The notes under the pieces were generated by a model that saw only the letters and a program-made list of their open reading frames with translations, had not been told where the DNA came from and searched no databases. Positions 1 through 64,000 of a stretch of 64,000 nt of DNA are shown piece after piece. Within the stretch, counting starts at the first letter, position 1. Each line of letters begins with the position of its first letter. The position numbers and the translations under genes were made by a program. Source of the stretch: a virus (lineage: Duplodnaviria > Heunggongvirae > Uroviricota > Caudoviricetes); the IMG/VR virus record IMGVR_UViG_3300021400_002728, positions 165,154 through 229,153 of that record; one strand, written 5' to 3'.

Positions 1-288
1 AACTCTAGCAGTTATCAACGACTTCAGATAATTAGCAAACTCACTATTATTGTCATTCATAAAGAAGCCTGGGCAAAATGTACCTTCATACCAAGCTTGT
101 ACATTTGATTGTAATTCCTTGTCTTCTAATTCTTGCTCATTAAAATAGCTCTCTATCTTCTGTAATAATTCCCGTCCTTTTTCACTGTCACAAACACCAT
201 TTCGTCTGCACATATCAAGCATATCAAATCCAATATTGCTTAATTTAGGGTACAGGTGAGCTAATTCCTTTTGCTCATCTGAGATCAT
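1..288 (-). CDS. hypothetical protein, runs off window start
   Basis: GAGGAG RBS, ATG at 288, open frame MISDEQKELAHLYPKL... to position 1. Confidence 0.65.
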   Translation of the reverse strand, partial: MISDEQKELAHLYPKLSNIGFDMLDMCRRNGVCDSEKGRELLQKIESYFNEQELEDKELQSNVQAWYEGTFCPGFFMNDNNSEFANYLKSLITARV

Positions 289-460
289 CGTTGTCTCCTC
301 CTTACATGATAATAGAGACTATACATAGCCTCTATTTGTGATTTTTTTCAAAAAGTTCAAATTTTAATATTTATTTATATTGTAAATATTATTATATATA
401 GCATATTAGTGTAACCTTTTTTGCAACCTAACCCACATCAAAGATTACTTACATTGTTCA

Positions 461-1555
461 CTATTGGAAATCAGTTTCATTATAAGAATAATAGTCTGCA
501 AATGTTAAATATTCACTCTGATATTCATTTTGATGAGTAACTACTATCTTATAATCATAACCTTCAGCATCTACTTTAATTCTATTAAGAAGCTGATCAG
601 CTAGATCCTTATCAAATAAACCATATCTGAGAGTTCCCTGATAGTCATTAGGATGATTTGTTTTATCAACCATATAACTATTTATATTATTTATAGAAGT
701 TTCACCAGGAAACACCCCATTACCGTGTTTGGTAAGATATGATCTTGTTACATAATATGGAATAACTTCTTCAGATGTAAGTTCTTTAATATAAGTCATT
801 CCAGTTCTTGTAGGTGTTCCCCATGTATCAATATATCTATCTAACAGTAATCCTTGAGCATTTTCAAAAACTACTACATCATATTCTTTTTCAATTGACT
901 TATAACTGCGCACATTTGCAATTAAGGTCATATTAACTGTATCTGCAGCATAATTTTCAAGAAGATTATCTGAATAAAATAGATCATACTCATCAGCTGT
1001 AAGTACGATTCCATATTCTACAAGAACATTCTTAAAATAAGTATCTCTAAGTGTTTTAAGCTTTTCTACAACCTCAGCAGTACTAATACCAAGCATATCT
1101 TTCCAATATATAGGATGCCCAGCTTCATTTCTACGAACTGTTTCCCATATACCATAACCACAACTACCATGACGTTTATCACGTCTTTGTTCAATCATGC
1201 GATTGACTAACATATCAAATGGAGTTGTTATTGTACAATCTTCGTCAATATAGATTCTGTTCATTGGATCCATGGTTTTCTTAAGTTCAAAATACTCATT
1301 CATAAAGAGCATTGGATTAACCATATAGAACTTAGAGAAATAGATATCAGCATATGAAAATCCTGCACCAAAATGTGAATATACATGACGATTTCCATCT
1401 TTGTCATAGGCAGTATGACCACGCTGACATCCACCATTTGTAAGAACATTTATAACCGACTTATTCTGAAGTTTAGCCTCGCGGCAAAGTTTATTTGCCA
1501 CGAGACCTTTACCTTCATCGCCGTAATTTGCACCAATTACTGCGTATCTTACCAT
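461..1555 (-). CDS. purA: adenylosuccinate synthetase-like protein (divergent PurA family)
   Basis: GANYGDEGKG P-loop, GGCQRGHT, FENAQGLLLD, TRSYLTKHGNG motifs. Confidence 0.85.
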   Translation of the reverse strand: MVRYAVIGANYGDEGKGLVANKLCREAKLQNKSVINVLTNGGCQRGHTAYDKDGNRHVYSHFGAGFSYADIYFSKFYMVNPMLFMNEYFELKKTMDPMNRIYIDEDCTITTPFDMLVNRMIEQRRDKRHGSCGYGIWETVRRNEAGHPIYWKDMLGISTAEVVEKLKTLRDTYFKNVLVEYGIVLTADEYDLFYSDNLLENYAADTVNMTLIANVRSYKSIEKEYDVVVFENAQGLLLDRYIDTWGTPTRTGMTYIKELTSEEVIPYYVTRSYLTKHGNGVFPGETSINNINSYMVDKTNHPNDYQGTLRYGLFDKDLADQLLNRIKVDAEGYDYKIVVTHQNEYQSEYLTFADYYSYNETDFQ

Positions 1556-2442
1556 GTAATTACTCCATTTTCTTTCTTAAGACCGGTGCTTGTAGTTCCA
1601 GATGTTTTACCTGCATTATTATTAATAACTTCGGTAATCTTATCTGCTACATCATCAAGAGTTGCACAGATTACTCGATCTTCTCCCATAACCTTGGCAA
1701 ATGTAGGACCACAGTTTTCAAAGCTATAAAAGCTTCTAGAAGAATTGTGATTTACATGGATATGGAAGCATTCAAACTTCTTACTAACTTCCTGATAAAG
1801 AGCATTTGTATCAATGTCTTCCTCGATGATATCACCGAATACTGACTCGAAACTAGCTCTTCCACCACGCTTAGGAAGATAAGGATTGATAGGTTCATCA
1901 CCCATAGTGATGATGATACCTTTCTTATTTCTCTTATCAATAGCATCGATCTTAGTATGATTGAGTGCAAAGTACCAAGCGAGTGTATAGGATTCAAATC
2001 CATTACCACCACCGCCAAACTCGAAATAAATCTTTTCCAGCTGATCTGCGATACGAATATCAGATTCGAACTGAGATGCCTGAGCAGGAACTGAATCACA
2101 AGCCATATCACCAATTCCCATAATAAGGAACTGTACGTCTGGCATTGTCTTATAAAGCTCTGTCATAACTACATTAATCTTCTTAGCGACTTCAACTGCT
2201 GCCTGTCCCATAGAACCTGTAACATCAAGCGCAAGGATTACTGGAACAACGTTAGGATGTTCATCAGAATCACAACACTCGCGAGTTACGTTCTTAGGAT
2301 TGAGCATAGGATTTAGATCATAGGACTTAAAGATCTCCTGATTGCTGTAATTGCCATCTACAACACCACTGGCGCTTACACTACGTCCTTTAGAACTAGA
2401 ATAACTTCTGAAAGCAGAATCAGACCAACTACCGTAACCCAT
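1549..2442 (-). CDS. von Willebrand factor A (vWA) domain protein
   Basis: MIDAS-like ILALDVTGSMG, GGGGNxxESY, IITMGDE. Confidence 0.8.
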   Translation of the reverse strand: MGYGSWSDSAFRSYSSSKGRSVSASGVVDGNYSNQEIFKSYDLNPMLNPKNVTRECCDSDEHPNVVPVILALDVTGSMGQAAVEVAKKINVVMTELYKTMPDVQFLIMGIGDMACDSVPAQASQFESDIRIADQLEKIYFEFGGGGNGFESYTLAWYFALNHTKIDAIDKRNKKGIIITMGDEPINPYLPKRGGRASFESVFGDIIEEDIDTNALYQEVSKKFECFHIHVNHNSSRSFYSFENCGPTFAKVMGEDRVICATLDDVADKITEVINNNAGKTSGTTSTGLKKENGVITW

Positions 2443-2445
2443 AGA

Positions 2446-3075
2446 TTAGTCCTCCTTCTCTTCACCGTCATCATCATCTTCATCAGCTGCCTCAGCAGCA
2501 TCTGTATCACCATCATTCATGATATTGAAAATGTCACCGAAGAAATCATCTCCGCCATTTCCATTCATGAGCATCATCATTGGAAGCATACCAGACATGT
2601 TATTACTCATGCCATTGTTTCCGTTCATCATCTGAGACATCATCATGTACTTGAAGATTCTGTTTGTTCCCTTACCCTTGAAGTCAGTACCGAAAAGAGA
2701 TACGATCTTACCATAGAAGTAAGTATTGCCCATAAAGACGTGTCTCTCAGGAATAATATCCTCAAGACGAGAATCTTCATAATCAAGAACCTTGATACTC
2801 TTGTCTTCATTGACCTTTATTACACACTTAGGCTTGCCATTTGCGATGATAATATCACCGGTAGCAACCCTATTTGTAGGGATCATGAAGAAGCAATCCA
2901 TGTTAGCACCAATGTTGAAGACGAAGTTGTTACAGTTAACCAGCTTGTTCTTCTTTACATTGTACGTCTTGTAGCCATTAGATGTCTTAATGGCAATGTC
3001 GCCGTTCATAGACAGCCTACACATATCAGATCCAATCTTACCAAACATGTTGTCAAGAAAATTACCATTTCCCAT
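2446..3075 (-). CDS. hypothetical protein with Met-rich and acidic tail, first gene of vWA-purA operon
   Basis: ORF directly downstream of a sigmaA promoter, tightly coupled to the vWA gene. Confidence 0.7.
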   Translation of the reverse strand: MGNGNFLDNMFGKIGSDMCRLSMNGDIAIKTSNGYKTYNVKKNKLVNCNNFVFNIGANMDCFFMIPTNRVATGDIIIANGKPKCVIKVNEDKSIKVLDYEDSRLEDIIPERHVFMGNTYFYGKIVSLFGTDFKGKGTNRIFKYMMMSQMMNGNNGMSNNMSGMLPMMMLMNGNGGDDFFGDIFNIMNDGDTDAAEAADEDDDDGEEKED

Positions 3076-3127
3076 AATTTTGTTTCCTTTCTACTTATAA
3101 ATATGGATTTTTTGGTTTAACAATTAT

Positions 3128-3159
3128 ATTATAATTTGCTTCTAGACAAATGTAAATAG
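3128..3159 (-). promoter_or_regulatory. sigmaA-type promoter CTA-TTTACA-N17-TATAAT
   Basis: TTTACA and TATAAT hexamers with 17-nt spacer; same pattern recurs 7 times in the window. Confidence 0.8.
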
Positions 3160-3162
3160 TTT

Positions 3163-4992
3163 TTATGAACCGAATGTAGCATTTTCATCTTCTTCATCTT
3201 CATCACGTTTCTTAGCAAACGGGTTGGAAGTAAGAAGATTAACATCATAGATAGACTTAATACGAATAATACCATTACGATTTAATCTATCAATCATAAA
3301 GCAAGTACCAGTAGGAAAGTTGGTAGCTGACGATACAATTGAATCTACGTCAATAGCTGAAGATGGATTGATCTTTGATGTATCAAATGCATCCAAGAAT
3401 AACTGTGCTTCTTCCATAGACGACTTAAACATAAACTTAGTTGTAATATAGTTTGCAATACCTTTAGGGAAGTGAGAAATACCCTGAGATGCGAGTACTG
3501 TAGCAACATTAAGTGAACGTCCAAGAACAAGGAATCTATCAATAATAGCACCCATCTCTTTGTTACCAAATAATAAGTGAGCCTCATCACAAATAAGTGT
3601 TGTAGGAACCTTATTATCACCAGAAAGAATATCCAAGAGCTTAGTTGTAATAATATACAAAATAGCTGATGTAAATCTTTCATTTGCATCATAATCTTCT
3701 GGTTTCTTAGAATAATCAGGTAAGCTAAGACCATGTAATGATATAACCATTGAATCTGTAGCTGAAAGTACAAGAGGCTTTACGTTTGATTCACGAGTAA
3801 AGAGTAACTTACCATACTTGTTATCTTCAAACATCTTAAGCATTGTACCAACAGTCTGTGCTGATTCATTCTGGTTAGCATAAAGATAGTCAGCAACGTC
3901 CTGCATATCATAATAATCACCAGTAGTTTTAGCTCTAGTAACGAAATCAGTTACAATAGGTGTAATACCAATGATTGTGTTTCTATCTAACTTACCACAC
4001 ATGATCTCAATAATAGTCATAAGTGTAGCAGTATCAATAGGTTTTATTCTACCTTTCTCATCGATCTTCTTTAAGAATTCGAATGGATTTAACGCACCAG
4101 GACGAATCTTATTAATATCAATAATATTGATGTTTGGGTTTACATTATATAACTTATCAAAGTCATTCTTAGGGTCAATTGCAATAACTCTCTGACCCAT
4201 ACCTAAGCAATTAGCTGCAATATTTAATAACGCAAATGTCTTACCGCTACCCGGGGATCCTACTACAATAGTTCCGGGCGCATTATTTACCATTTGCGCT
4301 GTTGTAGGTATAGTGATAGGTAATACAAAGCTTCATCTTTATATGGTCAGTTTGTATTTTCCCTCACTTCACACCGTACGTGAGACTTTCACCTCATACG
4401 GCGTTCCATCAGTAGTTTAACAATTCTCGAGTTACTGTTAAACTATTTGACTATGCCCCTTTGCTCTATAGATATTATTCTATTTCATAGCTACTACAGG
4501 CAGCTGCCCTACAGTTTCATAGATCATTTCCTATCTATTATAAGCATTGACTCTTAATAGTCTTAACATCTTATACTGTAGTTCTCTTGTTCCGTTAAGT
4601 TTATCCTTATCTATAATAACTTAGTCTCTGTCTCTAGCTTATAATCCATCTCTTCTTTCTATGATCAGTAAAATAAAGACTAATGCATAATGTTAATGGC
4701 CTAACATTAATACGAATTATAAGTCGTCATAAACAGTTTCTGTACGTAGACATATTATTTTTATAGGACTCCCCGATTTTCATCGACTTTACCGTGCTTT
4801 ATACATTATTAGATTAAGCTAATTATGCATAACGGAGTTTTAGAGAATAAGATGCTGATTCATCTTATAAATGGACTTTCACCATTCAAATCAACTTAAC
4901 AGTTAAATACTATAAAGTATTCCACTAACTTGTTTTCATTTCTGAAGTGTTTCATTAGCGAACAAGACACACGACCATTTTATAGTACTCAT
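3163..4992 (-). CDS. VirB4/HerA-like P-loop ATPase, two exons (4973-4992 and 3163-4309) split by a group II intron; 388 aa spliced
   Basis: Walker A GSPGSGKT, IDPK, Walker B ICDEAH, GRSLN..LASQ; splicing gives MSTIKWSPTTAQMVNNAPG behind a GGAGG RBS. Confidence 0.8.
4310..4972 (-). mobile_element. ORF-less group II intron (663 nt)
   Basis: 5' GTGTG; domain V GAACGCCGTATGAGGTGAAAGTCTCACGTACGGTGTG; domain VI ending ...TTACCTATCACTAT; removal restores frame. Confidence 0.9.
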
Positions 4993-4995
4993 TAT

Positions 4996-6037
4996 TTAAT
5001 TTACCTCCTTCAAATTACTAATATAATTTTCAATATCTAAATTATTCCATAATTCTACAAAATTTAGACTTTGTCCATATTTTCGTTTTTCTGGATCAGA
5101 TTTAGTCCAAATATATATGGCATATTGATATTGTTTACTTGTTTTGGCTTTTTCTATCCAAGTATCTAATGTTTTCTTATCAGATTTATTATGACTATTA
5201 TAAGCATGTGAATTATGCATCCAATAACCATTTATCTCTACATAAGTATTAGATTTAACTAAATAGAAATCGCACATAAAATGGATATTCTTCAGATCTA
5301 TATTGACAATAATAATCTTGATCTTTTACATATCCTAATTCATTTAATTTAGACTCAAATAATGATTCTAACTTACTATGTTTAGGTTTACCTCTTAATG
5401 AATTAGCTCGTTTAATTTGAACTTCTTTAGTACCAATTTTCTTTTTAACTTCATCAGTATTAAGATTACATACTACTCCATATCTTTTAAGATTCGTAGA
5501 CTTTATCTTAGATATTATATCAGGATTCTGTGTAACATATTCAGTTCCATATTTAAATATATTAGTCTGTTTAATCTTAGTCTTTATAGATTCTGAAGCA
5601 TATACATTAGTAGTACCATATTTAGTAAGATTAGTTTGTTCTCTTTTATTATTTGATTCTTTACTATGAGCAGCCTTTATACCATTTTCATGTACTTTAG
5701 GTATTTTTAGAACAGAACTAACTCCATATCGTTCTAGACAAGTTTCTTTAACTTTAACTTGATTATTATAAGTGCTACTTCCATATCGAGCTAATTTAAC
5801 TTGTTTTATTTTATCTATATTATGATTATTAGAACATTTTGCTGAACAGCATTCTAAATAACCTTCAGATAATCCTCTAAATGAAGTTTTCTTTCCACAT
5901 ACTACACAAATACCTTCATTAGGTTTTTTCATATAACTATCGTAATATTCTTGTAAAGTAATCTTATGTACACGAATATGATGACTTAATTTTCGTATAG
6001 ACTCAAACTGAGTTTGACATATACTACAATTTATCAT
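4996..6037 (-). CDS. free-standing homing endonuclease (Zn finger, ERYG-type repeats, Vsr/PD-(D/E)xK-like C-terminus), frameshifted near 5280
   Basis: ORFs 5255-6037 and 4996-5277 join as ...SEEYPF/MCDFYL..YVEING.W.H if one T of a T-run is removed; N-terminus similar to 13169-14236. Confidence 0.7.
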
Positions 6038-6195
6038 TCATCTTCCTCCACCTTATCTTTTACGTTATCTTCTATTTTATTGCCATTTTTATCTAAATAG
6101 AATTTCTGTCCTTTTCCAGGACGTCCTACTACAAAAATATTTGGTGAGTTATTCACCATTTTATCTGATATAGGGTTCCACATAATTGTAGTCAT
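6034..6195 (-). pseudogene. displaced duplicate of the VirB4-like ATPase N-terminus
   Basis: MTTIMWNPISDKMVNNSPNIFVVGRPGKG aligns with MSTIKWSPTTAQMVNNAPGTIVVGSPGSG. Confidence 0.8.
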
Positions 6196-6219
6196 TTTTC
6201 TCCTCCATACAAACAAAAT

Positions 6220-6250
6220 AAAAGCTTCAGACGAATCTGAAGCTCATTTT
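6220..6250 (-). terminator. intrinsic terminator hairpin
   Basis: AGCTTCAGA..TCTGAAGCT inverted repeat followed by a T-rich tract on the minus strand. Confidence 0.6.
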
Positions 6251-6252
6251 AA

Positions 6253-6492
6253 TTACTGAAATTTAGTTAATGGTAAAAAGTTATTATAGCATGTAGGGCA
6301 TTCTCTATAACCCTTACCGTGTTCATTTGTATAACGTATAGACTCAAAGCTTTCTGAATACTTAATAGGCTGTCCGCAATGAATACAATTGATAATAGTA
6401 TCATTATCGTCTTTTACTGAAATATTCCAATCATTAGGAATATTTGCATCAGTATACTTTCCAGTAACGATATTATACCTATGAACAATCAT
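6253..6492 (-). CDS. small Zn-ribbon hypothetical protein
   Basis: CIHC...CPTC, RBS. Confidence 0.65.
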   Translation of the reverse strand: MIVHRYNIVTGKYTDANIPNDWNISVKDDNDTIINCIHCGQPIKYSESFESIRYTNEHGKGYRECPTCYNNFLPLTKFQ

Positions 6493-6506
6493 TGTTAACT
6501 TCCTCC

Positions 6507-6776
6507 TTAGTAATATCTTTCAATAACTTCAGGCTTAGTTGTAACCATCTCATCATCAGAATAATTAAATTTCTTCTTGAGATACTCAACTATCTTATAT
6601 CCATCACGTGACTTAGAACGATAACCATGCATATTTTTATTCTCAGCTATGTCGAAAAACTGTTCAATAAAATCTGAAAGTTCTTCAGTTGCTTTAGTAG
6701 TCATGATTGTTACAGTTGTGCATACATTTCCATATGCGTCGTCTCTAAGCGTTAAAGTTAATGTTTTCATTTTCAT
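6507..6776 (-). CDS. hypothetical protein
   Basis: ORF with RBS, in operon. Confidence 0.65.
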   Translation of the reverse strand: MKMKTLTLTLRDDAYGNVCTTVTIMTTKATEELSDFIEQFFDIAENKNMHGYRSKSRDGYKIVEYLKKKFNYSDDEMVTTKPEVIERYY

Positions 6777-6794
6777 AATTTCCTTTCTTATTTG

Positions 6795-7046
6795 TTATTT
6801 GCCTTCGTTTGCATATATCCAAGCTTCATGACCATGGTATTCCCAAATCATGATCTTTTCAATACCATTTTCGATCTCAATATCATACTTTTCAAAATTT
6901 TCAGCTTCTTCACCAGTATCTTCGGCAATCCACTGTTCCTTCATAGTTATCTGTTTATCTGTACGTTCTACTACCTTATATCGAATATCACCACCATATA
7001 GCATGGTACCTCTATAGATTTTACCTATTTCAAATTTATTTTCCAT
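6795..7046 (-). CDS. hypothetical protein
   Basis: ORF with RBS, in operon. Confidence 0.65.
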   Translation of the reverse strand: MENKFEIGKIYRGTMLYGGDIRYKVVERTDKQITMKEQWIAEDTGEEAENFEKYDIEIENGIEKIMIWEYHGHEAWIYANEGK

Positions 7047-7048
7047 AA

Positions 7049-8194
7049 CTATTCTCCTTCACATGATTCAAACTTTACATATTTGTTAAGTTTAGATGCT
7101 TTAATTGCATCAGGTGAAAGAATACTGTTAATCATCCAACTAACAGACTCTCGATCTTCATACTTTTCGAAGTACTTAATCATTCTGTCAGTAACATCAT
7201 TAAACTTACTAAAGAAATCACAAGTCTTCTTCTCAGCATCATTCATATCTTCATAATCTACATATACGTTGTCATATGAATCATTTTCGCCAACTAATAC
7301 ATGAAAAATTATGAATCCTTCTACACAATCATCTCTAGGACTAGTCTTATACACAAATGATAATAAGTTCTGCATCTTTTCTTCTTTGAGCATAACAATG
7401 TTAAGCGGCATGAAACTTAAATTATTTTCATCACATATAAGTTTAGGTATATCATAAATTAAATCAAGAACAATTTGTTCAGAAATATCAGTTTGATAAT
7501 ATGGAAACAAATACATCATAGGTTGATTATATATTCCACGATAATCTTGATCTTCACCAAGTTGTTTGATAGTCATTGCAAACATAGTAGTGACTTCACC
7601 ATTACGTTCTACATAATAAATACAACCAAACTGCATCCAAAATATAATATTCTCTCTAGCAGCCTCTTCAGAATCAAGTACATTATTCTTTTTAAGATAC
7701 CTAATAAGATACTCTGTAATCTTATCTAGATCATCCCATGTTGCGTATTTAAGTATATATGTACTCTTAATACCAATAGTCTTCTTGGACTTCCTGGTAG
7801 TCCTAGGAGTTATCAGGATTGATCTGTTATATTCATCATAAGTTAATAATCTATGACGCTGACAGTAATCCATAACCTGAATATATGAATTCAAATAGTC
7901 TTCTATCTGAGTTCTATACTTAGGCTTAATATACTTAATATAATCCATACTATAGAGCTTATCATCTTTAGTTTCATTACAGTCTTTACATAATGGAATT
8001 AAGTTAATGAACTGATTAGATCCACCTTTATTAAGCGGAATAAAATGATCGACGGTCATTTGATAACCTGCATAAATAGGTGTACCACAATGAGCACACT
8101 TATTGTCAGATTTTGCACAAATATCTTCTTTCTCATCGATAGTAAATTGTTCTCGATTATAATATTTTTGTTGTGTTAATTTTCCTTCCATCAT
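7049..8194 (-). CDS. HNH endonuclease domain protein (N-terminal McrA-like HNH) with unknown C-terminal region
   Basis: CAHCG...TVDHFIPLNKGGSN..NLIPLCKDCN. Confidence 0.8.
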   Translation of the reverse strand: MMEGKLTQQKYYNREQFTIDEKEDICAKSDNKCAHCGTPIYAGYQMTVDHFIPLNKGGSNQFINLIPLCKDCNETKDDKLYSMDYIKYIKPKYRTQIEDYLNSYIQVMDYCQRHRLLTYDEYNRSILITPRTTRKSKKTIGIKSTYILKYATWDDLDKITEYLIRYLKKNNVLDSEEAARENIIFWMQFGCIYYVERNGEVTTMFAMTIKQLGEDQDYRGIYNQPMMYLFPYYQTDISEQIVLDLIYDIPKLICDENNLSFMPLNIVMLKEEKMQNLLSFVYKTSPRDDCVEGFIIFHVLVGENDSYDNVYVDYEDMNDAEKKTCDFFSKFNDVTDRMIKYFEKYEDRESVSWMINSILSPDAIKASKLNKYVKFESCEGE

Positions 8195-8415
8195 ACCTCC
8201 TTATAGGTTTACGTCTATGACCAATAAAAGGAGATTCTTACTCATGAAACCAATCTTCTAATGCAGTTGTTTTTCCTGCTAGAAGATCATAAGCAGATTC
8301 CGGTGTTTTATCTGTAAGTATAGCAACCGCTGAAATAATTCCAGCAATAACAAATGTAACAATACAAGTAGAAACAAATGAATATATCATTATTCATATC
8401 CTCCTTATATTTTTT

Positions 8416-8447
8416 ATTATATCAAGAAGAATGGTAATTGTAAATAG
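8416..8447 (-). promoter_or_regulatory. sigmaA-type promoter with extended -10
   Basis: CTATTTACA-N17-TATAAT, TG upstream of -10. Confidence 0.75.
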
Positions 8448-8493
8448 TTATATCTACTTATATTATTAAATAGTCTATACTAAATATTTACAA

Positions 8494-8757
8494 TCAATCT
8501 CTAGTTGCAAGTGCCCAGAAACAAGATCTGGTATTGTTATACTTAATCTTTAGACCTAATCCTTCAAACCAAGATCTGATATGGGCATGCACATCATCTT
8601 CAAGATTTATAATGTATGAATCAATATAACGACTATACTGCTTTTTGAGTTTAATGTCTACTACACCATTCATATCAGGTTGGAATACAAACTCAAATAT
8701 AGCATCGCTATACTCATTATTGAGCTCATCAAGTATTTCCTGTGTGATCTCTTTCAT
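8494..8757 (-). CDS. hypothetical protein
   Basis: ORF with GGAGG RBS. Confidence 0.65.
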   Translation of the reverse strand: MKEITQEILDELNNEYSDAIFEFVFQPDMNGVVDIKLKKQYSRYIDSYIINLEDDVHAHIRSWFEGLGLKIKYNNTRSCFWALATRD

Positions 8758-8767
8758 ATTTTACCTC

Positions 8768-9187
8768 CTACTCAATTGATGTTTCTATATAAGATACCTT
8801 CTTACCACAAATAGGGCAAAAGGTATAACTTAATTTATCAGGAATATCATCGTCAGTTAGCTCATATCTATTATTGTCGCATTTTCTATATAAGATCTTC
8901 TTATTTTCAGATTTTCTCAGAACTGCTGTATAATAACAAAATTCACTTACTGAATCTAGTTCGTTTTCTACAATAGGTTCCTCTATAATAGTTTCTTCTA
9001 CTGTAGGTTCTTTATTTTCTTCATATTCCTTAACTGGTTTTTCAAAATTAGATACATCAGTATCTTCAGTATCAAACAGTGCAGTATTAACTTGTGATTT
9101 GTCCCATTTATCTCTATAATAAGAATCTGATATCTTATTACCAAACTTAACTATATTCTTTTTTGCTTTTTCTATTAAAGATTCCAT
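8768..9187 (-). CDS. hypothetical protein with C-terminal Zn ribbon
   Basis: FCPICGKK. Confidence 0.65.
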   Translation of the reverse strand: MESLIEKAKKNIVKFGNKISDSYYRDKWDKSQVNTALFDTEDTDVSNFEKPVKEYEENKEPTVEETIIEEPIVENELDSVSEFCYYTAVLRKSENKKILYRKCDNNRYELTDDDIPDKLSYTFCPICGKKVSYIETSIE

Positions 9188-9246
9188 ACCCTTTATTACC
9201 TTTATAACTAGTCTAACTATTGTTCAAAACTATAATTTACTTCTAT

Positions 9247-9765
9247 TTATTCCAATGACTTTAAATAATTATTCAATTCAGAAATAAGTTTCCAACCTTC
9301 AAAAGCTTCAGGTTGTGAGCTAGTAGTAAAAGAACAAAAAATATTATTATCATATAAATGAGTATGTAATTTACTGATAAAATCTATAACTTCAGGTATT
9401 TCTGCATTATCTATAGATTCTCCAGCAGTATGATGTGAATTATCTGGATCATTTTCACCAAAGTTAAAATCAACATCTGTGTCATATTCTGCATGTATTC
9501 CATCATCATTACAATCTATTTGTATATAAACATAATATGTATCTATATATCCTGGTGGTTCATGTTCGGTATCTTCAAGAAGTATTTCAGTTGTAAAATT
9601 ATACGGAGAACCTTCTACTTTTATAGTATGTTTAAGATCACTGCGCCAGATTGTTTGACAAAACTGATTTGTACCAGATGTATTATGTGAGTGATCAGTA
9701 CCATTATATTTTTTACAAATATCATAAATATTTTTATATATTTCTTTTATTTGTGCAATTGTCAT
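9247..9765 (-). CDS. hypothetical protein
   Basis: ORF with GGAGG RBS. Confidence 0.65.
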   Translation of the reverse strand: MTIAQIKEIYKNIYDICKKYNGTDHSHNTSGTNQFCQTIWRSDLKHTIKVEGSPYNFTTEILLEDTEHEPPGYIDTYYVYIQIDCNDDGIHAEYDTDVDFNFGENDPDNSHHTAGESIDNAEIPEVIDFISKLHTHLYDNNIFCSFTTSSQPEAFEGWKLISELNNYLKSLE

Positions 9766-9767
9766 TA

Positions 9768-10019
9768 TTAGACCTCCTTTATTATCTTAAACGAGCCGTC
9801 TTTTTCATTAAATTTTGCTTTATACTGTTTATCTACTTGATATAGATTAGAATCTTCATCATACTCATATAGTATTTTAGAATTTTCAGGTTCTACAAAA
9901 CTAAATTGATACTCACAAGTAGATTTATTTCTACCATCGTCATCTATACCATAGATCATATTTTTAACTGTACATTTAATTATACAGTCTATAATATATT
10001 TTTTCTTAAAAAATAACAT
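9768..10019 (-). CDS. hypothetical protein
   Basis: ORF with RBS. Confidence 0.6.
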   Translation of the reverse strand: MLFFKKKYIIDCIIKCTVKNMIYGIDDDGRNKSTCEYQFSFVEPENSKILYEYDEDSNLYQVDKQYKAKFNEKDGSFKIIKEV

Positions 10020-10040
10020 AATTTCCCTCCAATATAATAT

Positions 10041-10613
10041 TTAGAACCAGTCATCATAATCGTTTAATTCATCTAATTCATCTTTAAATGATTCTACACT
10101 ATTTAAAATTTCTTTTTCGTGTTCTACTACAAATTTAATACTATTATCATCTTCAAAACAACAATCTCGTATATTTTCAATGACAGATTCCATAAACTCT
10201 TGACTAGTATACTCATTTCGTAAAGGATAGTAAAAAATATCAGCTATATCTGATTTATCATATTCTATATGATTGTCATCAAATATTTTACAAAGTTTAT
10301 GAAAATAACGTGCGTTTTTCACTTTTTTATATATATCTTCATCTGGAATGTCAAACTGTTTAACTTTAATTGATACCATATATACATCTTCATAATCAAA
10401 TGATTTTACGTATTTAAGTGTATCTAAATTTACACTTTCAATAAGTTCACTTAATGAATACCCAAAAAAATTGAGTAATTTTCTTTCTGATTCTGAACAT
10501 ATAGAGCTGTCTGTATCTGAATCATGACATATTGCGTCAATGATGTCTGTTTCATCTAAATTACCCTTAATATCTGTTTTAAACATTACTTGTGCCATAA
10601 TTATATCCTCCAA
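10041..10613 (-). CDS. hypothetical acidic protein
   Basis: ORF; likely start at MAQVMF behind GGAGG. Confidence 0.65.
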   Translation of the reverse strand: MEDIIMAQVMFKTDIKGNLDETDIIDAICHDSDTDSSICSESERKLLNFFGYSLSELIESVNLDTLKYVKSFDYEDVYMVSIKVKQFDIPDEDIYKKVKNARYFHKLCKIFDDNHIEYDKSDIADIFYYPLRNEYTSQEFMESVIENIRDCCFEDDNSIKFVVEHEKEILNSVESFKDELDELNDYDDWF

Positions 10614-10727
10614 TTAGTATTAAAATTTATTTGAATATTTCTTAATTTCTAATAAACTGTTATATGCACTTTTTGTGATCTGACTTTAATGTTCTTTCTA
10701 AATCATATCTTATAAATAAGTACCGCC

Positions 10728-11234
10728 TTAATCATATACTAATGTAGTTTTATCATACATTAAGTTATTATAAGCATCAGCATATACAGTAACGGTAGTA
10801 ACGTTTATACTAGCCTGACTACCAATACCAATATGTCTAGTTTCATTTCTTCCAGAAGATATTAAGCTCATAAATCTTTCTTTAGAGATCTTATTAGCAT
10901 ATCCATATCTATCTTCTTCATAGAATTCTTTGACAGATTCTAAATCAGAACCTTTTATAGTAGTTTCTTTCCAGCCAAACTGAGGATGTTTCTTATAGAA
11001 ATATCTAAAACCACTAATAATTCCAGAAGCATTTCCAGAAAGTTTTATATCATACTTTTCTGAATAATCTGAATCATAAGATAAGTCTAATCCTTTAGAT
11101 CTAAGAGCTCTTTCCATATCTTTTTCGATACCCTTCCAAGTATCATAATTGATTAAATGGACATCTTCTATTTTATAACCAGATTGTGCTAATGTATCAA
11201 TTAAGACATCCATAATTTCATCTGCCTTAGACAT
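10728..11234 (-). CDS. hypothetical protein
   Basis: ORF with GGAGG RBS. Confidence 0.65.
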   Translation of the reverse strand: MSKADEIMDVLIDTLAQSGYKIEDVHLINYDTWKGIEKDMERALRSKGLDLSYDSDYSEKYDIKLSGNASGIISGFRYFYKKHPQFGWKETTIKGSDLESVKEFYEEDRYGYANKISKERFMSLISSGRNETRHIGIGSQASINVTTVTVYADAYNNLMYDKTTLVYD

Positions 11235-11245
11235 AATACACCTCC

Positions 11246-11551
11246 TTAACTGCTTCTACATTCACCCATGAATACGATTTTCTTAGGATTAATAGTAACT
11301 CCATTTTCCATTACAAGATAGCCTTCTTCATCGAGTTCCTTAAATATTCCAGTATTTACATATCCTTGCTGAGTAACTATAAATAAATTTTGTCCTTTAC
11401 CAAATAGTAGTAAAAATCCATTGCCATCGTCATCTTTAACACTAGCACCTTTAAGATCTGTCCATACTAATGCTGTCTTTGGATCTTCTCCAGTACGAAG
11501 TTCTCCTTCTTCTACTCTAATGTTTCCGTAAACATAATTATTAAAATACAT
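11246..11551 (-). CDS. hypothetical protein
   Basis: ORF with GGAGG RBS. Confidence 0.65.
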   Translation of the reverse strand: MYFNNYVYGNIRVEEGELRTGEDPKTALVWTDLKGASVKDDDGNGFLLLFGKGQNLFIVTQQGYVNTGIFKELDEEGYLVMENGVTINPKKIVFMGECRSS

Positions 11552-11663
11552 AATAATATCCTCCTTATAAATATAATAATCTGCCTATAAAAGAAGCAAA
11601 TTATTGTTAACATACACTCTATTATATACTTGATCAAATTTTTATTGGATTTGTTATTATAGT

Positions 11664-12239
11664 TTAAACTTTCCAGTTCTCTGCATTTTTGCTAGGTGCA
11701 GACATACCACGTATACCACTATAGACGATTTCATTATCACATAGATAATCATAAGTACCTTTATCCATGCGTACTGTAATATGTTCTTTGTAAAAAATAA
11801 GTGCATTCTTAATAATTTGATAGGCTTCGGACATTTCTCTAAAAATGTCAAATTCACTATCAATTAAAGTATCAGCTCTATTGCAAAGTTCATCAAAAGT
11901 AGCAAATTCTTCTTGAATAGACTCATTACCATTATCGTAATGTAAAACTGCAGTATTTTTAGAGTAACAAACTTCAAATCCACAAATATATTGATCAGTA
12001 ATAATAACACCAAAAAATCCATCATCGTAATAATAATAAGATTGAACAAATTTCTTAGATAAATTATTTAGACAACTTTGAAATGATTTTTTCCAAATTG
12101 TTGCTGTACGCTTAGATTCTTTCATATCATAGGAACATTCTAGTGTATCAATTACTGTATGATAATACAGTTGCCAAGGAGTGACTGGTTCACCAAAATT
12201 ATATTTAATACTAAGTGCTTTATATTCTTGAATATCCAT
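11664..12239 (-). CDS. hypothetical protein
   Basis: start MDIQEY behind GGAGG. Confidence 0.65.
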   Translation of the reverse strand: MDIQEYKALSIKYNFGEPVTPWQLYYHTVIDTLECSYDMKESKRTATIWKKSFQSCLNNLSKKFVQSYYYYDDGFFGVIITDQYICGFEVCYSKNTAVLHYDNGNESIQEEFATFDELCNRADTLIDSEFDIFREMSEAYQIIKNALIFYKEHITVRMDKGTYDYLCDNEIVYSGIRGMSAPSKNAENWKV

Positions 12240-12300
12240 ATTTTTACCTCCAAATTTCAACTAAATACTTACTAGTTATTTGATGAGCTTGATTATAGAC

Positions 12301-12360
12301 AAAATGACCAGCTTCATTTCTGAAACCAGTCATTTTTCTCATCCTTATATAATTAAATAG
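12301..12360 (-). repeat. leader element copy 1 (CTATTTAATTATA..GRATGHGAAAAATGAC-hairpin-GTCATTTT)
   Basis: matches 15-copy consensus. Confidence 0.85.
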
Positions 12361-12364
12361 CCTT

Positions 12365-13129
12365 TTATGTACTAAGAATACGTTTAGCTAAATTATCTAT
12401 ACTACCTAAATAATTAGTTACTATTCTAGAATAATCTACAAGCATCTCTGGATCATATTTATCTGGTCTAGCCCAAACTATTCTCTCTACAATACTTTTT
12501 CCAATATCTTTACCATAAGGTTCAGTAGTATCTTCATTATAACTAAAGCATATCATTAAATTATGTATATATTCTTTAGGATTATAATCTATACAAGTTT
12601 TTGGCGCATATTTAACTATCCATTTAGTAGTATTACCATCCTGATAATAATCATCTAAATATTTATTCCAATATTTGCTGTTCCAATCAAATATCCAAAC
12701 TAAGTTATATCCAGCATGTAAATAAAAAGATGTTCTATTAAAAAATTCTTCTGAAGACATTGGACTATGTTGAAATTCTACTACAAAATTCTTATAGCAA
12801 ATATCTGCTATATGTGTCTCTTTAGTCATATCACCTATATAATCTGGATCATTAGGATATAATTCTGCCCAAGTTTTAGTGATTATAACTTCTCTATACT
12901 CTTTAGGAAATAATGACTGACAATACCTATGCCATTCACTCATTTCATTATCATAGTCATCAACACAATCGCTATTAGTTAAATGTGAAAAATATGGAAT
13001 TTTTACATCTCCAGCTTTAAGAATAACTTTTTCTCCACAACATGGACATATATAAGATTTATTTCTACCATACTTATATAAAGCATCATCTGCATATACA
13101 ATTTGGTTATCTAATATAGCTACTTGCAA
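12365..13129 (-). CDS. CoiA-like nuclease
   Basis: CPCCGEKVILKAG..KIPYFSH, HIADI, VEFQHSPMS, GY..VWIFD. Confidence 0.8.
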   Translation of the reverse strand: MQVAILDNQIVYADDALYKYGRNKSYICPCCGEKVILKAGDVKIPYFSHLTNSDCVDDYDNEMSEWHRYCQSLFPKEYREVIITKTWAELYPNDPDYIGDMTKETHIADICYKNFVVEFQHSPMSSEEFFNRTSFYLHAGYNLVWIFDWNSKYWNKYLDDYYQDGNTTKWIVKYAPKTCIDYNPKEYIHNLMICFSYNEDTTEPYGKDIGKSIVERIVWARPDKYDPEMLVDYSRIVTNYLGSIDNLAKRILST

Positions 13130-13168
13130 TATATTCTCCTTCTACACAAAGGCTATAATGTCTTCATG

Positions 13169-14236
13169 TTAATCTTTTGTTTTAACTAAAGTATCAGCAC
13201 TTAATGGATTGTTCTGGACTAACTCTCCAGCACCATATATAGTATAGTTATTATCTTTATAAATAACTTCAGCCTTAGGAATAGTATTAGTTAAGTTGTT
13301 TTTATTAAAATCATCTTTAGGATAATTATCTGTTCCTAAAATTAGATCTTTTAATAACTGTTTTTGCTCTTCAAAATCTTCAAATTCATATATATGAATA
13401 AGTCGAATACATTTGTCTCTACAAAGTAAAGACTTATTTAGATGATAATCTTTTGGTGCACCCAGTTCAATACTATGCCATCTTGTCCCATTATATTCAA
13501 TACCTATTTTAAGGTCAGGTAAATAAATATCAATTTCTTTAGGTGAAATTACTGATTTACAATCATGTTTTATAGTTCCACTATAAATAGACTGAACAAA
13601 TCTCAATAATTCCATTTCTTTATGAGATCGATTATTATGAATAGTTTCCTCAATATATGTTTCAATTTTAGGAATATCTGAGATATAATAGTAATTAGTA
13701 TATCGTCCACCCTGCAACATTTTTACTGGTTTTATTATATTATCCCAATACCACATCCAGCCATACTTTTCAGTAAGTTGTTCTTTAGTAATTAGCTCTG
13801 GATGCTCAGCAATAAAATTATCTTTTATTTTATATTTAGTCTGTGCAGACTTTATACCAACTTTTTTAGCAATTTCTTTTCTTTTTAATGGATGATCTAC
13901 TCCAAATTTAGCTAATCGATCTTGTTTAATTCTTTCTTTTATTTCTTCAGATTGATATGGATTTTCTACTCCGTATTTTTCAAGATTTGTAGCTTTAAGT
14001 TTTTCTTGAACCTTTGGATCCAATGTGCTACATCTGACTGAACAGTGCCTACGATAACCACCTTTAGTAAGACCTTTGAAACTTGTAGGTTTTCCGCAAT
14101 ACTGACAAAACTCTTCACCTTCAGTTTTTAAGTAAGTATCATAATAGTCTTTTGTAGATAATTTATGTATAAATCTAAGGTGATTCCTAAATTTACCAGT
14201 ATTATCTGTCTCAAAATCACATATAGCACATTTCAT
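13169..14236 (-). CDS. free-standing homing endonuclease (Zn finger + Hef/Vsr-like nuclease) fused to a duplicate of the upstream gene's tail
   Basis: EIDIYLPDLKIGIEYNGTRWHS, IRLIHIYE; ends GELVQNNPLSADTLVKTKD. Confidence 0.8.
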   Translation of the reverse strand: MKCAICDFETDNTGKFRNHLRFIHKLSTKDYYDTYLKTEGEEFCQYCGKPTSFKGLTKGGYRRHCSVRCSTLDPKVQEKLKATNLEKYGVENPYQSEEIKERIKQDRLAKFGVDHPLKRKEIAKKVGIKSAQTKYKIKDNFIAEHPELITKEQLTEKYGWMWYWDNIIKPVKMLQGGRYTNYYYISDIPKIETYIEETIHNNRSHKEMELLRFVQSIYSGTIKHDCKSVISPKEIDIYLPDLKIGIEYNGTRWHSIELGAPKDYHLNKSLLCRDKCIRLIHIYEFEDFEEQKQLLKDLILGTDNYPKDDFNKNNLTNTIPKAEVIYKDNNYTIYGAGELVQNNPLSADTLVKTKD

Positions 14237-14250
14237 TTTTCAAATTCCTT

Positions 14251-15273
14251 TCAATCTTTTACTTCTACTAAAGTATCAATGCTTAGAGGATTATTTTGAA
14301 TAATTATGTCAATAGGTAAGATTTTGAAGTAATCTCTATCTTTTCCCCTGACCCACACCGTGCATGCGACTTTCACCGCACACGGCGCTCCATCAAGGTT
14401 TAATTATTCTCGAGTTACGATTAAACCATTGACTTGTGTCCATTCCTACTACTCTTATTACAAGAGTTATCCACAGTTCGAACACTACTTTTCATCATTA
14501 CTAAAGAAGCTTATTATTCTTCGTCTTCACCATAAAAATATGTATAATGACTTTCCTTGTTCCATAAGATATTATCCGTACATATTAGTTTAGGTGCCTA
14601 TTATAAATATTACTAGCTAGATATAACCCGCCACATATAATGTTTCGTTATATAAGGAATTTCATAGTCCGGAATTTTACTTTTCCTCACTAATAATATT
14701 CTTCGATCATAGGTTCGTCTTACTATATTACTCACCTTGCTAATTTTATGGACGACCGGATTACTAACAACCCGACTTTAGCGAGCTTCATACATAACTC
14801 TTTACAAATTATGCATGTCGCAGTCTCATCGCTATATATTCAGAGCGTTACCTCTTCATTTATATAGTCATATCTTATAGTTCTTATACTATCATAAGGT
14901 CAATCTTTTCAATTGACAACAAGTCGCACCCGGGCAAGACTGTAGCATCATTCCTTTGAGTACAAAGTATACAATGAATGCCAGCACTTCGACCTAATTG
15001 AGTTATCGATTGGATATTACTAATTATTTCATCTTTAAGCGCGTCTTCAGCTTTACCTTCAGTAGTTTTAATACCAGATTTACCGGTCAACTCCGCAATC
15101 TCATCGACGACTATGAGTAGACGTGGCATTTCATCTGTATAGCATTTATCAACACAATTCTTATTGACTGGAATCCAATGTTCACCATCTAATTGAATTT
15201 CAAGCTCAGGTAGTTGAACTTCTACTTTAGCTTTAGCGGCTGAACCGCTATCTTGATGATCGAACCAACCCAT
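14251..15273 (-). CDS. FtsK/SpoIIIE-like ATPase middle fragment, two exons (14930-15273 and 14251-14305); 132 aa spliced
   Basis: MPRLLIVVDEIAEL Walker B, LGRSAGIH..LCTQR; splicing gives ...ATVLPGIIQNNPLSIDTLVEVKD*; no Walker A. Confidence 0.75.
14306..14929 (-). mobile_element. ORF-less group II intron (624 nt)
   Basis: 5' GTGCG; domain V GAGCGCCGTGTGCGGTGAAAGTCGCATGCACGGTGTG; ends ...TTACCTATTGACAT; shares GTAACTCGAGAA with the first intron; removal restores frame. Confidence 0.9.
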
Positions 15274-15277
15274 GAAA

Positions 15278-16108
15278 TCACTCCTTTCTTAATAAGTCAG
15301 TAAATCTATTTTTCATTTCCTGTGTAAATCTATCAAGTATTGCTAATAAGTCAGGATAAGGTGAAAGTCTATTTCTTACTTCCTGAACCATTTCTTTTGG
15401 AATAGGATAATAAGCTTCTGCCATACTTCCAGCAATACAAGTTAATGTATCGCAGTCTCCACCTAAAGAAACTGCATTTCTAATAACATCTTCAAAATCT
15501 GTACCTTCAAAGAAAGCTGTCATAGCTTGAGGTACGGTTTCTTGACAGGACTCAACATGATGATAGTCAGGTCTAATTTCATCACAAGTCTTAGATAAGT
15601 CATAACCAAAACAGTCATGAACATACTTTTTGATGAATGTTTTATCATAACCTGTTCTAGCTAAAAAAATAACTGCAGCAACTGATTCTGCACCTTTGAT
15701 ACCTTCTGGATGATTATGTGTTACTTCAGCAGTAAGTCTAGCAATATCTCTAGTTTCTTTTACTGAATTGTATAACCATCCTGCAGATGAAACTCTCATA
15801 GCTGAACCATTACCAAAACTATTATATGGTTTTGGATCATTAGATTTAAGCCACCAAGAGAATCTTGTTCCGTAGCCTTCCCAGGGATAAAGTTCGCCAT
15901 ATTTTTTCATAGACTTAATAACAGCTTCTTTAATATCCTCTGGTGACGCATGGAGCGTATCTAGGAGTGCTTCTGCAACAGCTAGAGTCATAACAGTATC
16001 ATCAGTTTTTCTGCTTGAGTCTATCCAAAATGGAAAATCTTTTCGTTTTTCACTTCTATCATATTCATATGGTGCGCCAACCATATCACCTAAAATTGCT
16101 CCGTACAT
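15278..16108 (-). CDS. ADP-ribosylglycohydrolase (DraG/ARH family)
   Basis: GAILGD, TDDT, SFGNGSAMR, THNHPEG, GGDCDT motifs. Confidence 0.9.
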   Translation of the reverse strand: MYGAILGDMVGAPYEYDRSEKRKDFPFWIDSSRKTDDTVMTLAVAEALLDTLHASPEDIKEAVIKSMKKYGELYPWEGYGTRFSWWLKSNDPKPYNSFGNGSAMRVSSAGWLYNSVKETRDIARLTAEVTHNHPEGIKGAESVAAVIFLARTGYDKTFIKKYVHDCFGYDLSKTCDEIRPDYHHVESCQETVPQAMTAFFEGTDFEDVIRNAVSLGGDCDTLTCIAGSMAEAYYPIPKEMVQEVRNRLSPYPDLLAILDRFTQEMKNRFTDLLRKE

Positions 16109-16198
16109 ATATTCACCTTCTTTTAATAAACAAAAAATGCCTGTCATTTTTCAGACAGGCATAATTTCAGCTCTACCTACACAAGGACAGGAGAGTAA

Positions 16199-16471
16199 TT
16201 AGATATTAGTCCAATGGTCACCTTCAAACTGAATCTGACCAAGTACATCTGTCTCAGTAAACTTAACACCATCAGATGTACCGATAACTACAGTTCCAAT
16301 ATTGCCTGAAATCTTAACTATAATAAAATAAGGCTCAGGATCATTTAGATCATAAATAAATGACTCCTTAGAAATGAATTTCTTTCTAGCCTCATCATAG
16401 TCAAACTCAATCGGATCAATATTGAGCTGATCAAAGTACTGTTTCATTACATCATTAATATTTGTATTCAT
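16199..16471 (-). CDS. hypothetical protein
   Basis: ORF with RBS. Confidence 0.65.
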   Translation of the reverse strand: MNTNINDVMKQYFDQLNIDPIEFDYDEARKKFISKESFIYDLNDPEPYFIIVKISGNIGTVVIGTSDGVKFTETDVLGQIQFEGDHWTNI

Positions 16472-16503
16472 TATATAATTTCCTTTCGTTTTTAATTAAA
16501 TAG

Positions 16504-18237
16504 TTATTCATTGTCATCGTCTTCAACGTCTTCTTCAGACTCATTATCAAATAAGAATCCAATCTTGTGATCTTTATCCTTACCTCTATTGTAGATTCTT
16601 GTAAGGTTTAACATACGTCTACCGTCAAAGCCTTTTTCATCACCTTCAGCATCTGCGAAAGTATAGAACTGGAAGATGAAACTTTCATCTGCATCCAATT
16701 CAATATTTGTAAGAATAGCCACACCTGAAGATACATTGAATTCTTTGATGTGAGATCTAAGCTCATCAATAAGCTCAATTGGTTTATAGAGAATAATATT
16801 ACCTCTAAGTCTACCACGTTTCTCAAAGTAGTATGTCTTATCTTTAAGAACATTTGCCTTAGATGTACCAGCAATACCTTCAAGTAATGGCTTAGTAAGT
16901 TTAGGATCTCTTGAGTTATCAATAAGAATCTCAAGAACCTCATCCCAACCTCTAACTGCTTCATAGTAGTCAGATAATTTATTTCTAGCTACATATTTAG
17001 CAATAGCCTTACGATCTTTCTCAGGCATATCATAGAAATCATAATAAATCTTAAGCATGTTAAGGATATGTTCCTTAAGTATAGTAAGATCAATAATTTC
17101 AGGGTACATATTATAGATAATGTATTTAGGTGCATCCTGCTTATATCTAACTAATGCTTTCTGAACAGTATCGAAGTAACCTAAACTTAATGCAGTATCA
17201 ATATCAATAAAAGCAGTCATAGCATCTAGACCACTAGTATTATATTCTTGATACAGTTCGTCTCTAAACTGTTTAACTTTAGAATATTCTACATAGGTCT
17301 TAACATTATTAAGGAATCTAGTCTTAATGTCATCTACTATTGCAGTTTCAGTATAGTTTTTGATAGTGATCTTATTTCTAATTTCGGTCTCAGCATTATC
17401 AAAGTATGATGCCAAATTAGTCTTATACATAGTCTTAGAACTTAACATACCAACTATGCGATCTTCAAGATTAGGTACATTAACAGATGCAATTATAGGT
17501 TCAGCATTAGCAATAAGCTGAGCTTTAGTAAGACTAGCACCATTTGGCCAAATCTGAGCCTTAATTACTCTTAACCATTTAAGTGTTTCATCTTTAACTT
17601 TCATCATTGCATCATAGTTCTTAAGATATTCTTCATGTTCTTTCTTAGCATTCTCTTCAAAATCTTTAATAAGCGAGTTATATTTTTCTTCAGAAATCAT
17701 TACACAATTACCATTTTCTACCATACCATAGAAAGTATAACCTTCATCATTTCTTACCTTACGTCTATAACATTTAACAAATGCTAAATGATTACTACCA
17801 TAATGACAATCTTTAGACCAAGTTTTCCACTCTTGTTCAAGATCTAAGGTATCAAGGAATTGCTGAGGTCTAGACCAACTGAATCTAGATCCATCCCAAA
17901 AAGATTTAATAATCTCTTCACCTTTAGCCTTAATAATAGCATCATCATTTCCATTATCTGTTTGAATGTCAATAATTTTAGTTTCTTTGCCGTCTTTACG
18001 TGTATATGGAATAAGCTTAGCAGTAACAGTAAATTCACCTTTACCAGACTTTCTAGGTACCTTGAATGTTACAGTTTTTCCTGCTACAATAGCATCAAGA
18101 TGTGCTTCAGTAAAATAACCTTTAGTCATATAGTTGTTATAAACTTCTTCAAATATTGATAAATTTTTCTTTTTTCCGTCAGTGTCGATATACTGATAAT
18201 ACCAACCATAAGGACCATGAAGTACTTTATTAGCCAT
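16504..18237 (-). CDS. large hypothetical protein; N-terminus has one topoisomerase C-terminal-repeat-like unit
   Basis: FTEAHLDAIVAGKTVTFK..RKSGK similar to repeats in 23970-24488. Confidence 0.7.
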   Translation of the reverse strand: MANKVLHGPYGWYYQYIDTDGKKKNLSIFEEVYNNYMTKGYFTEAHLDAIVAGKTVTFKVPRKSGKGEFTVTAKLIPYTRKDGKETKIIDIQTDNGNDDAIIKAKGEEIIKSFWDGSRFSWSRPQQFLDTLDLEQEWKTWSKDCHYGSNHLAFVKCYRRKVRNDEGYTFYGMVENGNCVMISEEKYNSLIKDFEENAKKEHEEYLKNYDAMMKVKDETLKWLRVIKAQIWPNGASLTKAQLIANAEPIIASVNVPNLEDRIVGMLSSKTMYKTNLASYFDNAETEIRNKITIKNYTETAIVDDIKTRFLNNVKTYVEYSKVKQFRDELYQEYNTSGLDAMTAFIDIDTALSLGYFDTVQKALVRYKQDAPKYIIYNMYPEIIDLTILKEHILNMLKIYYDFYDMPEKDRKAIAKYVARNKLSDYYEAVRGWDEVLEILIDNSRDPKLTKPLLEGIAGTSKANVLKDKTYYFEKRGRLRGNIILYKPIELIDELRSHIKEFNVSSGVAILTNIELDADESFIFQFYTFADAEGDEKGFDGRRMLNLTRIYNRGKDKDHKIGFLFDNESEEDVEDDDNE

Positions 18238-18258
18238 ATTCTACCTCCTTATCAAAAT

Positions 18259-18322
18259 AAAATGACTGATCTATAATCAGACCAGTCATTTTTCTCATTC
18301 TTACTATGTTATAATTAAATAG
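18259..18322 (-). repeat. leader element copy 2
   Basis: matches consensus. Confidence 0.85.
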
Positions 18323-18326
18323 TCTT

Positions 18327-18506
18327 TTATACTTCTACCTGTACAATAAGTACGTTATCTCTAATTTCACACCAAGATACTGTAAGATTAGACTTATCTA
18401 TTTTCTGCGATTCACCAATTTGTCCTTCATATAATACTTCATTTATAGTCTCAATACGAATTCTAGTGTCATTACTAAATGCTGCTATCATTTGTTTAAG
18501 TATCAT
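18327..18506 (-). CDS. 59-aa hypothetical protein (small paralogue family), not in ORF track
   Basis: GAGG RBS, MILKQMIAAFSNDTRIRIETINEVLYEG... Confidence 0.65.
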   Translation of the reverse strand: MILKQMIAAFSNDTRIRIETINEVLYEGQIGESQKIDKSNLTVSWCEIRDNVLIVQVEV

Positions 18507-18520
18507 AACTATTACCTCTC

Positions 18521-19324
18521 TTAATCGGCATTAAAATGATCATAGATTGCACCAAGCATAACTGGACGAATGTTCTTAAAATAGATTGCCTTGAAACAAT
18601 CATCTGGCGCCATAGATAATCCATATTCCTGTGTAACATCCTTTAAGAGATCTGAATTATCATAAAACATTGCTTTCATAATTTGTGCAGATGCTTCAAA
18701 TTTAGGCCAAACTAATTCACTTTTCTCTGGTTGATTCTTAATTAAATCTTCAAAATAGTTATTATCAAAGGTACCTTTGAAATGATCAAACTCACCTTGG
18801 AAGAAATCTAATACACTATTTTTCCAATCATCAAATGTACTTACTGCAGTATCAATATTAAGATCACTACAGATTTTTTCAATAGATTTAGAAATAGCTG
18901 CTTTATACTCTTTCATTCCTTCAGCATTAGCAGGTAATTGAAAAGCATACTTATGACCAGTACGACCTAAAAGATACTCATAACATTCATAACAATGTGA
19001 CACTGTCATATCATGATTATAACTAATATACTCAGAGATTTCCATATTATCTCTGCTCCATCCTTGTTTATTGTTACCAACTTCATCCTGAACAACTGCT
19101 TTAAGTTTTCCAGCAAACCAATGTCTAATCCATTCTTCAGATCTACCTCTAAAACCGCTATCCCATTTGTCATTGTCAATCTCAAGATCAGTTCCATTAG
19201 TCCTAGCATATTTCCAATACTTATTCATTGCAGGACTATTTTCCCACATACCATCAGATAACTGACCAATAACACCGTCAATAATTCTAGCTCTAGTTTT
19301 ATTACCTAATGAAATTATCATCAT
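18521..19324 (-). CDS. hypothetical protein
   Basis: ORF with GGAGG RBS. Confidence 0.7.
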   Translation of the reverse strand: MMIISLGNKTRARIIDGVIGQLSDGMWENSPAMNKYWKYARTNGTDLEIDNDKWDSGFRGRSEEWIRHWFAGKLKAVVQDEVGNNKQGWSRDNMEISEYISYNHDMTVSHCYECYEYLLGRTGHKYAFQLPANAEGMKEYKAAISKSIEKICSDLNIDTAVSTFDDWKNSVLDFFQGEFDHFKGTFDNNYFEDLIKNQPEKSELVWPKFEASAQIMKAMFYDNSDLLKDVTQEYGLSMAPDDCFKAIYFKNIRPVMLGAIYDHFNAD

Positions 19325-19364
19325 GATTATCTACCTCCTATAAGTAATTTTTGCATATAAAAAC

Positions 19365-19424
19365 AAAATGACTCAGTCATTAAAGACTAAGTCATTTTTC
19401 TCATCCACTATTATAATTAAATAG
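19365..19424 (-). repeat. leader element copy 3
   Basis: matches consensus. Confidence 0.85.
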
Positions 19425-19428
19425 TTCT

Positions 19429-19662
19429 TTATGTTATTGATGGCAATCCAAGTATACATTGACAAATTCCATCTCCACCATTTTTAGGATTATTTGAACA
19501 TCTTTCGCACGAGTCAGTTTTTAGTGGCTGACAACCTGCTAATACTAAATTTTCTCTACCTCTTATACCTTCAATCAACAATGATTTTTCTAAGTCAGTA
19601 AATCCATTAGAATCATTAATCTTTTTTACTAAATCTTTCCTTGTTTCTTCTATATTAATCAC
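19429..19662 (-). CDS. small Cys-rich hypothetical protein
   Basis: CERCSNNPKNGGDGICQCILG. Confidence 0.6.
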   Translation of the reverse strand: MINIEETRKDLVKKINDSNGFTDLEKSLLIEGIRGRENLVLAGCQPLKTDSCERCSNNPKNGGDGICQCILGLPSIT

Positions 19663-19675
19663 AACTATTCATCCC

Positions 19676-19747
19676 CTATGTATAATTTACTAATTTACTG
19701 TCAAGTTTCTTTTTATCCGCAATTGATCCGTATAAACCTATGCAAAT
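19676..19747 (-). pseudogene. displaced duplicate of the RuvC-like gene C-terminus
   Basis: reads ICIGLYGSIADKKKLDSKLVNYT*, colinear with ICIALFAQKVDIELLNKHKVNYT* of 20717-21262. Confidence 0.8.
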
Positions 19748-20703
19748 TACATTTGTGTATTATAGTTATTTTTCTTTTTTGTTTGCCCTTTGTGATATCC
19801 GTTATTTATATAAGTATTTAATTCATCTAAATATATAAATTTATTAGTTATACCATTAGTTATACAAATTTTTCCATAGCATGGATTATTTTTTCCAGAA
19901 ACATTAGCGTGATTTTTAGATAATTTTTGTTTTGTTTCATCTGAAACTATTCTACCTTTATTAGCTATTGATATTTTTTGTCTAGCTTCTAATGATACTT
20001 CTAAACCTTTATGTGAATTAGACATTTTTTCTCTAGTTTTAATAGATGGATGCTTATTATAATTAGGATTGTTTTTGCCTAATTTAGATATAGACTGTTT
20101 ATATTTTGTTTCTTTTGAGTGTTTTCTGCCTTTTCCAGCTATTGATAATTTTTGTTTAGTTTCATCTGATAATGTCTTACCGCGCCGCCTAGTATTTCCT
20201 AATAATGATTTAGATATTTTACTTCTAGCTTCTTCAGACATATTTTTGCATGATTTAGATATTTTTTCCTTATGTTCTTTAGATAATTTTTTACCTTTAT
20301 TAGGACTAGGCAATCCTTTATGGCTTTCTGACATACACTTTAAAGTTTTTTCAGATAAATTTTCTTTTTTATGCGCCTCTGAGCAATGTTTTTTAGCTTC
20401 AGCCGAAAATTTACTACCTTTTCTATTACCACAACTGCCACCAATAGCTAAATTATAAAAATTATCTGAATTTACTGCATCATAATACGAAATCCAGTAT
20501 ATTTCTTGTTTATCTAATTGTTCTTGTGAATTACACCATTCAATAATATCTACTTTAAAATTTTCTTTTCCATATTTTTGTATAGCCTTTATTAGTAATT
20601 TACCAGATCCAAAATACTTTTTATCAAATATTTCTGATGCGTGCTGACCTATATATTGTTTATTATTAATTAGATTAGTTATTTTATAAATATATCCATA
20701 CAT
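19747..20703 (-). CDS. GIY-YIG homing endonuclease with NUMOD3-like repeats (Seg-like)
   Basis: YIYKITNLINNKQYIGQH, YFGSG, YNLAIGG, repeated (H)S.ETK.K(L/I)S. Confidence 0.9.
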   Translation of the reverse strand: MYGYIYKITNLINNKQYIGQHASEIFDKKYFGSGKLLIKAIQKYGKENFKVDIIEWCNSQEQLDKQEIYWISYYDAVNSDNFYNLAIGGSCGNRKGSKFSAEAKKHCSEAHKKENLSEKTLKCMSESHKGLPSPNKGKKLSKEHKEKISKSCKNMSEEARSKISKSLLGNTRRRGKTLSDETKQKLSIAGKGRKHSKETKYKQSISKLGKNNPNYNKHPSIKTREKMSNSHKGLEVSLEARQKISIANKGRIVSDETKQKLSKNHANVSGKNNPCYGKICITNGITNKFIYLDELNTYINNGYHKGQTKKKNNYNTQM

Positions 20704-20716
20704 ATTTAATTTCCCA

Positions 20717-21262
20717 TTATGTATAATTAACTTTATGCTTATTTAACAGTTCAATATCAACTTTTTGTGCGAATAATGCTATGCAAATTGCGTCTGCTGT
20801 ATCGTTATCTTTAATAATTTCATCACCCTTTTTAGGATGATGTATTACTATATTCAAATCTACTTGAGGATAGTTCTTTTCCACAAAAGCAACGGCATCT
20901 TCTTTCTTTGCTGATCTATTACCTAAAACTTTACTCTTCCATGACTGAACATGGACAGCACTGATTGAAATTTTATCAGAGAACTCATTTATTAGAGTTG
21001 ATTGTAAGAATGCCATACTAACAATATTGTACATTCTAGATACACCTCTATAGAATGCAATTTCCTCAAATAGCATGTAGTCATCTTTAGTTAATTTATA
21101 CTTCTTAATATACTCATTAATTTGTTTAATGATCTTCTTTCTATGATGCCAGGCTGATTCAGAATCACTATAGTTAAGTCTACTCCATTCAAGCAACTTA
21201 TCACCTTGCATGACACAGATAGAATTACGTGTTCTATTTCCTAAATCTATGCCTATTACCAT
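20717..21262 (-). CDS. RuvC-like Holliday junction resolvase
   Basis: VIGIDLG, FEE, WK..VLG, DxADAICIA. Confidence 0.75.
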   Translation of the reverse strand: MVIGIDLGNRTRNSICVMQGDKLLEWSRLNYSDSESAWHHRKKIIKQINEYIKKYKLTKDDYMLFEEIAFYRGVSRMYNIVSMAFLQSTLINEFSDKISISAVHVQSWKSKVLGNRSAKKEDAVAFVEKNYPQVDLNIVIHHPKKGDEIIKDNDTADAICIALFAQKVDIELLNKHKVNYT

Positions 21263-21280
21263 AATAATTTCCTTTCATAA

Positions 21281-21312
21281 AAAGAGGACACTCATTTCTG
21301 AATGTCCTCTTA
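21281..21312 (-). terminator. intrinsic terminator hairpin after PhoH gene
   Basis: AAGAGGACA..TGTCCTCTT inverted repeat with T tract. Confidence 0.6.
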
Positions 21313-21316
21313 TTTG

Positions 21317-22720
21317 TTATTTCATTCTTTTAATAGCTTCCTCAGCAAGAGGGCTTCTTACACATTGATCAGGTTCAAAGCGAATGATTGCACATAAAGG
21401 ACTACCTTTCATACAATCTTTTGCATAAACCAAACCGTTATTTCTCTTATCAAGCTTAGTATTATCAACCTGTGAAGGATCTCCAGCAATAATTACTTTT
21501 GTATTCTGACAAGGTCTGGTAACTACGTCTTTAATAAGATTCTTAGAAGCATTCTGTGCTTCATCACAGATAAGATAGGCATTGTTAATTGAACGACCTC
21601 TAATAGAATAAAGAGGGCATAATTCAATGTATCTATCATACATCATATCTTCAATGACTCGTCTTGTATCTGCAATAGGTGTGTCTTTATCACCAAGAAT
21701 AACTTCGAGGTTATCCATATAAGACGCAACCATAGGACCCATCTTTTCCTCAAGTGTACCTGGCAAATAACCAAAGTCTGCATCAGATGTATTAGCATTA
21801 GGTCTAGAAATTAGAATTCTGTTATAGATTTCTTGTGTATCATTATCTGACTTCTTTTTGCTAATACCTAACTGATGTAATCCGCATGCCAATGATGCAA
21901 ATGTTTTAGATGTACCTGCAGGTCCTTCTAGAATAACTAAAGGAATATCAGGATTAGTTAATGCCCACATTGCATATGTTTGCATCTTATTAAGTGGATG
22001 AATATTTCCATGCACAATAATATCATTGATCTGCTTAATAATACCTTTCTGATATACTGTAAGCACGCATTTATCACCACATGTAATAGTTACAAACTGA
22101 TTTTCATATAATGGATATTTTAATTTTCCAATTTCGTCAATCAATTCTGCCTCTATTTGATGATTCTTATAAATTTCATCTATAATAGTCCAATCTGCAA
22201 TTTCAAGATTTAAGTGACCTGAATATCCAATATACTCGATCTCTTCACTTTTTATAGTATCAGCATTAACATCACATATAAGTGAATTAATAAAACATCC
22301 AGTATCATTTGTGAGAAGAGTAACTGGACTATCTTTAAGATAGTTCTTATTCATATGTACACAAGAAGAAATTATTCTATTGTCTGGAACTGATATATCA
22401 TATCCTTTAGGAAGATTAGAAACATCAACTCCATCTGGCTCAAAGAATAACTTTCCACCATTAGGAAGATCAATTCCCTGATCTCTTACAATTTTAATTC
22501 TGTCTTCTTTAGGTACATTGTCAATTGCATCTTTAATTAAATTAGCAATGATACGGAGAGCTTCTCTGGCATTATAACCAGGCTCTCCTGCATCTTTTTT
22601 GTGTTTATCTAATTCCTGGATAACTGTACCACAAAGACGAACATTGTTATCCTCGAAACTAAAAATAGCATTAGGATTGGACATCAAAATATTGGTGTCG
22701 AGTAAATAGTTCTTAACCAA
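21317..22720 (-). CDS. phoH: PIN-PhoH family ATPase (PhoH2/YlaK-like)
   Basis: PIN LLDTNIL, DNRII; GPAGTSKT, GYLPG.LEEK, RGRS, DEAQN, GDPSQ.D. Confidence 0.9.
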   Translation of the reverse strand: MVKNYLLDTNILMSNPNAIFSFEDNNVRLCGTVIQELDKHKKDAGEPGYNAREALRIIANLIKDAIDNVPKEDRIKIVRDQGIDLPNGGKLFFEPDGVDVSNLPKGYDISVPDNRIISSCVHMNKNYLKDSPVTLLTNDTGCFINSLICDVNADTIKSEEIEYIGYSGHLNLEIADWTIIDEIYKNHQIEAELIDEIGKLKYPLYENQFVTITCGDKCVLTVYQKGIIKQINDIIVHGNIHPLNKMQTYAMWALTNPDIPLVILEGPAGTSKTFASLACGLHQLGISKKKSDNDTQEIYNRILISRPNANTSDADFGYLPGTLEEKMGPMVASYMDNLEVILGDKDTPIADTRRVIEDMMYDRYIELCPLYSIRGRSINNAYLICDEAQNASKNLIKDVVTRPCQNTKVIIAGDPSQVDNTKLDKRNNGLVYAKDCMKGSPLCAIIRFEPDQCVRSPLAEEAIKRMK

Positions 22721-22735
22721 TGTACATTTCTCCTT

Positions 22736-23407
22736 TTAGATTATTTCGTCTATATCACAGTCTTCACCTACAATATAATCTGCCACTCCGACTTCTTTAG
22801 CTTTCTTTGGAAGGAAGTACCATTCAACTCTATATTTCTCATCATATAACTCGCTAGAAATCTTAGTACGGTTTATAATGTAGTTCTTGGTCATCTGTTC
22901 TAACTCGCCAAGTTCAAAATCCATTCGATCTTTCACCTTTGCAGTTGAACCAAATGCCATATTTGAACCATCATGCATTAAAAATTCTGCGTGTGGCATA
23001 GTAAATCTTTTCTGACCTGCAATAAAAATGAGAAATCCCATACTATAGCACATTGCCTGATTTATTGTATAAACAGGTGTTTTGCTAGTAAGAATTGCAT
23101 CGATTAAACCATAACCCGCACAAACATCACCGCCTGGGCTATTGATATAAAGTTTAATTGGGACTCGGTCTTCAATAGGTTTACCTTTATCTTGTCTGTT
23201 ATATCTTAAGATATGCCAAACTATAGACTCGATAATCTCTTCATCGATACCAAAGTTAATGTATAGTCGTCTACCATCAATTTCTTCAATATCAAAGGTA
23301 TCTTCTATACAAAGATTAACTACGCTTTTTGCCTCCTCTTTTTTATTTGATTTTGTTGTCGGCGTCTTAGCGCTGGCCTTGGTTGTTTTGTTTTCTGCCA
23401 TAGACAT
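22736..23407 (-). CDS. clpP: ClpP-like serine protease
   Basis: IKLYINSPGG, CYSMG (catalytic Ser), FLMH. Confidence 0.85.
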   Translation of the reverse strand: MSMAENKTTKASAKTPTTKSNKKEEAKSVVNLCIEDTFDIEEIDGRRLYINFGIDEEIIESIVWHILRYNRQDKGKPIEDRVPIKLYINSPGGDVCAGYGLIDAILTSKTPVYTINQAMCYSMGFLIFIAGQKRFTMPHAEFLMHDGSNMAFGSTAKVKDRMDFELGELEQMTKNYIINRTKISSELYDEKYRVEWYFLPKKAKEVGVADYIVGEDCDIDEII

Positions 23408-23453
23408 AAATTTCCTTTCTGGTTTTTATGTTAAATAGCTTGTGCTATAAACA

Positions 23454-23669
23454 TTACTTAATGCCATGCTCATCGAAGAAATGAATCATAAACCATTCAT
23501 GCGCATCTTCAATAATCTCTTCGTATTCCTTCTTAGTTAAATCCTCTTCAGAAATACCAAATTTATTCTCCTGTAATGCAAGTACTTCAAAGCAACAATT
23601 ACTTACTGCATTATAATATTTGGATCTAAATGTTGATTTTAATTCTTCCATCTTTTCTTCTGATAACAT
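23454..23669 (-). CDS. hypothetical protein
   Basis: ORF with GGAGG RBS. Confidence 0.65.
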   Translation of the reverse strand: MLSEEKMEELKSTFRSKYYNAVSNCCFEVLALQENKFGISEEDLTKKEYEEIIEDAHEWFMIHFFDEHGIK

Positions 23670-23681
23670 GATAATACCTCC

Positions 23682-23924
23682 TTATAAATCTAAATGAAAA
23701 TATTTAATAAGAACTTGAGTAATTCTATTCCAAGAATCTCTGTCAAGTTCTGCACCTCGTATAGTTTCACCAGTGGTACCATCAACGATATCAACATCAT
23801 CAAAGTAAAATGGATTATCAGCGTCAATTTTATCACCAAATTTTTCTAGAAATTTCTGTTTATACTTAAGTTGATCGTTATAATTAGAAATTTCATCTGA
23901 GAATATGTTTATTACGTCTTTCAT
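23682..23924 (-). CDS. hypothetical protein
   Basis: ORF with GGAGG RBS. Confidence 0.65.
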   Translation of the reverse strand: MKDVINIFSDEISNYNDQLKYKQKFLEKFGDKIDADNPFYFDDVDIVDGTTGETIRGAELDRDSWNRITQVLIKYFHLDL

Positions 23925-23969
23925 ATTGACCTCCTTTAGTGATTATCACTGATAATCCATTTTTTGTTT

Positions 23970-24488
23970 TTAACCGAAATTCGGTTTGAATCCTACAAAT
24001 TTGTTTCCATTGTATTCCTGTTCAGCTAACTTACCCTCAGCGCCATAGTAATTACCTGTTTTCTGAGACTTAGCCTGGAATTTAATAGTATCACCTGCAA
24101 GTAAATGAGCTACTTCATCATCAGTAAATCTATGCTCACTCCAAACTCTCTTTACTTTGACTTCTTTACCATTCCACATACCAGTAAATCTTTCTACATC
24201 ATCCTGCTGTGGCTTTTCGTCGAATTTAATTGCAAATCCAAGATATTCGTGAGTACTACCGTCATCTGCAGTAAATGACTGCATAGAAAGAGATCCTTTT
24301 GCTGTATAAGGTTTTCCTGCCTTTGAAACAGCTTCAAATTCAATTGTTTCACCTGCAAATAGCTTAGCAGCTTCTTCTGCTGAGAACGTATGACCTTCCC
24401 AGTGAGGATTCTTTCCCCATACTTTCTTTATACTATATGGGTTACCATCTGTCCAGGTACCATTTATTTTTTCTACTGTATCTGCCAT
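23970..24488 (-). CDS. stand-alone tandem topoisomerase-III C-terminal-repeat-like protein
   Basis: two repeats K.VW..H.F..EE...L.AG.TI.F.A.S.K.G..Y.A.G.L. Confidence 0.65.
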   Translation of the reverse strand: MADTVEKINGTWTDGNPYSIKKVWGKNPHWEGHTFSAEEAAKLFAGETIEFEAVSKAGKPYTAKGSLSMQSFTADDGSTHEYLGFAIKFDEKPQQDDVERFTGMWNGKEVKVKRVWSEHRFTDDEVAHLLAGDTIKFQAKSQKTGNYYGAEGKLAEQEYNGNKFVGFKPNFG

Positions 24489-24539
24489 AATAATTTCCTT
24501 TCTAAACTAAGTTTACTACTTATATAATTAAATAGTTCT

Positions 24540-25301
24540 TTAGTATGTTTTTGATAAACCTTCTAAGCATACCCAAAGACATCCACCTAAAAGAATAAGT
24601 GGAGCAAATGGAAGTGCAACTACTACTCCAGTAGCCACTAAAGCCCCCATTCCAACACCTTTAGCAACGTCACCAGTTTTATCTAATGCATTTCCAATAG
24701 CTTCTTTTCTAGCAGCTTTCTTAGCTTCTTTGGCTGCTTCTGCATCCTCTAACTCTTTTGCTTTTCTAGCAGCTTCAAATTCTTCTGCAAATACGAGCTT
24801 ACTAAGGTTAATATTATAAGTACTATCTGCGTTTAACTGATCTTCAAATAAATCAAAAATTCTTTGTACTCTTTGTTGATCGTGTTCTATCCAATCTCCA
24901 CCCATAGAACAATTAGACTGACTTAATACAACCTGATCTAAGTTAGAAAATTCAAATTTACCGGGTTTATCATTAGCTAAATTTTCATAGTATTCAAGTA
25001 CAGGATCTTCTGATAACTCACGTATACAATCAGGATTTCTATATACTTTGCCATTTATCATTTCCTCTTCTGGCTCATCATATCCAAATTTACCATTTTT
25101 GCATACAATATAAATAAGTAAACTTATATCATTATTACGATCTGTAGTTAAACGAAACTCCTGAACATGAAGATCAAATTCGAATTTTACAGGACCACTA
25201 CGAGTACGAGTGTCTAATGTTATATGTCTACCTTCATTATCTTCCTTAAATTTAGCTTCCATTTGAGTAACTAATTTATCAATTTGATCAAAGTTTAACA
25301 T
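24540..25301 (-). CDS. hypothetical protein with C-terminal membrane anchor
   Basis: hydrophobic C-terminus. Confidence 0.65.
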   Translation of the reverse strand: MLNFDQIDKLVTQMEAKFKEDNEGRHITLDTRTRSGPVKFEFDLHVQEFRLTTDRNNDISLLIYIVCKNGKFGYDEPEEEMINGKVYRNPDCIRELSEDPVLEYYENLANDKPGKFEFSNLDQVVLSQSNCSMGGDWIEHDQQRVQRIFDLFEDQLNADSTYNINLSKLVFAEEFEAARKAKELEDAEAAKEAKKAARKEAIGNALDKTGDVAKGVGMGALVATGVVVALPFAPLILLGGCLWVCLEGLSKTY

Positions 25302-25329
25302 AATATTCCTCCTTATTTATAATAAACAA

Positions 25330-25391
25330 AAAATAACTCATCTATTTCTAGACAAGTTATTTTTCGCATTCATTCTTATATAATTAAATAG
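25330..25391 (-). repeat. leader element copy 4 (covariant stem)
   Basis: AAATAAC..GTTATTTT. Confidence 0.8.
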
Positions 25392-25565
25392 TCTTTATTT
25401 ATCTCGTTCCTTGAAGTATCTACATGCCCTTTGCCCAAATATAGAAATATGTTTTCCAACAATATCTGAATTAAGACATACACATGTTGATGAACAATTA
25501 TACCGACAGTCTCGACAGTTCTTTGGTTTTATCGGTTTAGTTTTAACTTTCATGATTATTTACCT

Positions 25566-25820
25566 TTACATAGCATCGATAATCTTCTTATATTCGTCAT
25601 CATCTGGAACAAGATGAACTTGATTATTCCAGTCTGTAAGCCAAATAATAGATCTATCTAAGCATTCCTCTTTAGTTCTGTTTGGATTGTACTTATAAAT
25701 TAACTTAGCATACTTTTTGACATCTGAACGTCTATTTTTACAATCAGCTAAACGTTCCCAAGCAGCATAGTCATCTCTTTTAAGTTCTTCTCTCCAATCA
25801 TCATTCCAATTTTCGTCCAT
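25566..25820 (-). CDS. hypothetical protein
   Basis: ORF with GGAGG RBS. Confidence 0.65.
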   Translation of the reverse strand: MDENWNDDWREELKRDDYAAWERLADCKNRRSDVKKYAKLIYKYNPNRTKEECLDRSIIWLTDWNNQVHLVPDDDEYKKIIDAM

Positions 25821-25832
25821 ATTAATTCCTCC

Positions 25833-26255
25833 TTAATAACTTTTATTAATTATTGTATAATCTTTAGGAATAGATTGATATTCTGAATATTCTGGTGTAT
25901 TAATGTAATCTGCATCTGGATTAAATAAGAATTGAGATAATTCAGATTCACTCATATTAAATCCGAACATATAATCTTCAAATTCAAGATCTGTACCAGT
26001 GTCGTTAATTACATTGACACCTTTACTAGCTAAGTACTGTAAATATGCCGATGCATATCCATTTTCTTCAGCAAGACTATACATAAATGCCATTCTCGTT
26101 TCAATAGATGGATGACGATCTGAAATATAGTCAGTACTCATAAGCTTAGATAATTTTATTTCTGTTGGAATTTTCTGTCCTTTATTAGGTGGTAATATGA
26201 AACAGTGTGAACTAGAACTATTAGTTTCAAATAATCCATTTCTTACATTAAACAT
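25833..26255 (-). CDS. FETNSSS-motif family protein
   Basis: MFNVRNGLFETNSSSSH. Confidence 0.75.
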   Translation of the reverse strand: MFNVRNGLFETNSSSSHCFILPPNKGQKIPTEIKLSKLMSTDYISDRHPSIETRMAFMYSLAEENGYASAYLQYLASKGVNVINDTGTDLEFEDYMFGFNMSESELSQFLFNPDADYINTPEYSEYQSIPKDYTIINKSY

Positions 26256-26276
26256 ATTTAGTCTCCTTTACAAAAC

Positions 26277-26333
26277 AAATACCTAATCTTTACAGACTAG
26301 GTATTTTTCAATTCCTCTATTATAATTAAATAG
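26277..26333 (-). repeat. leader element copy 5 (covariant stem)
   Basis: AAATACC..GGTATTT. Confidence 0.8.
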
Positions 26334-26336
26334 CCA

Positions 26337-26753
26337 TTAATACTTACTTCTAATATCTTTTTTGCAATTTTCACAGATACGACCTGTTACATTTTGATAC
26401 ATTTCATTTAGATCGTGGGTAGTCTTACATGCGGTACATACTTTAGCTTCTTTAATAGCAGTATCAATAATTGTACTAAGTTGTAGATGATGTTTATTAT
26501 CTATAGTAGTAAGATAACTCTGTGCACCATATTCAGGACCGTCAAAACATACATATAAACCAATTTCAGTTCTTCCAGGTCTACATACTAATGCTATTCC
26601 ATACCATTCTTCATTTGTTTTACTCTGAAACTGTGGTATAGAAATTACAATCTGATCATCTTTTACAAAATCACATTTATAGTTGTTCAATTCAGCCAGC
26701 AAATATCTCATATCTGGGCGACTGTCTAAATCTACCATACTATCATCCTCCAT
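26337..26753 (-). CDS. hypothetical protein with C-terminal Zn finger
   Basis: CTAC...GRICENC; similar tail in 33317-33802. Confidence 0.65.
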   Translation of the reverse strand: MEDDSMVDLDSRPDMRYLLAELNNYKCDFVKDDQIVISIPQFQSKTNEEWYGIALVCRPGRTEIGLYVCFDGPEYGAQSYLTTIDNKHHLQLSTIIDTAIKEAKVCTACKTTHDLNEMYQNVTGRICENCKKDIRSKY

Positions 26754-27102
26754 TTCTTGCTATAATCCTATCATAATATTTTGATTCTCCAGCATCTTTA
26801 GTTCCAATAGTTATTTCTAGACTTACATCTGAATCAAGTCTATTTATTTTAGCTAGATAATTATAATACCTAACTATTTCATTTACTAGAGAATTTACAT
26901 CATCGTCCCAGTCTTCAGTAATCCATAACATAGCAATAACATCATCGTCATAGTGAACTGCCTCTACATGATAGTTTCGCAGATTATATGGAATGTTACA
27001 TATGTTAATAGCGTCACATCTTTCTGGTGGCATTTTGGTGTCAAATTTTGGTCCATTTACTTTTGGATCACTAAATTGACGAATAAAATCACGTGCTCTC
27101 AT
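26743..27102 (-). CDS. hypothetical protein
   Basis: overlapping-gene operon. Confidence 0.6.
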   Translation of the reverse strand: MRARDFIRQFSDPKVNGPKFDTKMPPERCDAINICNIPYNLRNYHVEAVHYDDDVIAMLWITEDWDDDVNSLVNEIVRYYNYLAKINRLDSDVSLEITIGTKDAGESKYYDRIIARNGG

Positions 27103-27424
27103 TTTGATGGACCTCCTTTGCCTTTTCCTTAAATGTTATATAGTCATACATAGTCTGTCCTATACTAGGTAATGTCATAGAACAAAATGTAGCCTTTGAA
27201 TATTCTAAAAATTCCTCTGAAAACTTAGTTCCAGAACAACACATTGATTTTATATATTTACGATTTTCCTTTGTATTTTCACGTCCAAGTAATTCAAGTG
27301 TATACTTAGTTGCAAAATACATTGGCAAACTGTTTGTATAGAAAAACATAACTAAATATGGTCGATCTAGTCCAGCAAGTAATATTATAACAAGTAGTAC
27401 GGTACACATTATAATCGACCACAT
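27089..27424 (-). CDS. hypothetical membrane protein
   Basis: hydrophobic N-terminus. Confidence 0.6.
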   Translation of the reverse strand: MWSIIMCTVLLVIILLAGLDRPYLVMFFYTNSLPMYFATKYTLELLGRENTKENRKYIKSMCCSGTKFSEEFLEYSKATFCSMTLPSIGQTMYDYITFKEKAKEVHQNEST

Positions 27425-27443
27425 TTTGACACTTCCTCTCTAT

Positions 27444-27749
27444 TTATTTTCTCGTGTCAAAGTTTATACAATCTCTTACAATTCTGTTATACAATAAACT
27501 ATCATAATTTTTAAACTCTGACCATTTGTAAGGTTTTTCATTAAATTTAGCCTTACCAGTAATATCATAATATTCTTTATCTATCTTACATATAAAATGA
27601 TTTTCTATAGGTAGATAGTATATTTCACCATTAAATCGTTCTTTCAGAATTACGGCAAAATAATAGCAGTTACCTGTTGTAAATACTTGCACAAGTTCCT
27701 GCTTATAAATAAACTTAAATTTATCAATAAATTTTTCTACATCTGTCAT
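27444..27749 (-). CDS. hypothetical protein
   Basis: G.CYYFA.IL..RF, H, YYDITG motif. Confidence 0.65.
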   Translation of the reverse strand: MTDVEKFIDKFKFIYKQELVQVFTTGNCYYFAVILKERFNGEIYYLPIENHFICKIDKEYYDITGKAKFNEKPYKWSEFKNYDSLLYNRIVRDCINFDTRK

Positions 27750-27964
27750 AGGCGCATTTCTTCCATATATATCTTAAGATAGTTTTCATTTCTAAATTCT
27801 GGCATTTCCTCCAAAACAATATTGTTCCAGACTTTCTGCCAGTCAACATTATTAGCCTCAGAAAAAATAATGTGACGAATAACAGTTTCTATAGAACCAT
27901 TGATACCACTTCGCGATAAACTAGTAGAAATAATTTCTTTAATATCCTGATTTGATAATTCCAT
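27746..27964 (-). CDS. hypothetical protein
   Basis: ORF with GGAGG RBS. Confidence 0.6.
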   Translation of the reverse strand: MELSNQDIKEIISTSLSRSGINGSIETVIRHIIFSEANNVDWQKVWNNIVLEEMPEFRNENYLKIYMEEMRL

Positions 27965-27975
27965 AATTAGCCTCC

Positions 27976-28416
27976 TTAAGGTACGCTATCTAAAAGTTGT
28001 GTAGGTGATAAGAACATTAAACAAGGAAAGTTTCGTATTACACCAAACACAATAAGTGTTACAAGAAATAAACCAATGAACCATAGAGTAAATTTTGACC
28101 ATTTACCTTTGAATATATAGAAGAAATTTTGATAAATGTAAATGAGAATTACAATTGGCCACATAATAAATACATACTGATTCCATCTAAATGCTTGAAC
28201 AAAATCATGATCGTAAAGTGCACTTTCCATAAGTCTAGTAGTACCACAACCAGGACAATTGATGTCAAAGTTCTGATGGATAGGACATTGTATTCTGTAA
28301 CCAACATGCCATTCTATGATTACAAAAGCGATACATATACAAACTATAAATATGTTTATAAGTAAGACCAGCTGGACTCTGTCCATACTGGTCTTCTCGG
28401 AGGAGGGTCTATTCAT
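27976..28416 (-). CDS. DUF2752-like membrane protein
   Basis: CP.....I.CPGCGTTR, AFRWN, FGVIRN with TM segments. Confidence 0.7.
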   Translation of the reverse strand: MNRPSSEKTSMDRVQLVLLINIFIVCICIAFVIIEWHVGYRIQCPIHQNFDINCPGCGTTRLMESALYDHDFVQAFRWNQYVFIMWPIVILIYIYQNFFYIFKGKWSKFTLWFIGLFLVTLIVFGVIRNFPCLMFLSPTQLLDSVP

Positions 28417-28429
28417 TTACTTACTTTCC

Positions 28430-28735
28430 TTAATTATTCGCATACATTCCAGCACCAGCAAGAATGATATTGTACATATACTGGAGAAGAGATACGTTGT
28501 CACCCTTGAAGTACTGGATCTTAGCGATCATCTTCTTCTGATATGCTGTAGCCTTAACATAAACATTCATGAAATTGATAAGCTGCTTCTTCTTCTCAGC
28601 CATGTTAATAGTCTCATCGAGGCAAATCTTATCAAACTGATCATGATACTCAGAAAGGGTAAAAACGATTGAACCTTCCTTTGTGCTAAGATCTACCATG
28701 TTTTTCTTTTCATTAACTTTCTTTGCCATTTTCAA
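28430..28735 (-). CDS. hypothetical protein behind sigmaA promoter
   Basis: ORF with GGAGG RBS. Confidence 0.7.
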   Translation of the reverse strand: MKMAKKVNEKKNMVDLSTKEGSIVFTLSEYHDQFDKICLDETINMAEKKKQLINFMNVYVKATAYQKKMIAKIQYFKGDNVSLLQYMYNIILAGAGMYANN

Positions 28736-28775
28736 ATACCTCCACGCATTTGTTTTTTATTTATTTTATAATTAT

Positions 28776-28804
28776 ATTATAACAAGAATCGAGGTATTTG
28801 TAAA
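28776..28804 (-). promoter_or_regulatory. sigmaA-type promoter
   Basis: TTTACA-N17-TATAAT with TG. Confidence 0.75.
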
Positions 28805-28853
28805 CAATTTTTTGAAATTTTTTCAAAAAATTTTTAATATTTTGAGATAATCA

Positions 28854-29411
28854 TTAATATTTACTATATTGAATACGCTCACCGTTTTCATAATAGTAAA
28901 CATGTGAATTTTCAAATGGTACTATTACTGTCTTTTTATACTGTTCACGTCTATCAGCATCTTGAGCATGTTCTGCAGCACCTTTAAGATGTTCGGTTAA
29001 AAACTGTTCTATGTTTTCATCATATCTATCTTGCCACTGACTATATCTACTAGAATAGTTTTTATGAAGTGTGTCAGCAACTATAGTGATAGTAAACTTA
29101 ATTACATGTTTATCTGGAAAATATGTATAATCTATATTCTCATAATCAGAAATACAATTCTGTCTAATATTACTTATATACAACCATAGATCTCTTATGA
29201 GTATATCTTCTTCAATATCTATGTCAAGGCCCTTAAATAAAAAACTTGCTTCATATTCAAGTTCTCTATTGTCGCCTTCTCCATTTCCAGTATTAGACTT
29301 AGAATCTCCAGTACTTCCAAGAGTAGCATGATTAGACAAAGCTCTATGCTCAGTTTTTCTTAAATTATTACGCATTGTATTACCTGCGCTTATAAGATGT
29401 GCTGTTCCCAT
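28854..29411 (-). CDS. hypothetical protein, MGTAHL N-terminus
   Basis: shares N-terminus with 29434-30027. Confidence 0.7.
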   Translation of the reverse strand: MGTAHLISAGNTMRNNLRKTEHRALSNHATLGSTGDSKSNTGNGEGDNRELEYEASFLFKGLDIDIEEDILIRDLWLYISNIRQNCISDYENIDYTYFPDKHVIKFTITIVADTLHKNYSSRYSQWQDRYDENIEQFLTEHLKGAAEHAQDADRREQYKKTVIVPFENSHVYYYENGERIQYSKY

Positions 29412-29433
29412 TTAAATGCCTCCATATAATGTT

Positions 29434-30027
29434 CTAACTAACTTTTCTAACAGTCTCACCATCTGTTGTAGCAAACAATTCACCCATTCTACGTCGATAT
29501 TGAACTGATTCTACATTAAGTAATTCTGGTAATTTAATTGCTATAAAATACTCAAGTCTATCCTCAAAATCTGCAAGCACCTTGTCTAATCCAAGTCGAC
29601 GACGTAATGCATTCCAATCACCTATAAAAGGTCTAGTAAAATACACACTCACTACAATAGTACTATCATCTTCATTATACTCAAATTCATTCTCATGTTG
29701 AAAGCTATAATATTCTTCTAGTGATTCATTTTCTTTATAGTCAAAATCTACAGTTGTAAAATGTTCAAGAGCACTTTCGTTTTCGAATGGCTCAGATAAA
29801 TACTTCTCTAATATTGGTTCCATTTCTTTTGCTGGAACAGATATATTTTCTAATTGATAAGACATCCTATACTCAAAGAAAAATGTTTTAGGTTCTTCTT
29901 TTTCATTTGATGATGCTCCACTAAATTTTTTAGTTGATGAACTACTAGATGAACCGCTATGATTATGATGAGTATGAGCTTTAGTTCTACCTCTACTTGC
30001 CATCATAAGTAAATGTGCTGTTCCCAT
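29434..30027 (-). CDS. hypothetical protein, MGTAHL N-terminus
   Basis: shares N-terminus with 28854-29411. Confidence 0.7.
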   Translation of the reverse strand: MGTAHLLMMASRGRTKAHTHHNHSGSSSSSSTKKFSGASSNEKEEPKTFFFEYRMSYQLENISVPAKEMEPILEKYLSEPFENESALEHFTTVDFDYKENESLEEYYSFQHENEFEYNEDDSTIVVSVYFTRPFIGDWNALRRRLGLDKVLADFEDRLEYFIAIKLPELLNVESVQYRRRMGELFATTDGETVRKVS

Positions 30028-30030
30028 TTA

Positions 30031-30495
30031 TTATACCTCCTCAAACTTCTGATCTTTACGAGAATCAATTTCGGCATGTTCACCATCAAAATCAATAACA
30101 GTAGTTGAATTCATATTATCAAGATCAATTTCACCTTCAAGTTCAACATCATCTGATACTTGTACAGATGCACCATTAAGATAACCTAAATCATCAAGAC
30201 CTCTCTGTCTAAAATAAGTCTCAGTAATCCATTTCTGTTGCTCAAAGTAATACTGAACACGTGAAATCTGACCTTGCATTTTAGTAATACCTGCACCTTT
30301 ATGAGTACCATCTACTGTTGTACCTAGTGTTGAACCAAGCGCCATCATTGAAGCTGTCTGTTCCAAACGTCCAGCTACGACCTAAATACGAGCAGCACAA
30401 TTATGGGTAAAGATCATATTCTTATCCATGGTTGTTCCACTCTTATTTAGATCACCTCCTTTACGCTTAAAAACTTTTTCTAAAATATTTAACAT
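30031..30495 (-). CDS. FtsK-like ATPase C-terminal fragment preceded by an intein-like THN|C junction; in-frame TAG at 30382-30384
   Basis: GGAGG + ATG at 30495; ...NMIFTHN|CAARI*VVAGRLEQTASMMALGS...KGAG...RVQYYF continues the FtsK fold after ...IIQNN of 14251-15273. Confidence 0.6.
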
Positions 30496-30517
30496 AATTT
30501 TCCTCCTATTATTTCAA

Positions 30518-30763
30518 TTAAGAATGTACAAATAAAATAGCAACTTCGTTATCTACAATATGATCTAAGTGCTCCATTGTATTCTGTGCGTATTTACCTG
30601 CTCCACCATCAAATGGATCTTCTGCACACCAATCTAAATCATACTCAGGAATTTCTGATTTGATAACATGAGCTAAATTATCTACGTAATTCTCTAACAT
30701 ATTTTCAAGATCTCTTTTGATCTTCTTACGAACTTCTGCTTTTATTTCGTTTACGTCAGCCAT
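30518..30763 (-). CDS. hypothetical protein
   Basis: ORF with GGAGG RBS. Confidence 0.65.
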   Translation of the reverse strand: MADVNEIKAEVRKKIKRDLENMLENYVDNLAHVIKSEIPEYDLDWCAEDPFDGGAGKYAQNTMEHLDHIVDNEVAILFVHS

Positions 30764-31358
30764 GATTAGCCTCCTTTATATTCACATCAAGAACATTATA
30801 TGGAATATGAATATCTTCCTTAGCTAATTTTTGAAGTAAAGTTTCTTTAATCCAAGAACAAGCTTTAAAGTTATCTTCTACTGAATTAGTAATAACAAAA
30901 AATGAATAACCTACGTAAGAATCCTTAAAGTTTATAAAAATACTTGGTGTGCTTGCTACAGTCCATTCACATAGATCAATAGTATCAGCAATAGCACTTT
31001 TAATTATATCAGATGTAGTAGGATTCTCAGCATCAGGGTAACTAACAGGAAGTTCTACGATATATCTATTATGTTCTTCTTTTCCATTGTAGCTATTCTT
31101 AATTACTGCTTGATCTACTTTACAGTTTGGAATAACTATTTCAGCATTAGTCTGAATGTCATGAATGACGATATGTCGAATATTTCTTCTAGCAACGGTT
31201 CCTGTATAGGATGTGCCATCTACAAATATTTCAACTCTATCGCCATTATGAACATCAGAAAATAATCTAAAAATTAAACCATGAATTATATTGGTTATTC
31301 CTTCTTGTAAAATAAATGTTGCAATAGCTACACATAATGTTATAACTGCTGCACTCAT
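30756..31358 (-). CDS. short MscS-family mechanosensitive channel protein
   Basis: N-terminal TM, NIIHG, GDRVEI..GTV....R...I......IPN, IHIPY. Confidence 0.75.
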   Translation of the reverse strand: MSAAVITLCVAIATFILQEGITNIIHGLIFRLFSDVHNGDRVEIFVDGTSYTGTVARRNIRHIVIHDIQTNAEIVIPNCKVDQAVIKNSYNGKEEHNRYIVELPVSYPDAENPTTSDIIKSAIADTIDLCEWTVASTPSIFINFKDSYVGYSFFVITNSVEDNFKACSWIKETLLQKLAKEDIHIPYNVLDVNIKEANHG

Positions 31359-31370
31359 AATTTCCTTCCT

Positions 31371-31763
31371 TTAGATATATTCAGTCTGAATATATTGAGC
31401 TAAATATTTCATCAAGTTACCATAGGCCTGTTGCTGATCTCCCTGAAAATCTCCTAAGAAATATACAAAGTCAGAATTAACTATATGATATATCTCACCA
31501 TTAAGTGTAAGAGTTGCATCTTCTTCATCATAAGTAACTTCTCTGAGTCCAGCTAATCTTAAAGGCTTATCAAGTTTTACTGTAAATGGTCCATTAAAAA
31601 TATCATCTGCTGAACAGTTGAGATCTGTACCATTACAGCAAAACGCTATAATATGAAATGTGAAAGTATTTGATTGATCGTCTACATTAAATACACACGA
31701 GAATAGATCAATCTTAGTCTTTCAACCATATTTTTTCCAATCAACCTTATTATAATCAAACAT
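31371..31763 (-). pseudogene. hypothetical gene with in-frame TGA at codon 14 (31722-31724)
   Basis: AAGGAG RBS, MFDYNKVDWKKYG*KTKIDLFS... otherwise open to TAA at 31371. Confidence 0.6.
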
Positions 31764-31768
31764 GATTA

Positions 31769-32230
31769 TCACTCCTTATTGGTTGGGTACTTAACTGCAC
31801 TATTTCTCTGAAGTCTATCACAGAAATCAAGGAAAGCTTCCTTATCTTCAGGATTAGAGAATGGTACAGTAAAGGTAAGAGCACCATGTCCTTCAATAGT
31901 TCTATCAGGTTCGATCTTAAGTAATAACTTACCTGTACTATCATATACGCTAAAGTTCTTTGCTTCAGTCTTATAGTTAGGATTGTTAGCATAAACTTCA
32001 TCATCTTCAAGCATTTCAGGTAAGTAATCTGGTAAGTTACGATTAACTTCTTCCTGAGCTTCCTTAGCAGTCATACCATCTATTTCTATATTTACTGGGA
32101 TTTGTTCAAGCTCACCCATAAGTTCAACTACCATTCCATTTGCCGCATCAGCATTTAATGCAATATCAAGATATTTTGATAATGTTTCTCTAGAATACAT
32201 AATATAATCCTCCTTTATTAGTATATACAA
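31769..32230 (-). CDS. hypothetical protein
   Basis: ORF; likely start MYSRET. Confidence 0.65.
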   Translation of the reverse strand: MYILIKEDYIMYSRETLSKYLDIALNADAANGMVVELMGELEQIPVNIEIDGMTAKEAQEEVNRNLPDYLPEMLEDDEVYANNPNYKTEAKNFSVYDSTGKLLLKIEPDRTIEGHGALTFTVPFSNPEDKEAFLDFCDRLQRNSAVKYPTNKE

Positions 32231-32424
32231 ATTTCAATAGTTAATGTAGTTCCATCAACTTCCCATCTTAAAACATCTGCATCATTCCAACCTTTATCTA
32301 CGATTGTAGATGCAAGATCACCATATTTGCCATCATATAGTTGATTGTTGGAATCTTTCCATCCATCTAAAAGAATGACTCGTTCAATATTTTTAGCTGT
32401 AGCTAAGAACATTTTCAAATTCAT
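32218..32424 (-). CDS. small hypothetical protein (paralogue family)
   Basis: MNLKMFL...LYDG. Confidence 0.65.
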   Translation of the reverse strand: MNLKMFLATAKNIERVILLDGWKDSNNQLYDGKYGDLASTIVDKGWNDADVLRWEVDGTTLTIEICIY

Positions 32425-32444
32425 GATTATACCTCCCTTAAAAA

Positions 32445-32509
32445 ATATGACTTGCTTCCTATTATAAGAAACAAGTCATTTTTCACCATCCACTATTATA
32501 ATTAAATAG
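32445..32509 (-). repeat. leader element copy 6
   Basis: matches consensus. Confidence 0.85.
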
Positions 32510-32529
32510 TCTTTGTGATGGATTTAGGC

Positions 32530-32784
32530 TTAATCATCATCTCTACCAATAAATGTAAGAGATTTTACTGGATGTATTCCATATTTTTCAAATACTAACT
32601 GTGCTTGATCTACTTGTACATCAGAAAGTCTATCATAGAACATTCTACCATTAGTGGTAACTACATAACAGTCGTCACCTCTAACTAAATCACACTTACC
32701 AACTGTACCAGTAATAATAAAACAACCTGCACCAGTTAAAAATGATAAGTTACCAGAAGCGAAACTGCAAAAGTACTTATTCAT
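32530..32784 (-). CDS. hypothetical protein
   Basis: ORF with RBS. Confidence 0.6.
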   Translation of the reverse strand: MNKYFCSFASGNLSFLTGAGCFIITGTVGKCDLVRGDDCYVVTTNGRMFYDRLSDVQVDQAQLVFEKYGIHPVKSLTFIGRDDD

Positions 32785-32798
32785 ATTACTTACCTCGC

Positions 32799-33302
32799 TT
32801 AATCAGCTACAAGTTTTACTGGATTATCATACTCATTATCTAATACTTTTTGAATATCTATAATATCTTGATTAGATAATTCAAAAATCTTTTTAATTTC
32901 ATCAAATGTTAATGGATCCTTAAATTCAGTCGGTTCGTACTCATAACAATCTGGTTCAATCCAATATAGATCACCAGATGAATCAAATTCATCATATTCG
33001 TCCTCATCTCCATATTGGCAAGCTAATGAATAACAACTATCATATATGTTTTCAGCGATATCAGCTGTAACATATCCATTAGATTGATAACCATCAGTAT
33101 ATAAGCTTAAGTTTTCAGCTAATGTCATAAATTTGTCTTTTAATTCATCTGGTACGTTCTGTGTTCTTAATTCATAAATATCATCTCTTTCATGGTTCCA
33201 ATCAAAATATTCCAATACTTCAAAAAATTGAGATTCTGTTTTAATGTCTTTATTTATACTTTGGAAAAATTCAGCATAAAATTCTAATATTTCTTGTGTC
33301 AT
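32799..33302 (-). CDS. hypothetical acidic protein
   Basis: ORF with GGAGG RBS. Confidence 0.65.
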   Translation of the reverse strand: MTQEILEFYAEFFQSINKDIKTESQFFEVLEYFDWNHERDDIYELRTQNVPDELKDKFMTLAENLSLYTDGYQSNGYVTADIAENIYDSCYSLACQYGDEDEYDEFDSSGDLYWIEPDCYEYEPTEFKDPLTFDEIKKIFELSNQDIIDIQKVLDNEYDNPVKLVAD

Positions 33303-33316
33303 AATAAAAATCCTCC

Positions 33317-33802
33317 TTAATTATACCAACCTGGTTGTTCATATTTCTTTTTCATTTCAGGAAGACAATCTGGACAACATCTACCTGCAAATGAATATCT
33401 TTTCTGATCCTTATAAGGAACTACTTTTCCACATACTGGACATGTTTCCATTGCCGTTCTAGCCTTACCAACTACATCTGATAAACTACAACCACCATCT
33501 AGATCATTGATGATATTCTTTCCAGAATAAATAGAACCATTACGTTCAATAGCTTCCCAAACATCAATGCCACGTTTTCTAGGACAAATATATAGACCTA
33601 ATATATCCTCACCCATATCTTCAATTCTATAGATAATATTGATTGATACTGGGCCAGATGATTCATCTAATAAAATGTCAGCCAAACCATTTTCACCGGC
33701 TTCTCTATAGATAGGATCATTTTTGATGTCCATATTGTCCCAAACTCTTTCTATGGCACAAGCATCTTCAAATGAAATTATTCTACTCATAATAACCTCC
33801 AT
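33317..33802 (-). CDS. hypothetical protein with C-terminal Zn finger
   Basis: CPVCG...AGRCCPDC. Confidence 0.65.
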   Translation of the reverse strand: MEVIMSRIISFEDACAIERVWDNMDIKNDPIYREAGENGLADILLDESSGPVSINIIYRIEDMGEDILGLYICPRKRGIDVWEAIERNGSIYSGKNIINDLDGGCSLSDVVGKARTAMETCPVCGKVVPYKDQKRYSFAGRCCPDCLPEMKKKYEQPGWYN

Positions 33803-34143
33803 TAATAATGTACTAATTTAACTACCAAACCATAACTATCATCATTATAAGAGCTTTCTACGTTATAATTATCAAAGAAATATTCTCTTAAGAAAGCTTC
33901 ATCAGATAATTGTTCTAGTTTAGTAAAATCTTCATCCTGAATAAAGATATTTTCATGCCACAGATCAATATCATGATTTTCTAAATATGACTGATGATCA
34001 CCATAATAATCTACCATATGATCATCTGTTGGATCATAACCAGCTCTTTCTGCCATATCACAATAAATATCCCAATCAAATGAAATACAGAACCCTGATG
34101 TAGGATTAAGTTTATGTTGTTTCTTAAATTCTTTGAAGGTCAT
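33802..34143 (-). CDS. hypothetical protein
   Basis: ORF with RBS. Confidence 0.65.
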   Translation of the reverse strand: MTFKEFKKQHKLNPTSGFCISFDWDIYCDMAERAGYDPTDDHMVDYYGDHQSYLENHDIDLWHENIFIQDEDFTKLEQLSDEAFLREYFFDNYNVESSYNDDSYGLVVKLVHY

Positions 34144-34144
34144 A

Positions 34145-34435
34145 TTATCTACCTCCCTTCACGATTACCCAAGCTCTAACCCAATCATCAGAATAATCTC
34201 CATCTTGACATCCATCTGCTGGCTTAACAATAGTAAGATCATTCTTTTCAGCAAAACGTTCAATCCATCTTTTGGCCTTTTCTACAGAGGTATTTTTGAA
34301 ATCAGCTTCAATCTCAAAGGTACCGTCCTGTTTCTCATATACATTTATTGTATCTGCTTCACCAGATGCAGGATAATCTCCTCTACGATGCTGATAATCA
34401 TCTGTGGCTAATGCTAGAATTTCTTCTCTATTCAT
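34145..34435 (-). CDS. hypothetical protein
   Basis: ORF with GGAGG RBS. Confidence 0.65.
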   Translation of the reverse strand: MNREEILALATDDYQHRRGDYPASGEADTINVYEKQDGTFEIEADFKNTSVEKAKRWIERFAEKNDLTIVKPADGCQDGDYSDDWVRAWVIVKGGR

Positions 34436-34445
34436 ATTAGCCTCC

Positions 34446-34765
34446 TTATAAACTACCTATTACTTCGCCGTTGATTTCTATATTATCAGTGTCATATACT
34501 TTTATATAACCTACTGGTTCTACTTTTATATCATTAAAATCAGTAATTTCATCAAATAAATGTACATCAAAGAAATCATCTTCAAAAAATCTTTTATCTG
34601 AATTATAAGTATTTGCTAATTCAATTATATCATATACTTTATTAGATTTAGTAAGATAATAATCATCATCTATGTTATCTATTAACCAATCTTGTAAAGT
34701 ATCATAATCATCATCGTCAATATATGAAAGTACAAAGTTGGTGATCTAACAAATGTTAAAAGCAT
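34446..34765 (-). pseudogene. acidic hypothetical gene with a frameshift near its start
   Basis: GGAGG-ATG at 34765 is out of frame with a ~100-codon acidic frame ITNFVLSYIDDDDYDTLQDWL... ending TAA at 34446. Confidence 0.55.
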
Positions 34766-34778
34766 AGGTTATACCTCC

Positions 34779-35048
34779 TTATCCTACAGCTGACTTTAAT
34801 TCCTTAAAATCATAGTAACGTTTCTCATTATATTCTATATAAGAACAATCACCATCAGAGTTTAATACAATTTTCATAGATCCAGCTTCAAACATATTAA
34901 AGTATGGTCTATTAAACTCTTTTATTTTTGACAGTTCATCTAAATGAAAAGGCATTCTTTTACCATATCTTTGAAGTGTACGATTTATGTTCTTTTCAAG
35001 AATTTCAATTACTTTCTTGCCATCCATAACTCTACCTCCATTAACCAT
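34779..35048 (-). CDS. hypothetical protein
   Basis: ORF; likely start MDGKKV. Confidence 0.6.
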   Translation of the reverse strand: MVNGGRVMDGKKVIEILEKNINRTLQRYGKRMPFHLDELSKIKEFNRPYFNMFEAGSMKIVLNSDGDCSYIEYNEKRYYDFKELKSAVG

Positions 35049-35331
35049 CCTCTTCTACTGAATTACATCCACTACAAGTAATAGGTTTTGTAGTAAGATA
35101 TATACTTGCAAAAGGCTGTGTTCCATCTGCTTCAACTTTTACTATGTGATACGTATCATTATCATTAAAATTTGTAACATTAGGTTCTTTAAATGATAAT
35201 TCACCACTTTCAAATCTGTCATAGTCACCTTTACGAAGAACTTTTGTAAGAACTTCATTTATATCACCATTTGAAACTGGTGCAATACGAGTGTCCATAC
35301 TACCGAAAAATGTACATACAGCAATATACAT
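35041..35331 (-). CDS. hypothetical protein
   Basis: ORF with GGAGG RBS. Confidence 0.65.
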   Translation of the reverse strand: MYIAVCTFFGSMDTRIAPVSNGDINEVLTKVLRKGDYDRFESGELSFKEPNVTNFNDNDTYHIVKVEADGTQPFASIYLTTKPITCSGCNSVEEDG

Positions 35332-35345
35332 AATTTTTTACCTCC

Positions 35346-35729
35346 TTAAAATTCATAATATTCATCACACGGTATACCATTTTTATTTAACCACTTAGCT
35401 ACTAAATGTCTATGACAGAAATCAGACGGTTTCTCGTAACATATAAGAGCAATATCTTTTCCTCTAGACATTTTAGAAAGTTCTTCATATATAGTTTTAA
35501 CATCTAATAGATTTAAGACTTCTGAATCAAAATGTTCTATATAATAATCATTATCATGAGTCTTTTTCCATTCCATAAAGAATCCATACTTAGGTGCTAA
35601 CTTCTTATATTGAAGTCCAGTATACCAGTCAGGAGCCTTACCACATATAGATATTGGAACTATACTTTCTGGAAGGCTCCTCAATTTTGCAAAATAAGAC
35701 GTATATATTTTCATTTTTCTCATCCTCAC
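35346..35729 (-). CDS. DUF488-like protein
   Basis: IYTSYF, LAP, ALICYEKP.DFCHRHLVA.WL. Confidence 0.75.
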   Translation of the reverse strand: MRMRKMKIYTSYFAKLRSLPESIVPISICGKAPDWYTGLQYKKLAPKYGFFMEWKKTHDNDYYIEHFDSEVLNLLDVKTIYEELSKMSRGKDIALICYEKPSDFCHRHLVAKWLNKNGIPCDEYYEF

Positions 35730-35738
35730 TTTTTATGA

Positions 35739-36785
35739 TTATTTTTTAGGCTTAACTAAAACTCTAAAATGATAGCATTGTCCATGGCGTCCTGAATCAA
35801 GAATAACATGTTCATTATAACCACCTGCTCCGATAGTTTCGACTTCAGCTTTTCCATCTTTACCAATAATGTAACCATTAAGATTACCATCATCTGCAAT
35901 GTAAAGATATTGAGCATCAATAATCTCACCAGTAATCTTAGAAACTCTAGTCATAAGATCAATAAGTTTGTTATTCTTTTCCTGTTCAATTTGTTTATCT
36001 AACCAATCAGGATCGAACTTACGAGATAACCATGCCTGGAAGAATCCGTCTCCGAATTTAGCTTTCCACTGCTCTTCATTTCTGACATACTTAGGATGCT
36101 CATCTGGATCATTCTTATCTCTATAACCGAAGTGAATTAAGTTAATGTATTCATAATTGTTGTTAGGTTTGAATCCTTCATTAAGAGTGTCAATGATTCT
36201 ATTGAATCTGTCTTCACTCTTCCAGCAATACTTCTGAATAAACTCTTCTTTATTCTCTTCAACAAGTCTATTGACTATTTCTACGAGACATTCATAATAT
36301 AGCTTATCTCGAGTCTCTTGGTATTCCTGTAAGGCCTCAGGATATTCTTCTGCTTTCTTAGTATAATATTCTATTACTCTAGATTTCCATTCATTCAGGA
36401 ACTCCTTGATAACTCTAGGGACTGAATCTTGAATATACTGTAACTTAACTTCTTCAAGTCTAAGTTTTTCTTGCCAAATCTTAACACCTTCTTGTGCAGC
36501 TTTAAGCTTTTTAAGATTATCATTAATAGATGATTCCTTATCTCTTATATCACAAGCCGTCCAATATAATTCATGATAGAAAGGTTGATTTTGATAGTCA
36601 TAATACCAATTTGGATTATCACATACATCATCATAAGTTATTCCAAGGTTATTTTGCTCCATGATCTTATTGAGAGCCATAACTTTCTTTTCACCTTGAG
36701 TCTTATGACGTTCAATAGTCTTTTCGATCTTTGCACATTTTTCTTCTGCAAGTCGAACTTTTTCTTTTAGCTCATCAATAGTCAT
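35739..36785 (-). CDS. coiled-coil hypothetical protein
   Basis: C-terminal LNG.IIG..GKA.VETIGAGGYN...QCYHFRVLV. Confidence 0.7.
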   Translation of the reverse strand: MTIDELKEKVRLAEEKCAKIEKTIERHKTQGEKKVMALNKIMEQNNLGITYDDVCDNPNWYYDYQNQPFYHELYWTACDIRDKESSINDNLKKLKAAQEGVKIWQEKLRLEEVKLQYIQDSVPRVIKEFLNEWKSRVIEYYTKKAEEYPEALQEYQETRDKLYYECLVEIVNRLVEENKEEFIQKYCWKSEDRFNRIIDTLNEGFKPNNNYEYINLIHFGYRDKNDPDEHPKYVRNEEQWKAKFGDGFFQAWLSRKFDPDWLDKQIEQEKNNKLIDLMTRVSKITGEIIDAQYLYIADDGNLNGYIIGKDGKAEVETIGAGGYNEHVILDSGRHGQCYHFRVLVKPKK

Positions 36786-36796
36786 AGTTATGCTCC

Positions 36797-37246
36797 TTAT
36801 TTAATGATTGCTACACCAAATATATTTTCAATCTTATCAATCTGCTCATGCGCGTTAACAATATTAGTATATGTGTCTTTAGCATACTGATTAAGTTTTT
36901 CACCAATTGAGGTAAATTCTACATTGATCTCAGTAGTATCTTCAATATAATTTGGATAATAAGATATTCCATTTCTGGTTATAATCATTTCAGAATATGG
37001 ATCTCTACTTGGCTTAATATCAAAAGGTAATCCAGCAGGAACCCAAATATCATCACCATTTGAATCAATTCTGCAACTAAATTTTTCTGCAGCTTCTTTA
37101 GCGACAACTTTATCATTATTATCATATAAACTAAGTTGATCAATCATAATTGGTTCAGCAAAACTAAACTTACCACTTTCAAATATAAGTTCAAATAATT
37201 CTTTATTGTCTGAATATAAAATTGGTTTAAGATCTTTATAAAGCAT
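36797..37246 (-). CDS. hypothetical protein
   Basis: start MLYKDL behind GGAGG. Confidence 0.65.
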   Translation of the reverse strand: MLYKDLKPILYSDNKELFELIFESGKFSFAEPIMIDQLSLYDNNDKVVAKEAAEKFSCRIDSNGDDIWVPAGLPFDIKPSRDPYSEMIITRNGISYYPNYIEDTTEINVEFTSIGEKLNQYAKDTYTNIVNAHEQIDKIENIFGVAIIK

Positions 37247-37267
37247 ATATATGCCTCCTTTCAAACC

Positions 37268-37329
37268 AAATGACCCGCCTCATATGAGACAAGTCATTTT
37301 TCGCATCTACACTATTTATAATTAAATAG
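37268..37329 (-). repeat. leader element copy 7
   Basis: matches consensus; G-U pairs on minus strand. Confidence 0.85.
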
Positions 37330-37339
37330 CACTTAATAT

Positions 37340-37795
37340 TCATACATGTACATCTTCTTTATATTTTATAATGTGATCCCAACCTTCCATATAAGTAGGT
37401 TCTTCATATACACTAACCATTCTATCAAACTCAGCATCTTCAACCTTAGCATAACCAGTTCGCATATTGTTTCTATACTTACATAATGACAGAGGTGTAT
37501 CTACTAGACAACAAGTTTTATCACAGGCAAAGTCTCGAATCAAACTCAGGAACTTTCTTCTACGTCTGACTGTTAGATTAGTAGAATCATAAACTATATC
37601 CTTTTTAGCCATCATATCTACTAATATTCGTTCATGTAGAATATCAAACACTCTCTGAGTATCATCGAGACTATGCAAGTTTAGTTCATTTCTTATTGTA
37701 TCAGGTGAATGAACTACATAACCTTTATTTTTGTATTCCTTAGCTAGAGTACTTTTACCTGCACCAGGAAAACCAACTAACATAACTAATTTCAT
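37340..37795 (-). CDS. P-loop kinase, polynucleotide-kinase-like (AAA_33)
   Basis: LVGFPGAGKST, SPDTIR, YDSTN, RN..R, P...EGWD. Confidence 0.8.
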   Translation of the reverse strand: MKLVMLVGFPGAGKSTLAKEYKNKGYVVHSPDTIRNELNLHSLDDTQRVFDILHERILVDMMAKKDIVYDSTNLTVRRRRKFLSLIRDFACDKTCCLVDTPLSLCKYRNNMRTGYAKVEDAEFDRMVSVYEEPTYMEGWDHIIKYKEDVHV

Positions 37796-37831
37796 TTTTT
37801 AATCATCCTTACTTTTCATATTAAGCACATC

Positions 37832-38233
37832 TTAATTACTTACACTAATAACTAATAGTTCTGAATCAATTATATCTGTACCAGTATTTTCAGTAAATTC
37901 AATAATATCATGTAGTATTTCTAGTAAAGTGTGTTCAGTTTTATATTTACAAGTTAATATAATTTTTGATTTTTTATTATCGGATTTTTCTAGTTGTACA
38001 TCAGTATAAATATGGTTATACTTGCTATAGTTATCATCCATAGTATTATTAATTTGTTCTAATATTTCAGATTTTTTATCATCAAAAGTTTGGATATTAG
38101 TATCAACAAATTTAGCTGAATCAAAATATACTGAAAATTGAACATTATATTTTGTTGTAGTATCAGCATATAATTCAGAAAATTTTAAAAGATGTATTAT
38201 ATCAAGTTGTATTATATCACCTTCATGCCACAT
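37832..38233 (-). CDS. hypothetical protein
   Basis: ORF with GGAGG RBS. Confidence 0.6.
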   Translation of the reverse strand: MWHEGDIIQLDIIHLLKFSELYADTTTKYNVQFSVYFDSAKFVDTNIQTFDDKKSEILEQINNTMDDNYSKYNHIYTDVQLEKSDNKKSKIILTCKYKTEHTLLEILHDIIEFTENTGTDIIDSELLVISVSN

Positions 38234-38293
38234 AATTGTAACCTCCGTATTTTTATAAGTTTTGCTTAGTTAAGATTATCTATATTAATCTCC

Positions 38294-38512
38294 CTAAAAA
38301 TCATTTTCTATAAAGTTTTTGAATAGGTCTATAATGTCTCTAGAATTAGCAATAACTTTACGATCTTCATAACCATCCTCAGTACCAATATATGCCATAT
38401 AATTTCCATCTTCAAAATGTAAAGCTACTTTAATAACTGTATCAAGTTTAGCTTCAGGATCTACTTCATAATTTTCATGCCATCTTTCTTCTAATTTTTC
38501 TACAGGTACCAT
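38294..38512 (-). CDS. hypothetical protein
   Basis: ORF with GGAGG RBS. Confidence 0.6.
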   Translation of the reverse strand: MVPVEKLEERWHENYEVDPEAKLDTVIKVALHFEDGNYMAYIGTEDGYEDRKVIANSRDIIDLFKNFIENDF

Positions 38513-38522
38513 ATTATACCTC

Positions 38523-39224
38523 CTAATGATAATTTTCTACATTAGTTACTACGAATACATATTCTTTTTCATTACCAAATTTACCTTTATAAGTATATTG
38601 AGCAAGCATTGGATATTTTTCAGAAGGACCGCCGTATTCATTTACTATAAATACAGCTTTCTCATCATATACATTACTTATTGCCTGTCTAATAGTAACA
38701 GAATCTGGCATATAAGCAATTTCATCTGATACTTTACCAATTTCTCGTATACTCTTATGAACATTTGAGATTATATCATTTATTTTATCTTTTACTGTAC
38801 TTATAGTTGAGTTAGTTAACATAATTTCTCCACTATGTTTATCTAACCATGTAAATGATACATTATTAAGTTTAAGCTGTACAAAGATATATAATCTATC
38901 ATAATTTTCCTGTTTAGCATCAATAACTTCTGGTGCAAAATTTTTAGTATGACTCATTACAAAATCTTCTACTAATGATGGATCCCAATTACGTTCATTA
39001 CTGCCATAAATACTTACTACAATAGGAGTAGTTATAATAAGATCTCCTTCATAAGTATGTTTTTCAATATTCTTTTCATATTCAGCTTGTTTCTTCTTTT
39101 CTTCGGCTTCGCGGTTAGCTCTATAAGCAGCCTCTCGACCTTCATCAGTTATTTCACTTTTACCTATATCAAATGGATTACCACCAGCATGACTCATAGA
39201 CCAAATGGTAAAATAAGCTCCCAT
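38523..39224 (-). CDS. hypothetical protein
   Basis: ORF with GGAGG RBS. Confidence 0.65.
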   Translation of the reverse strand: MGAYFTIWSMSHAGGNPFDIGKSEITDEGREAAYRANREAEEKKKQAEYEKNIEKHTYEGDLIITTPIVVSIYGSNERNWDPSLVEDFVMSHTKNFAPEVIDAKQENYDRLYIFVQLKLNNVSFTWLDKHSGEIMLTNSTISTVKDKINDIISNVHKSIREIGKVSDEIAYMPDSVTIRQAISNVYDEKAVFIVNEYGGPSEKYPMLAQYTYKGKFGNEKEYVFVVTNVENYH

Positions 39225-39242
39225 AATAACCTCCTATCAGAT

Positions 39243-39305
39243 AAAATGACCTACCTCTTTCAAGATAAGTCATTTTTCACAATCCATACTATTATATATA
39301 AATAG
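39243..39305 (-). repeat. leader element copy 8
   Basis: matches consensus. Confidence 0.85.
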
Positions 39306-39308
39306 TTC

Positions 39309-39842
39309 TTAATAGCTAATGTTATCGTAAAAAACATCATCATCGATTTCTTCACCATAGACATGCTCAATTTCGATGATTTCTATCCAACCTTGATTAT
39401 GGAAAAGCTTTAATATATCATCTTTTACTTTATTTCTAGCTGGACATTCTTCTTTCTTAAGTGGAAATCCTGTGTAGTCAAATTCAAGCTCTGCTGGTTC
39501 TGGTGGAGAATATCTATCTCCTGGATATGCAGGTGATACTACATGAATATCAGCTGAAACATCAGCTGTAATAGTAATATCGTCATCATCGAAGTTATCT
39601 ACTTCAAAATCATCTGCATCTTCCATAAGTGAGCTGAGAATATCAAATACATCCTCTTCTACTTTATAGAAGTCACTTTCTAAAATTTCATTCACGCGTT
39701 CTTCAGTAACATCATCAGCCCATTTAAGAATGATTCTAATAGTTTGACGACCATGAGTAGTAGTTGGTCCATCATCATAATCGTCATATCTATCTGAGGA
39801 AGAACTATTAGTTTCAAATAATTTATTTCTAATCTTTAGCAT
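39309..39842 (-). CDS. FETNSSS-motif family protein
   Basis: MLKIRNKLFETNSSSS behind GGAGG. Confidence 0.75.
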   Translation of the reverse strand: MLKIRNKLFETNSSSSDRYDDYDDGPTTTHGRQTIRIILKWADDVTEERVNEILESDFYKVEEDVFDILSSLMEDADDFEVDNFDDDDITITADVSADIHVVSPAYPGDRYSPPEPAELEFDYTGFPLKKEECPARNKVKDDILKLFHNQGWIEIIEIEHVYGEEIDDDVFYDNISY

Positions 39843-39843
39843 G

Positions 39844-40230
39844 TTATTTACCTCCTTCAAAAATTGGTCTACCTAAGAATCCACCAAATTTAGTAAGTAC
39901 AACTACTTCATCTGTTGGTTCAAATGTTAGATTCTTTGTATTAACTGCTTTGCCTTCAGGTGAAATAGATAATGTTATATGTGGTACTGGAATAGCATTA
40001 TATAACTCTCTAAGTTCATCTGACTCGCATAATACTAACTGAACTTTATAGCCTTCGTTCACATTATCATTACCATATCCAGTAACAATAAACTTAGCCT
40101 CTTGACCATATAAATGTTCATGACTTACGGCAGGCTTATATTCAGTAGTTACATGCTTAAATTCAATATCTTTAGATAGTTTACTAGGTAATGTACCTTG
40201 TACAAAGAATGCTTCATATACTATATTCAT
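39844..40230 (-). CDS. 2H phosphoesterase family protein
   Basis: two HxT motifs: KHVT and PHITLS. Confidence 0.7.
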   Translation of the reverse strand: MNIVYEAFFVQGTLPSKLSKDIEFKHVTTEYKPAVSHEHLYGQEAKFIVTGYGNDNVNEGYKVQLVLCESDELRELYNAIPVPHITLSISPEGKAVNTKNLTFEPTDEVVVLTKFGGFLGRPIFEGGK

Positions 40231-40242
40231 AATAATTCTCCA

Positions 40243-40638
40243 TTAAGATTCTAATATTAATTCTAACTCTTCAAACATATTTGACCAGAAGTAATCTCCA
40301 TCATTATGATACCAGTCTTCGATAATTTTAAGCTCTTCATCAGTTAATTTTCTATTTGTAGTAACTTTTACATACCAATAACCCTCATTACCAAGACCCT
40401 CATCGTCATATATGTCATTGTCTCTAATATAATCTTCTTCTGATTCATAACCATCAAAGTCATTAGTTATTGCTATAATAGCGTCACTTAATGATTCTAC
40501 TATAGTATCATCAGATTTAAATGATTCAGTAACATCTTGATCTAATGTATTATACATAACATCTGATTTTTCTGCAAACTCACCTTTTGCGCCTTTAAGA
40601 TCAGATAACCATATTCTACCTGTGTAATTATATTCCAT
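40243..40638 (-). CDS. hypothetical acidic protein
   Basis: ORF with GGAGG RBS. Confidence 0.65.
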   Translation of the reverse strand: MEYNYTGRIWLSDLKGAKGEFAEKSDVMYNTLDQDVTESFKSDDTIVESLSDAIIAITNDFDGYESEEDYIRDNDIYDDEGLGNEGYWYVKVTTNRKLTDEELKIIEDWYHNDGDYFWSNMFEELELILES

Positions 40639-40692
40639 TTTTATTATACCTCCTAATTATCAACTAATAATTTAATATCACTAATACTATGC

Positions 40693-41103
40693 CTAAGCTA
40701 ATCCGTATTGTTCAAGATCATCTTCAGTAATGTCATTAATAGTATATCTGAACTCATTTTCGAGCTCAGCATAATGTTCCATAATGTAGAATATAATGTC
40801 ATTAGTAAGGTTATTCTTAGAATAACTACATACTACATTCATATTATACATATTAGTAATACCAGAATACTGAACTACAAGATAATCTTTCCACTGTTCC
40901 TTTGAAGGTTTATTGGTTACTTCTTCGTCTTCGTCAGAATTGAATACTAATACATAACCCTCATTTATGGCTTCAATAATATGTTCTTCAATAAACTTCT
41001 GAAGCTTAAAAATTTCATCATTTTCAGTCGGTAATAAACCTCTATTTCGTCTATTTTTAATAGAGAGTTCTCTATATCTTTTAATTGCATCTAAAATAGT
41101 CAT
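40693..41103 (-). CDS. hypothetical protein; C-terminal DUF5049-like motif
   Basis: VQYSGITNMYN. Confidence 0.6.
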   Translation of the reverse strand: MTILDAIKRYRELSIKNRRNRGLLPTENDEIFKLQKFIEEHIIEAINEGYVLVFNSDEDEEVTNKPSKEQWKDYLVVQYSGITNMYNMNVVCSYSKNNLTNDIIFYIMEHYAELENEFRYTINDITEDDLEQYGLA

Positions 41104-41111
41104 AATCTACC

Positions 41112-41414
41112 TCATTGTAAATTCTTTTCCCAGGCTACGTATACAATCCAATCAGAAGTTATAGATGTTATGACTAAGTCTTTTACATCCATATTCTTAA
41201 GTCTTATTTCAGGTACTCCACCTTGTATACCAACAAGATCTAATTCATCGTGAAGATCACAATAATCTTTGATTTTATCTACAAGATCTGTAAATCTGTT
41301 TGGTAAGTTCTGTACATCAAGTCTATCTCTTAAAACTGTATATGTGTCAGGAATAGAGTTTATACGTACTTCAAATGGAAAATCTACTACCTTTTGTAGA
41401 TCTCGTACTCTCAT
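41112..41414 (-). CDS. hypothetical protein
   Basis: ORF; likely start MRVRDL. Confidence 0.55.
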   Translation of the reverse strand: MRVRDLQKVVDFPFEVRINSIPDTYTVLRDRLDVQNLPNRFTDLVDKIKDYCDLHDELDLVGIQGGVPEIRLKNMDVKDLVITSITSDWIVYVAWEKNLQ

Positions 41415-41415
41415 A

Positions 41416-41649
41416 TTACCACTCATAGTATTCACCTTCCTCAAAAGCTAAAACTACTGATACATTTGAAGTATATCTAGACCAATAGAAATCCATCATA
41501 TTTTCAAACTCTTCTTTTGTATTAGCCTCGTAGAGTTTCTGTCCTTCTTTTTTGACAAATCCTAAACTAATTCTTTGTCTATTGATACCATTTTGATCTA
41601 AATAGTCTTCAAGTGTTCTTTTATCTATCAACCAAATTTGATAATCCAT
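41416..41649 (-). CDS. hypothetical protein
   Basis: ORF with GGAGG RBS. Confidence 0.65.
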   Translation of the reverse strand: MDYQIWLIDKRTLEDYLDQNGINRQRISLGFVKKEGQKLYEANTKEEFENMMDFYWSRYTSNVSVVLAFEEGEYYEW

Positions 41650-41673
41650 AGAAATACCTCCTTATATACAAAG

Positions 41674-41737
41674 AAAATGACCTGCCTCTAGTGAGACAAG
41701 TCATTTTTCACTTTCATACTATATTATAATTAAATAG
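41674..41737 (-). repeat. leader element copy 9
   Basis: matches consensus; G-U pairs on minus strand. Confidence 0.85.
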
Positions 41738-41762
41738 CACTTTACAATCAATACGAAAGTCT

Positions 41763-42878
41763 TTATTCATGTCCAGCTTTCTTTCTAACCTTGTGAAAGA
41801 TTGTATCGAATGTATCTCCAGGTTCAAGATCAAAAAGTTCAGTTTCCATAGACGAAATAGCGAACTTATTATTTTTCCAGTCATATCCACGATACCAACC
41901 TTCTTTAGAATATTTAGTTTCCCATTCTTCTAAAGATACGTATTTTGCACCAGTTTCATTATTTATTCTAATAAGTCCTTTATTTTTATTAGTATTTTTA
42001 TTTCCAGTGCCTTTAGTCCAACCTTGTGGTTCATATATAGTTATAAATTCTTCTTCTAAAACATATTTATAAGTTTTTCCATTATTTATTGCTATTTTAC
42101 CTCTAATATGACCACATTTTTCAGTATTACCTTTTAGTGTTTTTGAAATTTTAGCTTTACACTCTTTAGATAATTTTTTACCTTTATTACTTTTACTAAT
42201 ATTTTCATTCCATTCTTTATTATGTGGTAATGGTTTACCTAAATGTGCTTTTCTATTCTTTTCATTAGATTGTTTGTTTTTAGGTGGACCTTTAATTATT
42301 GCACCGGATTTAACTAATTTTTCTAATTCATTAGCTTTTACTAATTTATACTGATTATTATAATAAATCCAAGTTCTACCTAAATTTTGATGTAGTGTTT
42401 TACTTAAATTTTTAAACCGTTCTTTTTCTTTTTCAGAACAGACGTGTTTAGATCCAGTTAATCTTTTAGACATTAATTCAGAATTTATTTTACTTATTTG
42501 ATTTATTTCTTCTTTATTGTTAATAATAAAATCTTCTAAATTATATGTAATACCATTAGCTTTATGTTGTCCTAAAAATCTAATAACTGCAGTTGAATTT
42601 GCAAGTTTATATTTATTATTGTAACTACAAAAACACAAATATAAATGTGCTAAAATATGATCAGCTCTAGATAAATATACTAAATTATCTTCGGTATTAT
42701 CTAATTTTTTAGATATACTTTTATAATAATAGTTAGGAATGATATGATGTAAATCATATCCTCGTTGTTTAATATTAGATTTATTTTTGACAATTAGTTT
42801 CACATATTTAGATAAATATTTATTATTAATACATAATTTTAAGTCTAATAGTTTATTTTTCAGATCTTTCTGTGTCAT
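41763..42878 (-). CDS. HNH (Mob-like) homing endonuclease fused to a duplicate of the radical SAM C-terminus
   Basis: HHIIP...DNLVYLS..DH.LAH.YL; NUMOD-like repeats; ends FAISSMETELF...DTIFHKVRKKAGHE. Confidence 0.8.
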   Translation of the reverse strand: MTQKDLKNKLLDLKLCINNKYLSKYVKLIVKNKSNIKQRGYDLHHIIPNYYYKSISKKLDNTEDNLVYLSRADHILAHLYLCFCSYNNKYKLANSTAVIRFLGQHKANGITYNLEDFIINNKEEINQISKINSELMSKRLTGSKHVCSEKEKERFKNLSKTLHQNLGRTWIYYNNQYKLVKANELEKLVKSGAIIKGPPKNKQSNEKNRKAHLGKPLPHNKEWNENISKSNKGKKLSKECKAKISKTLKGNTEKCGHIRGKIAINNGKTYKYVLEEEFITIYEPQGWTKGTGNKNTNKNKGLIRINNETGAKYVSLEEWETKYSKEGWYRGYDWKNNKFAISSMETELFDLEPGDTFDTIFHKVRKKAGHE

Positions 42879-43767
42879 GACCTGCTACCTCTCGCACATG
42901 CTTAAACATGGAGTCCAAAGTATCATTTTCTTTAATTGGAAAAATATTTTCAGTTTCCATTGAACTAATTGCATAAGTATTATCAATTAAATTTACAAAA
43001 AATGTATATTGTCCTTCGGCACCCATATTATGAAGTGCCCATTTCTCGGGACCAACCTTCTCTTCCATATGAAGATCTATAGTAGCAAGTGTGTCAAATC
43101 CAATACCATTGAATCTATCCTTGTTTTCCATAAGATGTTTATCAAGGTAATCGATGTTGGCATCTACTTCATCTTTATGCTTTTCATAGTACTCAACACC
43201 ACGACCCTTATGTTTGAATCCTAGCATAAGAAGCTTAAGATTATGATCTGCCATATTCTCAAGATCTTCTTTGGTGAAGCATCCATCAATAACATGAACT
43301 ACTACATTCTTGAGACCGTTCTCCCAAAGAATAGAATCTGACGAATTAGTAAGAGAAACACCAATGCCCCATACTAACTGTCTATTCTGCCAATCTTTAA
43401 GAGTCTCAACATTATCCTTAAGATGTTTCTGGTTGATTGTAATGTTTACAAATACACCTTTTTCTTTCATCTTAATAAGGAATGCTTCAAGTCCAGGATG
43501 AGTCATATCATTTGCATTGATTGCCATCTCTGTACCAGGATGTACAGTGTCAAAGATCGGATTAGTGAGATCTGCATGAGGCTTATCCATATTGCAGTTC
43601 AAATAACAGTATTCACAACCACCATTACACTTTTCTGTGATTGTGACATCCATACTTTCTGCAAAATCTGGAGTAAGATTGTCAAGGTCATTCATACGAA
43701 TCTTTGTGCCGTCATCAAAAAGACGAACAGTATAATTTCCATTTTTATATTTAGCAAGAAGCTTCAT
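42853..43767 (-). CDS. radical SAM enzyme
   Basis: CNGGCEYC (CxxxCxxC), ESMDVTIT. Confidence 0.85.
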   Translation of the reverse strand: MKLLAKYKNGNYTVRLFDDGTKIRMNDLDNLTPDFAESMDVTITEKCNGGCEYCYLNCNMDKPHADLTNPIFDTVHPGTEMAINANDMTHPGLEAFLIKMKEKGVFVNITINQKHLKDNVETLKDWQNRQLVWGIGVSLTNSSDSILWENGLKNVVVHVIDGCFTKEDLENMADHNLKLLMLGFKHKGRGVEYYEKHKDEVDANIDYLDKHLMENKDRFNGIGFDTLATIDLHMEEKVGPEKWALHNMGAEGQYTFFVNLIDNTYAISSMETENIFPIKENDTLDSMFKHVREVAGHDTERSEK

Positions 43768-43795
43768 ATCTAAGTTCCTTTCAATTTTTTAGATT

Positions 43796-43827
43796 ATTAT
43801 AACATAACAAATTTAGTTTGTATATAG
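43796..43827 (-). promoter_or_regulatory. sigmaA-type promoter for the radical SAM gene
   Basis: CTA-TATACA-N17-TATAAT with TG. Confidence 0.65.
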
Positions 43828-43838
43828 TTTAAACTATA

Positions 43839-44453
43839 TTATTTTTTATATTCTTTCCATTTTTGATAAAATGCATATATATTAAGTTTACCTTTGGTAA
43901 AGCCTTTACCATACCAATCAGTATATTTATCACTATATGTGTTAGCATCACTGTTAATTGCTACATAGGCAGGTATTTCATTTATAGCATTTAATGTTCC
44001 TATTGGTAATGAGCTGATTGTGTCTATATATACTACGTCAGCATCTGCACATCCTTTAGTTACATCATAATTACCATCTACATCTATTTCAGTAATTAGA
44101 TCATAGTAGTCTGTATGTAAAAATGCTTCATCAATTGTATAGTAATCTCCATTTTCTTCAGGTTCACCTATAAAAACATGAAAAGCCCTAGAATATGTTT
44201 GAGGTTCCCAGTCTCTACTCAATAAAACATTAATATCTTTTTCAATATCATGTATTTTTGCTACTCTATCTTCTCTATCTACACCTAAATATTTATATGG
44301 TAATTCAGTTTCAATATTATCTGCAATTTGCTTGTTTATAGTAAGTCTAAAATTACCTAAAGTTACAGTAAAACCACTATCTATATCTTCAATTGTGTAT
44401 TTTTTACTATTTTTATTATCTAGTATTAAATCTTTTACTTCTTCGACTGTCAT
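43839..44453 (-). CDS. hypothetical protein
   Basis: ORF with GGAGG RBS. Confidence 0.65.
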   Translation of the reverse strand: MTVEEVKDLILDNKNSKKYTIEDIDSGFTVTLGNFRLTINKQIADNIETELPYKYLGVDREDRVAKIHDIEKDINVLLSRDWEPQTYSRAFHVFIGEPEENGDYYTIDEAFLHTDYYDLITEIDVDGNYDVTKGCADADVVYIDTISSLPIGTLNAINEIPAYVAINSDANTYSDKYTDWYGKGFTKGKLNIYAFYQKWKEYKK

Positions 44454-44518
44454 GGTTTTCCTCCTATAAAATAGAGGACCTAATCGCTTAGATCCTCTTT
44501 GTGCTATTTATGTCTTCC

Positions 44519-44899
44519 TTAATCTCTACCACTGAAGCTAAATGCAGTAATATCACCTTCAGCTACATCAGCATATTCTTCCATTTCTTCTATAGTCTGA
44601 TCAAAAGTAAAGTAATCTCGGTTATTTGCATATTGTTTTAGATAATTAAGATCTAATGGTACGTCATCATCAATTAATCCTTCTGCATTCATCTCATCAA
44701 TAAAATCTTTTCCAGTCTTAAATTTTTGTTCGCTAGACTGTGTTCCGCTGTCCCATCTATTCCAAAATACTATATCTTCTAAATTATCATAATTTTCTTC
44801 ATGTTTACTAAATCTAATAAAATCAGTAGATTTCATCATAACTAGAACATGTACGCTGGAACTATTGGTTTCAAACATACTTGGTCTAAATTGAATCAT
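44519..44899 (-). CDS. FETNSSS-motif family protein
   Basis: true start MIQFRPSMFETNSSSVH behind GAGG. Confidence 0.75.
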   Translation of the reverse strand: MIQFRPSMFETNSSSVHVLVMMKSTDFIRFSKHEENYDNLEDIVFWNRWDSGTQSSEQKFKTGKDFIDEMNAEGLIDDDVPLDLNYLKQYANNRDYFTFDQTIEEMEEYADVAEGDITAFSFSGRD

Positions 44900-44912
44900 A
44901 TTATACCTCTCT

Positions 44913-45623
44913 TTATCTTTTTCTGTTTTTCTTTTTATTGTGACGGTTTTTCTTAGTAAGATAGAAGTCATCATCTTCCCAAGCAGCATCTTCTTCCTGA
45001 AGATCTTCGATAGTTTTATTTTCGTAACCATCATATCCGTCGTATTCGCTTTCAATATCTTCATCATACTCTTTCTTATGTGCGAGATATTCTTTTTCAG
45101 CTTCAACTTCTTCATCAGAGATGACCATCTTAGCGAATCTAGTTGATTCCCAATCAATCTCATTACCGTCTTCGTCTATACAAATAATAAGATATTTTGG
45201 ATCTTTAATTAATGTCTGAACAGTTTTAATCTCACCTTTTGTTAAATACTGTGAATTATCCCATTCATCATTATAACCATGCCATTCACTAAAACTCTGA
45301 AAATCACCAAAACATTTAGCAAGAAGAACTTCTTCTCTGCAGAAAGTAACTCTTCTATTTTCAGGATCAGCATTTACTGGTCTACCATCTACATATATTT
45401 CTTTGACACCTGCATGTTTAAGTAAACCTAAGAACTGTTCTTCTTCCTGTTTAATTGCTGCCCAAGCGTATACTCCATTTAGATCACTTTTCCAATGATC
45501 TCCATTGGAATCAATTCTAACTACAGGTGGAATTTCAAGTTCAGCTACTTGACAAATCTGTACAGCAAATGTCATAGTAGACGAACTATTTGTTTCAAAT
45601 AATCCATATCTTACTTGAATCAT
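44913..45623 (-). CDS. FETNSSS-motif family protein
   Basis: MIQVRYGLFETNSSST. Confidence 0.75.
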   Translation of the reverse strand: MIQVRYGLFETNSSSTMTFAVQICQVAELEIPPVVRIDSNGDHWKSDLNGVYAWAAIKQEEEQFLGLLKHAGVKEIYVDGRPVNADPENRRVTFCREEVLLAKCFGDFQSFSEWHGYNDEWDNSQYLTKGEIKTVQTLIKDPKYLIICIDEDGNEIDWESTRFAKMVISDEEVEAEKEYLAHKKEYDEDIESEYDGYDGYENKTIEDLQEEDAAWEDDDFYLTKKNRHNKKKNRKR

Positions 45624-45638
45624 AATTATTTCTCCTTA

Positions 45639-46673
45639 TTAATTCTTCTGCATATCATTTCCAACTATATTTAACAGTTCTACTTTTAATGCATTACCCA
45701 TTTCTAATACTTGACTTATCCAACTATCGATTATGTGTCTTGGTGGAAATTCTGATTCAGGTTTGTCAATTAATGATACCATTAATTTTATATCGTCTAT
45801 TTGTGAAATAACCATATTGATTGCTTTATTTGACTTACTTATTTTATTAGCTTCAAGATCGTCTAGTAGATCTAATAAATTCTGATATTCAGTTAAATTA
45901 GGAACTTCAGCTAGCATTATAGCAAGTAAAAAGTTGGTAAGTAAATTTCTGCTTATTTTAAATAATCTGTGAATATCATCTTCATCACAATCATCAATGC
46001 GCTTGTTAGAATATGCTATATTTAAAGATGTGAGTAGACCACTACCCTTGTTAAAATAATGATTAATATTTTCTACATTAGATAAATCATCTGAATTAGC
46101 TACATCATCAGTTACAGTAAAAACACGAATCATACTACTCATATTTTCACAATAATCTACTAATGACTTAAGATGATATATTTTAAGACCATTATCAGTT
46201 ATAGGAATATTCCAATACTCACCATGATAGTCAATATCTTTTAAATCATGTGTTTGTCCAACCGTAAATTTTTTTAACCACATATCCAAATCTGGTGTAA
46301 GTTTACGAATATCATTGGCTAAATTTTTGAGTCCATAAAATTTCTCTTCATCAACCTTAGCACGATCAAATGGTAGTTCAAATACTTTCCCTCTATTTTC
46401 GGGATTTTCACGAAATTCCTCTCCATATTTTACAATAACATTTTCAAAACTATTTATAGACTTCATAGCTATAAATGTTCCAGTGTATAAAATAGCATTT
46501 TTTGTAACATCATTATCTGATCTATTAAAATCAGTTATTGCCTCTATAGCTTGTTGATAATATGCCTGAGCCTCTCTAAAGTCTATAATTTTATCAAAAT
46601 CAGCACCAAATAACTGATATTTATTTAAGTACTTTTTAAGTAATTCTTCATTTTGTACTGTTTGACTTTTCAT
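45639..46673 (-). CDS. hypothetical helical protein
   Basis: start MKSQTV behind GGAGG. Confidence 0.65.
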   Translation of the reverse strand: MKSQTVQNEELLKKYLNKYQLFGADFDKIIDFREAQAYYQQAIEAITDFNRSDNDVTKNAILYTGTFIAMKSINSFENVIVKYGEEFRENPENRGKVFELPFDRAKVDEEKFYGLKNLANDIRKLTPDLDMWLKKFTVGQTHDLKDIDYHGEYWNIPITDNGLKIYHLKSLVDYCENMSSMIRVFTVTDDVANSDDLSNVENINHYFNKGSGLLTSLNIAYSNKRIDDCDEDDIHRLFKISRNLLTNFLLAIMLAEVPNLTEYQNLLDLLDDLEANKISKSNKAINMVISQIDDIKLMVSLIDKPESEFPPRHIIDSWISQVLEMGNALKVELLNIVGNDMQKN

Positions 46674-46698
46674 GCTGGATCCTCCTTTTATATAATAC

Positions 46699-46759
46699 AA
46701 ATAGCGTACCTATTGCTAGATACGCTATTTTTCACATTCATACTATTATATATAAATAG
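46699..46759 (-). repeat. leader element copy 10 (covariant stem)
   Basis: AAATAGCG..CGCTATTT. Confidence 0.8.
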
Positions 46760-46762
46760 CTT

Positions 46763-46990
46763 TTAATTATTCATTTGATCTATTTTATCAAATATATCTG
46801 TAAATAGTCTCATCTTAGTTTTTGCATTAGTAAGTAGCTTCTGGTAGGTATATTCATCTATATCCAGAACTGACATTACTTCTACTATGTTTAATTCTTC
46901 ATAGTAGGTTAATATTAAGACCATTTTCTCTTGTTCGGTCATATAAGACATGCCTTTAGTTAAGGCTTCTACCAAGCTTTCTTTGTTCAT
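46763..46990 (-). CDS. stand-alone sigma-70 region 4-like protein (FliA/SigD-like)
   Basis: L..G...MTEQEKMVLILTYYEELNIVEV..VLDI......L...AK.KMR. Confidence 0.65.
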   Translation of the reverse strand: MNKESLVEALTKGMSYMTEQEKMVLILTYYEELNIVEVMSVLDIDEYTYQKLLTNAKTKMRLFTDIFDKIDQMNN

Positions 46991-47002
46991 ATAATTTACC
47001 TA

Positions 47003-47452
47003 TTAAGAAAGTCTAAGTGAGATAAATTTCTTACCTTCACCAAACTCATTATCTACTGCTTCCTGACAAACTTCAAAGTCTTCCATTGTAGTGAGTTTAG
47101 TAGTTTCATTGAATAAAACCTGAATAAGACCCTTTTTATCATAACAACGATAGTTACCTCTTTCTTTGTATAATTCAAATAGCTTTACTACGTTCTCATC
47201 AGAACATCTTACATTCTGAACACCAATTGCAAGAAGACTATTAAGGAATCCTCCTATATAATCATCTTCAAACTCTCGTTCAGGTCTATACCAACAGTAA
47301 TAGTCGTTAAACAATATTTGAAGCATAGAATCTTCACTGTTAGGTATCAGTGTAACAGTTTTCTGTACTGTAGCATTACCTTTAGGGTCATATACAAATA
47401 CATGACAAGATGAACTGTTTGTTTCAAACATAGCGTTTCGTATTTCTAACAT
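47003..47452 (-). CDS. FETNSSS-motif family protein
   Basis: MLEIRNAMFETNSSSCH. Confidence 0.75.
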   Translation of the reverse strand: MLEIRNAMFETNSSSCHVFVYDPKGNATVQKTVTLIPNSEDSMLQILFNDYYCWYRPEREFEDDYIGGFLNSLLAIGVQNVRCSDENVVKLFELYKERGNYRCYDKKGLIQVLFNETTKLTTMEDFEVCQEAVDNEFGEGKKFISLRLS

Positions 47453-47457
47453 AATAA

Positions 47458-47907
47458 CTAATTCTCCTTATCCATAGTTTCATCTTTACATTCGCCTATT
47501 CGTATAAGTTCTTCTATAACTCTATGACATTCCGCTTCTACGTCTTCTGTAGTAGCATACATATTATAGTATTCTGAATCTCCACTCATAGCTCTAGCAT
47601 ATTCAAGTATATCTTCTATGTTAGGATCATTTCCATGTAGTTTACGAATACCTTCTTCATCAATACCATCCCACAAATGATGATGATCCCATCCAATAAA
47701 CCAACCATTAAGTCCTTTAATATGACCACTAAAAGTTAATCCAACTGAGTTAAAGTCAAGTTCAGTAAAGTGGATTTCATAAAAAGGATGAGTTTCTGGA
47801 ATATGAACATATCCGCATCTATATCCCTGAATATCATGAAACCATACAGCATATAAATAATTTTTATATTTATTTATTACTTCATAGTCTTCGGTTGGTT
47901 TAAGCAT
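47458..47907 (-). CDS. hypothetical protein
   Basis: GYRCGYV.IP..HP, GLTF, WFIGWD.HH. Confidence 0.65.
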   Translation of the reverse strand: MLKPTEDYEVINKYKNYLYAVWFHDIQGYRCGYVHIPETHPFYEIHFTELDFNSVGLTFSGHIKGLNGWFIGWDHHHLWDGIDEEGIRKLHGNDPNIEDILEYARAMSGDSEYYNMYATTEDVEAECHRVIEELIRIGECKDETMDKEN

Positions 47908-47910
47908 ATA

Positions 47911-48276
47911 TTACTCCTTAATCTCTGGAAATCTTACATTCTGACCAAAATAACCCACAATATCTGTATTCCAATATCTAATGAATGCTTCAATTTCAGT
48001 TGTTCTGAAAAATAATCTTTCACCTTCTTGATCAGCAACTCTAACAGAATAATGATTGTCCCAAATATCTACTATAATATATGGTTCAGTCATAAACTTA
48101 TAAATTGTTCCAGAATCCTCTTGCGTGCAAATTACTAATTTGCTATCATTATAAAGCTCCATCATTTCAGTTTCAGACATTTCAGAAAGTTCTGCATATT
48201 CTTTAACCATACCTAAAATGGATTCTTTTACATCATATTCAAAGAATCTTTCAAGTTCTCTATTTCTAGGATTCAT
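47911..48276 (-). CDS. hypothetical protein
   Basis: ORF with RBS. Confidence 0.65.
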   Translation of the reverse strand: MNPRNRELERFFEYDVKESILGMVKEYAELSEMSETEMMELYNDSKLVICTQEDSGTIYKFMTEPYIIVDIWDNHYSVRVADQEGERLFFRTTEIEAFIRYWNTDIVGYFGQNVRFPEIKE

Positions 48277-48288
48277 ATTATATTCTCC

Positions 48289-48684
48289 TTATCGTACAAA
48301 GTATTTCCAGCCATAAGGGAAATTATAATCAACTCCACAACAAATGTCTCTAATTTTGATTTTTATAATGTCACTTGCTCCACCATAGCCAGAGATACTA
48401 AGTTCTTTTTCCATTTCTCTACACTTCTGAGCAAATTTGATATATTTTGAATAGAATCTACCTTTATCGTCATCATACTTCATATCTATAGAATCTATAG
48501 TGTTCTGATTAGGAAACTTAATATAGTCTTCCATGCATACATCATACGCTGCTTTAAGAGTTCTATACCATTCATCAATATCCTCAAATTTCTCAGTGCT
48601 AGTGAACTTAAGAACTTCATTAGGTATCTCAGGATCGATGAAATTAGTCATTTCATACATAATAAATACCTCCTCAACCTGCAC
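48289..48684 (-). CDS. hypothetical protein
   Basis: likely start MYEMTN. Confidence 0.65.
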   Translation of the reverse strand: MQVEEVFIMYEMTNFIDPEIPNEVLKFTSTEKFEDIDEWYRTLKAAYDVCMEDYIKFPNQNTIDSIDMKYDDDKGRFYSKYIKFAQKCREMEKELSISGYGGASDIIKIKIRDICCGVDYNFPYGWKYFVR

Positions 48685-49039
48685 CTACGTATGCGTCAAT
48701 ATATAATACCTCTCGTTTCATTTGATAATCAACAGTAAGTGCTTGTATTTCATTTCCATTTACATACGCAACTGAACCAGTTTGATGATAGATATTTTCA
48801 AACATCTTCATATCCCATTCTTTATCTACAATTCGAACAGAATCTGCATGAATCTCTTCTCTAAATTCTCCATTAGGACCTTTCCATTCAACAGGTCTAC
48901 CATGTGAATCCCAGTAATAGCTAATAACTACATCTATATCTTGTGCAGTAAAAACTATTTCTTCTACTTCATTCATTTTTTCGAATTCAAAACTAATAGA
49001 TTCCATACTATATTTCCTCTTCAGTTTCCAGTATAACAC
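48674..49039 (-). CDS. hypothetical protein
   Basis: likely start MESISF. Confidence 0.6.
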   Translation of the reverse strand: MLYWKLKRKYSMESISFEFEKMNEVEEIVFTAQDIDVVISYYWDSHGRPVEWKGPNGEFREEIHADSVRIVDKEWDMKMFENIYHQTGSVAYVNGNEIQALTVDYQMKREVLYIDAYVGAG

Positions 49040-49241
49040 GTTCTACATAGGGATATAATGTGTCATAGTAATCACATGCCCATTCAGTAAGATCACAAGT
49101 ATCTCCACCATAATTCTCATCAAATGGTACAAATCCAGACATAATGTTCATTATAATAGAAGAAATATTACTTTCAACAATTTGTTCTTTAGTCATATAT
49201 TTCTTCATGTAGTCTCTAACCTTTCTTTCATCAGAAGTCAT
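49008..49241 (-). CDS. hypothetical protein
   Basis: ORF with GGAGG RBS. Confidence 0.6.
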   Translation of the reverse strand: MTSDERKVRDYMKKYMTKEQIVESNISSIIMNIMSGFVPFDENYGGDTCDLTEWACDYYDTLYPYVERVILETEEEI

Positions 49242-49243
49242 AT

Positions 49244-49645
49244 CTAATCCTCCTTATTAACTGTAATCTTTATAATAAATGAATCATGTTTATATCTGTC
49301 TCTATCTTCTACTTTTACCTTAATTCTAACTTCTTCAAGTTCAGTATTATCATGATATTGATCTATCCAATACTTAGCCCATCTAGTAATTTCTTTCTTC
49401 ATACCAGATAAACTTGTACTCCATTCTTCTTGACATAACCAATATAACATAATGTAATCATCTTGAACATATATATCACTATCTTTATCACGTAATGGCT
49501 CATACTTATTATGATTAAACTCATAAATATTTATAGAGTCTTCATTAAAACAAGGAACAGGCGCATCTGCATGTGCTTTCCAGTTTATCTCAAAATTATC
49601 TACTAAATAAGAAAGAAGTTTCATAATAACCTCCTTATAATACAA
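49244..49645 (-). CDS. hypothetical protein
   Basis: likely start MKLLSY. Confidence 0.6.
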   Translation of the reverse strand: MYYKEVIMKLLSYLVDNFEINWKAHADAPVPCFNEDSINIYEFNHNKYEPLRDKDSDIYVQDDYIMLYWLCQEEWSTSLSGMKKEITRWAKYWIDQYHDNTELEEVRIKVKVEDRDRYKHDSFIIKITVNKED

Positions 49646-50156
49646 ATTTAATTATACAACCAATAGTTATATCTAAAAATACGAATACCCAAGTAAATAC
49701 TACACCAGCAGTACTATTACCGTCAATTCTAGCAAGACTAATTCGTTTAATTGGTCCACAAGGGATTCCTTTTCCATTAAATATATCTAAGAATAAATGT
49801 GACATACAACCTAAGAAGAAACCTATCATAGGTGTAAAAAAGAAATAACATAATACTAATCCAATTGTATAAGTAATTGGATCATGCAGAATTCCTCTGT
49901 GGTTTGAGCCAACCTTACCAAGTTTCTTATTAATAGCACCTATAACTGTAGACACTGGTGCAGAAAGCTGTCCCATATGACTACTAGGATTATCTATGTC
50001 TGGAAAAATACCACCTAAGATACCACCAAGTATAAATAATGTAGCTGTCTCAGGTGTATTAGTTACATTAGGAATTATTGCAGCTACTTTATCTAAGTTC
50101 ATTGTTACTGCTGTACCAACTGCTGCTCCATATACAAAATGACAATTTCCATTCAT
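49635..50156 (-). CDS. YdjM-like membrane metal-dependent hydrolase
   Basis: N-terminal H, PDID, HRGILH, SHLFLD with TM helices. Confidence 0.8.
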   Translation of the reverse strand: MNGNCHFVYGAAVGTAVTMNLDKVAAIIPNVTNTPETATLFILGGILGGIFPDIDNPSSHMGQLSAPVSTVIGAINKKLGKVGSNHRGILHDPITYTIGLVLCYFFFTPMIGFFLGCMSHLFLDIFNGKGIPCGPIKRISLARIDGNSTAGVVFTWVFVFLDITIGCIIKFVL

Positions 50157-50180
50157 AGATTAAATACCTCTTTTTGTTTT

Positions 50181-50212
50181 ATTATAACAAGAAACCGTCA
50201 ACTTGTAAATAG
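50181..50212 (-). promoter_or_regulatory. sigmaA-type promoter
   Basis: CTATTTACA-N17-TATAAT with TG. Confidence 0.75.
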
Positions 50213-50241
50213 TTTCTTATTATAACTTAATGTAATCTTCT

Positions 50242-50607
50242 TTACTTATAAATGCTAATCTTTTGTAAGCAATCTACAGGAAATTCAATATCGTCTTCTT
50301 TTCTGATATTGATTTCTCTACAAAGATCATACAAGGTCTCATACTTATCAGAATTACTGTCGAGATTAGCTATCATAAGACTAAATGTATTAGGACAATG
50401 TTCCTCAAAGAACTTAGTAACTGCCTCAAAATTCTCTCTAGAATCTGAAAGTGCATACTTCAAACTTTCATGAGTTTCATGTAAATCGCCTGAAATACAT
50501 CCAGCTTGTTCCATCTCATATTCACTATAACCTCTACTAGCTCTTTCATAATCTTTAGAGGCCTTGCTGAAGAACAATAATTGCTCTTCTAACTCTACAT
50601 ACTTCAT
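50242..50607 (-). CDS. hypothetical protein
   Basis: ORF with GGAGG RBS. Confidence 0.65.
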   Translation of the reverse strand: MKYVELEEQLLFFSKASKDYERASRGYSEYEMEQAGCISGDLHETHESLKYALSDSRENFEAVTKFFEEHCPNTFSLMIANLDSNSDKYETLYDLCREINIRKEDDIEFPVDCLQKISIYK

Positions 50608-50617
50608 TGTATACCTC

Positions 50618-50806
50618 CTATACTTCTAAATGAACTATAAATTTAGATCCTTTAGGTTCAATAGAATAAATTATTTCTGTTAATAATTCCGGCTTATTCA
50701 TTCTAATTGCATTCTTATCTGCTTCATAGATTATATCACCACGATCACCACGTTCAACTCTGATAATCTCTGAACCAATGACTTTAAGGAACTGTTCTAA
50801 TATCAT
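50618..50806 (-). CDS. small hypothetical protein (paralogue family)
   Basis: MILEQFL...IIYE. Confidence 0.65.
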   Translation of the reverse strand: MILEQFLKVIGSEIIRVERGDRGDIIYEADKNAIRMNKPELLTEIIYSIEPKGSKFIVHLEV

Positions 50807-50818
50807 AAATATTCCTCC

Positions 50819-51154
50819 TTATGTCCAATCGTTATTGATAATATAATCATTAACTCTCTTAGCAAAAGCAAGAGCAGATTTGAGAACTTCAATATATTCT
50901 TCTGTATCAGCAAAAGAGTCTGCGCACATTCTCATACCATGTGATACTTCAGTTCTTTCTGGATCATATCTATGCTTTACTGGTGTACCATCAAATCGAG
51001 GATTACCTACACTAGAAAGTCTTACTTCTACTACATGTTTTTCTGCTGCATCTGAACTTTTTACTTTAAGGCCTTCCCAAGGTGTATCATTTACTCCAAT
51101 ACCAGAGTCCTTTACTAAGGTAAAATCACCTTCTGAAAAAATTACTTCTAACAT
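50819..51154 (-). CDS. hypothetical protein
   Basis: ORF with GGAGG RBS. Confidence 0.65.
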   Translation of the reverse strand: MLEVIFSEGDFTLVKDSGIGVNDTPWEGLKVKSSDAAEKHVVEVRLSSVGNPRFDGTPVKHRYDPERTEVSHGMRMCADSFADTEEYIEVLKSALAFAKRVNDYIINNDWT

Positions 51155-51289
51155 ATTTATACCTCCTATTCTACAAGCTGATATACATAAGATTGTTCTA
51201 GTAAATCACCTATAGAGTAACCTCTTGAAAAATATGAATGTTTTTCTAAAAACTTACGATAAGCTTTTACAGTGTAAGCTTTTTTAGTT

Positions 51290-51661
51290 CTATATACAAT
51301 CTCCTGAATAAATCTTTTTTCTTTTACCAATATCATGTATACTTATTGAATCAAATTCTGGTCCAATAAAGTCAAAGTCTGCTATTTCTTCACAGCCAGT
51401 TGAAAACTGATTTTTGAATATTTGTTCTAATGCTTGATCATCTTCAAATGTTTCTTCAAGTAAATTATCAAAACAGTCGTATTCATCTTCAGCATCATAT
51501 ATCTCTGTAATGATGTTTGTACCATTTTTAGACTTATACTCTACTATGGTATTATCTTCAACAAATTCTCTAAATTCAAAAATATACTTATGCTCATTAT
51601 ATTCTTTAGCATTATAATCATCTATCTGCGAATTTAATGAATACTTAGTATTAAGCTGCAT
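51290..51661 (-). CDS. hypothetical acidic protein
   Basis: start MQLNTK behind GGAGG. Confidence 0.65.
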   Translation of the reverse strand: MQLNTKYSLNSQIDDYNAKEYNEHKYIFEFREFVEDNTIVEYKSKNGTNIITEIYDAEDEYDCFDNLLEETFEDDQALEQIFKNQFSTGCEEIADFDFIGPEFDSISIHDIGKRKKIYSGDCI

Positions 51662-51684
51662 GATGAATACCTCCTTTATCAAAC

Positions 51685-51726
51685 AAAATGACCTGCTTCT
51701 TTCGAAACAAGTCATTTTTCACATTC
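51685..51726 (-). repeat. leader element copy 11, hairpin half only (CTATTTAATTATA half at 52034-52049)
   Basis: GAATGTGAAAAATGAC abuts the stop codon of 51727-51999. Confidence 0.8.
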
Positions 51727-51999
51727 TTACTTATCTAAAACTAATTTCATTCCTTTGCCCCAAATCATAGTCTCAACTGGTGCATATAGATCATTGAACT
51801 TCTGACTTTTCTTAGGCTTGATATTGATTAGTGTAACTTTATTACCATCTAAGCTAATATCTCCTTTCATCTGAAGTTCATTAAGTTCATTTTCAACTTC
51901 TTCTTCCGTCATTTCTGATACATCAGCAATTTTTGGAATATCTAATTCAAACTCGTTACTATTAAAGTAACTTCCTAAATAACTTAAAACTTTATCCAT
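51727..51999 (-). CDS. small possible winged-helix protein lying between the two halves of a leader element
   Basis: IPKIADVSEMTEEEVENELNELQMKGDI. Confidence 0.6.
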   Translation of the reverse strand: MDKVLSYLGSYFNSNEFELDIPKIADVSEMTEEEVENELNELQMKGDISLDGNKVTLINIKPKKSQKFNDLYAPVETMIWGKGMKLVLDK

Positions 52000-52110
52000 T
52001 TTTGCTCCTTTGCTAAATAATTATATCTTACACTTATATAATTAAATAGCACTTCAATATGGAGCAAAAATAAAAAGGTGTACCACTTTTATATGATACA
52101 CCTTTATTAT

Positions 52111-53184
52111 TTATAAACAGTTTTCCAAATCATCTGCATATTTACTAAATTGCTCATATAGATTTAATGTATCAGCTATTTGCTGAATAAATTTAGTTAA
52201 CTGCGTTTGTGACTGTATAAATGATTCTACATTAAAATGTTCTCCTTTATCAGTCATTATATCTATTATAAATTTATAATTTATTTGATTATCAGATTTT
52301 AACTTTTCAACTTTAAATAAAGGAATTTTAGTATCTACAGCACAAATAATTATTGTATTCATTTTAATGTCATCGTCTATTTCTAAACTAAAAAATTCAT
52401 CAATAGAATCATAGTATGATTGAACGTTTAATTTATTTGATTCACTAATTTTATAAATAAAATCTTTTACAGCGTCTTCTACACCTAAAGCACACTTATC
52501 TGGATTTTGTTCCATCCATTGGCTAAGTGTTAACTTATGGTCTTCTAAATATTCTTCTACTGAAGCTTGAACGTAATAGTCTTTATCATTGATAAGCTTA
52601 TCAAGTCCATATCCGTATCTTGCTACTTCTACACGAACCCAATTAACTTCATCATTGATAAGTGTATCTAAACTATAACCTTGTGCAGCTACTGCCTTTC
52701 GAACATGATAATTTTTATCATTAACAAGAATATCAAGTCCATATCCTTTATAAGCTACGCTAGCGCGAACAACTCTATCTTCATCATTAACAAGAATATC
52801 CAGCCTATAACCATGTCTTGCTACTTCAGCACGAATATGTGATTCTTTATCATAAACAAGTTTATCTAGACCATAACCTTGTTTTGCTACTTCTTTACGA
52901 ACGTCATAATCTTCATCATTAACAAGAATATCAAGTCCATATCCATGTTTTGCTACTTCCCATCGAATCCAAGATTCTTTATCATAAACAAATTTATCTA
53001 GACCATAGCCATGTTTAGCTAATTCGAATCGAATACTAAATTCTTTATCATAAACAAGTTTATCTAGACCGTAGCCTTGTTCAGCTACTTTGTATCGAAT
53101 ATTAATATCATCACTATCAACTTGTTTATCTAATTCAGGATCTGTACCATAAGGTGTCCAATTACAATTTTCTGATATATACAT
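52111..53184 (-). CDS. HEAT/LRV-like tandem repeat protein
   Basis: about 8 repeats of GYGLD.LV.D....(V/I)R..VA.. Confidence 0.8.
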   Translation of the reverse strand: MYISENCNWTPYGTDPELDKQVDSDDINIRYKVAEQGYGLDKLVYDKEFSIRFELAKHGYGLDKFVYDKESWIRWEVAKHGYGLDILVNDEDYDVRKEVAKQGYGLDKLVYDKESHIRAEVARHGYRLDILVNDEDRVVRASVAYKGYGLDILVNDKNYHVRKAVAAQGYSLDTLINDEVNWVRVEVARYGYGLDKLINDKDYYVQASVEEYLEDHKLTLSQWMEQNPDKCALGVEDAVKDFIYKISESNKLNVQSYYDSIDEFFSLEIDDDIKMNTIIICAVDTKIPLFKVEKLKSDNQINYKFIIDIMTDKGEHFNVESFIQSQTQLTKFIQQIADTLNLYEQFSKYADDLENCL

Positions 53185-53230
53185 AATAATCTCCTTATAA
53201 ATTTCTAAATTATATATATATAATTTTTAG

Positions 53231-53956
53231 TTACATGTTCATTTGATTATATAAATCTACTATAGGTTCGAATATATTTCTAAATTCATCAATCCATGAT
53301 TCAATGACTTTTTCTAAATCTGAATCTGAATCTGAATCAAAATAAACTGAAGTACCAGTACCAAAATCATTTTCACATGTAAGATCATAATCACCATCTT
53401 GATCTCTGGTTATACGTATTTTAGAAATACTATTAACATTAATTATAAATTCATCATCGTCTCTTTTATCAATATCTTCAACTTTTATATTATATTTTTC
53501 AAAAATTCGTCTAATGTCACTCTCACTAATTTCATCTACTATGCAGTCATCATAGTTAGTTGGTAATTCAAAAAATTGAAAAATATCGCCAGATCTAGCA
53601 AATTCTTTTTGTTCTTCTACTATCTTTTCTACACAATCCCAATAAGTAGGATCATCTTCATCAGGTAATGTTGTATATTGTAAACCACTAGCACCCTCTG
53701 CTAAGTCTTCTTCAGAATAATCAATATACTCAATACTCTCTTCAGCTCGTCCATCTTCATAAATTAAAAACTTAAAAGTTATTTTACCAAAACCGCATTG
53801 GTTACTAGAAGATCTTCTATCGTTAGCGCTTATAGTAACTTCTGCACCTTCTGAATTATACTCTATATTATCTACTTCTACACTAGCAAATCTAGATTCA
53901 TCATATATTTTATTGTATAATTTTTCTTCAATTATTTTCATAATATTTTTCTTCAA
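53231..53956 (-). CDS. hypothetical acidic protein
   Basis: long ORF. Confidence 0.6.
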   Translation of the reverse strand: MKKNIMKIIEEKLYNKIYDESRFASVEVDNIEYNSEGAEVTISANDRRSSSNQCGFGKITFKFLIYEDGRAEESIEYIDYSEEDLAEGASGLQYTTLPDEDDPTYWDCVEKIVEEQKEFARSGDIFQFFELPTNYDDCIVDEISESDIRRIFEKYNIKVEDIDKRDDDEFIINVNSISKIRITRDQDGDYDLTCENDFGTGTSVYFDSDSDSDLEKVIESWIDEFRNIFEPIVDLYNQMNM

Positions 53957-53960
53957 TAAT

Positions 53961-53990
53961 AAAAAGCGCCTTAGTTTTCACTAAGACGCT
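53961..53990 (-). terminator. intrinsic terminator after 54013-55149
   Basis: AGCGTCTTAG..CTAAGGCGCT followed by T tract. Confidence 0.65.
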
Positions 53991-54012
53991 GTAATTATTT
54001 ATTTGTTAATTA

Positions 54013-55149
54013 TTACAGAATAGCACCGATAGCGTTCTGTACACAATCTACATACTCATTCATGTCATTCTCTTCAAGTACCTCAATAAGATCTTCAAGA
54101 GTCTTCTTGAGTTCTGCCTTGGTAGCGATCTGTCTTACAGGTCTCTTACCACCGGAAGTGATGTAGAGAGTGAAGGTGTAGAATGCATCTGTAGGTTCTA
54201 CCTTAGAGATACCACAAAGTCTACGTCTACCATTATCGCTGCCATCCTTATCTGCGGTGTAGATAGATACGTTCATTGCGTCCTTTGCATTTGATCTAGA
54301 TACAACCAACTTAGTACCTCTACCACCTCTTTCAAGGTTATCACAGAAGTCTTCGATGTTGGTATAGAGTGCTTCCCACTCCTTCTGATAAGCTTCAGGT
54401 GTAGAGCTAGTAAGGTGAGCTACAAGACCATCAACATATCCGTCAAACTCAGAACCATCTGCATTCTGGATTGCCTTAAATACCTTAGAGTTAGATCTAA
54501 CAAGAGAAATAACCTCGTCCTTAGGAACCTTAGGACATACCCAAGTATCTTCAGGAAGACCTACTTCTTCGTTGATCTTCTTTCTAAGTGCTGCATGAAT
54601 GTCCTTAAACTCTGCCTTGCTGATAACATTACCAGGTCTCTGAGGAAGAGTACCACGAAGATCATCGTCATTTCCATATCTCTTAGAAAGTTCTACTGCT
54701 TCCTTATACATAGCCATCAGATCTGCAACTGACATACCACTGAAATCAGGATGATATGCTGAGAAGAATCTAGTTGTAGGAATATCACCTACTGCGATAG
54801 TAGAAGAATTCTGCTCGAACTCATCAGGATGAGCTGCCTTATATTCCTTCCACTTCTTATCTGCTGCTTCGATCTGAGTCTTATACTTAACTCCCCACTC
54901 AGCATTGTGCTCATGCTCTGCCCAAGTGTCCTTGACCTCATAATCAGTCTTAGCAGTATGAGTTACATAAGTAGGATCGTCAGTACCAATAACGATTGCC
55001 TTAATATCAGCTGCAACATCTCTTGCCACATTGTGGATAAAAAGAGGAGTAGCCTTATAGGTACCGTCATCGTTAGGCTGGAAGTATCTCTCATCGATAT
55101 TTCCAGAAAGCTGGAACTTCTTGTTACTAAGCATTTCAAATAAAGTCAT
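54013..55149 (-). CDS. hypothetical protein, probably highly expressed
   Basis: own sigmaA promoter and terminator; AAG/TTC/ATC-rich codons. Confidence 0.75.
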   Translation of the reverse strand: MTLFEMLSNKKFQLSGNIDERYFQPNDDGTYKATPLFIHNVARDVAADIKAIVIGTDDPTYVTHTAKTDYEVKDTWAEHEHNAEWGVKYKTQIEAADKKWKEYKAAHPDEFEQNSSTIAVGDIPTTRFFSAYHPDFSGMSVADLMAMYKEAVELSKRYGNDDDLRGTLPQRPGNVISKAEFKDIHAALRKKINEEVGLPEDTWVCPKVPKDEVISLVRSNSKVFKAIQNADGSEFDGYVDGLVAHLTSSTPEAYQKEWEALYTNIEDFCDNLERGGRGTKLVVSRSNAKDAMNVSIYTADKDGSDNGRRRLCGISKVEPTDAFYTFTLYITSGGKRPVRQIATKAELKKTLEDLIEVLEENDMNEYVDCVQNAIGAIL

Positions 55150-55200
55150 GATAATTACTCCTTTCGAATTATAGGTTCTTTTATTTGATTTGATATAATT

Positions 55201-55232
55201 ATTATATCACGATCTAACCTATTTGTAAATAG
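55201..55232 (-). promoter_or_regulatory. sigmaA-type promoter
   Basis: CTATTTACA-N17-TATAAT with TG. Confidence 0.8.
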
Positions 55233-55258
55233 TTATTTGTAAACTTTTAGTATTTATA

Positions 55259-55471
55259 TTAAATACCCAATTCTTCAGTATTCAACCATAAATATCCAGA
55301 AAAATCTTCATCAAGATAAGCTTGTCCATCTTTTGGATTGTAGATAAGCTTACATTTTTCAGAACCAAATGGATGAATGACTGTATCAGATGGAAGTTGG
55401 CTTAAAGCCTTTACTAATTGACCAGTAGTATTAACATTTTTTAATAATACTTGAACATCAACTTCGCTCAT
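55259..55471 (-). CDS. hypothetical protein
   Basis: start MSEVDV behind AAGGAG. Confidence 0.6.
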   Translation of the reverse strand: MSEVDVQVLLKNVNTTGQLVKALSQLPSDTVIHPFGSEKCKLIYNPKDGQAYLDEDFSGYLWLNTEELGI

Positions 55472-55490
55472 TTTGATCTCCTTTCCAAAC

Positions 55491-55556
55491 AAAATGACTA
55501 ACCTTATATTTAATAGACTAGTCATTTTTCACATTCATTCTTATAATATTAAATAG
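55491..55556 (-). repeat. leader element copy 12
   Basis: matches consensus. Confidence 0.85.
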
Positions 55557-55692
55557 CTCTTATTGAACTGTACTCATCCATAAATCATTAAGTACTTCAC
55601 CAGGTACGTTATAGTATAAATAATAACCTAAAACCATACCTAAACCAATTGCAACTAAAATAGCTATTCCAATTATAACTTTCTTTTTCATT

Positions 55693-56049
55693 TTAACAAT
55701 ATTTCCTTCCACTTCCATACGGTATTGGTGATCTAGATCCTCTATAGATAAAGGTACCATCATCATTAACAATAAACTCTAACCAAACATTGGTTTTAGG
55801 ATTACCTAAATTAAAAGAATCATCACCTGTAATTTCAATTCCTTCAAGTTGGTCAAATAAATCTTGTAGACTATCTTCATCGTCAAAACTCATTTGACTA
55901 AATAGAAAATCTTTGCCTCTGACAATATTTCTACCAAGAGCGCGTATAATACTGTATTGGTCAAAGAAATTTCTTTTCTCAGAGGCGTCAATCATTTCTT
56001 TATAGAATCGAATTTTCTTAAATTCATTATTCTTAATCAATTGACTCAC
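55693..56049 (-). CDS. hypothetical protein
   Basis: overlapping-gene operon. Confidence 0.6.
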   Translation of the reverse strand: MSQLIKNNEFKKIRFYKEMIDASEKRNFFDQYSIIRALGRNIVRGKDFLFSQMSFDDEDSLQDLFDQLEGIEITGDDSFNLGNPKTNVWLEFIVNDDGTFIYRGSRSPIPYGSGRKYC

Positions 56050-56333
56050 CTTCTTTTTATATACTCATAATAAATCTTTTTAATCTCTTCCTGATCTGCT
56101 TTACTTATTTCAGTTTTATATGTTTCTGCACTACCATCTTCAAAGCCCTCTTCTACAAAGAAATGGAATGAATTATTGTCATCTTCCCAGACTTCAAAAC
56201 CAAATAAAAGATAACCGTTGTCTCCATTATCTACAATATAGTCAGAAAACATATAGCTGCCTTCTCCAGCATATTCTTTTAGATGTTCAAGATCTACATT
56301 TTGGCATAAACCATATTGTGTTTGAACTACCAT
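56046..56333 (-). CDS. hypothetical protein
   Basis: ORF with RBS. Confidence 0.65.
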   Translation of the reverse strand: MVVQTQYGLCQNVDLEHLKEYAGEGSYMFSDYIVDNGDNGYLLFGFEVWEDDNNSFHFFVEEGFEDGSAETYKTEISKADQEEIKKIYYEYIKRR

Positions 56334-56344
56334 AATTGTACTCC

Positions 56345-56821
56345 TTAATCTGCACTATATTCTCTGTACCAATTTTCATCATCAGAGTCTAAGTATTTAT
56401 ATTCTGGTGCAGGACCTACATTTGGTCTAGTTTCACCATCACTAAAATGTTGTATTTCTGACTCATTTCCAAAGAGAGCGAACTTAAGCACTTCTTTGTT
56501 CCAACCATCTGGAACTCCCATATCTTCTGGATGATCTTTATACTGTTCAATGGCTCTTTCAAAATAAGAATCATGACCTCCGTAAACAATCTCTTCTACA
56601 CCTGAGATATAGAGGAAATTGACTAATTTATCTATATTCTCACGATCGGCTTTCCAACCATGAATAATAGAATAGATAACTTTTTCTGACGGCTTCAAAG
56701 AAGTTTCATCATCTACGTAAATGAATCTCTGTGGTACATGAATACCTTGACTCTTAGGAATGATTAAAATATTAGCACTTGAGCTGTTTGTTTCAAAACA
56801 ACTTGTTCTAATCTGTATCAT
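56345..56821 (-). CDS. FETNSSS-motif family protein
   Basis: MIQIRTSCFETNSSSAN. Confidence 0.75.
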   Translation of the reverse strand: MIQIRTSCFETNSSSANILIIPKSQGIHVPQRFIYVDDETSLKPSEKVIYSIIHGWKADRENIDKLVNFLYISGVEEIVYGGHDSYFERAIEQYKDHPEDMGVPDGWNKEVLKFALFGNESEIQHFSDGETRPNVGPAPEYKYLDSDDENWYREYSAD

Positions 56822-56832
56822 ACTATACCTCC

Positions 56833-57033
56833 TTATTTAAGTAACAATATAATTACACCGTCATACGCTCTTATCTGATCTACATCAGATTCAAGTAATT
56901 CATTCTTGTCTTTCTCAGGCATAGTAGCTCTAAAATCTGCACAAGGACCGTTATATTTAACTACACCTTGTCCATCATGAATACTAATCTTATCTATAGC
57001 TGAGATCATAGAAATAATTTTTGATAAAGGCAT
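56833..57033 (-). CDS. small hypothetical protein (paralogue family)
   Basis: MPLSKII...VKYNG. Confidence 0.6.
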   Translation of the reverse strand: MPLSKIISMISAIDKISIHDGQGVVKYNGPCADFRATMPEKDKNELLESDVDQIRAYDGVIILLLK

Positions 57034-57162
57034 ATTATAGTCTCCTCTTTATAATTTATAAAATAACTTAAATTCTAATGCTAAACTAATAAGCTCTTCA
57101 TTGTTTAAGCAATCAGTTAACTCATACTTTTCATTAAATTCATTTTGTAAATATTTTATCCT

Positions 57163-57888
57163 TTATAATTTACGCATTACATTAAATTCTACTGCTAAAA
57201 CTGGAAGTTCATCACGTATTCTACTATTTGGTTCGTAATTTTCTGAAAATTTAGTTTTTAAGAAATTTAACACTTCATCTAAATTTAATCCATATGAATC
57301 ACAAAATTCTTGAACAGTTCTAATATCCATTATATAAAAATAATCTTTTACTTGCTTTTCATTTCTATAATACCATTCTTCAGTAGATGTTCCCCAACCA
57401 CTAGGTATATACCAGTTATTTAGACTTCCATAAGTATTTAATAAATTAACTACAACTTCACGTCCACCTAAAAATGCTATATCTTCACTATCTAGGCTAT
57501 CTGAATACAAGCCTGCTTCTTCATAACTACCACCACTTTTAGCACCAACAGTATCTATATCTATACCTAAATTATAAAAAATATTGTAAATAGTTGCTCC
57601 ATTATGTATATCCATAAGAATATTAGGTGGTAATTTCATATTCATAGGAATCCAACCTTTTTCTCTACATTCTTTAATATTAAGTGAATCACTAGATAAT
57701 AACTCTATAATAATATTTTTATCTAAAATTTCAAATGCAATATCTAATATTCCATTTTCAGCAAAAACTTCTATTAAATCACTATCATATTCAATTTCAT
57801 CTTTAAGATCAGATAAAATAAGCTTAATTGTAGCTTTATCTATATGATTCTTAACAAGACTTTCTATAAGACTATTTTCATATATCAT
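57163..57888 (-). CDS. hypothetical protein
   Basis: ORF with RBS. Confidence 0.65.
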   Translation of the reverse strand: MIYENSLIESLVKNHIDKATIKLILSDLKDEIEYDSDLIEVFAENGILDIAFEILDKNIIIELLSSDSLNIKECREKGWIPMNMKLPPNILMDIHNGATIYNIFYNLGIDIDTVGAKSGGSYEEAGLYSDSLDSEDIAFLGGREVVVNLLNTYGSLNNWYIPSGWGTSTEEWYYRNEKQVKDYFYIMDIRTVQEFCDSYGLNLDEVLNFLKTKFSENYEPNSRIRDELPVLAVEFNVMRKL

Positions 57889-57900
57889 ATTATTATCTCC

Positions 57901-58143
57901 TTATTCAATCATAACTAAAAGATAGTCATTAGTATATTTCTGAGCAATTACACTATATTCAGATAACTGTCCATAGTTACTTCTTGATACCTTATAAAAA
58001 TCTCCAACATTAAAATCACTTAAAGATGATAATAACTGCTGCATCTTTAACTGCTCACTTGCAGGAACATTTGCGCTCCAAGTAAATAATACTTTGTCAT
58101 TCTCAATGTCAGTGAAGCTTAAAAACTGTGGAAATGTCATCAT
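57901..58143 (-). CDS. hypothetical protein
   Basis: ORF with GGAGG RBS. Confidence 0.6.
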   Translation of the reverse strand: MMTFPQFLSFTDIENDKVLFTWSANVPASEQLKMQQLLSSLSDFNVGDFYKVSRSNYGQLSEYSVIAQKYTNDYLLVMIE

Positions 58144-58156
58144 GTTAATGTCCTCC

Positions 58157-58624
58157 TTAATAACCTCCGTCTTCTGGATCTTCTAAATTTGTTTCACATT
58201 CCTCTTCAAATGTACACATAACAATCTCATACATATCAGTACCTTTGAAAGTATGTATGTTCTGAAATGGTTCATTTGCCGGATTACATTCTTGAAGTAA
58301 ACTTCCTGGAATATCTGCCTTATAAACACATGAGTTGATGTCTTTATAATATTCGCATCTATTATTCCAATCATACTCAAAATTATTTTGGTTTAATGAG
58401 TCTATATCAACTTTTAGAACTACTATATCTTCTGGACACTCATCAGCGCATTCTGCATAAGCTTCAGCCGCATCAGCATCTAGTGCTAGAAATATCTTAC
58501 CTTTAAGAGCTGCTACACCTATTTCCTCTTTAAACGCATGTTCAGGTGGATTAATTAGCAATCCGTTTTGTTTGATAGACTCTAAATTTTTTCTGTCTGT
58601 TGCATGATAGAGATATAAACTCAT
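58157..58624 (-). CDS. ADP-ribosyltransferase-fold protein (Tpt1/KptA C-domain-like)
   Basis: LYHAT...NL.SI...GL, IFLA.....A..YA, VVLKVD, IP...L. Confidence 0.6.
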   Translation of the reverse strand: MSLYLYHATDRKNLESIKQNGLLINPPEHAFKEEIGVAALKGKIFLALDADAAEAYAECADECPEDIVVLKVDIDSLNQNNFEYDWNNRCEYYKDINSCVYKADIPGSLLQECNPANEPFQNIHTFKGTDMYEIVMCTFEEECETNLEDPEDGGY

Positions 58625-59061
58625 GTTGTTACCTCCTCATCACAAGTAAGACTAATATAAGACTCTTTTAATTGCTGATAAATAGTAATAAACTGTTCAG
58701 CTACATCCGAATCATATCTATCGAATCTTTCATAATAACCATCATCCAAAGCATCTTTCATAGCCATAAGATCTGACTTATTAGTTTTATGACTAGCTAC
58801 AAATAAGAATAAATCTGTACGACTATCCACCTCTGTAAGATACTGAATCATCTTTTGAAGTTGATCATTATTTAAGATTCCTTTATATATAGGCATATCA
58901 TTAAACAAACATTCTAATACATGCTCATGAATAGCATTATATGCCTTCTTTTCAGTTTCAAATATAACTTCATCACCATCCAGTTGAACAGTAAAATAAG
59001 GTCCATCAGTAGAAATATCATAATCACCATTGAAGGTATGAATAGTTTTTAATATTTCCAT
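58621..59061 (-). CDS. hypothetical protein
   Basis: ORF with GGAGG RBS. Confidence 0.65.
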   Translation of the reverse strand: MEILKTIHTFNGDYDISTDGPYFTVQLDGDEVIFETEKKAYNAIHEHVLECLFNDMPIYKGILNNDQLQKMIQYLTEVDSRTDLFLFVASHKTNKSDLMAMKDALDDGYYERFDRYDSDVAEQFITIYQQLKESYISLTCDEEVTT

Positions 59062-59081
59062 ATTAACCTCCTTAATAAGAA

Positions 59082-59141
59082 AAAATGGCTAATCCTTTCA
59101 GATTAACCATTTTTCGCATTCATTCTATTAATATTAAATAG
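59082..59141 (-). repeat. leader element copy 13 (covariant stem)
   Basis: AAAATGGTTAATC..GATTAGCCATTTT on minus strand. Confidence 0.8.
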
Positions 59142-59145
59142 CTCT

Positions 59146-59358
59146 TTAGCCACCATAGTGGGAATCTCTCCAGTCCTGATATTTTTCTCTAGCAACTTCA
59201 TACTGTTCAGTATAATATTTGAAAGCAACATCCATTACTTCAGAACTATATTCTTTTATGAAATCATCCTTACTCATAGGATGCATGCAAGAAAAATCTG
59301 AGCTGGACCTTAATTGAATTGTTTTGAGTATATCCTTTAATTCATCTTCACTTTTCAT
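59146..59358 (-). CDS. hypothetical protein
   Basis: ORF with RBS. Confidence 0.6.
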   Translation of the reverse strand: MKSEDELKDILKTIQLRSSSDFSCMHPMSKDDFIKEYSSEVMDVAFKYYTEQYEVAREKYQDWRDSHYGG

Positions 59359-59367
59359 ATAAACTCC

Positions 59368-59843
59368 TTACTGAACGAAGTCCTTGAGATCAGTAAAGAC
59401 AAGAGTCTTAATCTTATCCTTATACTTAGAAGCCTTCTCGAAGTCTTTGATATACTTATCACATCTCTTAAGAATTACGTCCTTATCTGTGTCCTGAGGA
59501 ACCTTGACATAAAACTCCTTATAACCGTCTGTCATAACTACGATAGAAGCATATCCAGCTTTGACTGCTTTCTTATAATACTTCTCATAATCTGCGAGAA
59601 CTAAGATCTCATAAAGCAGACACTCAAGACCATAAATGCTATCCGGTCCATAAAACTCTTTTGCTACTGCATCAAGTTCCTTAGTATCAAATTCATATTA
59701 ATCAGGTCCACCCCCCAACCGTCTTGAGACCAGAAACCTTTCTTAACTCCATTGAAGTAAATATTTCCCTGATAATTAGTCGGATATTCATGACCTCTAA
59801 AAGTCTTTACATTCTTTATCTCGATTCCTTTTATACTTGCCAT
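59368..59843 (-). pseudogene. hypothetical gene broken by a frameshift in a G-run (~59711-59716) and an adjacent TAA
   Basis: MASIKGIEIKNVKTFRGHE...DGWG/GPD*YEFDTKELD... to TAA at 59368. Confidence 0.6.
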
Positions 59844-59884
59844 AACAATACCTCCAAATATTGTGTTTGATTTATTATGGTTTA

Positions 59885-59916
59885 ATTATAACATAGAATC
59901 TAGATAATGTAAATAG
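59885..59916 (-). promoter_or_regulatory. sigmaA-type promoter
   Basis: CTATTTACA-N17-TATAAT with TG. Confidence 0.8.
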
Positions 59917-59918
59917 TT

Positions 59919-60218
59919 TTACCAGTCATCTCCAACTAAAATATCAAGACATTTGTCACCATCATGATCAAACCAATTATAGCCAAGTACTTTAACTTTT
60001 TCAGAATAACTATCTCCATCTAATGAAATAAGAATATTTTTATCCCACTTAAATACTCCGCAGAATCCAACTATAGTATCAGCTATAACTTCTACACTAT
60101 GTACCTGTACAACGTTAATAGTAGTATCTTTGAACATCTCATTAAAAGACATTGGATTTTCTACTATAGTAAAATTCTTGTATCTAGGTAATTTCTTTAT
60201 AATTTCCTTCCAATTCAT
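59919..60218 (-). CDS. hypothetical protein
   Basis: start MNWKEI; GFCG.F.W....LISLDGD.Y. Confidence 0.65.
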   Translation of the reverse strand: MNWKEIIKKLPRYKNFTIVENPMSFNEMFKDTTINVVQVHSVEVIADTIVGFCGVFKWDKNILISLDGDSYSEKVKVLGYNWFDHDGDKCLDILVGDDW

Positions 60219-60252
60219 TATAATTATTTTTCTCCTTAATATAAAGTTCTCT

Positions 60253-60786
60253 TTATTTAATTGAAAATTTTGGATTAACCGCGATCCATAGATCTTTGCC
60301 GTCATTACTTTCAGATTTTTCCCATTTTTCGGCAATAACACCAAATTTTTCTGCCTCTTTAATCATATCTTCTACGCTACTAGCTATATGACTACGGTAA
60401 TGTGCATGATTCGCGGTGTAAAGAATAAGCTCCCACGAATTATAGTCATCATCATAAATAATTCCAGCTTCTGTAAAATGTTCACCGCAATAATCTAAAG
60501 CTATATAGTTTTGTTCAATAAAAAGCTCTACCTGTTGTTGTAATTCTTTTAGGTCATCACCAATTGGTGTATGGTGATCAAAATCAAATGAACTACCATC
60601 TTTTTTAATAACTTTTATTCTTCGATCACGGTCAGTACCACGAATTACGGTAATATACTCATTATCTCCTGAAATAAATGGATATTGTGCTACTTTTAAA
60701 GGACTGTCAGCATGCACTTTAATAATTACTTGATTATCGTCAACTTCTGCTATTGAAAAAATATTGTCTAAGTCATAAGTTCTCAT
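60253..60786 (-). CDS. hypothetical protein
   Basis: ORF with RBS. Confidence 0.65.
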   Translation of the reverse strand: MRTYDLDNIFSIAEVDDNQVIIKVHADSPLKVAQYPFISGDNEYITVIRGTDRDRRIKVIKKDGSSFDFDHHTPIGDDLKELQQQVELFIEQNYIALDYCGEHFTEAGIIYDDDYNSWELILYTANHAHYRSHIASSVEDMIKEAEKFGVIAEKWEKSESNDGKDLWIAVNPKFSIK

Positions 60787-60814
60787 ATTAAATTTCTCCT
60801 TTTCTCATAAATAT

Positions 60815-60866
60815 AAAATGACTTGTCTATTATTAGACAGGCTATTTTTCACATTCATACTATTAT
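60815..60866 (-). repeat. leader element copy 14, truncated by the AAA gene stop codon
   Basis: hairpin and GAATGTGAAAAAT present, CTATTTA half absent. Confidence 0.75.
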
Positions 60867-62006
60867 TTACCATCTATTAGGACCATTTTGTTTTTTCTCA
60901 TCAATTGGATATAAGAAGTCTGCTTTTTTAGCTGAATACTCTTCAGTAAAACCTTTTGTCATATAACTGTTTCGATCATGCCTTGCTATTGCAATAGCAT
61001 CTTCCTCTGTCTCAGCTGCCACATTAGATTTCCAAGTGTATGTAACTTCCCAAACACCAGTATTTGCGTTCGTATCATTATTGTCAGGTATTATTTCATC
61101 TTTCTTCTCTTCAAAGATAGCTTTACCTATAAACTTGATAAGTTCTGGCATTATCTGTCCAGGATTATGATATGTTGTAGCAAGCTCAGCAATGACATTT
61201 TTGTCTATATATTTTTCTGTATCAGTTGCCTTAATATATTGTCTTATCATAGCATTAAGTTCAACTGTAGTCATATTCTTGATCTCATGCTTTATAGAGA
61301 GTCTTCTCATAAGAGCATCATCTACAATATCAAGACGATTTGTAGCTGCAATCAATACTACATGATTAGGTAGTTTGTCAAGTTCCTGCATAATAGAGAT
61401 TGTTGTTCTTTCTAGTTCACCATCTGCTCCTTTGCTACCACCAGAACTTCGCTTTGTAGCTACACAATCAACTTCATCAAGCATCAAAACACATGGAATA
61501 GTATTACAAAACTCGAATACTTTATGAATATTCTTTGCAGTACCACCCATATATGAGTCAATCATAGATGAAAATGATATATAGAAAAATGGCAAGTTGA
61601 GCTTATACGCAATATACTTACCAAGTTCTGTTTTGCCTGTTCCAGATTCTCCATATAAGAGTGTTGTATTCTTATATGGGATATCTCTAAGTGACATTTC
61701 ATCAGCAACATACTTCATCTTTATTATGTCATCAACAATCGCAGATTCGCTTTCTCTAACATAATAGCGATCTGCTTTGAATCCACCAGGAGAACTTCCA
61801 ACAAGGAATGTCTGTATATCACTTGGTAGATTAGACATAAGAATGCTTGCATTACCGACAAGAAGTTTGCGATAATACTTTATCATATCAGCATTTTTCT
61901 TCGATGTATCTTCTGCAAGAGAAGCCATAGCTGCCATTCTTGCTCTGTGTATATCATTTTTTGCTATTGCCTTGATTATCTCAAGATTATTATTTGTAAG
62001 AGCCAT
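60867..62006 (-). CDS. AAA+ ATPase
   Basis: LLYGESGTGKT, LMLDEVD, AATNR..D.AL.RR. Confidence 0.9.
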   Translation of the reverse strand: MALTNNNLEIIKAIAKNDIHRARMAAMASLAEDTSKKNADMIKYYRKLLVGNASILMSNLPSDIQTFLVGSSPGGFKADRYYVRESESAIVDDIIKMKYVADEMSLRDIPYKNTTLLYGESGTGKTELGKYIAYKLNLPFFYISFSSMIDSYMGGTAKNIHKVFEFCNTIPCVLMLDEVDCVATKRSSGGSKGADGELERTTISIMQELDKLPNHVVLIAATNRLDIVDDALMRRLSIKHEIKNMTTVELNAMIRQYIKATDTEKYIDKNVIAELATTYHNPGQIMPELIKFIGKAIFEEKKDEIIPDNNDTNANTGVWEVTYTWKSNVAAETEEDAIAIARHDRNSYMTKGFTEEYSAKKADFLYPIDEKKQNGPNRW

Positions 62007-62079
62007 ATATTTCTCCTATACTACAATCTGACATATAAAATAATATGTCATAAATTATTGTTAAATTTCCACACTTATT

Positions 62080-62637
62080 TCATGAAGCTTTTAATTTATA
62101 TGTCGGATGATTTCTATGCATAGTATCATCTATAAAATACTGATTATAATCTCCAGTGGCTTCAAGCATTTCTCTAGTAACTACATCAAAATACTTAATT
62201 AGTTCAGCTAAAGTGTCATCTTTCTGATTATACATTAAACGTTCAAATTTATGATTTAATTGTTCATTTATAGGTCGATTAACTAATAATCTTCCCCAAC
62301 CTTCTATATCATTACAATTAAACTCACCTTGTTTAAATGAAAAATCAAATAATTCATCATAACTAGAATGTTTTCTATAGTTCTTTACAATTTTGCTAAC
62401 AATTCGTTCAATATATTGTTTAGATTTAGGACTATAAGGCTTAACTTTACGCTTTTTCATTAGAGGTTTAACGATTGGCTTAAGCAAAAATAGAATTAAA
62501 CACAAAACCCAACATACAGGTCCAGCTATAATAATGTCAAGAGTCTCAACGATATAATAACCAGAACTGTCTTTATATAAGGTTACAATCGTTAAAATCA
62601 ACGAATAGATCAAAATCGTAATTATTACTTGCAGCAT
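62080..62637 (-). CDS. hypothetical membrane protein
   Basis: two N-terminal TM segments. Confidence 0.65.
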   Translation of the reverse strand: MLQVIITILIYSLILTIVTLYKDSSGYYIVETLDIIIAGPVCWVLCLILFLLKPIVKPLMKKRKVKPYSPKSKQYIERIVSKIVKNYRKHSSYDELFDFSFKQGEFNCNDIEGWGRLLVNRPINEQLNHKFERLMYNQKDDTLAELIKYFDVVTREMLEATGDYNQYFIDDTMHRNHPTYKLKAS

Positions 62638-62666
62638 CTAAATTAGTCCTTTCTAAATACTTAAAT

Positions 62667-62725
62667 AAAATGACCTGCCTAAAAGACAAGTCATTTTTCA
62701 CATTCACACTATTAATAATAAATAG
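62667..62725 (-). repeat. leader element copy 15
   Basis: matches consensus. Confidence 0.85.
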
Positions 62726-62767
62726 TTTTTCTTATATTTAGTTTACATAAATTAATGTTTATTTGAT

Positions 62768-63316
62768 TTATGCTATTAAAGAAGAAATATGATATCCTCT
62801 AACAAAATCATATGTTTCTTCAACATTTAAAAGTGTTTTAGCTGTATCTTCAACAAAAATTATTTCTTTATTGTGCTTATTATAAATTTCTTTTAACTTT
62901 TCCAGTTTTTCTTTTGAATTTCTGACATGAATAACATTTTCTTCTTTTACCGTTGGAAAAAATTTTTTTATAGCTTTATTTTTTCCTTTTTCAACATTTT
63001 CTTGTGTTACTGTTAAAATATAAACATCTTCTTCATATAATTCATTTAATATATATTGCATTGTTTTAGGAATCTTAACGTTTTCATAAATATTATTTAA
63101 CTTTGAATACTCATTTATATCGTCATCCTTACAAGGAAGAAGTCTATCAGTTGCATAATCAAAATGTGTTAATGTTCCATCAAAATCAAATACAACTGTT
63201 TTAAATTTTAATAAAGATATAAGGTTCAAAACATTTCTTATATATTCGTCTTTTAAGCTAGATATATCAATATCATTTAACATCCTTCCAGCGTTCATAA
63301 TATTATCGCCAAACAT
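62768..63316 (-). CDS. HAD-superfamily hydrolase
   Basis: VFDFDGTL, ILT, K, FVED. Confidence 0.8.
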   Translation of the reverse strand: MFGDNIMNAGRMLNDIDISSLKDEYIRNVLNLISLLKFKTVVFDFDGTLTHFDYATDRLLPCKDDDINEYSKLNNIYENVKIPKTMQYILNELYEEDVYILTVTQENVEKGKNKAIKKFFPTVKEENVIHVRNSKEKLEKLKEIYNKHNKEIIFVEDTAKTLLNVEETYDFVRGYHISSLIA

Positions 63317-63405
63317 ATATTAAGCCTACTTTCTTTTAGAATAACTTTGATAAAACACTTTTTATAATATATAAGTTATTCTACATATAAAATTAGTTTT
63401 TTCTT

Positions 63406-64000
63406 TTATATAATAAACACTTGAATTGACTCATATTCTTTCTTTTGATTACCGTCTTTTCTAGTAAAATGACTAGATTTCTGTTGTAAAATAATCTCTT
63501 CTACAAAAGAATAACCTAAATCCAAGATTTGTTTATTCATATCTTTCTTAAATCTTTGATTGATTTGATAAGCAACTATCTTACAATCAGATTTCTGAAT
63601 AACTGATTTCCACCAAGTTAAAAACTCTTCATAAGAAAGATTCTCTGCACCATTATCAGTATAGATTTCAGTATTCCAATATGGTGGACAAGTAAATAAT
63701 ATATTACTAGTAAAGCTACCTTTACTTGAATCCCCATACTTAACTGTAGCATTGATATTATACTTATCAATCAAAGTATTAAGACCTTCCACAACATTAT
63801 CATTTATATCAAATCCTAAATATCTGATTCCATATTGATGACAAGTAAGCAGTCTCTCACCCCAACCAGAACAAGGGTCATATATAGTAGAAGGCTTATA
63901 TTTTTCAATAAACTGTATCATACCAGTATTATCAAATGTACTATACTTTCTAAGTTTACCAGAAATACTAAGTCCATTTAATAAGGCAAGATTAGAAAGT
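63406..64000 (-). CDS. DNA amino-methyltransferase-like protein, 5' end beyond window
   Basis: IYDPCSGWGERL (SAM-binding), FTCPPY; frame open to window edge. Confidence 0.75.
   Translation of the reverse strand, partial: LSNLALLNGLSISGKLRKYSTFDNTGMIQFIEKYKPSTIYDPCSGWGERLLTCHQYGIRYLGFDINDNVVEGLNTLIDKYNINATVKYGDSSKGSFTSNILFTCPPYWNTEIYTDNGAENLSYEEFLTWWKSVIQKSDCKIVAYQINQRFKKDMNKQILDLGYSFVEEIILQQKSSHFTRKDGNQKKEYESIQVFII

What the first reader, a model, noticed from the sequence alone, without database searches (positions are those of the whole stretch)
4996..43767. All four free-standing homing endonucleases sit beside a diverged duplicate of the neighbouring gene's terminus
Seen: (a) the HEG at 4996-6037 lies between an orphan N-terminus MTTIMWNPISDKMVNNSPNIFVVGRPGKG (6034-6195) and the working ATPase start MSTIKWSPTTAQMVNNAPGTIVVGSPGSG. 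(b) The HEG at 13169-14236 ends in GELVQNNPLSADTLVKTKD*, copying the upstream gene's GIIQNNPLSIDTLVEVKD*. (c) The GIY-YIG gene is followed by ICIGLYGSIADKKKLDSKLVNYT* (19676-19747), colinear with the RuvC tail ICIALFAQKVDIELLNKHKVNYT*. (d) The HNH gene ends in AISSMETE..DTIFHKVRKKAGHE, copying the radical SAM tail AISSMETE..DSMFKHVREVAGHD. Three unrelated nuclease families show the same architecture. Inference: each HEG invades a conserved site near a gene end and carries a recoded, cleavage-resistant replacement terminus, so no splicing is needed. Similar end replacement is established for fungal mitochondrial HEGs; four of four in a 64 kb window suggests it is the main homing mode in this lineage.
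Basis: partly seen in the sequence, partly recalled or inferred. Interest (0 to 1): 0.85.

Follow-up and report, generated by a model that had tools for sequence, protein, structure and literature searches.

The report
Homing endonucleases that replace gene ends
In this 394-kb jumbo phage, selfish nuclease genes have entered beside conserved genes by bringing a new copy of the gene's end and pushing the old end aside; this way of spreading is known from yeast and fungal mitochondria but is barely described in phages.

Summary
All four duplications are real (shuffle p<=2e-4 each). Such short local duplications are rare in the 394-kb genome.

A nuclease-free relative is 91-100% identical to the in-use radical-SAM gene until about 130 nt from its end. 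Its own tail matches the displaced copy at 106 of 108 nt. Two other phages carry the same HNH gene and the same in-use tail, each with a different displaced tail.

It passes clearly for (c). Two nuclease-free relatives carry the displaced RuvC tail type, and an 11-bp direct repeat flanks the insert.

It fails as stated for (a) and (b): nuclease-free relatives match the in-use end. These events are old. The orphans have decayed and are shared between lineages or travel with the nuclease. One relative keeps orphan (a) with no nuclease.

In (a) and (b) the in-use ends are reached only by splicing two ORF-less group II introns, so "no splicing needed" is wrong there.

Genome-wide, 5 of 13 clear nuclease genes show the pattern, not "four of four".

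The closest analogue is the yeast WHO element. This is a new variant of a known kind, of moderately high interest. Other first-stage notes of this scan (e1-5692641, e1-5692642) had already flagged the two introns on this window.

The parts
6034..6195 (-). (a) Orphan 53-codon ORF. It is an intron-free, decayed copy of the ATPase 5' end. Its stop overlaps the nuclease gene's start (ATGA).
   Evidence: Orthologous orphans occur in G001 and L061. G000 versus G001: 3 synonymous and 19 non-synonymous differences.
4996..6037 (-). (a) DUF7487/phrog_3339 homing endonuclease gene, broken by one extra T in a T-run (ORFs 5255-6037 and 4996-5277).
4973..4992 (-). (a) ATPase exon 1 (20 nt).
   Evidence: The spliced product matches the intronless genes of G002, G003 and L061.
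4310..4972 (-). (a) ORF-less group II intron A (663 nt).
   Evidence: RF00029 57 bits, RF02004 52 bits. It starts GTGTG and ends AT.
3163..4309 (-). (a) ATPase exon 2 (AAA_10 / VirB4-like).
14930..15273 (-). (b) FtsK/SpoIIIE-like gene, exon 1.
14306..14929 (-). (b) ORF-less group II intron B (624 nt).
   Evidence: RF02004 93 bits, RF00029 60 bits..
14251..14305 (-). (b) FtsK-like exon 2, the in-use tail. It is the canonical type seen in nearly all natural alleles.
13169..14236 (-). (b) DUF7487/phrog_3339 homing endonuclease gene. Its last 17 codons or so (13169-13222) are the displaced FtsK-like tail, fused after the native ...GAGKL end.
20717..21262 (-). (c) RuvC-like resolvase gene. The last 62 nt (20717-20778) are the replacement tail.
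20779..20789 (-). (c) Left copy of the 11-bp direct repeat AATTTGCATAG that bounds the insert.
   Evidence: two copies in the window, 0.15 expected by chance.
19747..20703 (-). (c) GIY-YIG / NUMOD3 homing endonuclease gene.
   Evidence: Absent from G001, G003 and L061.
19676..19748 (-). (c) Displaced RuvC tail. It begins with the right copy of the 11-bp repeat (19738-19748) and is out of frame with the nuclease gene.
42853..43767 (-). (d) Radical-SAM-like (Fe-S oxidoreductase) gene. Roughly the last 130-135 nt are donor-derived.
41871..42878 (-). (d) HNH homing endonuclease gene, native part. Relatives end here in ...YDWKK.
41763..41870 (-). (d) Displaced radical-SAM tail, read in frame with the nuclease because of a shortened A-run at 41865-41882.
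   Evidence: 106/108 nt identical to the tail of nuclease-free L067.

Best explanation
The duplicates are footprints of end-replacement homing by free-standing homing endonuclease genes (HEGs).

Proposed mechanism:
1. An HEG sits immediately beside a conserved gene and is genetically linked to its own allele of that gene's terminus.
2. In a mixed infection the enzyme cuts the HEG-free allele near the gene end (inferred).
3. Repair copies the donor's terminus plus the HEG.
4. On the gene side the crossover is homologous.
5. On the far side the join is made at or inside the recipient's own terminus. That terminus survives beyond the HEG as an orphan.

What happens to the orphan varies. It can be read as a tail of the HEG ORF (b, d and NrdD), lie out of frame (c), or stand as a small upstream ORF coupled to the HEG start (a).

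Once formed, the orphan is no longer selected as part of the host gene and decays. It can still serve as the far-side homology arm for later homing or for HEG turnover (inferred, as proposed for yeast WHO elements).

(c) and (d) are recent events in this lineage. (a) and (b) are old events whose orphans are inherited or travel with the HEG cassette. In (a) and (b) the in-use copy is also interrupted by an ORF-less group II intron within 0-66 nt of the breakpoint. This fits intron plus neighbouring-HEG 'collaborative' mobility, or shielding of the target site.
For: (d)
- G000 versus the HEG-free locus L067: 0.91-1.00 nt identity over about 740 nt, then 0.87, 0.60 and 0.42.
- The orphan matches the L067 tail at 106/108 nt, and the downstream spacer is near-identical.
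- Natural alleles P0255-P0257 end in the exact orphan peptide. All 14 HNH homologues end natively before the orphan.
- L068 and L069 carry the same HEG and the same in-use tail type but a different orphan each. The L068 orphan equals the tail of allele P0258.
- Nuclease-linked alleles use AGY and nuclease-free alleles use TCN for the first Ser of the conserved AISS motif.

(c)
- G001 and L061 lack the HEG and carry the orphan-type tail: 63/72 and 59/72 nt. L061 matches the in-use tail at only 39/72.
- RuvC identity breaks sharply at the ICI motif.
- An 11-bp direct repeat bounds the insert.
- The same locus is found in 6 independent assemblies.

(b)
- 9 of 120 representatives of the HEG family carry FtsK-tail orphans at the same junction.
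- Loci L062, L063 and L065 repeat the architecture.

(a)
- Orthologous orphans occur in G000, G001 and L061. G000 and G001 have different HEG subfamilies and introns there, and L061 has none. This is the invasion, decay and loss cycle.
- The orphan keeps the native upstream ribosome-binding context seen in G002.

Genome-wide
- A fifth case lies beside NrdD.
- Short local duplications are otherwise rare.
Against: - For (a) and (b), the HEG-free relatives match the in-use terminus and not the orphan. Polarity there rests on inference from decay and topology.
- L061 has orphan (a) without any HEG. I read this as HEG loss because the end of the spacer resembles the 3' end of the G001 HEG, but a duplication that predates the HEG is not excluded.
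- In (b) the orphan's downstream flank resembles that in L065 and not the empty site in L061. That orphan was therefore probably imported with the HEG island rather than left by this genome's own gene.
- In (d) the in-use tail type also occurs in the HEG-free genomes G002 and G003. It is a natural allele class and not purpose-made recoding.
- No cleavage site or enzymatic activity is known for any of these proteins.
- 8 of 13 HEGs in the genome show no duplicate.
Confidence: 0.78

Rival explanations
1. Fragment carry-over. The orphan is not this genome's old terminus. It is a fossil of the HEG's previous host gene that travels with the HEG, and the in-use terminus is the resident one. On this view the HEG plus fossil simply landed just outside an intact gene.
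For: - For (a) and (b), HEG-free relatives match the in-use end.
- The (b) orphan is fused at one constant junction in HEGs only 40-88% identical.
- Its downstream flank is shared with L065 and not with the empty site in L061.
Against: - Excluded for (d). Orphan and downstream spacer are contiguous with, and about 98% identical to, the HEG-free backbone, while the in-use tail is foreign.
- Excluded for (c).
- For (a), the orphan and not the in-use copy keeps the native upstream context.
- It does not explain how the fossils first arose. That again requires an end-replacement event.
Confidence: 0.3
2. Duplication first. Short tandem duplications of gene ends arise independently, by replication slippage or unequal recombination, and HEGs later insert into the dispensable spacer between the copies.
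For: L061 has orphan (a) and the intact ATPase in tandem about 45 nt apart with no HEG between them.
Against: - The two copies are strongly diverged (45-70% nt). In (d) one copy is foreign to the backbone while the other is 98% identical to it, so it is not a duplication of resident DNA.
- The empty sites in G001, L061 and L067 have a single copy.
- The end of the L061 spacer resembles the 3' end of an HEG.
- Across the genome such duplications cluster at HEGs.
Confidence: 0.07
3. Chance similarity, or a metagenome assembly chimera that stitches two strain alleles in tandem.
For: The genome is a metagenome assembly. Two of the features, the (a) frameshift and the (d) fusion, hinge on single-base homopolymer lengths.
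Against: - Shuffle p<=2e-4 for each pair.
- The same architectures occur in independent assemblies from other samples (G001, L063, L068, L069, L084).
- The copies are far too diverged to be collapsed strain alleles.
Confidence: 0.02

Closest known systems
WHO homing elements at FBA1 in Torulaspora/Lachancea yeasts (Coughlan et al. 2020, PMC7282813)
   Same: - A free-standing endonuclease gene lies just downstream of an essential gene.
- Each homing event replaces the gene's 3' end with the donor's linked (resistant) allele and pushes the old 3' end beyond the endonuclease gene as a fragment.
- The fragments start at a common position and decay.
- The full-length gene becomes chimeric, with a sharp identity break. 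Cases (c) and (d) reproduce each of these points.
   Different: - The setting is a bacteriophage and not a meiotic diploid.
- Three unrelated nuclease families are involved (HNH, GIY-YIG, DUF7487/EDxHD-like) and not an intein-derived LAGLIDADG.
- A 5'-end version exists (a).
- Orphans are often read as part of the HEG ORF.
- Group II introns or an intein sit in the in-use copy at two loci.
- Cleavage and resistance are untested here.
Free-standing HEGs or 'mobile ORFs' of fungal mitochondria that carry a duplicated gene C-terminus (for example Allomyces atp6; recalled from memory, not read here)
   Same: An in-frame replacement C-terminus is brought in with the endonuclease ORF, and the original C-terminus is left downstream.
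   Different: The host is an organelle and the enzymes are mostly LAGLIDADG or GIY-YIG.
Intronless homing of T4 seg/mob endonucleases with co-conversion of flanking markers (review PMC2988022)
   Same: - The HEGs are free-standing and sit between or beside conserved phage genes.
- Flanking sequence is co-converted.
- Distribution among relatives is sporadic.
   Different: In the T4 cases homology on both sides gives clean replacement. The review contains no mention of duplication or retained gene fragments.
Collaborative homing of an ORF-less intron with a neighbouring free-standing HEG (cyanophage psbA, T3/T7-like DNA polymerase, ICP1 terminase; PMC10448857)
   Same: In (a) and (b) an ORF-less self-splicing intron lies within 60 nt of a free-standing HEG. 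In (b) the duplication breakpoint is within about 6 nt of the intron insertion site.
   Different: The known cases that I read about involve group I introns. Here the introns are group II, and the genome has no reverse transcriptase.
Phage group II introns that encode CapR-like plus EDxHD/Vsr-like HEGs (Merk, Jones and Eddy 2025, PMC12350094)
   Same: - By description, the same HEG family (repeats of about 60 aa plus a Vsr-like nuclease; Pfam DUF7487).
- The same kind of host, jumbo phages of Bacillota-like bacteria.
[quoted passage not shown]
   Different: There the HEG sits inside the intron. Here it is outside, next to the intron, and is associated with displaced gene termini. The word 'collaborative' does not occur in that paper's text.

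Membership tests
End-replacement (WHO-like) homing element | An endonuclease gene lies immediately beside the target gene. | tested here: met
   All four loci plus NrdD. The gap between gene and HEG is 0-15 nt, or they overlap.
End-replacement (WHO-like) homing element | The full-length target gene is chimeric: the end next to the HEG comes from a diverged allele, with a sharp break. | tested here: met
   (d) Identity falls from 0.91-1.00 to 0.42 over the last 130 nt or so against L067. (c) There is a sharp break at the ICI motif against G001. (a) shows only a mild gradient. (b) was not resolvable.
End-replacement (WHO-like) homing element | The displaced fragment beyond the HEG matches the HEG-free allele. 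| tested here: inconclusive
   Met for (d) at 106/108 nt and for (c) at 59-63/72 nt. Not met for (a) and (b), where relatives match the in-use end.
End-replacement (WHO-like) homing element | The same HEG and linked terminus occur with different displaced fragments in different recipients. | tested here: met
   (d) G000, L068 and L069 share the in-use tail type and each has a different orphan.
End-replacement (WHO-like) homing element | The enzyme cleaves the HEG-free allele near the start of the fragment and spares the linked allele. | not testable with these tools
   Indirect evidence only: AGY versus TCN Ser codons in linked versus free alleles, and 7 resident codons lost at the (d) junction.
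Free-standing homing endonuclease gene | A recognised HEG nuclease or DNA-binding domain. | tested here: met
   GIY-YIG plus NUMOD3; HNH (phrog_655 and phrog_12434); DUF7487 / phrog_3339 'homing endonuclease'. No PDB sequence match. Catalytic residues were not examined.
Free-standing homing endonuclease gene | Sporadic presence or absence at the same site among close relatives. | tested here: met
   The GIY-YIG gene is absent from G001, G003 and L061. The HNH gene is absent from G001, G002, G003 and L067. HEG-b is absent from G002 and L061. HEG-a is absent from G002, G003 and L061.
Group II intron | 5' GUGYG, domains V/VI, 3' AY, and an exon junction that restores the frame. | tested here: met
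   Rfam RF00029 and RF02004 score above gathering for both introns. The splice junctions reproduce the intronless genes of G001, G002 and L061 exactly.
Group II intron | An intron-encoded reverse transcriptase / maturase. | tested here: not met
   The introns are 624 and 663 nt with no ORF. There is no RVT_1 match anywhere in the genome. They are therefore ORF-less members.
Collaborative homing (intron plus adjacent free-standing HEG) | An ORF-less self-splicing intron lies adjacent to, and not around, an HEG. | tested here: met
   All group II introns found in G000 (2), G001 (1), G003 (3), L062 and L063 lie in a gene that directly abuts a DUF7487 HEG. The last or only intron is within about 60-170 nt of the HEG, except in L062 where the intron sits at site 2.
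Collaborative homing (intron plus adjacent free-standing HEG) | The HEG cuts the intronless allele at the intron insertion site, and the intron protects the carrier. | not testable with these tools
   Suggestive only. The (b) breakpoint is within about 6 nt of the insertion site. All 4 orphan-bearing FtsK loci are interrupted by an intron or intein nearby, while HEG-free loci are not.

The most novel reading that the evidence does not exclude
Free-standing DUF7487 (CapR-like plus EDxHD/Vsr-like) endonucleases mobilise ORF-less group II introns, and in one relative a mini-intein, at the DNA level. The intron acts as a shield that splits the endonuclease's target in the carrier genome. This would be reverse-transcriptase-free 'collaborative homing' of group II introns. 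It would explain stacks such as three introns within 70 nt of one phage gene, and why the displaced gene ends begin at intron insertion sites.
Probability: 0.4. Interest if true: 0.75.

Novelty: new variant of a known kind. Interest (0 to 1): 0.62.

Why it matters
- It shows with natural 'before' and 'after' alleles that phage homing endonucleases can enter essential-gene ends without introns or inteins, by bringing a substitute terminus. This is a route so far documented in yeast nuclei and fungal mitochondria.
- It explains small orphan ORFs, odd C-terminal extensions on HEG annotations and locally hyper-diverged gene ends in jumbo-phage genomes.
- The start of each orphan gives a sequence-only pointer to the likely cleavage site.
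- It supplies candidate matched sensitive and resistant target pairs for four uncharacterised nucleases.
- The intron association makes DNA-level mobility of group II introns directly testable.

Tried and rejected
- Near-identity search of phage GenBank records with 25 kb of the window found only group II domain V matches in two jumbo phages.
- IMG/VR scans with the GIY-YIG protein found only distant relatives (<=56% over a fragment). The scan with the HNH protein found none.
- The RuvC alignment found no further genomes.
- The single metagenome-contig scan with the GIY-YIG protein gave only <=45% identical relatives (36% for the top hit), so (c) has no population-level view of the kind obtained for (d).
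- PDB sequence searches with the HNH and DUF7487 proteins gave nothing.
- A search of 1.84 billion representatives with orphan (a) found only two small-ORF homologues and low-complexity hits. No full-length ATPase has an orphan-type start.
- I first read the falling G000-G001 identity along the radical-SAM gene as a long co-conversion gradient. The much closer L067 shows that the break is sharp and the rest is lineage divergence.
- I first scored G001 as HEG-free for (b). It has a 525-aa HEG directly after the gene that the ORF list had dropped at the locus edge.
- The apparent 69-aa duplication at G000 253-256 kb is a pair of whole paralogous genes with no HEG between them.

Full report
**Setting**

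The window is G000:C1:165154-229153 of a 394,266-bp IMG/VR virus record with direct terminal repeats. It has about 30% G+C, and almost all genes are on the minus strand. Five related sequences served as comparators:
- G001, 332 kb, 70-93% nt identity and syntenic with the window
- G002, 290 kb
- G003, 467 kb
- L061, a 66.5-kb Logan contig and the closest relative over this region
- several ENA and Logan contigs reached through protein homologues

**Observation**

Each of the four orphan and in-use pairs exists at the stated coordinates and is far beyond chance. Shuffling gives p<=2e-4 for each. Across the whole genome only 13 short local duplications of >=29 bits occur. Four lie in the tRNA region, and (a), (b) and (d) are among the 13.

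The nuclease genes belong to three families:
- DUF7487/phrog_3339, twice
- GIY-YIG with NUMOD3
- HNH

Intron A is at 4310-4972 and intron B at 14306-14929. The 'working' ATPase start and the 'upstream gene's tail' are only obtained by splicing them. The spliced junctions reproduce the intronless genes of relatives exactly.

Two further corrections:
- The nuclease gene of (a) carries a one-base frameshift in a T-run.
- The in-frame fusion of (d) is due to an A-run one base shorter than in a 97%-identical relative.

**Case (d), decisive**

Fourteen homologues of the HNH protein all end natively at ...YDWKK, about 35 residues before the G000 stop. The same search recovered natural radical-SAM proteins (P0255-P0257) that end in exactly the G000 orphan peptide.

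One of them lies in locus L067 on a 241-kb contig, with no HNH gene after it. Comparison with G000:
- The G000 in-use gene is 91-100% identical to L067 for about 740 nt. Identity then falls to 0.87, 0.60 and 0.42.
- The G000 orphan is 106/108 nt identical to the L067 tail.
- The spacer downstream of the orphan continues almost identically.
- Seven resident codons between the left crossover and the orphan start are missing.

G000 is therefore an L067-like backbone into which about 135 nt of foreign tail plus the HNH gene were copied.

L068 (HNH 97% identical) and L069 (60% identical) carry the same type of in-use tail next to the HNH gene, each with a different orphan. The L068 orphan equals the tail of natural allele P0258. 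The in-use tail therefore travels with the nuclease, and the orphan is the recipient's own.

In all three nuclease-linked alleles the first Ser of the conserved AISSMETE motif is AGY. In all four nuclease-free alleles, and in the G000 and L068 orphans, it is TCN. This is a synonymous difference of the kind expected for target immunity, but that reading is an inference.

The in-use tail type also exists in nuclease-free G002 and G003. It is a natural allele class and not a special recoding.

**Case (c)**

G001 and L061 have RuvC followed directly by the next gene, with no GIY-YIG gene. In L061 that next gene is the same 77-aa gene as in G000.

| Comparison | nt identical |
|---|---|
| G001 tail vs G000 orphan | 63/72 |
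| L061 tail vs G000 orphan | 59/72 |
| L061 tail vs G000 in-use tail | 39/72 |

G003 also lacks the nuclease, and its tail is closer to the orphan type. RuvC identity to G001 is 85-100% up to the ICI motif and then 35%. The insert is bounded by an 11-bp direct repeat, AATTTGCATAG, that occurs only at these two places in the window. The exact nuclease protein and its neighbours recur on six independently assembled contigs.

**Case (b)**

All functional FtsK-like tails among about 120 cluster representatives are nearly invariant and of the in-use type. None resembles the G000 orphan. Nuclease-free G002 and L061 match the in-use tail at 42-44 of 51-54 nt and the orphan at only 34.

The population data explain it:
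- The native C-terminus of this nuclease family is ...GAGKLY.
- 9 of 120 representatives, only 40-88% identical to HEG-b, carry an FtsK-tail fragment fused at the same junction. The fragments are variously decayed.
- Loci L062, L063 and L065 repeat the architecture.
- The flank downstream of the orphan resembles L065 and not the empty site in L061.

The orphan is thus an old relic that moves with the nuclease cassette.

In all four orphan-bearing loci the in-use gene is interrupted within 0-24 nt of the breakpoint:
- a group II intron at the LPG|II site in G000 and L063
- a group II intron one site upstream in L062
- a mini-intein in L065

The nuclease-free genes are uninterrupted. In G000 the orphan begins within about 6 nt of the intron insertion site.

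**Case (a)**

G002 and G003 have no orphan, nuclease or intron, and their ATPase starts are of the in-use type. Three lineages carry orthologous orphans in the same position:

| Genome | Between orphan and ATPase gene |
|---|---|
| G000 | HEG-a, then intron A after codon 7 |
| G001 | A nuclease of a different subfamily, then an intron 12 codons further downstream (72% identical to intron B) |
| L061 | No nuclease and no intron; a spacer of about 45 nt whose end resembles the 3' end of the G001 nuclease gene |

Other features of the orphans:
- They differ mostly by non-synonymous changes (19 versus 3) while the in-use copies differ only synonymously.
- The orphan, and not the in-use copy, keeps the upstream ribosome-binding context seen in G002.
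- No full-length ATPase with an orphan-type start exists among 1.84 billion representatives.

I read this as an old end replacement at the 5' end, followed by nuclease turnover between two homology arms (the orphan and the ATPase body), decay (the G000 frameshift) and loss (L061). A duplication that predates the nucleases is not excluded.

**Extent**

Seeding with the window's nucleases finds 13 clear nuclease genes in G000. Five have a terminal duplicate. The fifth is a DUF7487 gene fused to a copy of the NrdD C-terminus at G000 324603-325505, and it is shared with G001. 'Four of four' therefore overstates the frequency.

**Mechanism**

Shown: donor tail plus nuclease inserted into a resident backbone, with the resident tail retained, in (c) and (d).

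Inferred:
- a double-strand break near the orphan start
- homologous invasion on the gene side
- a microhomology or orphan-mediated join on the far side
- immunity of the linked allele

The architecture and the logic match yeast WHO elements. There the displaced FBA1 fragment is proposed to be the second homology arm, and the linked 3' end confers resistance (PMC7282813).

**Introns**

G000 encodes no reverse transcriptase. Group II introns were searched in G000, G001, G002 and G003 genome-wide and in three further loci. Every one found lies in a gene that directly abuts a DUF7487 nuclease gene. G003 has three introns within 70 nt of coding sequence.

The same nuclease family was recently reported inside phage group II introns (PMC12350094). 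An EDxHD enzyme, I-Bth0305I, cuts next to its intron's insertion site (PMC3239194 abstract). DNA-level co-mobility of intron and neighbouring nuclease is therefore plausible but untested.

**Literature**

In the library searched, I found retained gene-end fragments next to HEGs described for yeast and for fungal or algal organelles, but not for phages. The T4 review does not mention duplication. The library is incomplete, so this is not proof of absence.

**Verdict**

It is a new variant of a known kind. Interest is 0.62.

Noticed in passing
L044:4521-6405 (G003:C1:149520-151404): The FtsK-like gene of relative G003 carries three ORF-less group II introns (640, 557 and 620 nt) separated by exons of only 44 and 24 nt. 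The third is at the same site as window intron B. A DUF7487 HEG and a CoiA-like gene follow.
   Followed up: partly
L065:2553-3401: In another relative the same 25-codon stretch of the FtsK-like gene holds a mini-intein of about 150 aa (between ...NDAA and SVLPG...) and no intron. Among about 120 family representatives, roughly 43 are interrupted at one of four or more sites in this stretch.
   Followed up: partly
window 14930-15273; L016:604-1896; L062, L071, L072: The N-terminus of the FtsK-like protein comes in two classes. The MGWM(L/M)ND class has a DUF7487 HEG immediately upstream in 4 of 4 loci examined. The WFD.QD class has one in 0 of 6. In G001 the upstream HEG starts with the five residues MGWFD of the other class, which suggests a 5'-end replacement there too.
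   Followed up: partly
window 12365-13129: A CoiA-like nuclease gene (CoiA_N plus CoiA_nuc) lies directly after HEG-b. It is present in G000, G003 and L065 and absent from G001, G002 and L061, so it may be another mobile nuclease riding in the same HEG island.
   Followed up: partly
window 63406-64000 (continues to G000:230427): A 622-aa ORF, cut by the window end, combines DUF7487-type repeats at its N-terminus with a C-terminal part that looks like a DNA methyltransferase (DPCSGWG and GFDIN motifs).
   Followed up: no
G000:C1:324603-326608 (L045), outside the window: This is the fifth end-duplication. The 370-aa C-terminal NrdD gene is followed by a DUF7487 HEG whose last 37 residues or so copy the NrdD tail (62% identical). 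The arrangement is shared with G001. Nuclease-free G002 has a shorter tail and a LAGLIDADG-like ORF upstream in the NrdD region.
   Followed up: partly
window 4310-4972 and 14306-14929; G001:105253-105889: The six related introns are 54-78% identical. G001's ATPase intron is closest to the FtsK-gene introns (72% to intron B). Both sites end in CC(C/A)GG before the 5' splice site, which hints at movement between the two genes guided by exon-binding pairing.
   Followed up: partly
window 15278-16471 versus G001:95018-96156: The ADP-ribosylglycohydrolase gene and the neighbouring 90-aa gene are in opposite order in G000 and G001. L061 has the G001 order. This is a local rearrangement next to the HEG hotspot.
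   Followed up: no
window 7049-8194: A 381-aa protein with an N-terminal HNH domain is conserved in position in G000, G001, G002 and L061. It is probably a resident gene and not a mobile HEG.
   Followed up: partly

What the first reader, a model, noticed from the sequence alone, without database searches (positions are those of the whole stretch)
12301..62725. Fifteen copies of a motif + conserved leader + RNA hairpin element upstream of gene blocks
Seen (minus strand): upstream stop codon, CTATTTA(A/T)T(T/A)ATA, a variable spacer, G(A/G)ATG(T/C/A)GAAAAATGAC, a stem with variable loop, GTCATTTT plus T-tract, then RBS and ATG. Stems covary (TGAC/GTCA, TAAC/GTTA, TACC/GGTA, TAGC/GCTA). In the copies checked (3, 7, 9, 15) the imperfect pairs are G-U on the minus strand, so the hairpin probably acts as RNA in the sense transcript. 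The order promoter-like motif then terminator-like hairpin is the reverse of a normal operon junction. Inference: a genome-wide attenuation/antitermination switch in which the conserved GAAUGHGAAAAA is a nut-like protein-binding site, or a family of ~50-60-nt small RNAs acting as decoys. It also resembles the promoter/stem-loop cassettes that shuffle modules in T4-type phages.
Basis: partly seen in the sequence, partly recalled or inferred. Interest (0 to 1): 0.85.

Follow-up and report, generated by a model that had tools for sequence, protein, structure and literature searches.

The report
Promoter plus leader-terminator cassettes, jumbo phage
An uncultured 394-kb phage and three relatives divide a region of small accessory genes with a repeated unit, a phage-type promoter followed by a conserved terminator-like RNA hairpin, which is a reversed-order variant of the known "PeSL" promoter/stem-loop cassettes of T4-type phages.

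Summary
The window holds 15 copies of a covarying 14-bp hairpin with an A-tract before it and a U-tract after it. All lie on the coding (minus) strand, and 13 sit directly behind the motif AAGAG-CTATTTAATWATA. The window lies in a complete 394-kb jumbo-phage record with terminal repeats.

The motif ("P2") is genome-wide: 52 copies on the coding strand against 2 on the other. It is separable from the hairpin family, which has 21 copies. Both recur in three related jumbo phages of 290-467 kb, one sharing only about 49% protein identity.

Terminator-like hairpins follow P2 (23 after, 6 before). They precede the genome's second, sigmaA-like promoter class (16 before, 1 after).

Most likely this is a composite promoter plus leaky 5'-leader terminator cassette. 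It insulates gene modules and moves with them. In one case a gene is flanked by two P2 copies where the relative has a single P2.

Whether read-through is regulated (antitermination) is open. The "nut-like" site is weaker than claimed, because half of it is simply the A-tract partner of the U-tract. No Rfam family matches.

This scan has noted PeSL-like cassettes in other jumbo phages, on unrelated DNA. I rate this a new variant of a known kind, of moderate interest.

The parts
62651..62725 (-). Cassette 1: P2 motif (62713-62725) plus leader GAATGTGAAAAAT plus hairpin plus U-tract, then RBS and ATG
60799..60856 (-). Cassette 2: leader, hairpin and U-tract only. The P2 motif is lost (only ...ATAATAGTAT remains) and the element follows the stop of the AAA-ATPase gene
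59066..59141 (-). Cassette 3: P2 (59129-59141) plus leader plus hairpin
55475..55556 (-). Cassette 4: P2 (55544-55556) plus leader plus hairpin (10-nt loop)
51669..52049 (-). Split cassette 5: P2 (52037-52049), a 90-aa gene (51727-51999), then leader and hairpin (51669-51726) right after the stop. Five downstream genes have no recognised promoter before P1 at 50211
   Evidence: the same arrangement is seen in the relative G001
46682..46759 (-). Cassette 6: P2 plus leader plus hairpin (stem variant TAGC/GCTA)
41658..41737 (-). Cassette 7: P2 plus leader plus hairpin; also flagged as terminator-like by the consensus scan
39227..39305 (-). Cassette 8: P2 plus leader plus hairpin (GAAA loop)
37251..37329 (-). 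Cassette 9: P2 plus leader plus hairpin
32428..32509 (-). Cassette 10: P2 plus leader plus longer hairpin
26260..26333 (-). Cassette 11: P2 plus leader plus hairpin (TACC/GGTA). The whole module with its 140-aa gene is absent from relative G001
25314..25391 (-). Cassette 12: P2 plus leader plus hairpin (TAAC/GTTA). Together with gene 24540-25301 it is flanked by a second P2 (24523-24535), where relative G001 has a single P2
19349..19424 (-). Cassette 13: P2 plus leader plus hairpin
18243..18322 (-). Cassette 14: P2 plus leader plus hairpin
12285..12360 (-). Cassette 15: P2 plus short spacer plus leader plus hairpin; the hairpin is nearly identical in G001
24523..24535 (-). P2 motif without a hairpin, directly followed by RBS and gene
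8461..8473 (-). P2 motif without a hairpin, followed by a P1 (sigmaA-like) promoter at 8416-8446

Best explanation
Each copy is a composite regulatory cassette of a jumbo phage that infects a low-GC Gram-positive-type host.

Part 1, the promoter. The 18-nt single-block motif AAGAG-CTATTTAATWATA ('P2') is a phage-specific promoter. Transcription most likely starts at or within about 2 nt of its 3' end.

Part 2, the leader. It runs AUAGWRU-GRAUGN-GAAAAAU, then a 12-15-bp stem, then AUUUUNUUU. It folds in the sense RNA into a Firmicutes-style intrinsic terminator: A-tract, stem-loop, U-tract.

How it works (inferred). The hairpin is the first terminator met by polymerases coming from the upstream gene block, so it insulates successive modules and gives their mRNAs a 3' hairpin. 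It also lies inside the 5' leader of the P2 transcript, a few nt before the RBS. It must therefore be leaky or bypassed, acting as an attenuator. Output of each module would be P2 firing multiplied by read-through, and the read-through mRNA keeps a stable 5'-proximal hairpin.

Evolution. Cassette plus gene behaves as an insertion/deletion module, as PeSL cassettes do.

Shown: the structure, its strand, the terminator features, the promoter-like distribution, the order bias, conservation in four phages, and modular indels.

Inferred: promoter activity, the start site, termination and read-through.
For: Genome. It is a 394,266-bp virus record with direct terminal repeats. Essentially all genes are on one strand and there are 39 tRNAs.

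P2 looks like a promoter:
- Sense versus antisense counts are 52/2, 44/1 and 45/8 in three genomes.
- It is intergenic, starts right after stop codons and lies upstream of an RBS and ATG.
- In six cases it follows an ordinary terminator.

Start site near the motif end. In G002 the Shine-Dalgarno sequence begins 1-5 nt after the motif in five genes. In G000 a tRNA-Asn begins 7 nt after it.

The hairpin is an RNA structure on the sense strand.

Terminator features:
- On average 6.7 of the 9 nt after the closing G-C pair are T, against a background T fraction of 0.32.
- The invariant A-tract pairs with the first Us.
- Fold energy is -16 to -21 kcal/mol.
- Two copies are called terminator-like by an independent scan.

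Order bias. Terminator-like hairpins begin within 30 nt after P2 in 23, 15 and 10 cases, and lie before it in 6, 4 and 8 cases. For the sigmaA-like class P1 the counts in G000 are 1 after and 16 before.

Read-through is required. Every hairpin lies between P2 and its RBS. The promoter-less copies at 51669-51726 and 60799-60856 are followed by genes with no recognised promoter.

Conservation. There are 21, 11, 7 and 15 copies in four jumbo phages. Median protein identity to G000 is 79% for G001 and 49% for G002. Orthologous copies in G000 and G001 differ by compensatory changes.

Modularity. One gene is flanked by two P2 copies where G001 has a single P2, and one whole P2-hairpin-gene module is present or absent. 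Of the 21 G000 copies, 18 lie in an 80-kb region of small genes, of which only 14% have homologues in G002.
Against: - There are no transcript data. Promoter activity, the start site and termination are all inferred.
- A terminator inside a promoter's own leader wastes transcripts unless it is bypassed, and no bypass factor was identified.
- If transcription started inside the 5' arm, the element would be an ordinary overlapped terminator/promoter and not an attenuator. The TTTAAT-to-GAAAAAT spacing peaks at 17 nt, which hints at a -35/-10-like reading. However, it ranges from 12 to 24 nt, against a tight 17 nt in P1.
- The single-stranded block GRAUGNG is conserved in four genomes, including promoter-less copies, and this model does not explain it.
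- Indel boundaries at cassettes are not clearly more frequent than expected for gene junctions in general (my estimate).
Confidence: 0.55

Rival explanations
1. Regulated antitermination regulon. The hairpins are efficient terminators. Module expression is switched on by a phage factor that binds the single-stranded GRAUGNGAAAAAU, blocking the 5' arm as HutP, TRAP or LicT-type proteins do. Alternatively, a factor is loaded at P2, as lambda Q is. A third version: P2 is served by the phage's own RNA polymerase or sigma factor, which ignores the terminator, while host-polymerase transcription from P1 promoters is stopped.
For: - The order P2 then terminator is conserved and class-specific, which a loading or bypass model requires.
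- GRAUGNG is conserved across phages with 49% protein identity and is kept in promoter-less copies.
- The same leader occurs with different hairpins or none.
- The genome encodes two sigma-70-family factors, beta- and beta'-like RNA polymerase genes, and a 164-aa protein with a sigma region-4 domain. That protein sits behind a P1 promoter and has a sub-threshold Q-like match.
Against: - No NusG, CAT_RBD, cold-shock or Antiterm family member was found.
- The Q-like hit is below the cut-off and is explained by the region-4 helix-turn-helix.
- No alternative antiterminator fold was seen: the sense folds give only the terminator hairpin.
- Loops are not conserved.
- Conservation of columns 1-8 is partly ascertainment, because the search model includes them.
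Confidence: 0.25
2. Mainly an mRNA stability or processing element. The hairpin protects the 5' end of module mRNAs from 5'-end-dependent decay (RNase J1 or RNase Y in Firmicutes), possibly after cleavage in the A/U-rich single-stranded GRAUGNGAAAAAU. Termination would be secondary.
For: - The hairpin is placed after the promoter and just before the RBS in all copies.
- Non-family hairpins behind P2 start only 0-3 nt after the motif in at least 8 cases, that is, at the very 5' end of the predicted transcript.
- The hairpin is sense-strand specific.
- From general knowledge, not checked against a paper here: 5'-terminal stem-loops stabilise mRNAs in Bacillus subtilis and in T7 late transcripts.
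Against: - A stabiliser does not need the strongly conserved U-tract.
- In the family copies the hairpin starts 7-20 nt after the motif end, mostly 13-17 nt. That is far for 5'-end protection unless the RNA is processed.
- No phage RNase III was found.
Confidence: 0.15
3. The cassettes produce abundant terminated RNAs of about 55-60 nt, with a conserved 5' seed and a terminator hairpin, that act as regulatory or decoy RNAs.
For: The architecture of promoter, conserved single-stranded 5' segment, then terminator is that of many bacterial small RNAs (inference).
Against: - The complement of the seed is absent from the phage mRNA strand: 0 exact and 2-3 one-mismatch sites per genome.
- Every copy is followed at once by an RBS and a gene, and the promoter-less copies cannot make such RNAs.
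- The host is unknown, so host targets could not be tested.
Confidence: 0.04

Closest known systems
PeSL (promoter-early stem-loop) cassettes of T4-type phages (Arbiol et al. 2010, PMC2839356; Comeau et al. 2014, PMC4122927)
   Same: - Repeated intergenic units of about 60-100 nt combine a promoter, a stem-loop with terminator features, and the Shine-Dalgarno sequence and start of the next gene.
- They are concentrated in hyperplastic regions of small ORFan genes.
- Genes flanked by two cassettes in one phage correspond to a single cassette in a relative.
- In phage nt-1 the stem also has an A-tract and a T-tract.
   Different: - In PeSLs the promoter is a sigma-70 -35/-10 early promoter. The stem-loop lies just upstream of it, between its boxes or over the -10 box, so the promoter's own transcript escapes the terminator.
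- Here the promoter is a single-block non-sigma-70 motif and the hairpin lies wholly downstream, inside the transcript's leader.
- There is an extra conserved single-stranded block.
- The genome's true sigmaA-like promoters are not part of these cassettes.
- The phages are uncultured 290-467-kb jumbo phages, for which I found no evidence of T4-like kinship.
Lambdoid late-gene control: pR' promoter, promoter-proximal pause, terminator tR', antiterminator Q (PMC6606751, PMC9388147)
   Same: A promoter is followed closely by an intrinsic terminator that must be read through for downstream genes to be expressed.
   Different: - Lambda has one such unit per genome, not 15-20.
- No Q-family protein scores above threshold.
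- No sigma-dependent pause element or Q-binding element was shown.
5'-leader attenuators of Firmicutes controlled by RNA-binding proteins (TRAP, PyrR, HutP, LicT/SacY type)
   Same: An intrinsic terminator lies in the 5' leader, with a conserved single-stranded segment overlapping its 5' side, repeated at many loci.
   Different: No competing antiterminator structure and no matching protein family were found. Knowledge of these systems is from memory and was not tested here.
Morons of lambdoid phages (a gene with its own promoter and terminator)
   Same: A self-contained transcription module is gained or lost as a unit between related phages.
   Different: Here the terminator is shared with, and placed at the head of, the next module. 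Knowledge of morons is from memory.

Membership tests
PeSL cassettes (T4-type phages) | Repeated intergenic composite of promoter plus stem-loop plus SD/ATG | tested here: met
   15 copies in the window and 21 in the genome, each with motif, hairpin and RBS
PeSL cassettes (T4-type phages) | The promoter is a sigma-70-type -35/N17/-10 early promoter with an AT-rich upstream region | tested here: not met
   P2 is one 18-nt block with no conserved second element. TTTAAT-to-GAAAAAT spacing ranges 12-24 nt. The genome's sigmaA-like class P1 is separate.
PeSL cassettes (T4-type phages) | The stem-loop lies upstream of, or overlaps, the promoter boxes | tested here: not met
   The hairpin begins 7-20 nt after the motif end in family copies. 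PeSL positions are as described in PMC2839356 and PMC4122927.
PeSL cassettes (T4-type phages) | Enriched in hyperplastic regions, and indels between related phages are bounded by cassettes | tested here: met
   18 of 21 copies lie in an 80-kb region of small genes. Two clean examples exist. Enrichment over ordinary gene junctions was not shown.
Intrinsic (factor-independent) terminator | A stable stem-loop immediately followed by a U-tract on the transcribed strand | tested here: met
   Fold energy is -16 to -21 kcal/mol. On average 6.7 T occur in the 9 nt after the closing G-C pair. Two copies are flagged by the consensus scan.
Intrinsic (factor-independent) terminator | Actual release of transcripts at the U-tract | not testable with these tools
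   No transcript data exist for this uncultured phage
Lambda N/nut antitermination site | A boxB hairpin with a conserved loop, recognised by N, next to a conserved boxA | tested here: not met
   Loops vary in length (3-10 nt) and sequence. No boxA-like consensus was compared.
Lambdoid Q antitermination | A Q-family protein encoded by the phage | tested here: inconclusive
   PF06530 scores 20.9-23.1 bits, below the 26-bit cut-off, in a 164-aa sigma region-4 protein. PF03589 gives nothing.
Any Rfam RNA family | A match at the gathering threshold | tested here: not met
   Only two group II introns matched in the window, and nothing matched at the cassettes
5'-terminal mRNA stabiliser hairpin | The hairpin lies within a few nt of the transcript 5' end | tested here: inconclusive
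   With the inferred start site, family hairpins begin mostly 13-17 nt in, while non-family hairpins behind P2 begin 0-3 nt in. The start site is not mapped.

The most novel reading that the evidence does not exclude
A phage-wide promoter-proximal attenuation regulon. About 20 gene modules per genome are each gated by the same leader terminator. They are released together by one unknown phage factor or by the phage's own polymerase: either a protein binding GRAUGNGAAAAAU, or a factor loaded at the P2 promoter, with the 164-aa sigma region-4 protein as a candidate. This would be a multi-copy, Q- or TRAP-like temporal switch not described for jumbo phages.
Probability: 0.22. Interest if true: 0.75.

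Novelty: new variant of a known kind. Interest (0 to 1): 0.45.

Why it matters
Jumbo phages of Gram-positive-type hosts are mostly uncultured and their transcription programmes are unknown. This cassette gives three things:
- two clearly separable promoter classes for one such clade;
- a new, strongly covarying leader RNA family absent from Rfam;
- a conserved promoter-then-terminator order that predicts either class-specific terminator bypass or a dedicated antitermination factor.

It also marks the joints at which accessory genes are gained and lost. If read-through proves to be regulated, this would be a compact, portable expression switch. If not, it is one more example of PeSL-like modular punctuation, extended to a new promoter type and a new phage group.

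Tried and rejected
- P2 plus leader read as a sigma-type -35 (TTTAAT) and extended -10 (TGtGAAAAAT) pair, with the start site inside the hairpin arm. The spacing is broad (12-24 nt, mode 17) against the tight 17 nt of class P1. In G002 the SD sites lie 1-5 nt after the motif, and a tRNA lies 7 nt after it. Both put the start at the motif end. Rejected as the main reading but not excluded.
- DNA-level operator or cruciform. Rejected because stems covary instead of keeping their sequence, and about 61 G-U cells would be C-A mismatches on the other strand.
- A small upstream ORF (AUG-UGA start-stop) in GAAUGUGA. The codon after AUG is UGA in only 30 of 52 copies, and by reading the leaders no SD-like sequence precedes the AUG.
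- Small-RNA seed targets on phage mRNAs: none found.
- Similarity searches of the window DNA and of a 577-aa protein against GenBank phages: no match.
- Temporal class of P2 from gene function. P2-driven genes are mixed (SbcD-like nuclease, NrdD, clamp loader, homing endonucleases, a tape-measure-like protein, a 4367-aa protein). No clean early/late assignment could be made.
- The phiKZ dRNA-seq paper (PMC8244752) and the T7 Tphi abortive-transcript paper (PMC2952870) were read for a promoter-then-terminator precedent. Neither describes one.


Full report
**What the sequence is.** The window is bases 165,154-229,153 of a single 394,266-bp contig. IMG/VR classes it as a complete virus genome with direct terminal repeats. 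GC content is 32%, and essentially all ORFs and all 39 tRNAs are on one strand, the window's minus strand. The genome encodes:
- two sigma-70-family factors with regions 1.2, 2 and 4;
- adjacent beta-like (750 aa) and beta'-like (411 aa) RNA polymerase genes;
- topoisomerase II, a helicase, clamp loaders, an RNA ligase/kinase, NrdD and a tape-measure-like protein.

Ribosome-binding sites are strong GGAGG-type, so I infer a Firmicutes-like host. GenBank phages hold no near or protein-level match to the pieces tested.

**Checking the observation.** Both short motifs are far over chance and almost wholly on the minus strand. I aligned the 15 copies. RNAalifold gives one 14-bp helix, with compensatory changes in 9 of 14 pairs. 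A covariance model built on it finds exactly those 15 copies in the window. It finds 21 coding-strand copies in the whole genome: the 15 window copies plus six outside it.

On 40 copies from three genomes, 96.1% of cells pair and 10 of 14 pairs covary. No shuffle out of 500 reaches the observed score, and slid registers pair in only 32-48% of cells. With 55 copies from four genomes the result is the same.

About 61 cells are G-U pairs. Sense-strand folds are -18 to -23 kcal/mol and the complements -9 to -13 kcal/mol.

**Two separable modules.** The motif extends to AAGAG-CTATTTAATWATA, which I call P2. It is genome-wide: 52 copies on the coding strand against 2 on the other. It lies right after stop codons and upstream of ribosome-binding sites. 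Only a subset of copies carries the hairpin family.

Conversely, three hairpin copies in this genome lack P2. These are window 60799-60856, window 51669-51726 and genome 323,801-323,860. They follow a gene's stop codon directly. In the 51669-52049 case, P2, a 90-aa gene and the leader-hairpin come in that order, and relative G001 has the same arrangement.

A second promoter class, P1, reads AAAAC-TATTTACA-N14-TGnTATAAT. It is a near-consensus sigmaA-type promoter with tight 17-nt spacing and has 74 copies. It drives the sigma, polymerase, topoisomerase and helicase genes.

**The order is class-specific.** I scanned the coding strand for hairpin-plus-U-tract sites.
- In the three genomes, such sites begin within 30 nt after P2 in 23, 15 and 10 cases. 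They lie within 60 nt before P2 in 6, 4 and 8 cases.
- For P1 in G000 the pattern is the reverse: 1 after and 16 before.
- 54% of P2 sites in G000 have such a hairpin within 75 nt, against 3.7% of random 75-mers.
- Unrelated, non-family hairpins also follow P2, several starting 0-3 nt after the motif.

The promoter-then-terminator order is thus a property of the P2 class, not only an accident of one duplicated sequence.

**Where transcription probably starts.** No RNA data exist, so this is inference. In G002 the same motif is followed by a Shine-Dalgarno sequence after only 1-5 nt in five genes. In G000 a tRNA-Asn begins 7 nt after it. If P2 serves these genes, the start lies at the motif end, and the whole leader and hairpin are in the P2 transcript.

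I tested the alternative that CTATTTAAT is a -35 element and TGtGAAAAAT an extended -10, which would put the start inside the hairpin arm. The spacing has its mode at 17 nt but ranges from 12 to 24 nt, unlike P1. I keep this as a minority possibility that start-site mapping would settle.

**Terminator features and the need for read-through.**
- After the closing G-C pair, on average 6.7 of 9 nt are T, against a background of 0.32.
- The invariant GAAAAAU pairs with the first Us, the A-tract/U-tract form common in Firmicutes terminators (that commonness is from general knowledge).
- Two copies are flagged by the independent consensus scan.

Yet each hairpin sits between P2 and its RBS. The promoter-less copies are followed by two to five genes with no recognised promoter before the next P1. 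The hairpin therefore cannot be a complete stop. It must be leaky or bypassed.

**Relatives.** Pattern scans of IMG/VR found three more jumbo-phage records with the cassette: 331,944 bp, 290,311 bp and 467,383 bp. They hold 11, 7 and 15 model hits, most behind the same P2 motif. P2 shows the same strand bias in the two relatives scanned whole.

Median protein identity to G000 is 79% for G001 and 49% for G002. Orthologous cassettes in G000 and G001 sit at the same places and differ by compensatory stem changes. In G002 some leaders keep AGAAUGGAUGU but use it as the 5' arm of a different hairpin. The block G-R-A-U-G-N-G is conserved, though part of that is ascertainment because the search model includes it.

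**Modularity.** The G000 and G001 regions are highly mosaic, with about 45 indels or replacements in 97 kb. Two cases are clean:
- Window 24523-25391 holds P2, leader-hairpin, a 253-aa gene and a second P2, where G001 has one P2 between the same flanks.
- The module P2, hairpin and 140-aa gene at window 25833-26333 is simply absent from G001.

By my rough estimate, cassette-adjacent breakpoints are not more frequent than expected for gene junctions in general. The recombination role is therefore plausible, not proven.

**Search for a factor.** No NusG, RNase III, T7-type polymerase, cold-shock, CAT_RBD or Antiterm family member was found. For T7-type polymerase the control search also found nothing, so that result is uninformative.

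A 164-aa protein directly behind a P1 promoter has a sigma region-4 domain above the Pfam cut-off. It has only a sub-threshold Q-like match, and its best PDB matches are SigA region 4. It is a candidate P2 or read-through factor, nothing more.

No complement of the leader occurs on phage mRNAs. Rfam has no matching family.

**Comparison with known systems.** The closest system is the PeSL cassette of T4-type phages. In PeSLs the promoter is sigma-70-type, and the stem-loop is upstream of, or overlaps, the promoter. Those two defining features are not met here. I therefore call this a new variant that works like a PeSL as insulator and recombination joint, with an added leader-attenuator property. 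I do not call it a member.

The lambda pR'-tR'-Q system and the Firmicutes leader attenuators are functional analogies only.

This scan has reported PeSL-like cassettes in several other jumbo phages on unrelated DNA. The same element was noted in overlapping windows of this genome. No look-alike stretch in any other window was indexed.

**Verdict.**
- Best explanation (0.55): a promoter plus leaky leader-terminator cassette that punctuates gene modules and moves with them.
- Regulated antitermination (0.25).
- Stability or processing element (0.15).
- Small RNAs (0.04).

Noticed in passing
window 14306-14885 and 4310-4907, minus strand: Two compact group II introns: Rfam D1-D4 plus D5/D6 matches at 52-93 bits, each spanning about 580-600 nt. 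They lie between ORFs and may split genes.
   Followed up: no
window 59885-59915, 55201-55231, 50181-50211, 8416-8446, 3128-3158 (minus strand); 74 copies genome-wide: A second promoter class, AAAAC-TATTTACA-N14-TGnTATAAT, which is sigmaA-like with an extended -10. It shares CTATTTA with the P2 motif. It is preceded, not followed, by terminators, and it drives the sigma, polymerase and replication genes.
   Followed up: partly
G000:C1:292774-293268, minus strand (L182:1480-1974): A 164-aa protein with a sigma-70 region-4 domain (Pfam 30.9 bits) and a sub-threshold Q-antiterminator match, directly behind a P1 promoter. It is a candidate specificity or read-through factor.
   Followed up: partly
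G000:C1:286368-289155 and 58091-61556: Two adjacent full-length sigma-70-family genes (455 and 468 aa), plus adjacent beta-like (750 aa) and beta'-like (411 aa) RNA polymerase genes. Only one such polymerase set was detected.
   Followed up: partly
G002 (L095-L109), e.g. coding-strand positions 242568, 260372, 264096: Variant leaders in which the conserved AGAAUGGAUGU forms the 5' arm of a different U-tailed hairpin, starting 1-3 nt after the P2 motif. The GAAAAAUAAUAAAA segment then forms the loop.
   Followed up: partly
window 12348-62725, P2 sites: In many copies P2 plus the next four bases reads CTAT-N9-ATAG, an imperfect inverted repeat. It could pair in read-through RNA or bind a dimeric protein.
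   Followed up: no
G000 whole genome: 39 tRNA genes, all on the coding strand. One, tRNA-Asn, starts 7 nt after a P2 motif.
   Followed up: partly
window 7049-8194 and 21317-22720, minus strand: An HNH endonuclease gene, and a PIN-PhoH fusion gene, among the small accessory genes.
   Followed up: no

What the first reader, a model, noticed from the sequence alone, without database searches (positions are those of the whole stretch)
13169..14929. Second ORF-less group II intron sits exactly at the HEG duplication breakpoint
Seen: a related 624-nt intron (GTGCGACTTGTT versus GTGTGTCTTGTT, shared GTAACTCGAGAA, both phase 2 and followed by A) splits the Gly codon of LPG|IIQNN. The duplicated tail on the downstream HEG begins at the equivalent Gly (GAG-ELVQNN). 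Both introns neighbour the same Zn-finger/Vsr-like HEG type. Inference: the intron disrupts the HEG target site. The duplicated tail might also act as an alternative 3' exon, which is speculative.
Basis: partly seen in the sequence, partly recalled or inferred. Interest (0 to 1): 0.75.

Follow-up and report, generated by a model that had tools for sequence, protein, structure and literature searches.

The report
Group II intron paired with homing endonuclease
A self-splicing group II intron with no gene of its own sits in a small jumbo-phage gene right next to a free-standing homing endonuclease gene that still carries the displaced old end of that gene, which suggests the intron spreads as DNA with the endonuclease rather than by reverse transcription.

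Summary
A 624-nt ORF-less group II intron (14929..14306, minus strand) splits the Gly114 codon of a 131-aa FtsK-like gene. Rfam, EBS1-IBS1 covariation and intron-less alleles in related phages confirm both splice sites to the base.

The next ORF (14236..13169) is a zinc-finger/DUF7487/Vsr-like (EDxHD-type) homing endonuclease. This family normally ends ...YTIYGAGKLY*. Here the ORF reads on into a decayed copy of the host gene's last 16 codons. The fusion point is host codon 115/116, 4-8 nt 3' of the intron site. That is near, not "exactly at", the site.

Related genomes carry the same scar in frame, deleted or frameshifted. It is therefore a displaced 3' end, not an alternative exon.

Across about 25 related loci, this endonuclease clade lies directly downstream in 11 of 13 alleles with the intron and in 1-2 of 12 without it. 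One exception has a probable group I intron 9 nt away. The phage encodes no reverse transcriptase or maturase.

Best reading: collaborative or trans homing, known for group I introns, here with a group II intron. The cut site is untested.

First-stage notes of this scan already flagged the terminal-duplicate pattern elsewhere in this genome.

The parts
14930..15273 (-). Exon 1 of the host gene: a 131-aa FtsK/SpoIIIE-like fragment, Walker B to TQR motif. It ends in GG of the Gly114 codon.
   Evidence: ORF list. Pfam FtsK_SpoIIIE below cut-off at 21 bits. PHROG FtsK/SpoIIIE-like E = 8e-16. About 195 homologous protein clusters of 131-157 aa.
14306..14929 (-). ORF-less group II intron, 624 nt: 5' GUGCGAC, D1-D4, D5 with a CGC triad, D6 with a bulged A 8 nt from the 3' end, 3' ...GACAU.
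   Evidence: Rfam RF02004 at 14745-14885 (93.2 bits) and RF00029 at 14306-14390 (59.9 bits). Fold z-score -4.1. Exact excision matches the intron-less alleles.
14667..14672 (-). EBS1 (CCGGAC), pairing with IBS1 (GCCCGG, 14930-14935) in 5 of 6 positions.
   Evidence: The same loop reads CUUGGA, CUGGGA or CCAGGU where the exon reads UCCAGG, UCC(C/U)GG or ACCUGG in orthologous introns. These are compensatory changes at -3 and -6.
14251..14305 (-). Exon 2: A + IIQNNPLSIDTLVEVKD + TGA. The stop overlaps the ribosome-binding site (AAGGA) of the endonuclease gene.
   Evidence: Identical in sequence to the 3' end of the intron-less alleles.
13220..14236 (-). Free-standing homing endonuclease, native part: C2H2-like zinc finger, DUF7487 repeats, Vsr-like (EDxHD-type) nuclease domain ending ...YTIYGAGEL.
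   Evidence: Pfam DUF7487. PHROG 'homing endonuclease' E = 2e-43. Profile hit to PDB 3r3p, I-Bth0305I catalytic domain, E = 1.4e-4. AlphaFold model pLDDT 91; Foldseek top hits 3r3p and Vsr at probability 1.0. More than 1000 homologous clusters.
13169..13219 (-). Tail: displaced, decaying copy of host codons 116-131 plus the stop (VQNNPLSADTLVKTKD*), fused in frame to the endonuclease ORF.
   Evidence: The same junction occurs in P0121/L017, L030, L032, P0130/L056 and P0144/L019. A frameshifted remnant is in L020 and a decayed one in L009. Homology between the window and L017 ends 2 nt past the tail's stop.
12365..13129 (-). CoiA-like nuclease gene just downstream. It is shared with L009 but not with L007, L008 or L017.
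   Evidence: Pfam CoiA_N and CoiA_nuc. Synteny.
4310..4972 (-). Context: the other group II intron of this genome, 663 nt, in an AAA_10 ATPase gene.
   Evidence: Rfam. EBS1 GGCCAUU pairs with IBS1 AAUGGUC. These are the only two D5/D6 matches in the 394-kb genome.
4996..6216 (-). Context: a frameshifted endonuclease gene (6037..4996), preceded by an orphan intron-less copy of the ATPase's first 32 or so codons (6216..6034).

Best explanation
Three layers sit at the 3' end of a small, conserved FtsK-like phage gene.

1. A working ORF-less group II intron splits codon 114.
2. An EDxHD/Vsr-type homing endonuclease cassette is inserted at codon 115/116. It brings its own replacement copy of the gene's last 17 codons, which is today's exon 2.
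3. The gene's original 3' end is left behind the endonuclease ORF as an in-frame, decaying tail.

The likely mechanism has four steps.
- The endonuclease cuts naive alleles (no intron, no endonuclease gene) at or near the ...LPG/IIQNN... sequence.
- The break is repaired from the donor phage, using exon 1 on the left and the tail plus flank on the right.
- The intron, exon 2 and the endonuclease gene lie within about 70 nt of each other, so they are copied in together.
- The replacement 3' end rebuilds the target sequence in the donor. The intron, 4-8 nt from the junction, splits that rebuilt site and would protect the donor from its own enzyme.

Shown here: intron identity and exact borders, conserved exon-intron pairing, endonuclease family and fold, the tail as a displaced 3' end with a constant junction, co-occurrence and patchy distribution, and absence of a reverse transcriptase.

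Inferred: the position of the cut, immunity by the intron, and current activity of either element.
For: Intron:
- Rfam matches and exact agreement with intron-less alleles.
- EBS1-IBS1 covariation across 12 orthologous introns.

No RT or maturase:
- No RVT_1 match and no meaningful GIIM match in the complete 394-kb genome.

Endonuclease:
- DUF7487, PHROG homing endonuclease, 3r3p/Vsr-like fold, invariant D/E/H in the nuclease domain.
- At least 10 paralogues in this genome.

Tail:
- The family's native end is GAGKLY*.
- The same GAGKL|(I/V)QNN junction occurs in endonucleases 42-90% identical to this one.
- Decay states differ between genomes.
- The homology block shared by the window and L017 runs from 21 nt before the host start codon to 2 nt past the tail's stop.

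Linkage:
- This endonuclease clade follows 11 of 13 intron-c alleles and 1-2 of 12 alleles without it.
- L037 has the same endonuclease type with a probable group I intron 9 nt upstream instead.
- Intron-plus-endonuclease alleles fall in at least 5 places in the exon-1 tree among intron-less alleles.

Precedents:
- Collaborative homing of a group I intron with a free-standing endonuclease (PMC3984707).
- Trans homing by MobE (PMC2790892).
- I-Bth0305I cuts immediately next to its intron insertion site (PMC3239194).
- This endonuclease type is encoded inside phage group II introns (PMC12350094).
Against: - No cleavage site is known for any member of this clade.
- L019 carries a tail-bearing relative (42% identical, second of two endonuclease genes) beside an uninterrupted LPGIIQNN site, so the intron is not required for coexistence.
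- L013 and L027 keep the intron without a downstream endonuclease gene.
- At the genome's other intron, the duplication breakpoint is about 75 nt from the intron site.
- The loci are related phages, so the association test overstates independence, and the exon-1 tree is poorly resolved.
- The gene's tail is only 17 codons long, so a junction near the intron site is only mildly unlikely by chance (about 5% over the whole gene).
- EBS1-IBS1 has a C-A mismatch at -5 in this allele, and EBS2 was not found.
Confidence: 0.55

Rival explanations
1. Passive neighbours. The endonuclease cassette and the intron arrived independently at a conserved stretch of the gene. The endonuclease cuts elsewhere, such as tens of bp away or in the flank, or is no longer active. 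The closeness of junction and intron site reflects a shared preference for conserved sequence. The co-occurrence reflects common descent of one ancestral arrangement.
For: This 25-codon stretch attracts many elements: three group II sites, a probable group I intron and a probable intein. L019, L013 and L027 uncouple the two elements. At intron 1 the breakpoint is far from the intron. A decayed tail scar is present even in L009, which fits one old insertion.
Against: The clade-specific association and the L037 substitute intron. The distribution on the exon-1 tree is patchy. With only about 70 nt between them, any nearby cut would co-convert both, as in MobE trans homing (PMC2790892).
Confidence: 0.3
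2. The intron moves, or moved, by classical retrohoming, using a reverse transcriptase supplied in trans by a host-cell or co-infecting group II intron. The endonuclease is irrelevant to it.
For: EBS1 tracks IBS1 across alleles. All intron-bearing alleles have A as the first exon-2 base. Trans mobilisation of ORF-less phage introns has been proposed (PMC12350094).
Against: No RT or maturase in the complete phage genome. Covariation is equally expected from selection for splicing. This does not explain the endonuclease association.
Confidence: 0.12
3. The tail is a functional alternative 3' exon, or gives the endonuclease a needed C-terminal peptide.
For: The tail is in frame in this window and in five other lineages: L017, L030, L032, L056 and L019. 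Its DTLVEVK(D/E)* end is well kept.
Against: A group II 3' splice site lies directly after D6, and no D5/D6 lies near 13225. The NNPLS motif is degenerate in the tails. The tail is frameshifted in L020, truncated in P0128 and missing in most clade members, which end GAGKLY*.
Confidence: 0.03

Closest known systems
Collaborative homing: free-standing F-CphI with the ORF-less psbA group I intron of cyanophage S-PM2 (Zeng, Bonocora and Shub 2009; reviewed in PMC3984707, PMC6083498)
   Same: An ORF-less self-splicing intron sits next to a free-standing endonuclease gene in a phage. The proposed logic is also the same: the enzyme cuts the intron-less site, the intron protects the donor, and both are co-converted.
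   Different: Here the intron is group II, the endonuclease is EDxHD/Vsr-like, and the cassette carries a replacement 3' end and leaves a tail scar. Cleavage at the intron site has not been shown here.
Trans homing of the T4 nrdB intron by MobE (Wilson and Edgell 2009, PMC2790892)
   Same: A neighbouring free-standing endonuclease mobilises an intron that cannot move itself, through co-conversion over a short distance.
   Different: MobE does not cut at the intron insertion site. That case involves a group I intron and an HNH enzyme.
Phage group II introns that encode CapR-like/EDxHD-Vsr-like endonucleases (Merk, Jones and Eddy 2025, PMC12350094)
   Same: Phage group II introns associated with a modular Vsr-like endonuclease, apparently of the same broad kind. 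That study also reports ORF-less introns and jumbo phages.
   Different: There the endonuclease ORF lies inside the intron. Here it is outside, downstream of exon 2. This could be the stage before invasion of the intron. Direct homology to their four proteins was not tested.
I-Bth0305I, prototype EDxHD homing endonuclease (Taylor et al. 2011, PMC3239194; PDB 3r3p)
   Same: Vsr-like catalytic domain (profile E = 1.4e-4; Foldseek TM 0.68-0.74 on the target). It is multidomain, phage-borne, and cuts right next to an intron insertion site.
   Different: [quoted passage not shown] The N-terminal DNA-binding modules differ, being zinc finger plus DUF7487 here.
Endonuclease insertion with 3'-end replacement of the target gene, for example the atp6 element of Allomyces mitochondria (from my own memory, not checked here)
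   Same: The mobile ORF brings a substitute gene end. The resident end is displaced downstream and fused in frame to the ORF.
   Different: That case is mitochondrial, involves a different endonuclease family and has no intron at the junction.

Membership tests
Group II intron | 5' GUGYG and 3' AY ends | tested here: met
   GUGCG at 14929 and ...GACAU at 14306.
Group II intron | Domain V with catalytic triad, and domain VI with a bulged branch-point A | tested here: met
   RF00029 at 59.9 bits over the full model. The triad reads CGC. The bulged A is 8 nt from the 3' end.
Group II intron | EBS1-IBS1 pairing with the 5' exon | tested here: met
   5 of 6 pairs here and 6 of 6 in several orthologues, with compensatory changes. 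EBS2 and EBS3 were not located.
Group II intron | Removal restores the reading frame of an uninterrupted homologue | tested here: met
   L007, L008 and many metagenomic proteins read ...LPGIIQNNPLS....
Group II intron | Intron-encoded reverse transcriptase or maturase | tested here: not met
   No ORF in the intron. No RVT_1 or GIIM match above noise in the genome. ORF-less members are an accepted subclass.
Group II intron | Splicing in vivo or in vitro | not testable with these tools
   No RNA data.
EDxHD / Vsr-like homing endonucleases | Vsr-like nuclease fold | tested here: met
   Profile hit to 3r3p. In Foldseek, 3r3p and Vsr (1cw0, 1vsr) rank among the top 8 at probability 0.99-1.0, although E is about 0.01.
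EDxHD / Vsr-like homing endonucleases | Conserved catalytic Asp, His and acidic residues | tested here: inconclusive
   D44, E55 and H62 of alignment A2 are invariant in 15 members and fall in the stretch aligned to the 3r3p core. The literal EDxHD motif was not mapped residue by residue.
EDxHD / Vsr-like homing endonucleases | Site-specific double-strand cleavage of an allele that lacks the gene | not testable with these tools
   Needs the enzyme.
Collaborative homing pair | ORF-less intron with an adjacent free-standing endonuclease gene, the two co-occurring across genomes | tested here: met
   11 of 13 versus 1-2 of 12 loci.
Collaborative homing pair | The endonuclease cuts the intron-less allele at the intron insertion site, and the intron-containing allele is immune | not testable with these tools
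   Only indirect: a constant fusion junction 4-8 nt from the site.
Endonuclease cassette with terminal replacement | Diverged duplicate of the target gene's end lying beyond the endonuclease ORF | tested here: met

The most novel reading that the evidence does not exclude
ORF-less group II introns in these gut and rumen jumbo phages spread purely as DNA. They are carried by a free-standing Vsr-like homing endonuclease whose target they split and so protect. This would be the group II counterpart of collaborative homing, and a living intermediate on the path to the endonuclease-containing group II introns recently found in phages. A 25-codon stretch of one tiny FtsK-like gene serves as a shared landing pad for at least five kinds of self-splicing element.
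Probability: 0.4. Interest if true: 0.7.

Novelty: new variant of a known kind. Interest (0 to 1): 0.6.

Why it matters
- Group II introns were reported in phages only in 2025, and how the ORF-less ones move is open.
- This locus and its relatives give a testable case of RT-independent, endonuclease-driven mobility of a group II intron.
- Naive, intron-only, endonuclease-plus-intron and scar-bearing alleles are all available in nature for crosses and cleavage assays.
- The locus shows how an endonuclease cassette can enter a coding region without harm by bringing a spare gene end. It also suggests why an intron next to it could be selected as an immunity device.
- For annotation, the tail on the endonuclease and the 129-aa read-through ORF of exon 1 are artefacts of naive gene calling.

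Tried and rejected
- EBS2/IBS2 and EBS3. I looked for intron segments covarying with exon positions -7 to -12 among five related introns. The only candidate, AAGAC, is unchanged where the exon differs, so I dropped it.
- Target palindrome. TTG-N12-CAA is centred 1 nt from the intron site, loosely like the TTxG-N6-CxAA of I-Bth0305I. It follows from the Leu-Pro-Gly-Ile-Ile-Gln coding, so I do not use it as evidence.
- Recoding in L019. The unusual CTG CCG ... CAG codons at the site might be immunity recoding. With one locus, I did not pursue it.
- GenBank phage search with the 4.2-kb region. It found only D5-like and scattered short matches (AR9, PBS1, c-st, Lak) and no related locus.
- Walker A partner for the host protein. 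None was found beside the gene. PF01580 fragments elsewhere in the genome are below cut-off.
- Pfam on the nuclease domain and on the L020 insert gave nothing. The intein call rests on motifs only.
- The 472-nt insert in L033 matches no Rfam family.
- P0128, with a partial tail, has no host exon within 145 nt upstream, so its context stays unknown.

Full report
**Setting.** The window is bases 165154-229153 of a complete 394-kb virus record with direct terminal repeats, so a jumbo phage. Related sequences come from gut and rumen metagenomes. All features discussed are on the minus strand.

**The intron is real and its borders are exact.**
- Rfam finds four matches in the window, forming two group II introns. 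Each has a D1-D4 match (RF02004) and a D5/D6 match (RF00029).
- The one in the finding spans 14929..14306 (624 nt). It begins GUGCGAC and ends GACAU. D5 has a CGC triad, and D6 has a bulged A 8 nt from the end.
- It folds well below shuffled controls (z = -4.1).
- Removing it joins GG|A (Gly114) and yields a 131-aa protein ending LPGIIQNNPLSIDTLVEVKD.
- Related phage contigs L007 and L008 encode exactly this as one uninterrupted ORF. So do most of about 195 homologous protein clusters.
- The loop CCGGAC (14672..14667) pairs with the last six exon bases, GCCCGG, in five of six positions. In orthologous introns at the same site, loop and exon change together: CUUGGA/UCCAGG, CUGGGA/UCCCGG and CCAGGU/ACCUGG. 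The intron is therefore under selection to splice.
- The complete phage genome has no reverse transcriptase and no maturase. It has only these two group II introns.

**The host gene.**
- It is a short FtsK/SpoIIIE-like fragment running from Walker B to the TQR motif. Full-length relatives of 330 aa continue well past its end.
- Even so, the 131-157-aa form is conserved in many phages.
- Codons 92-116 are a hot spot for insertions:
  - Group II introns occur at three sites: after Q92, in R106 and in G114. L009 and L044 carry all three, leaving 44-nt and 24-nt internal exons.
  - A probable mini-intein lies between A109 and T110 in L020, L027 and P0069.
  - A probable group I intron lies in V111 in L037 (RF00028 at 23.5 bits, below threshold).

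**The endonuclease.**
- ORF 14236..13169 (355 aa) has an N-terminal zinc finger, DUF7487 repeats and a C-terminal domain. A family profile of that domain matches the I-Bth0305I catalytic domain (3r3p, E = 1.4e-4).
- The confident model of the C-terminal domain (pLDDT 91) retrieves 3r3p and Vsr among its top hits.
- PHROGs calls the protein a homing endonuclease.
- The family is very large, with more than 1000 clusters. It has at least ten paralogues in this genome.
- This fits the Vsr-like endonuclease group that Merk et al. found inside phage group II and group I introns (PMC12350094). I did not compare directly with their proteins.

**The tail.**
- Family members normally end ...YTIYGAGKLY* or a few residues later. 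In the window the ORF continues GAGEL-VQNNPLSADTLVKTKD*.
- Codon by codon, GGA GAG TTA matches the native endonuclease end. From (GTC) CAG AAC AAT CCA onward the sequence matches host codons 116-131 and the stop.
- The junction is therefore host codon 115/116, 4-8 nt 3' of the splice site, not the Gly codon itself.
- The same junction recurs in endonucleases 42-90% identical to this one: L017, L030, L032, L056 and L019.
- In L020 the remnant is out of frame (IDTIVEVKD after GAGKLY*). In P0128 it is shortened. In L009 only a decayed trace remains before the CoiA-like gene.
- The NNPLS motif is nearly invariant in real exon 2 but drifts in the tails.
- Homology between the window and L017 starts 21 nt before the host gene and stops 2 nt past the tail's stop codon, with unrelated genes on both sides.
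- All this marks the tail as the original 3' end of the host gene. It was displaced when a cassette (spare gene end plus endonuclease ORF) entered at codon 115/116. It is a scar, and possibly a homology arm, not an exon.

**Link between intron and endonuclease.**
- I scored about 25 distinct related loci. An endonuclease gene of this clade (GAGKL-type C-terminus) lies directly downstream in 11 of 13 alleles that carry the G114 intron. It does so in 1-2 of 12 that lack the intron (Fisher p about 0.001).
- The loci are related, so this is descriptive, not a strict test.
- Intron-less alleles often have a different endonuclease downstream: a 521-527-aa type or an MTKEE-type.
- One exception, L037, has this endonuclease type with the probable group I intron 9 nt upstream of the G114 site.
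- The other exception, L019, has a tail-bearing relative as the second of two endonuclease genes, next to an uninterrupted site.
- L013 and L027 keep the intron without a downstream endonuclease gene.
- On an exon-1 tree, the intron-plus-endonuclease alleles fall in at least five places among intron-less ones. Many forks are unresolved.

**Mechanism.** The pattern fits collaborative homing, where a free-standing endonuclease cuts the intron insertion site and the intron-less allele is converted (PMC3984707). It also fits the looser trans homing of MobE (PMC2790892). The intron site and the endonuclease start codon are about 70 nt apart, so any cut in this stretch would co-convert both. The spare gene end rebuilds the target in the donor, so an intron 4-8 nt from the junction would give immunity. 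I-Bth0305I, the solved relative, cuts immediately beside its intron site (PMC3239194). None of this replaces a cleavage assay. I put the full model at about 0.55 and mere linkage at about 0.3.

**Comparison inside the window.** The first intron (4972..4310) also has a neighbouring endonuclease gene and a duplicated gene end (6216..6034). That endonuclease gene is frameshifted, and the breakpoint lies about 75 nt from the intron site. Breakpoint and intron site therefore need not coincide.

**Novelty.** Each ingredient is known: phage group II introns, Vsr-like homing endonucleases, collaborative and trans homing, and terminal replacement. Full-text searches found no description of an ORF-less group II intron paired with a free-standing endonuclease in a phage. 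DUF7487 appears in no paper. I class it as a new variant of a known kind.

**Earlier notes of this scan.** First-stage notes on this genome had already flagged duplicated gene ends beside endonuclease genes and the first intron. I verified only the parts cited above.

Noticed in passing
L009:6277-8161 (also L044): Three group II introns sit in one 131-codon gene, after Q92, in R106 and in G114. They leave internal exons of only 44 and 24 nt.
   Followed up: partly
L020:2340-2806 (also L027, protein P0069): Probable mini-intein of about 155 aa between A109 and T110 of the host protein. It starts with Ala, has a TxxH block and ends ...SHN|T. It lies five codons before the G114 intron. Pfam gave no match.
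   Followed up: partly
L037:3838-4167: A roughly 330-nt insert in the V111 codon follows a U, ends in G and scores 23.5 bits for RF00028 (below threshold). It is a probable group I intron 9 nt from the group II site. The same endonuclease type lies downstream.
   Followed up: partly
L033:684-1154: A 472-nt insert at about the same place matches no Rfam family.
   Followed up: partly
L009:8226-8335; L019:2005-2096; L037:4245-4327; L056:146-237: A conserved leader of about 90 nt (GGGTAGCC...AAGCCACTTTA...GGAGAAATA) precedes several endonuclease genes. It may regulate translation. It is absent before the window's endonuclease gene, which starts 14 nt after the host stop.
   Followed up: no
L007:5104-5997: An upstream endonuclease ORF begins MGWFD, which is the host gene's own N-terminus. 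This is the mirror image of the tail, a 5'-end replacement.
   Followed up: partly
window 4996-6216: The endonuclease gene beside the first intron is split by a frameshift (6037..5255 and 5277..4996). An orphan, intron-less copy of the ATPase's first 32 or so codons lies upstream, with a degenerate P-loop (GKGQKF).
   Followed up: partly
window 12293-12368 and 18281-18331: A 76-nt stretch just after the CoiA-like gene is 98.7% identical to L007:8000-8075. A weaker copy lies at 18281-18331. It looks like a repeated intergenic element.
   Followed up: no
L001 (G000:C1:264177-267335): A second FtsK-like C-terminal fragment (233 aa) lies directly after another endonuclease gene of this family. FtsK-like genes of this phage appear broken up by endonuclease genes.
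   Followed up: partly
window 12365-13129: A CoiA-like nuclease gene follows the endonuclease gene here and in L009. It is missing from L007, L008 and L017 and may itself be mobile.
   Followed up: no
L030, L032, L056 versus window and L017: Endonucleases with unrelated N-terminal halves (MKCAICDF... versus MKPIFxCKICGE...) share nearly the same nuclease domain and tail. This points to module swapping within the family.
   Followed up: partly
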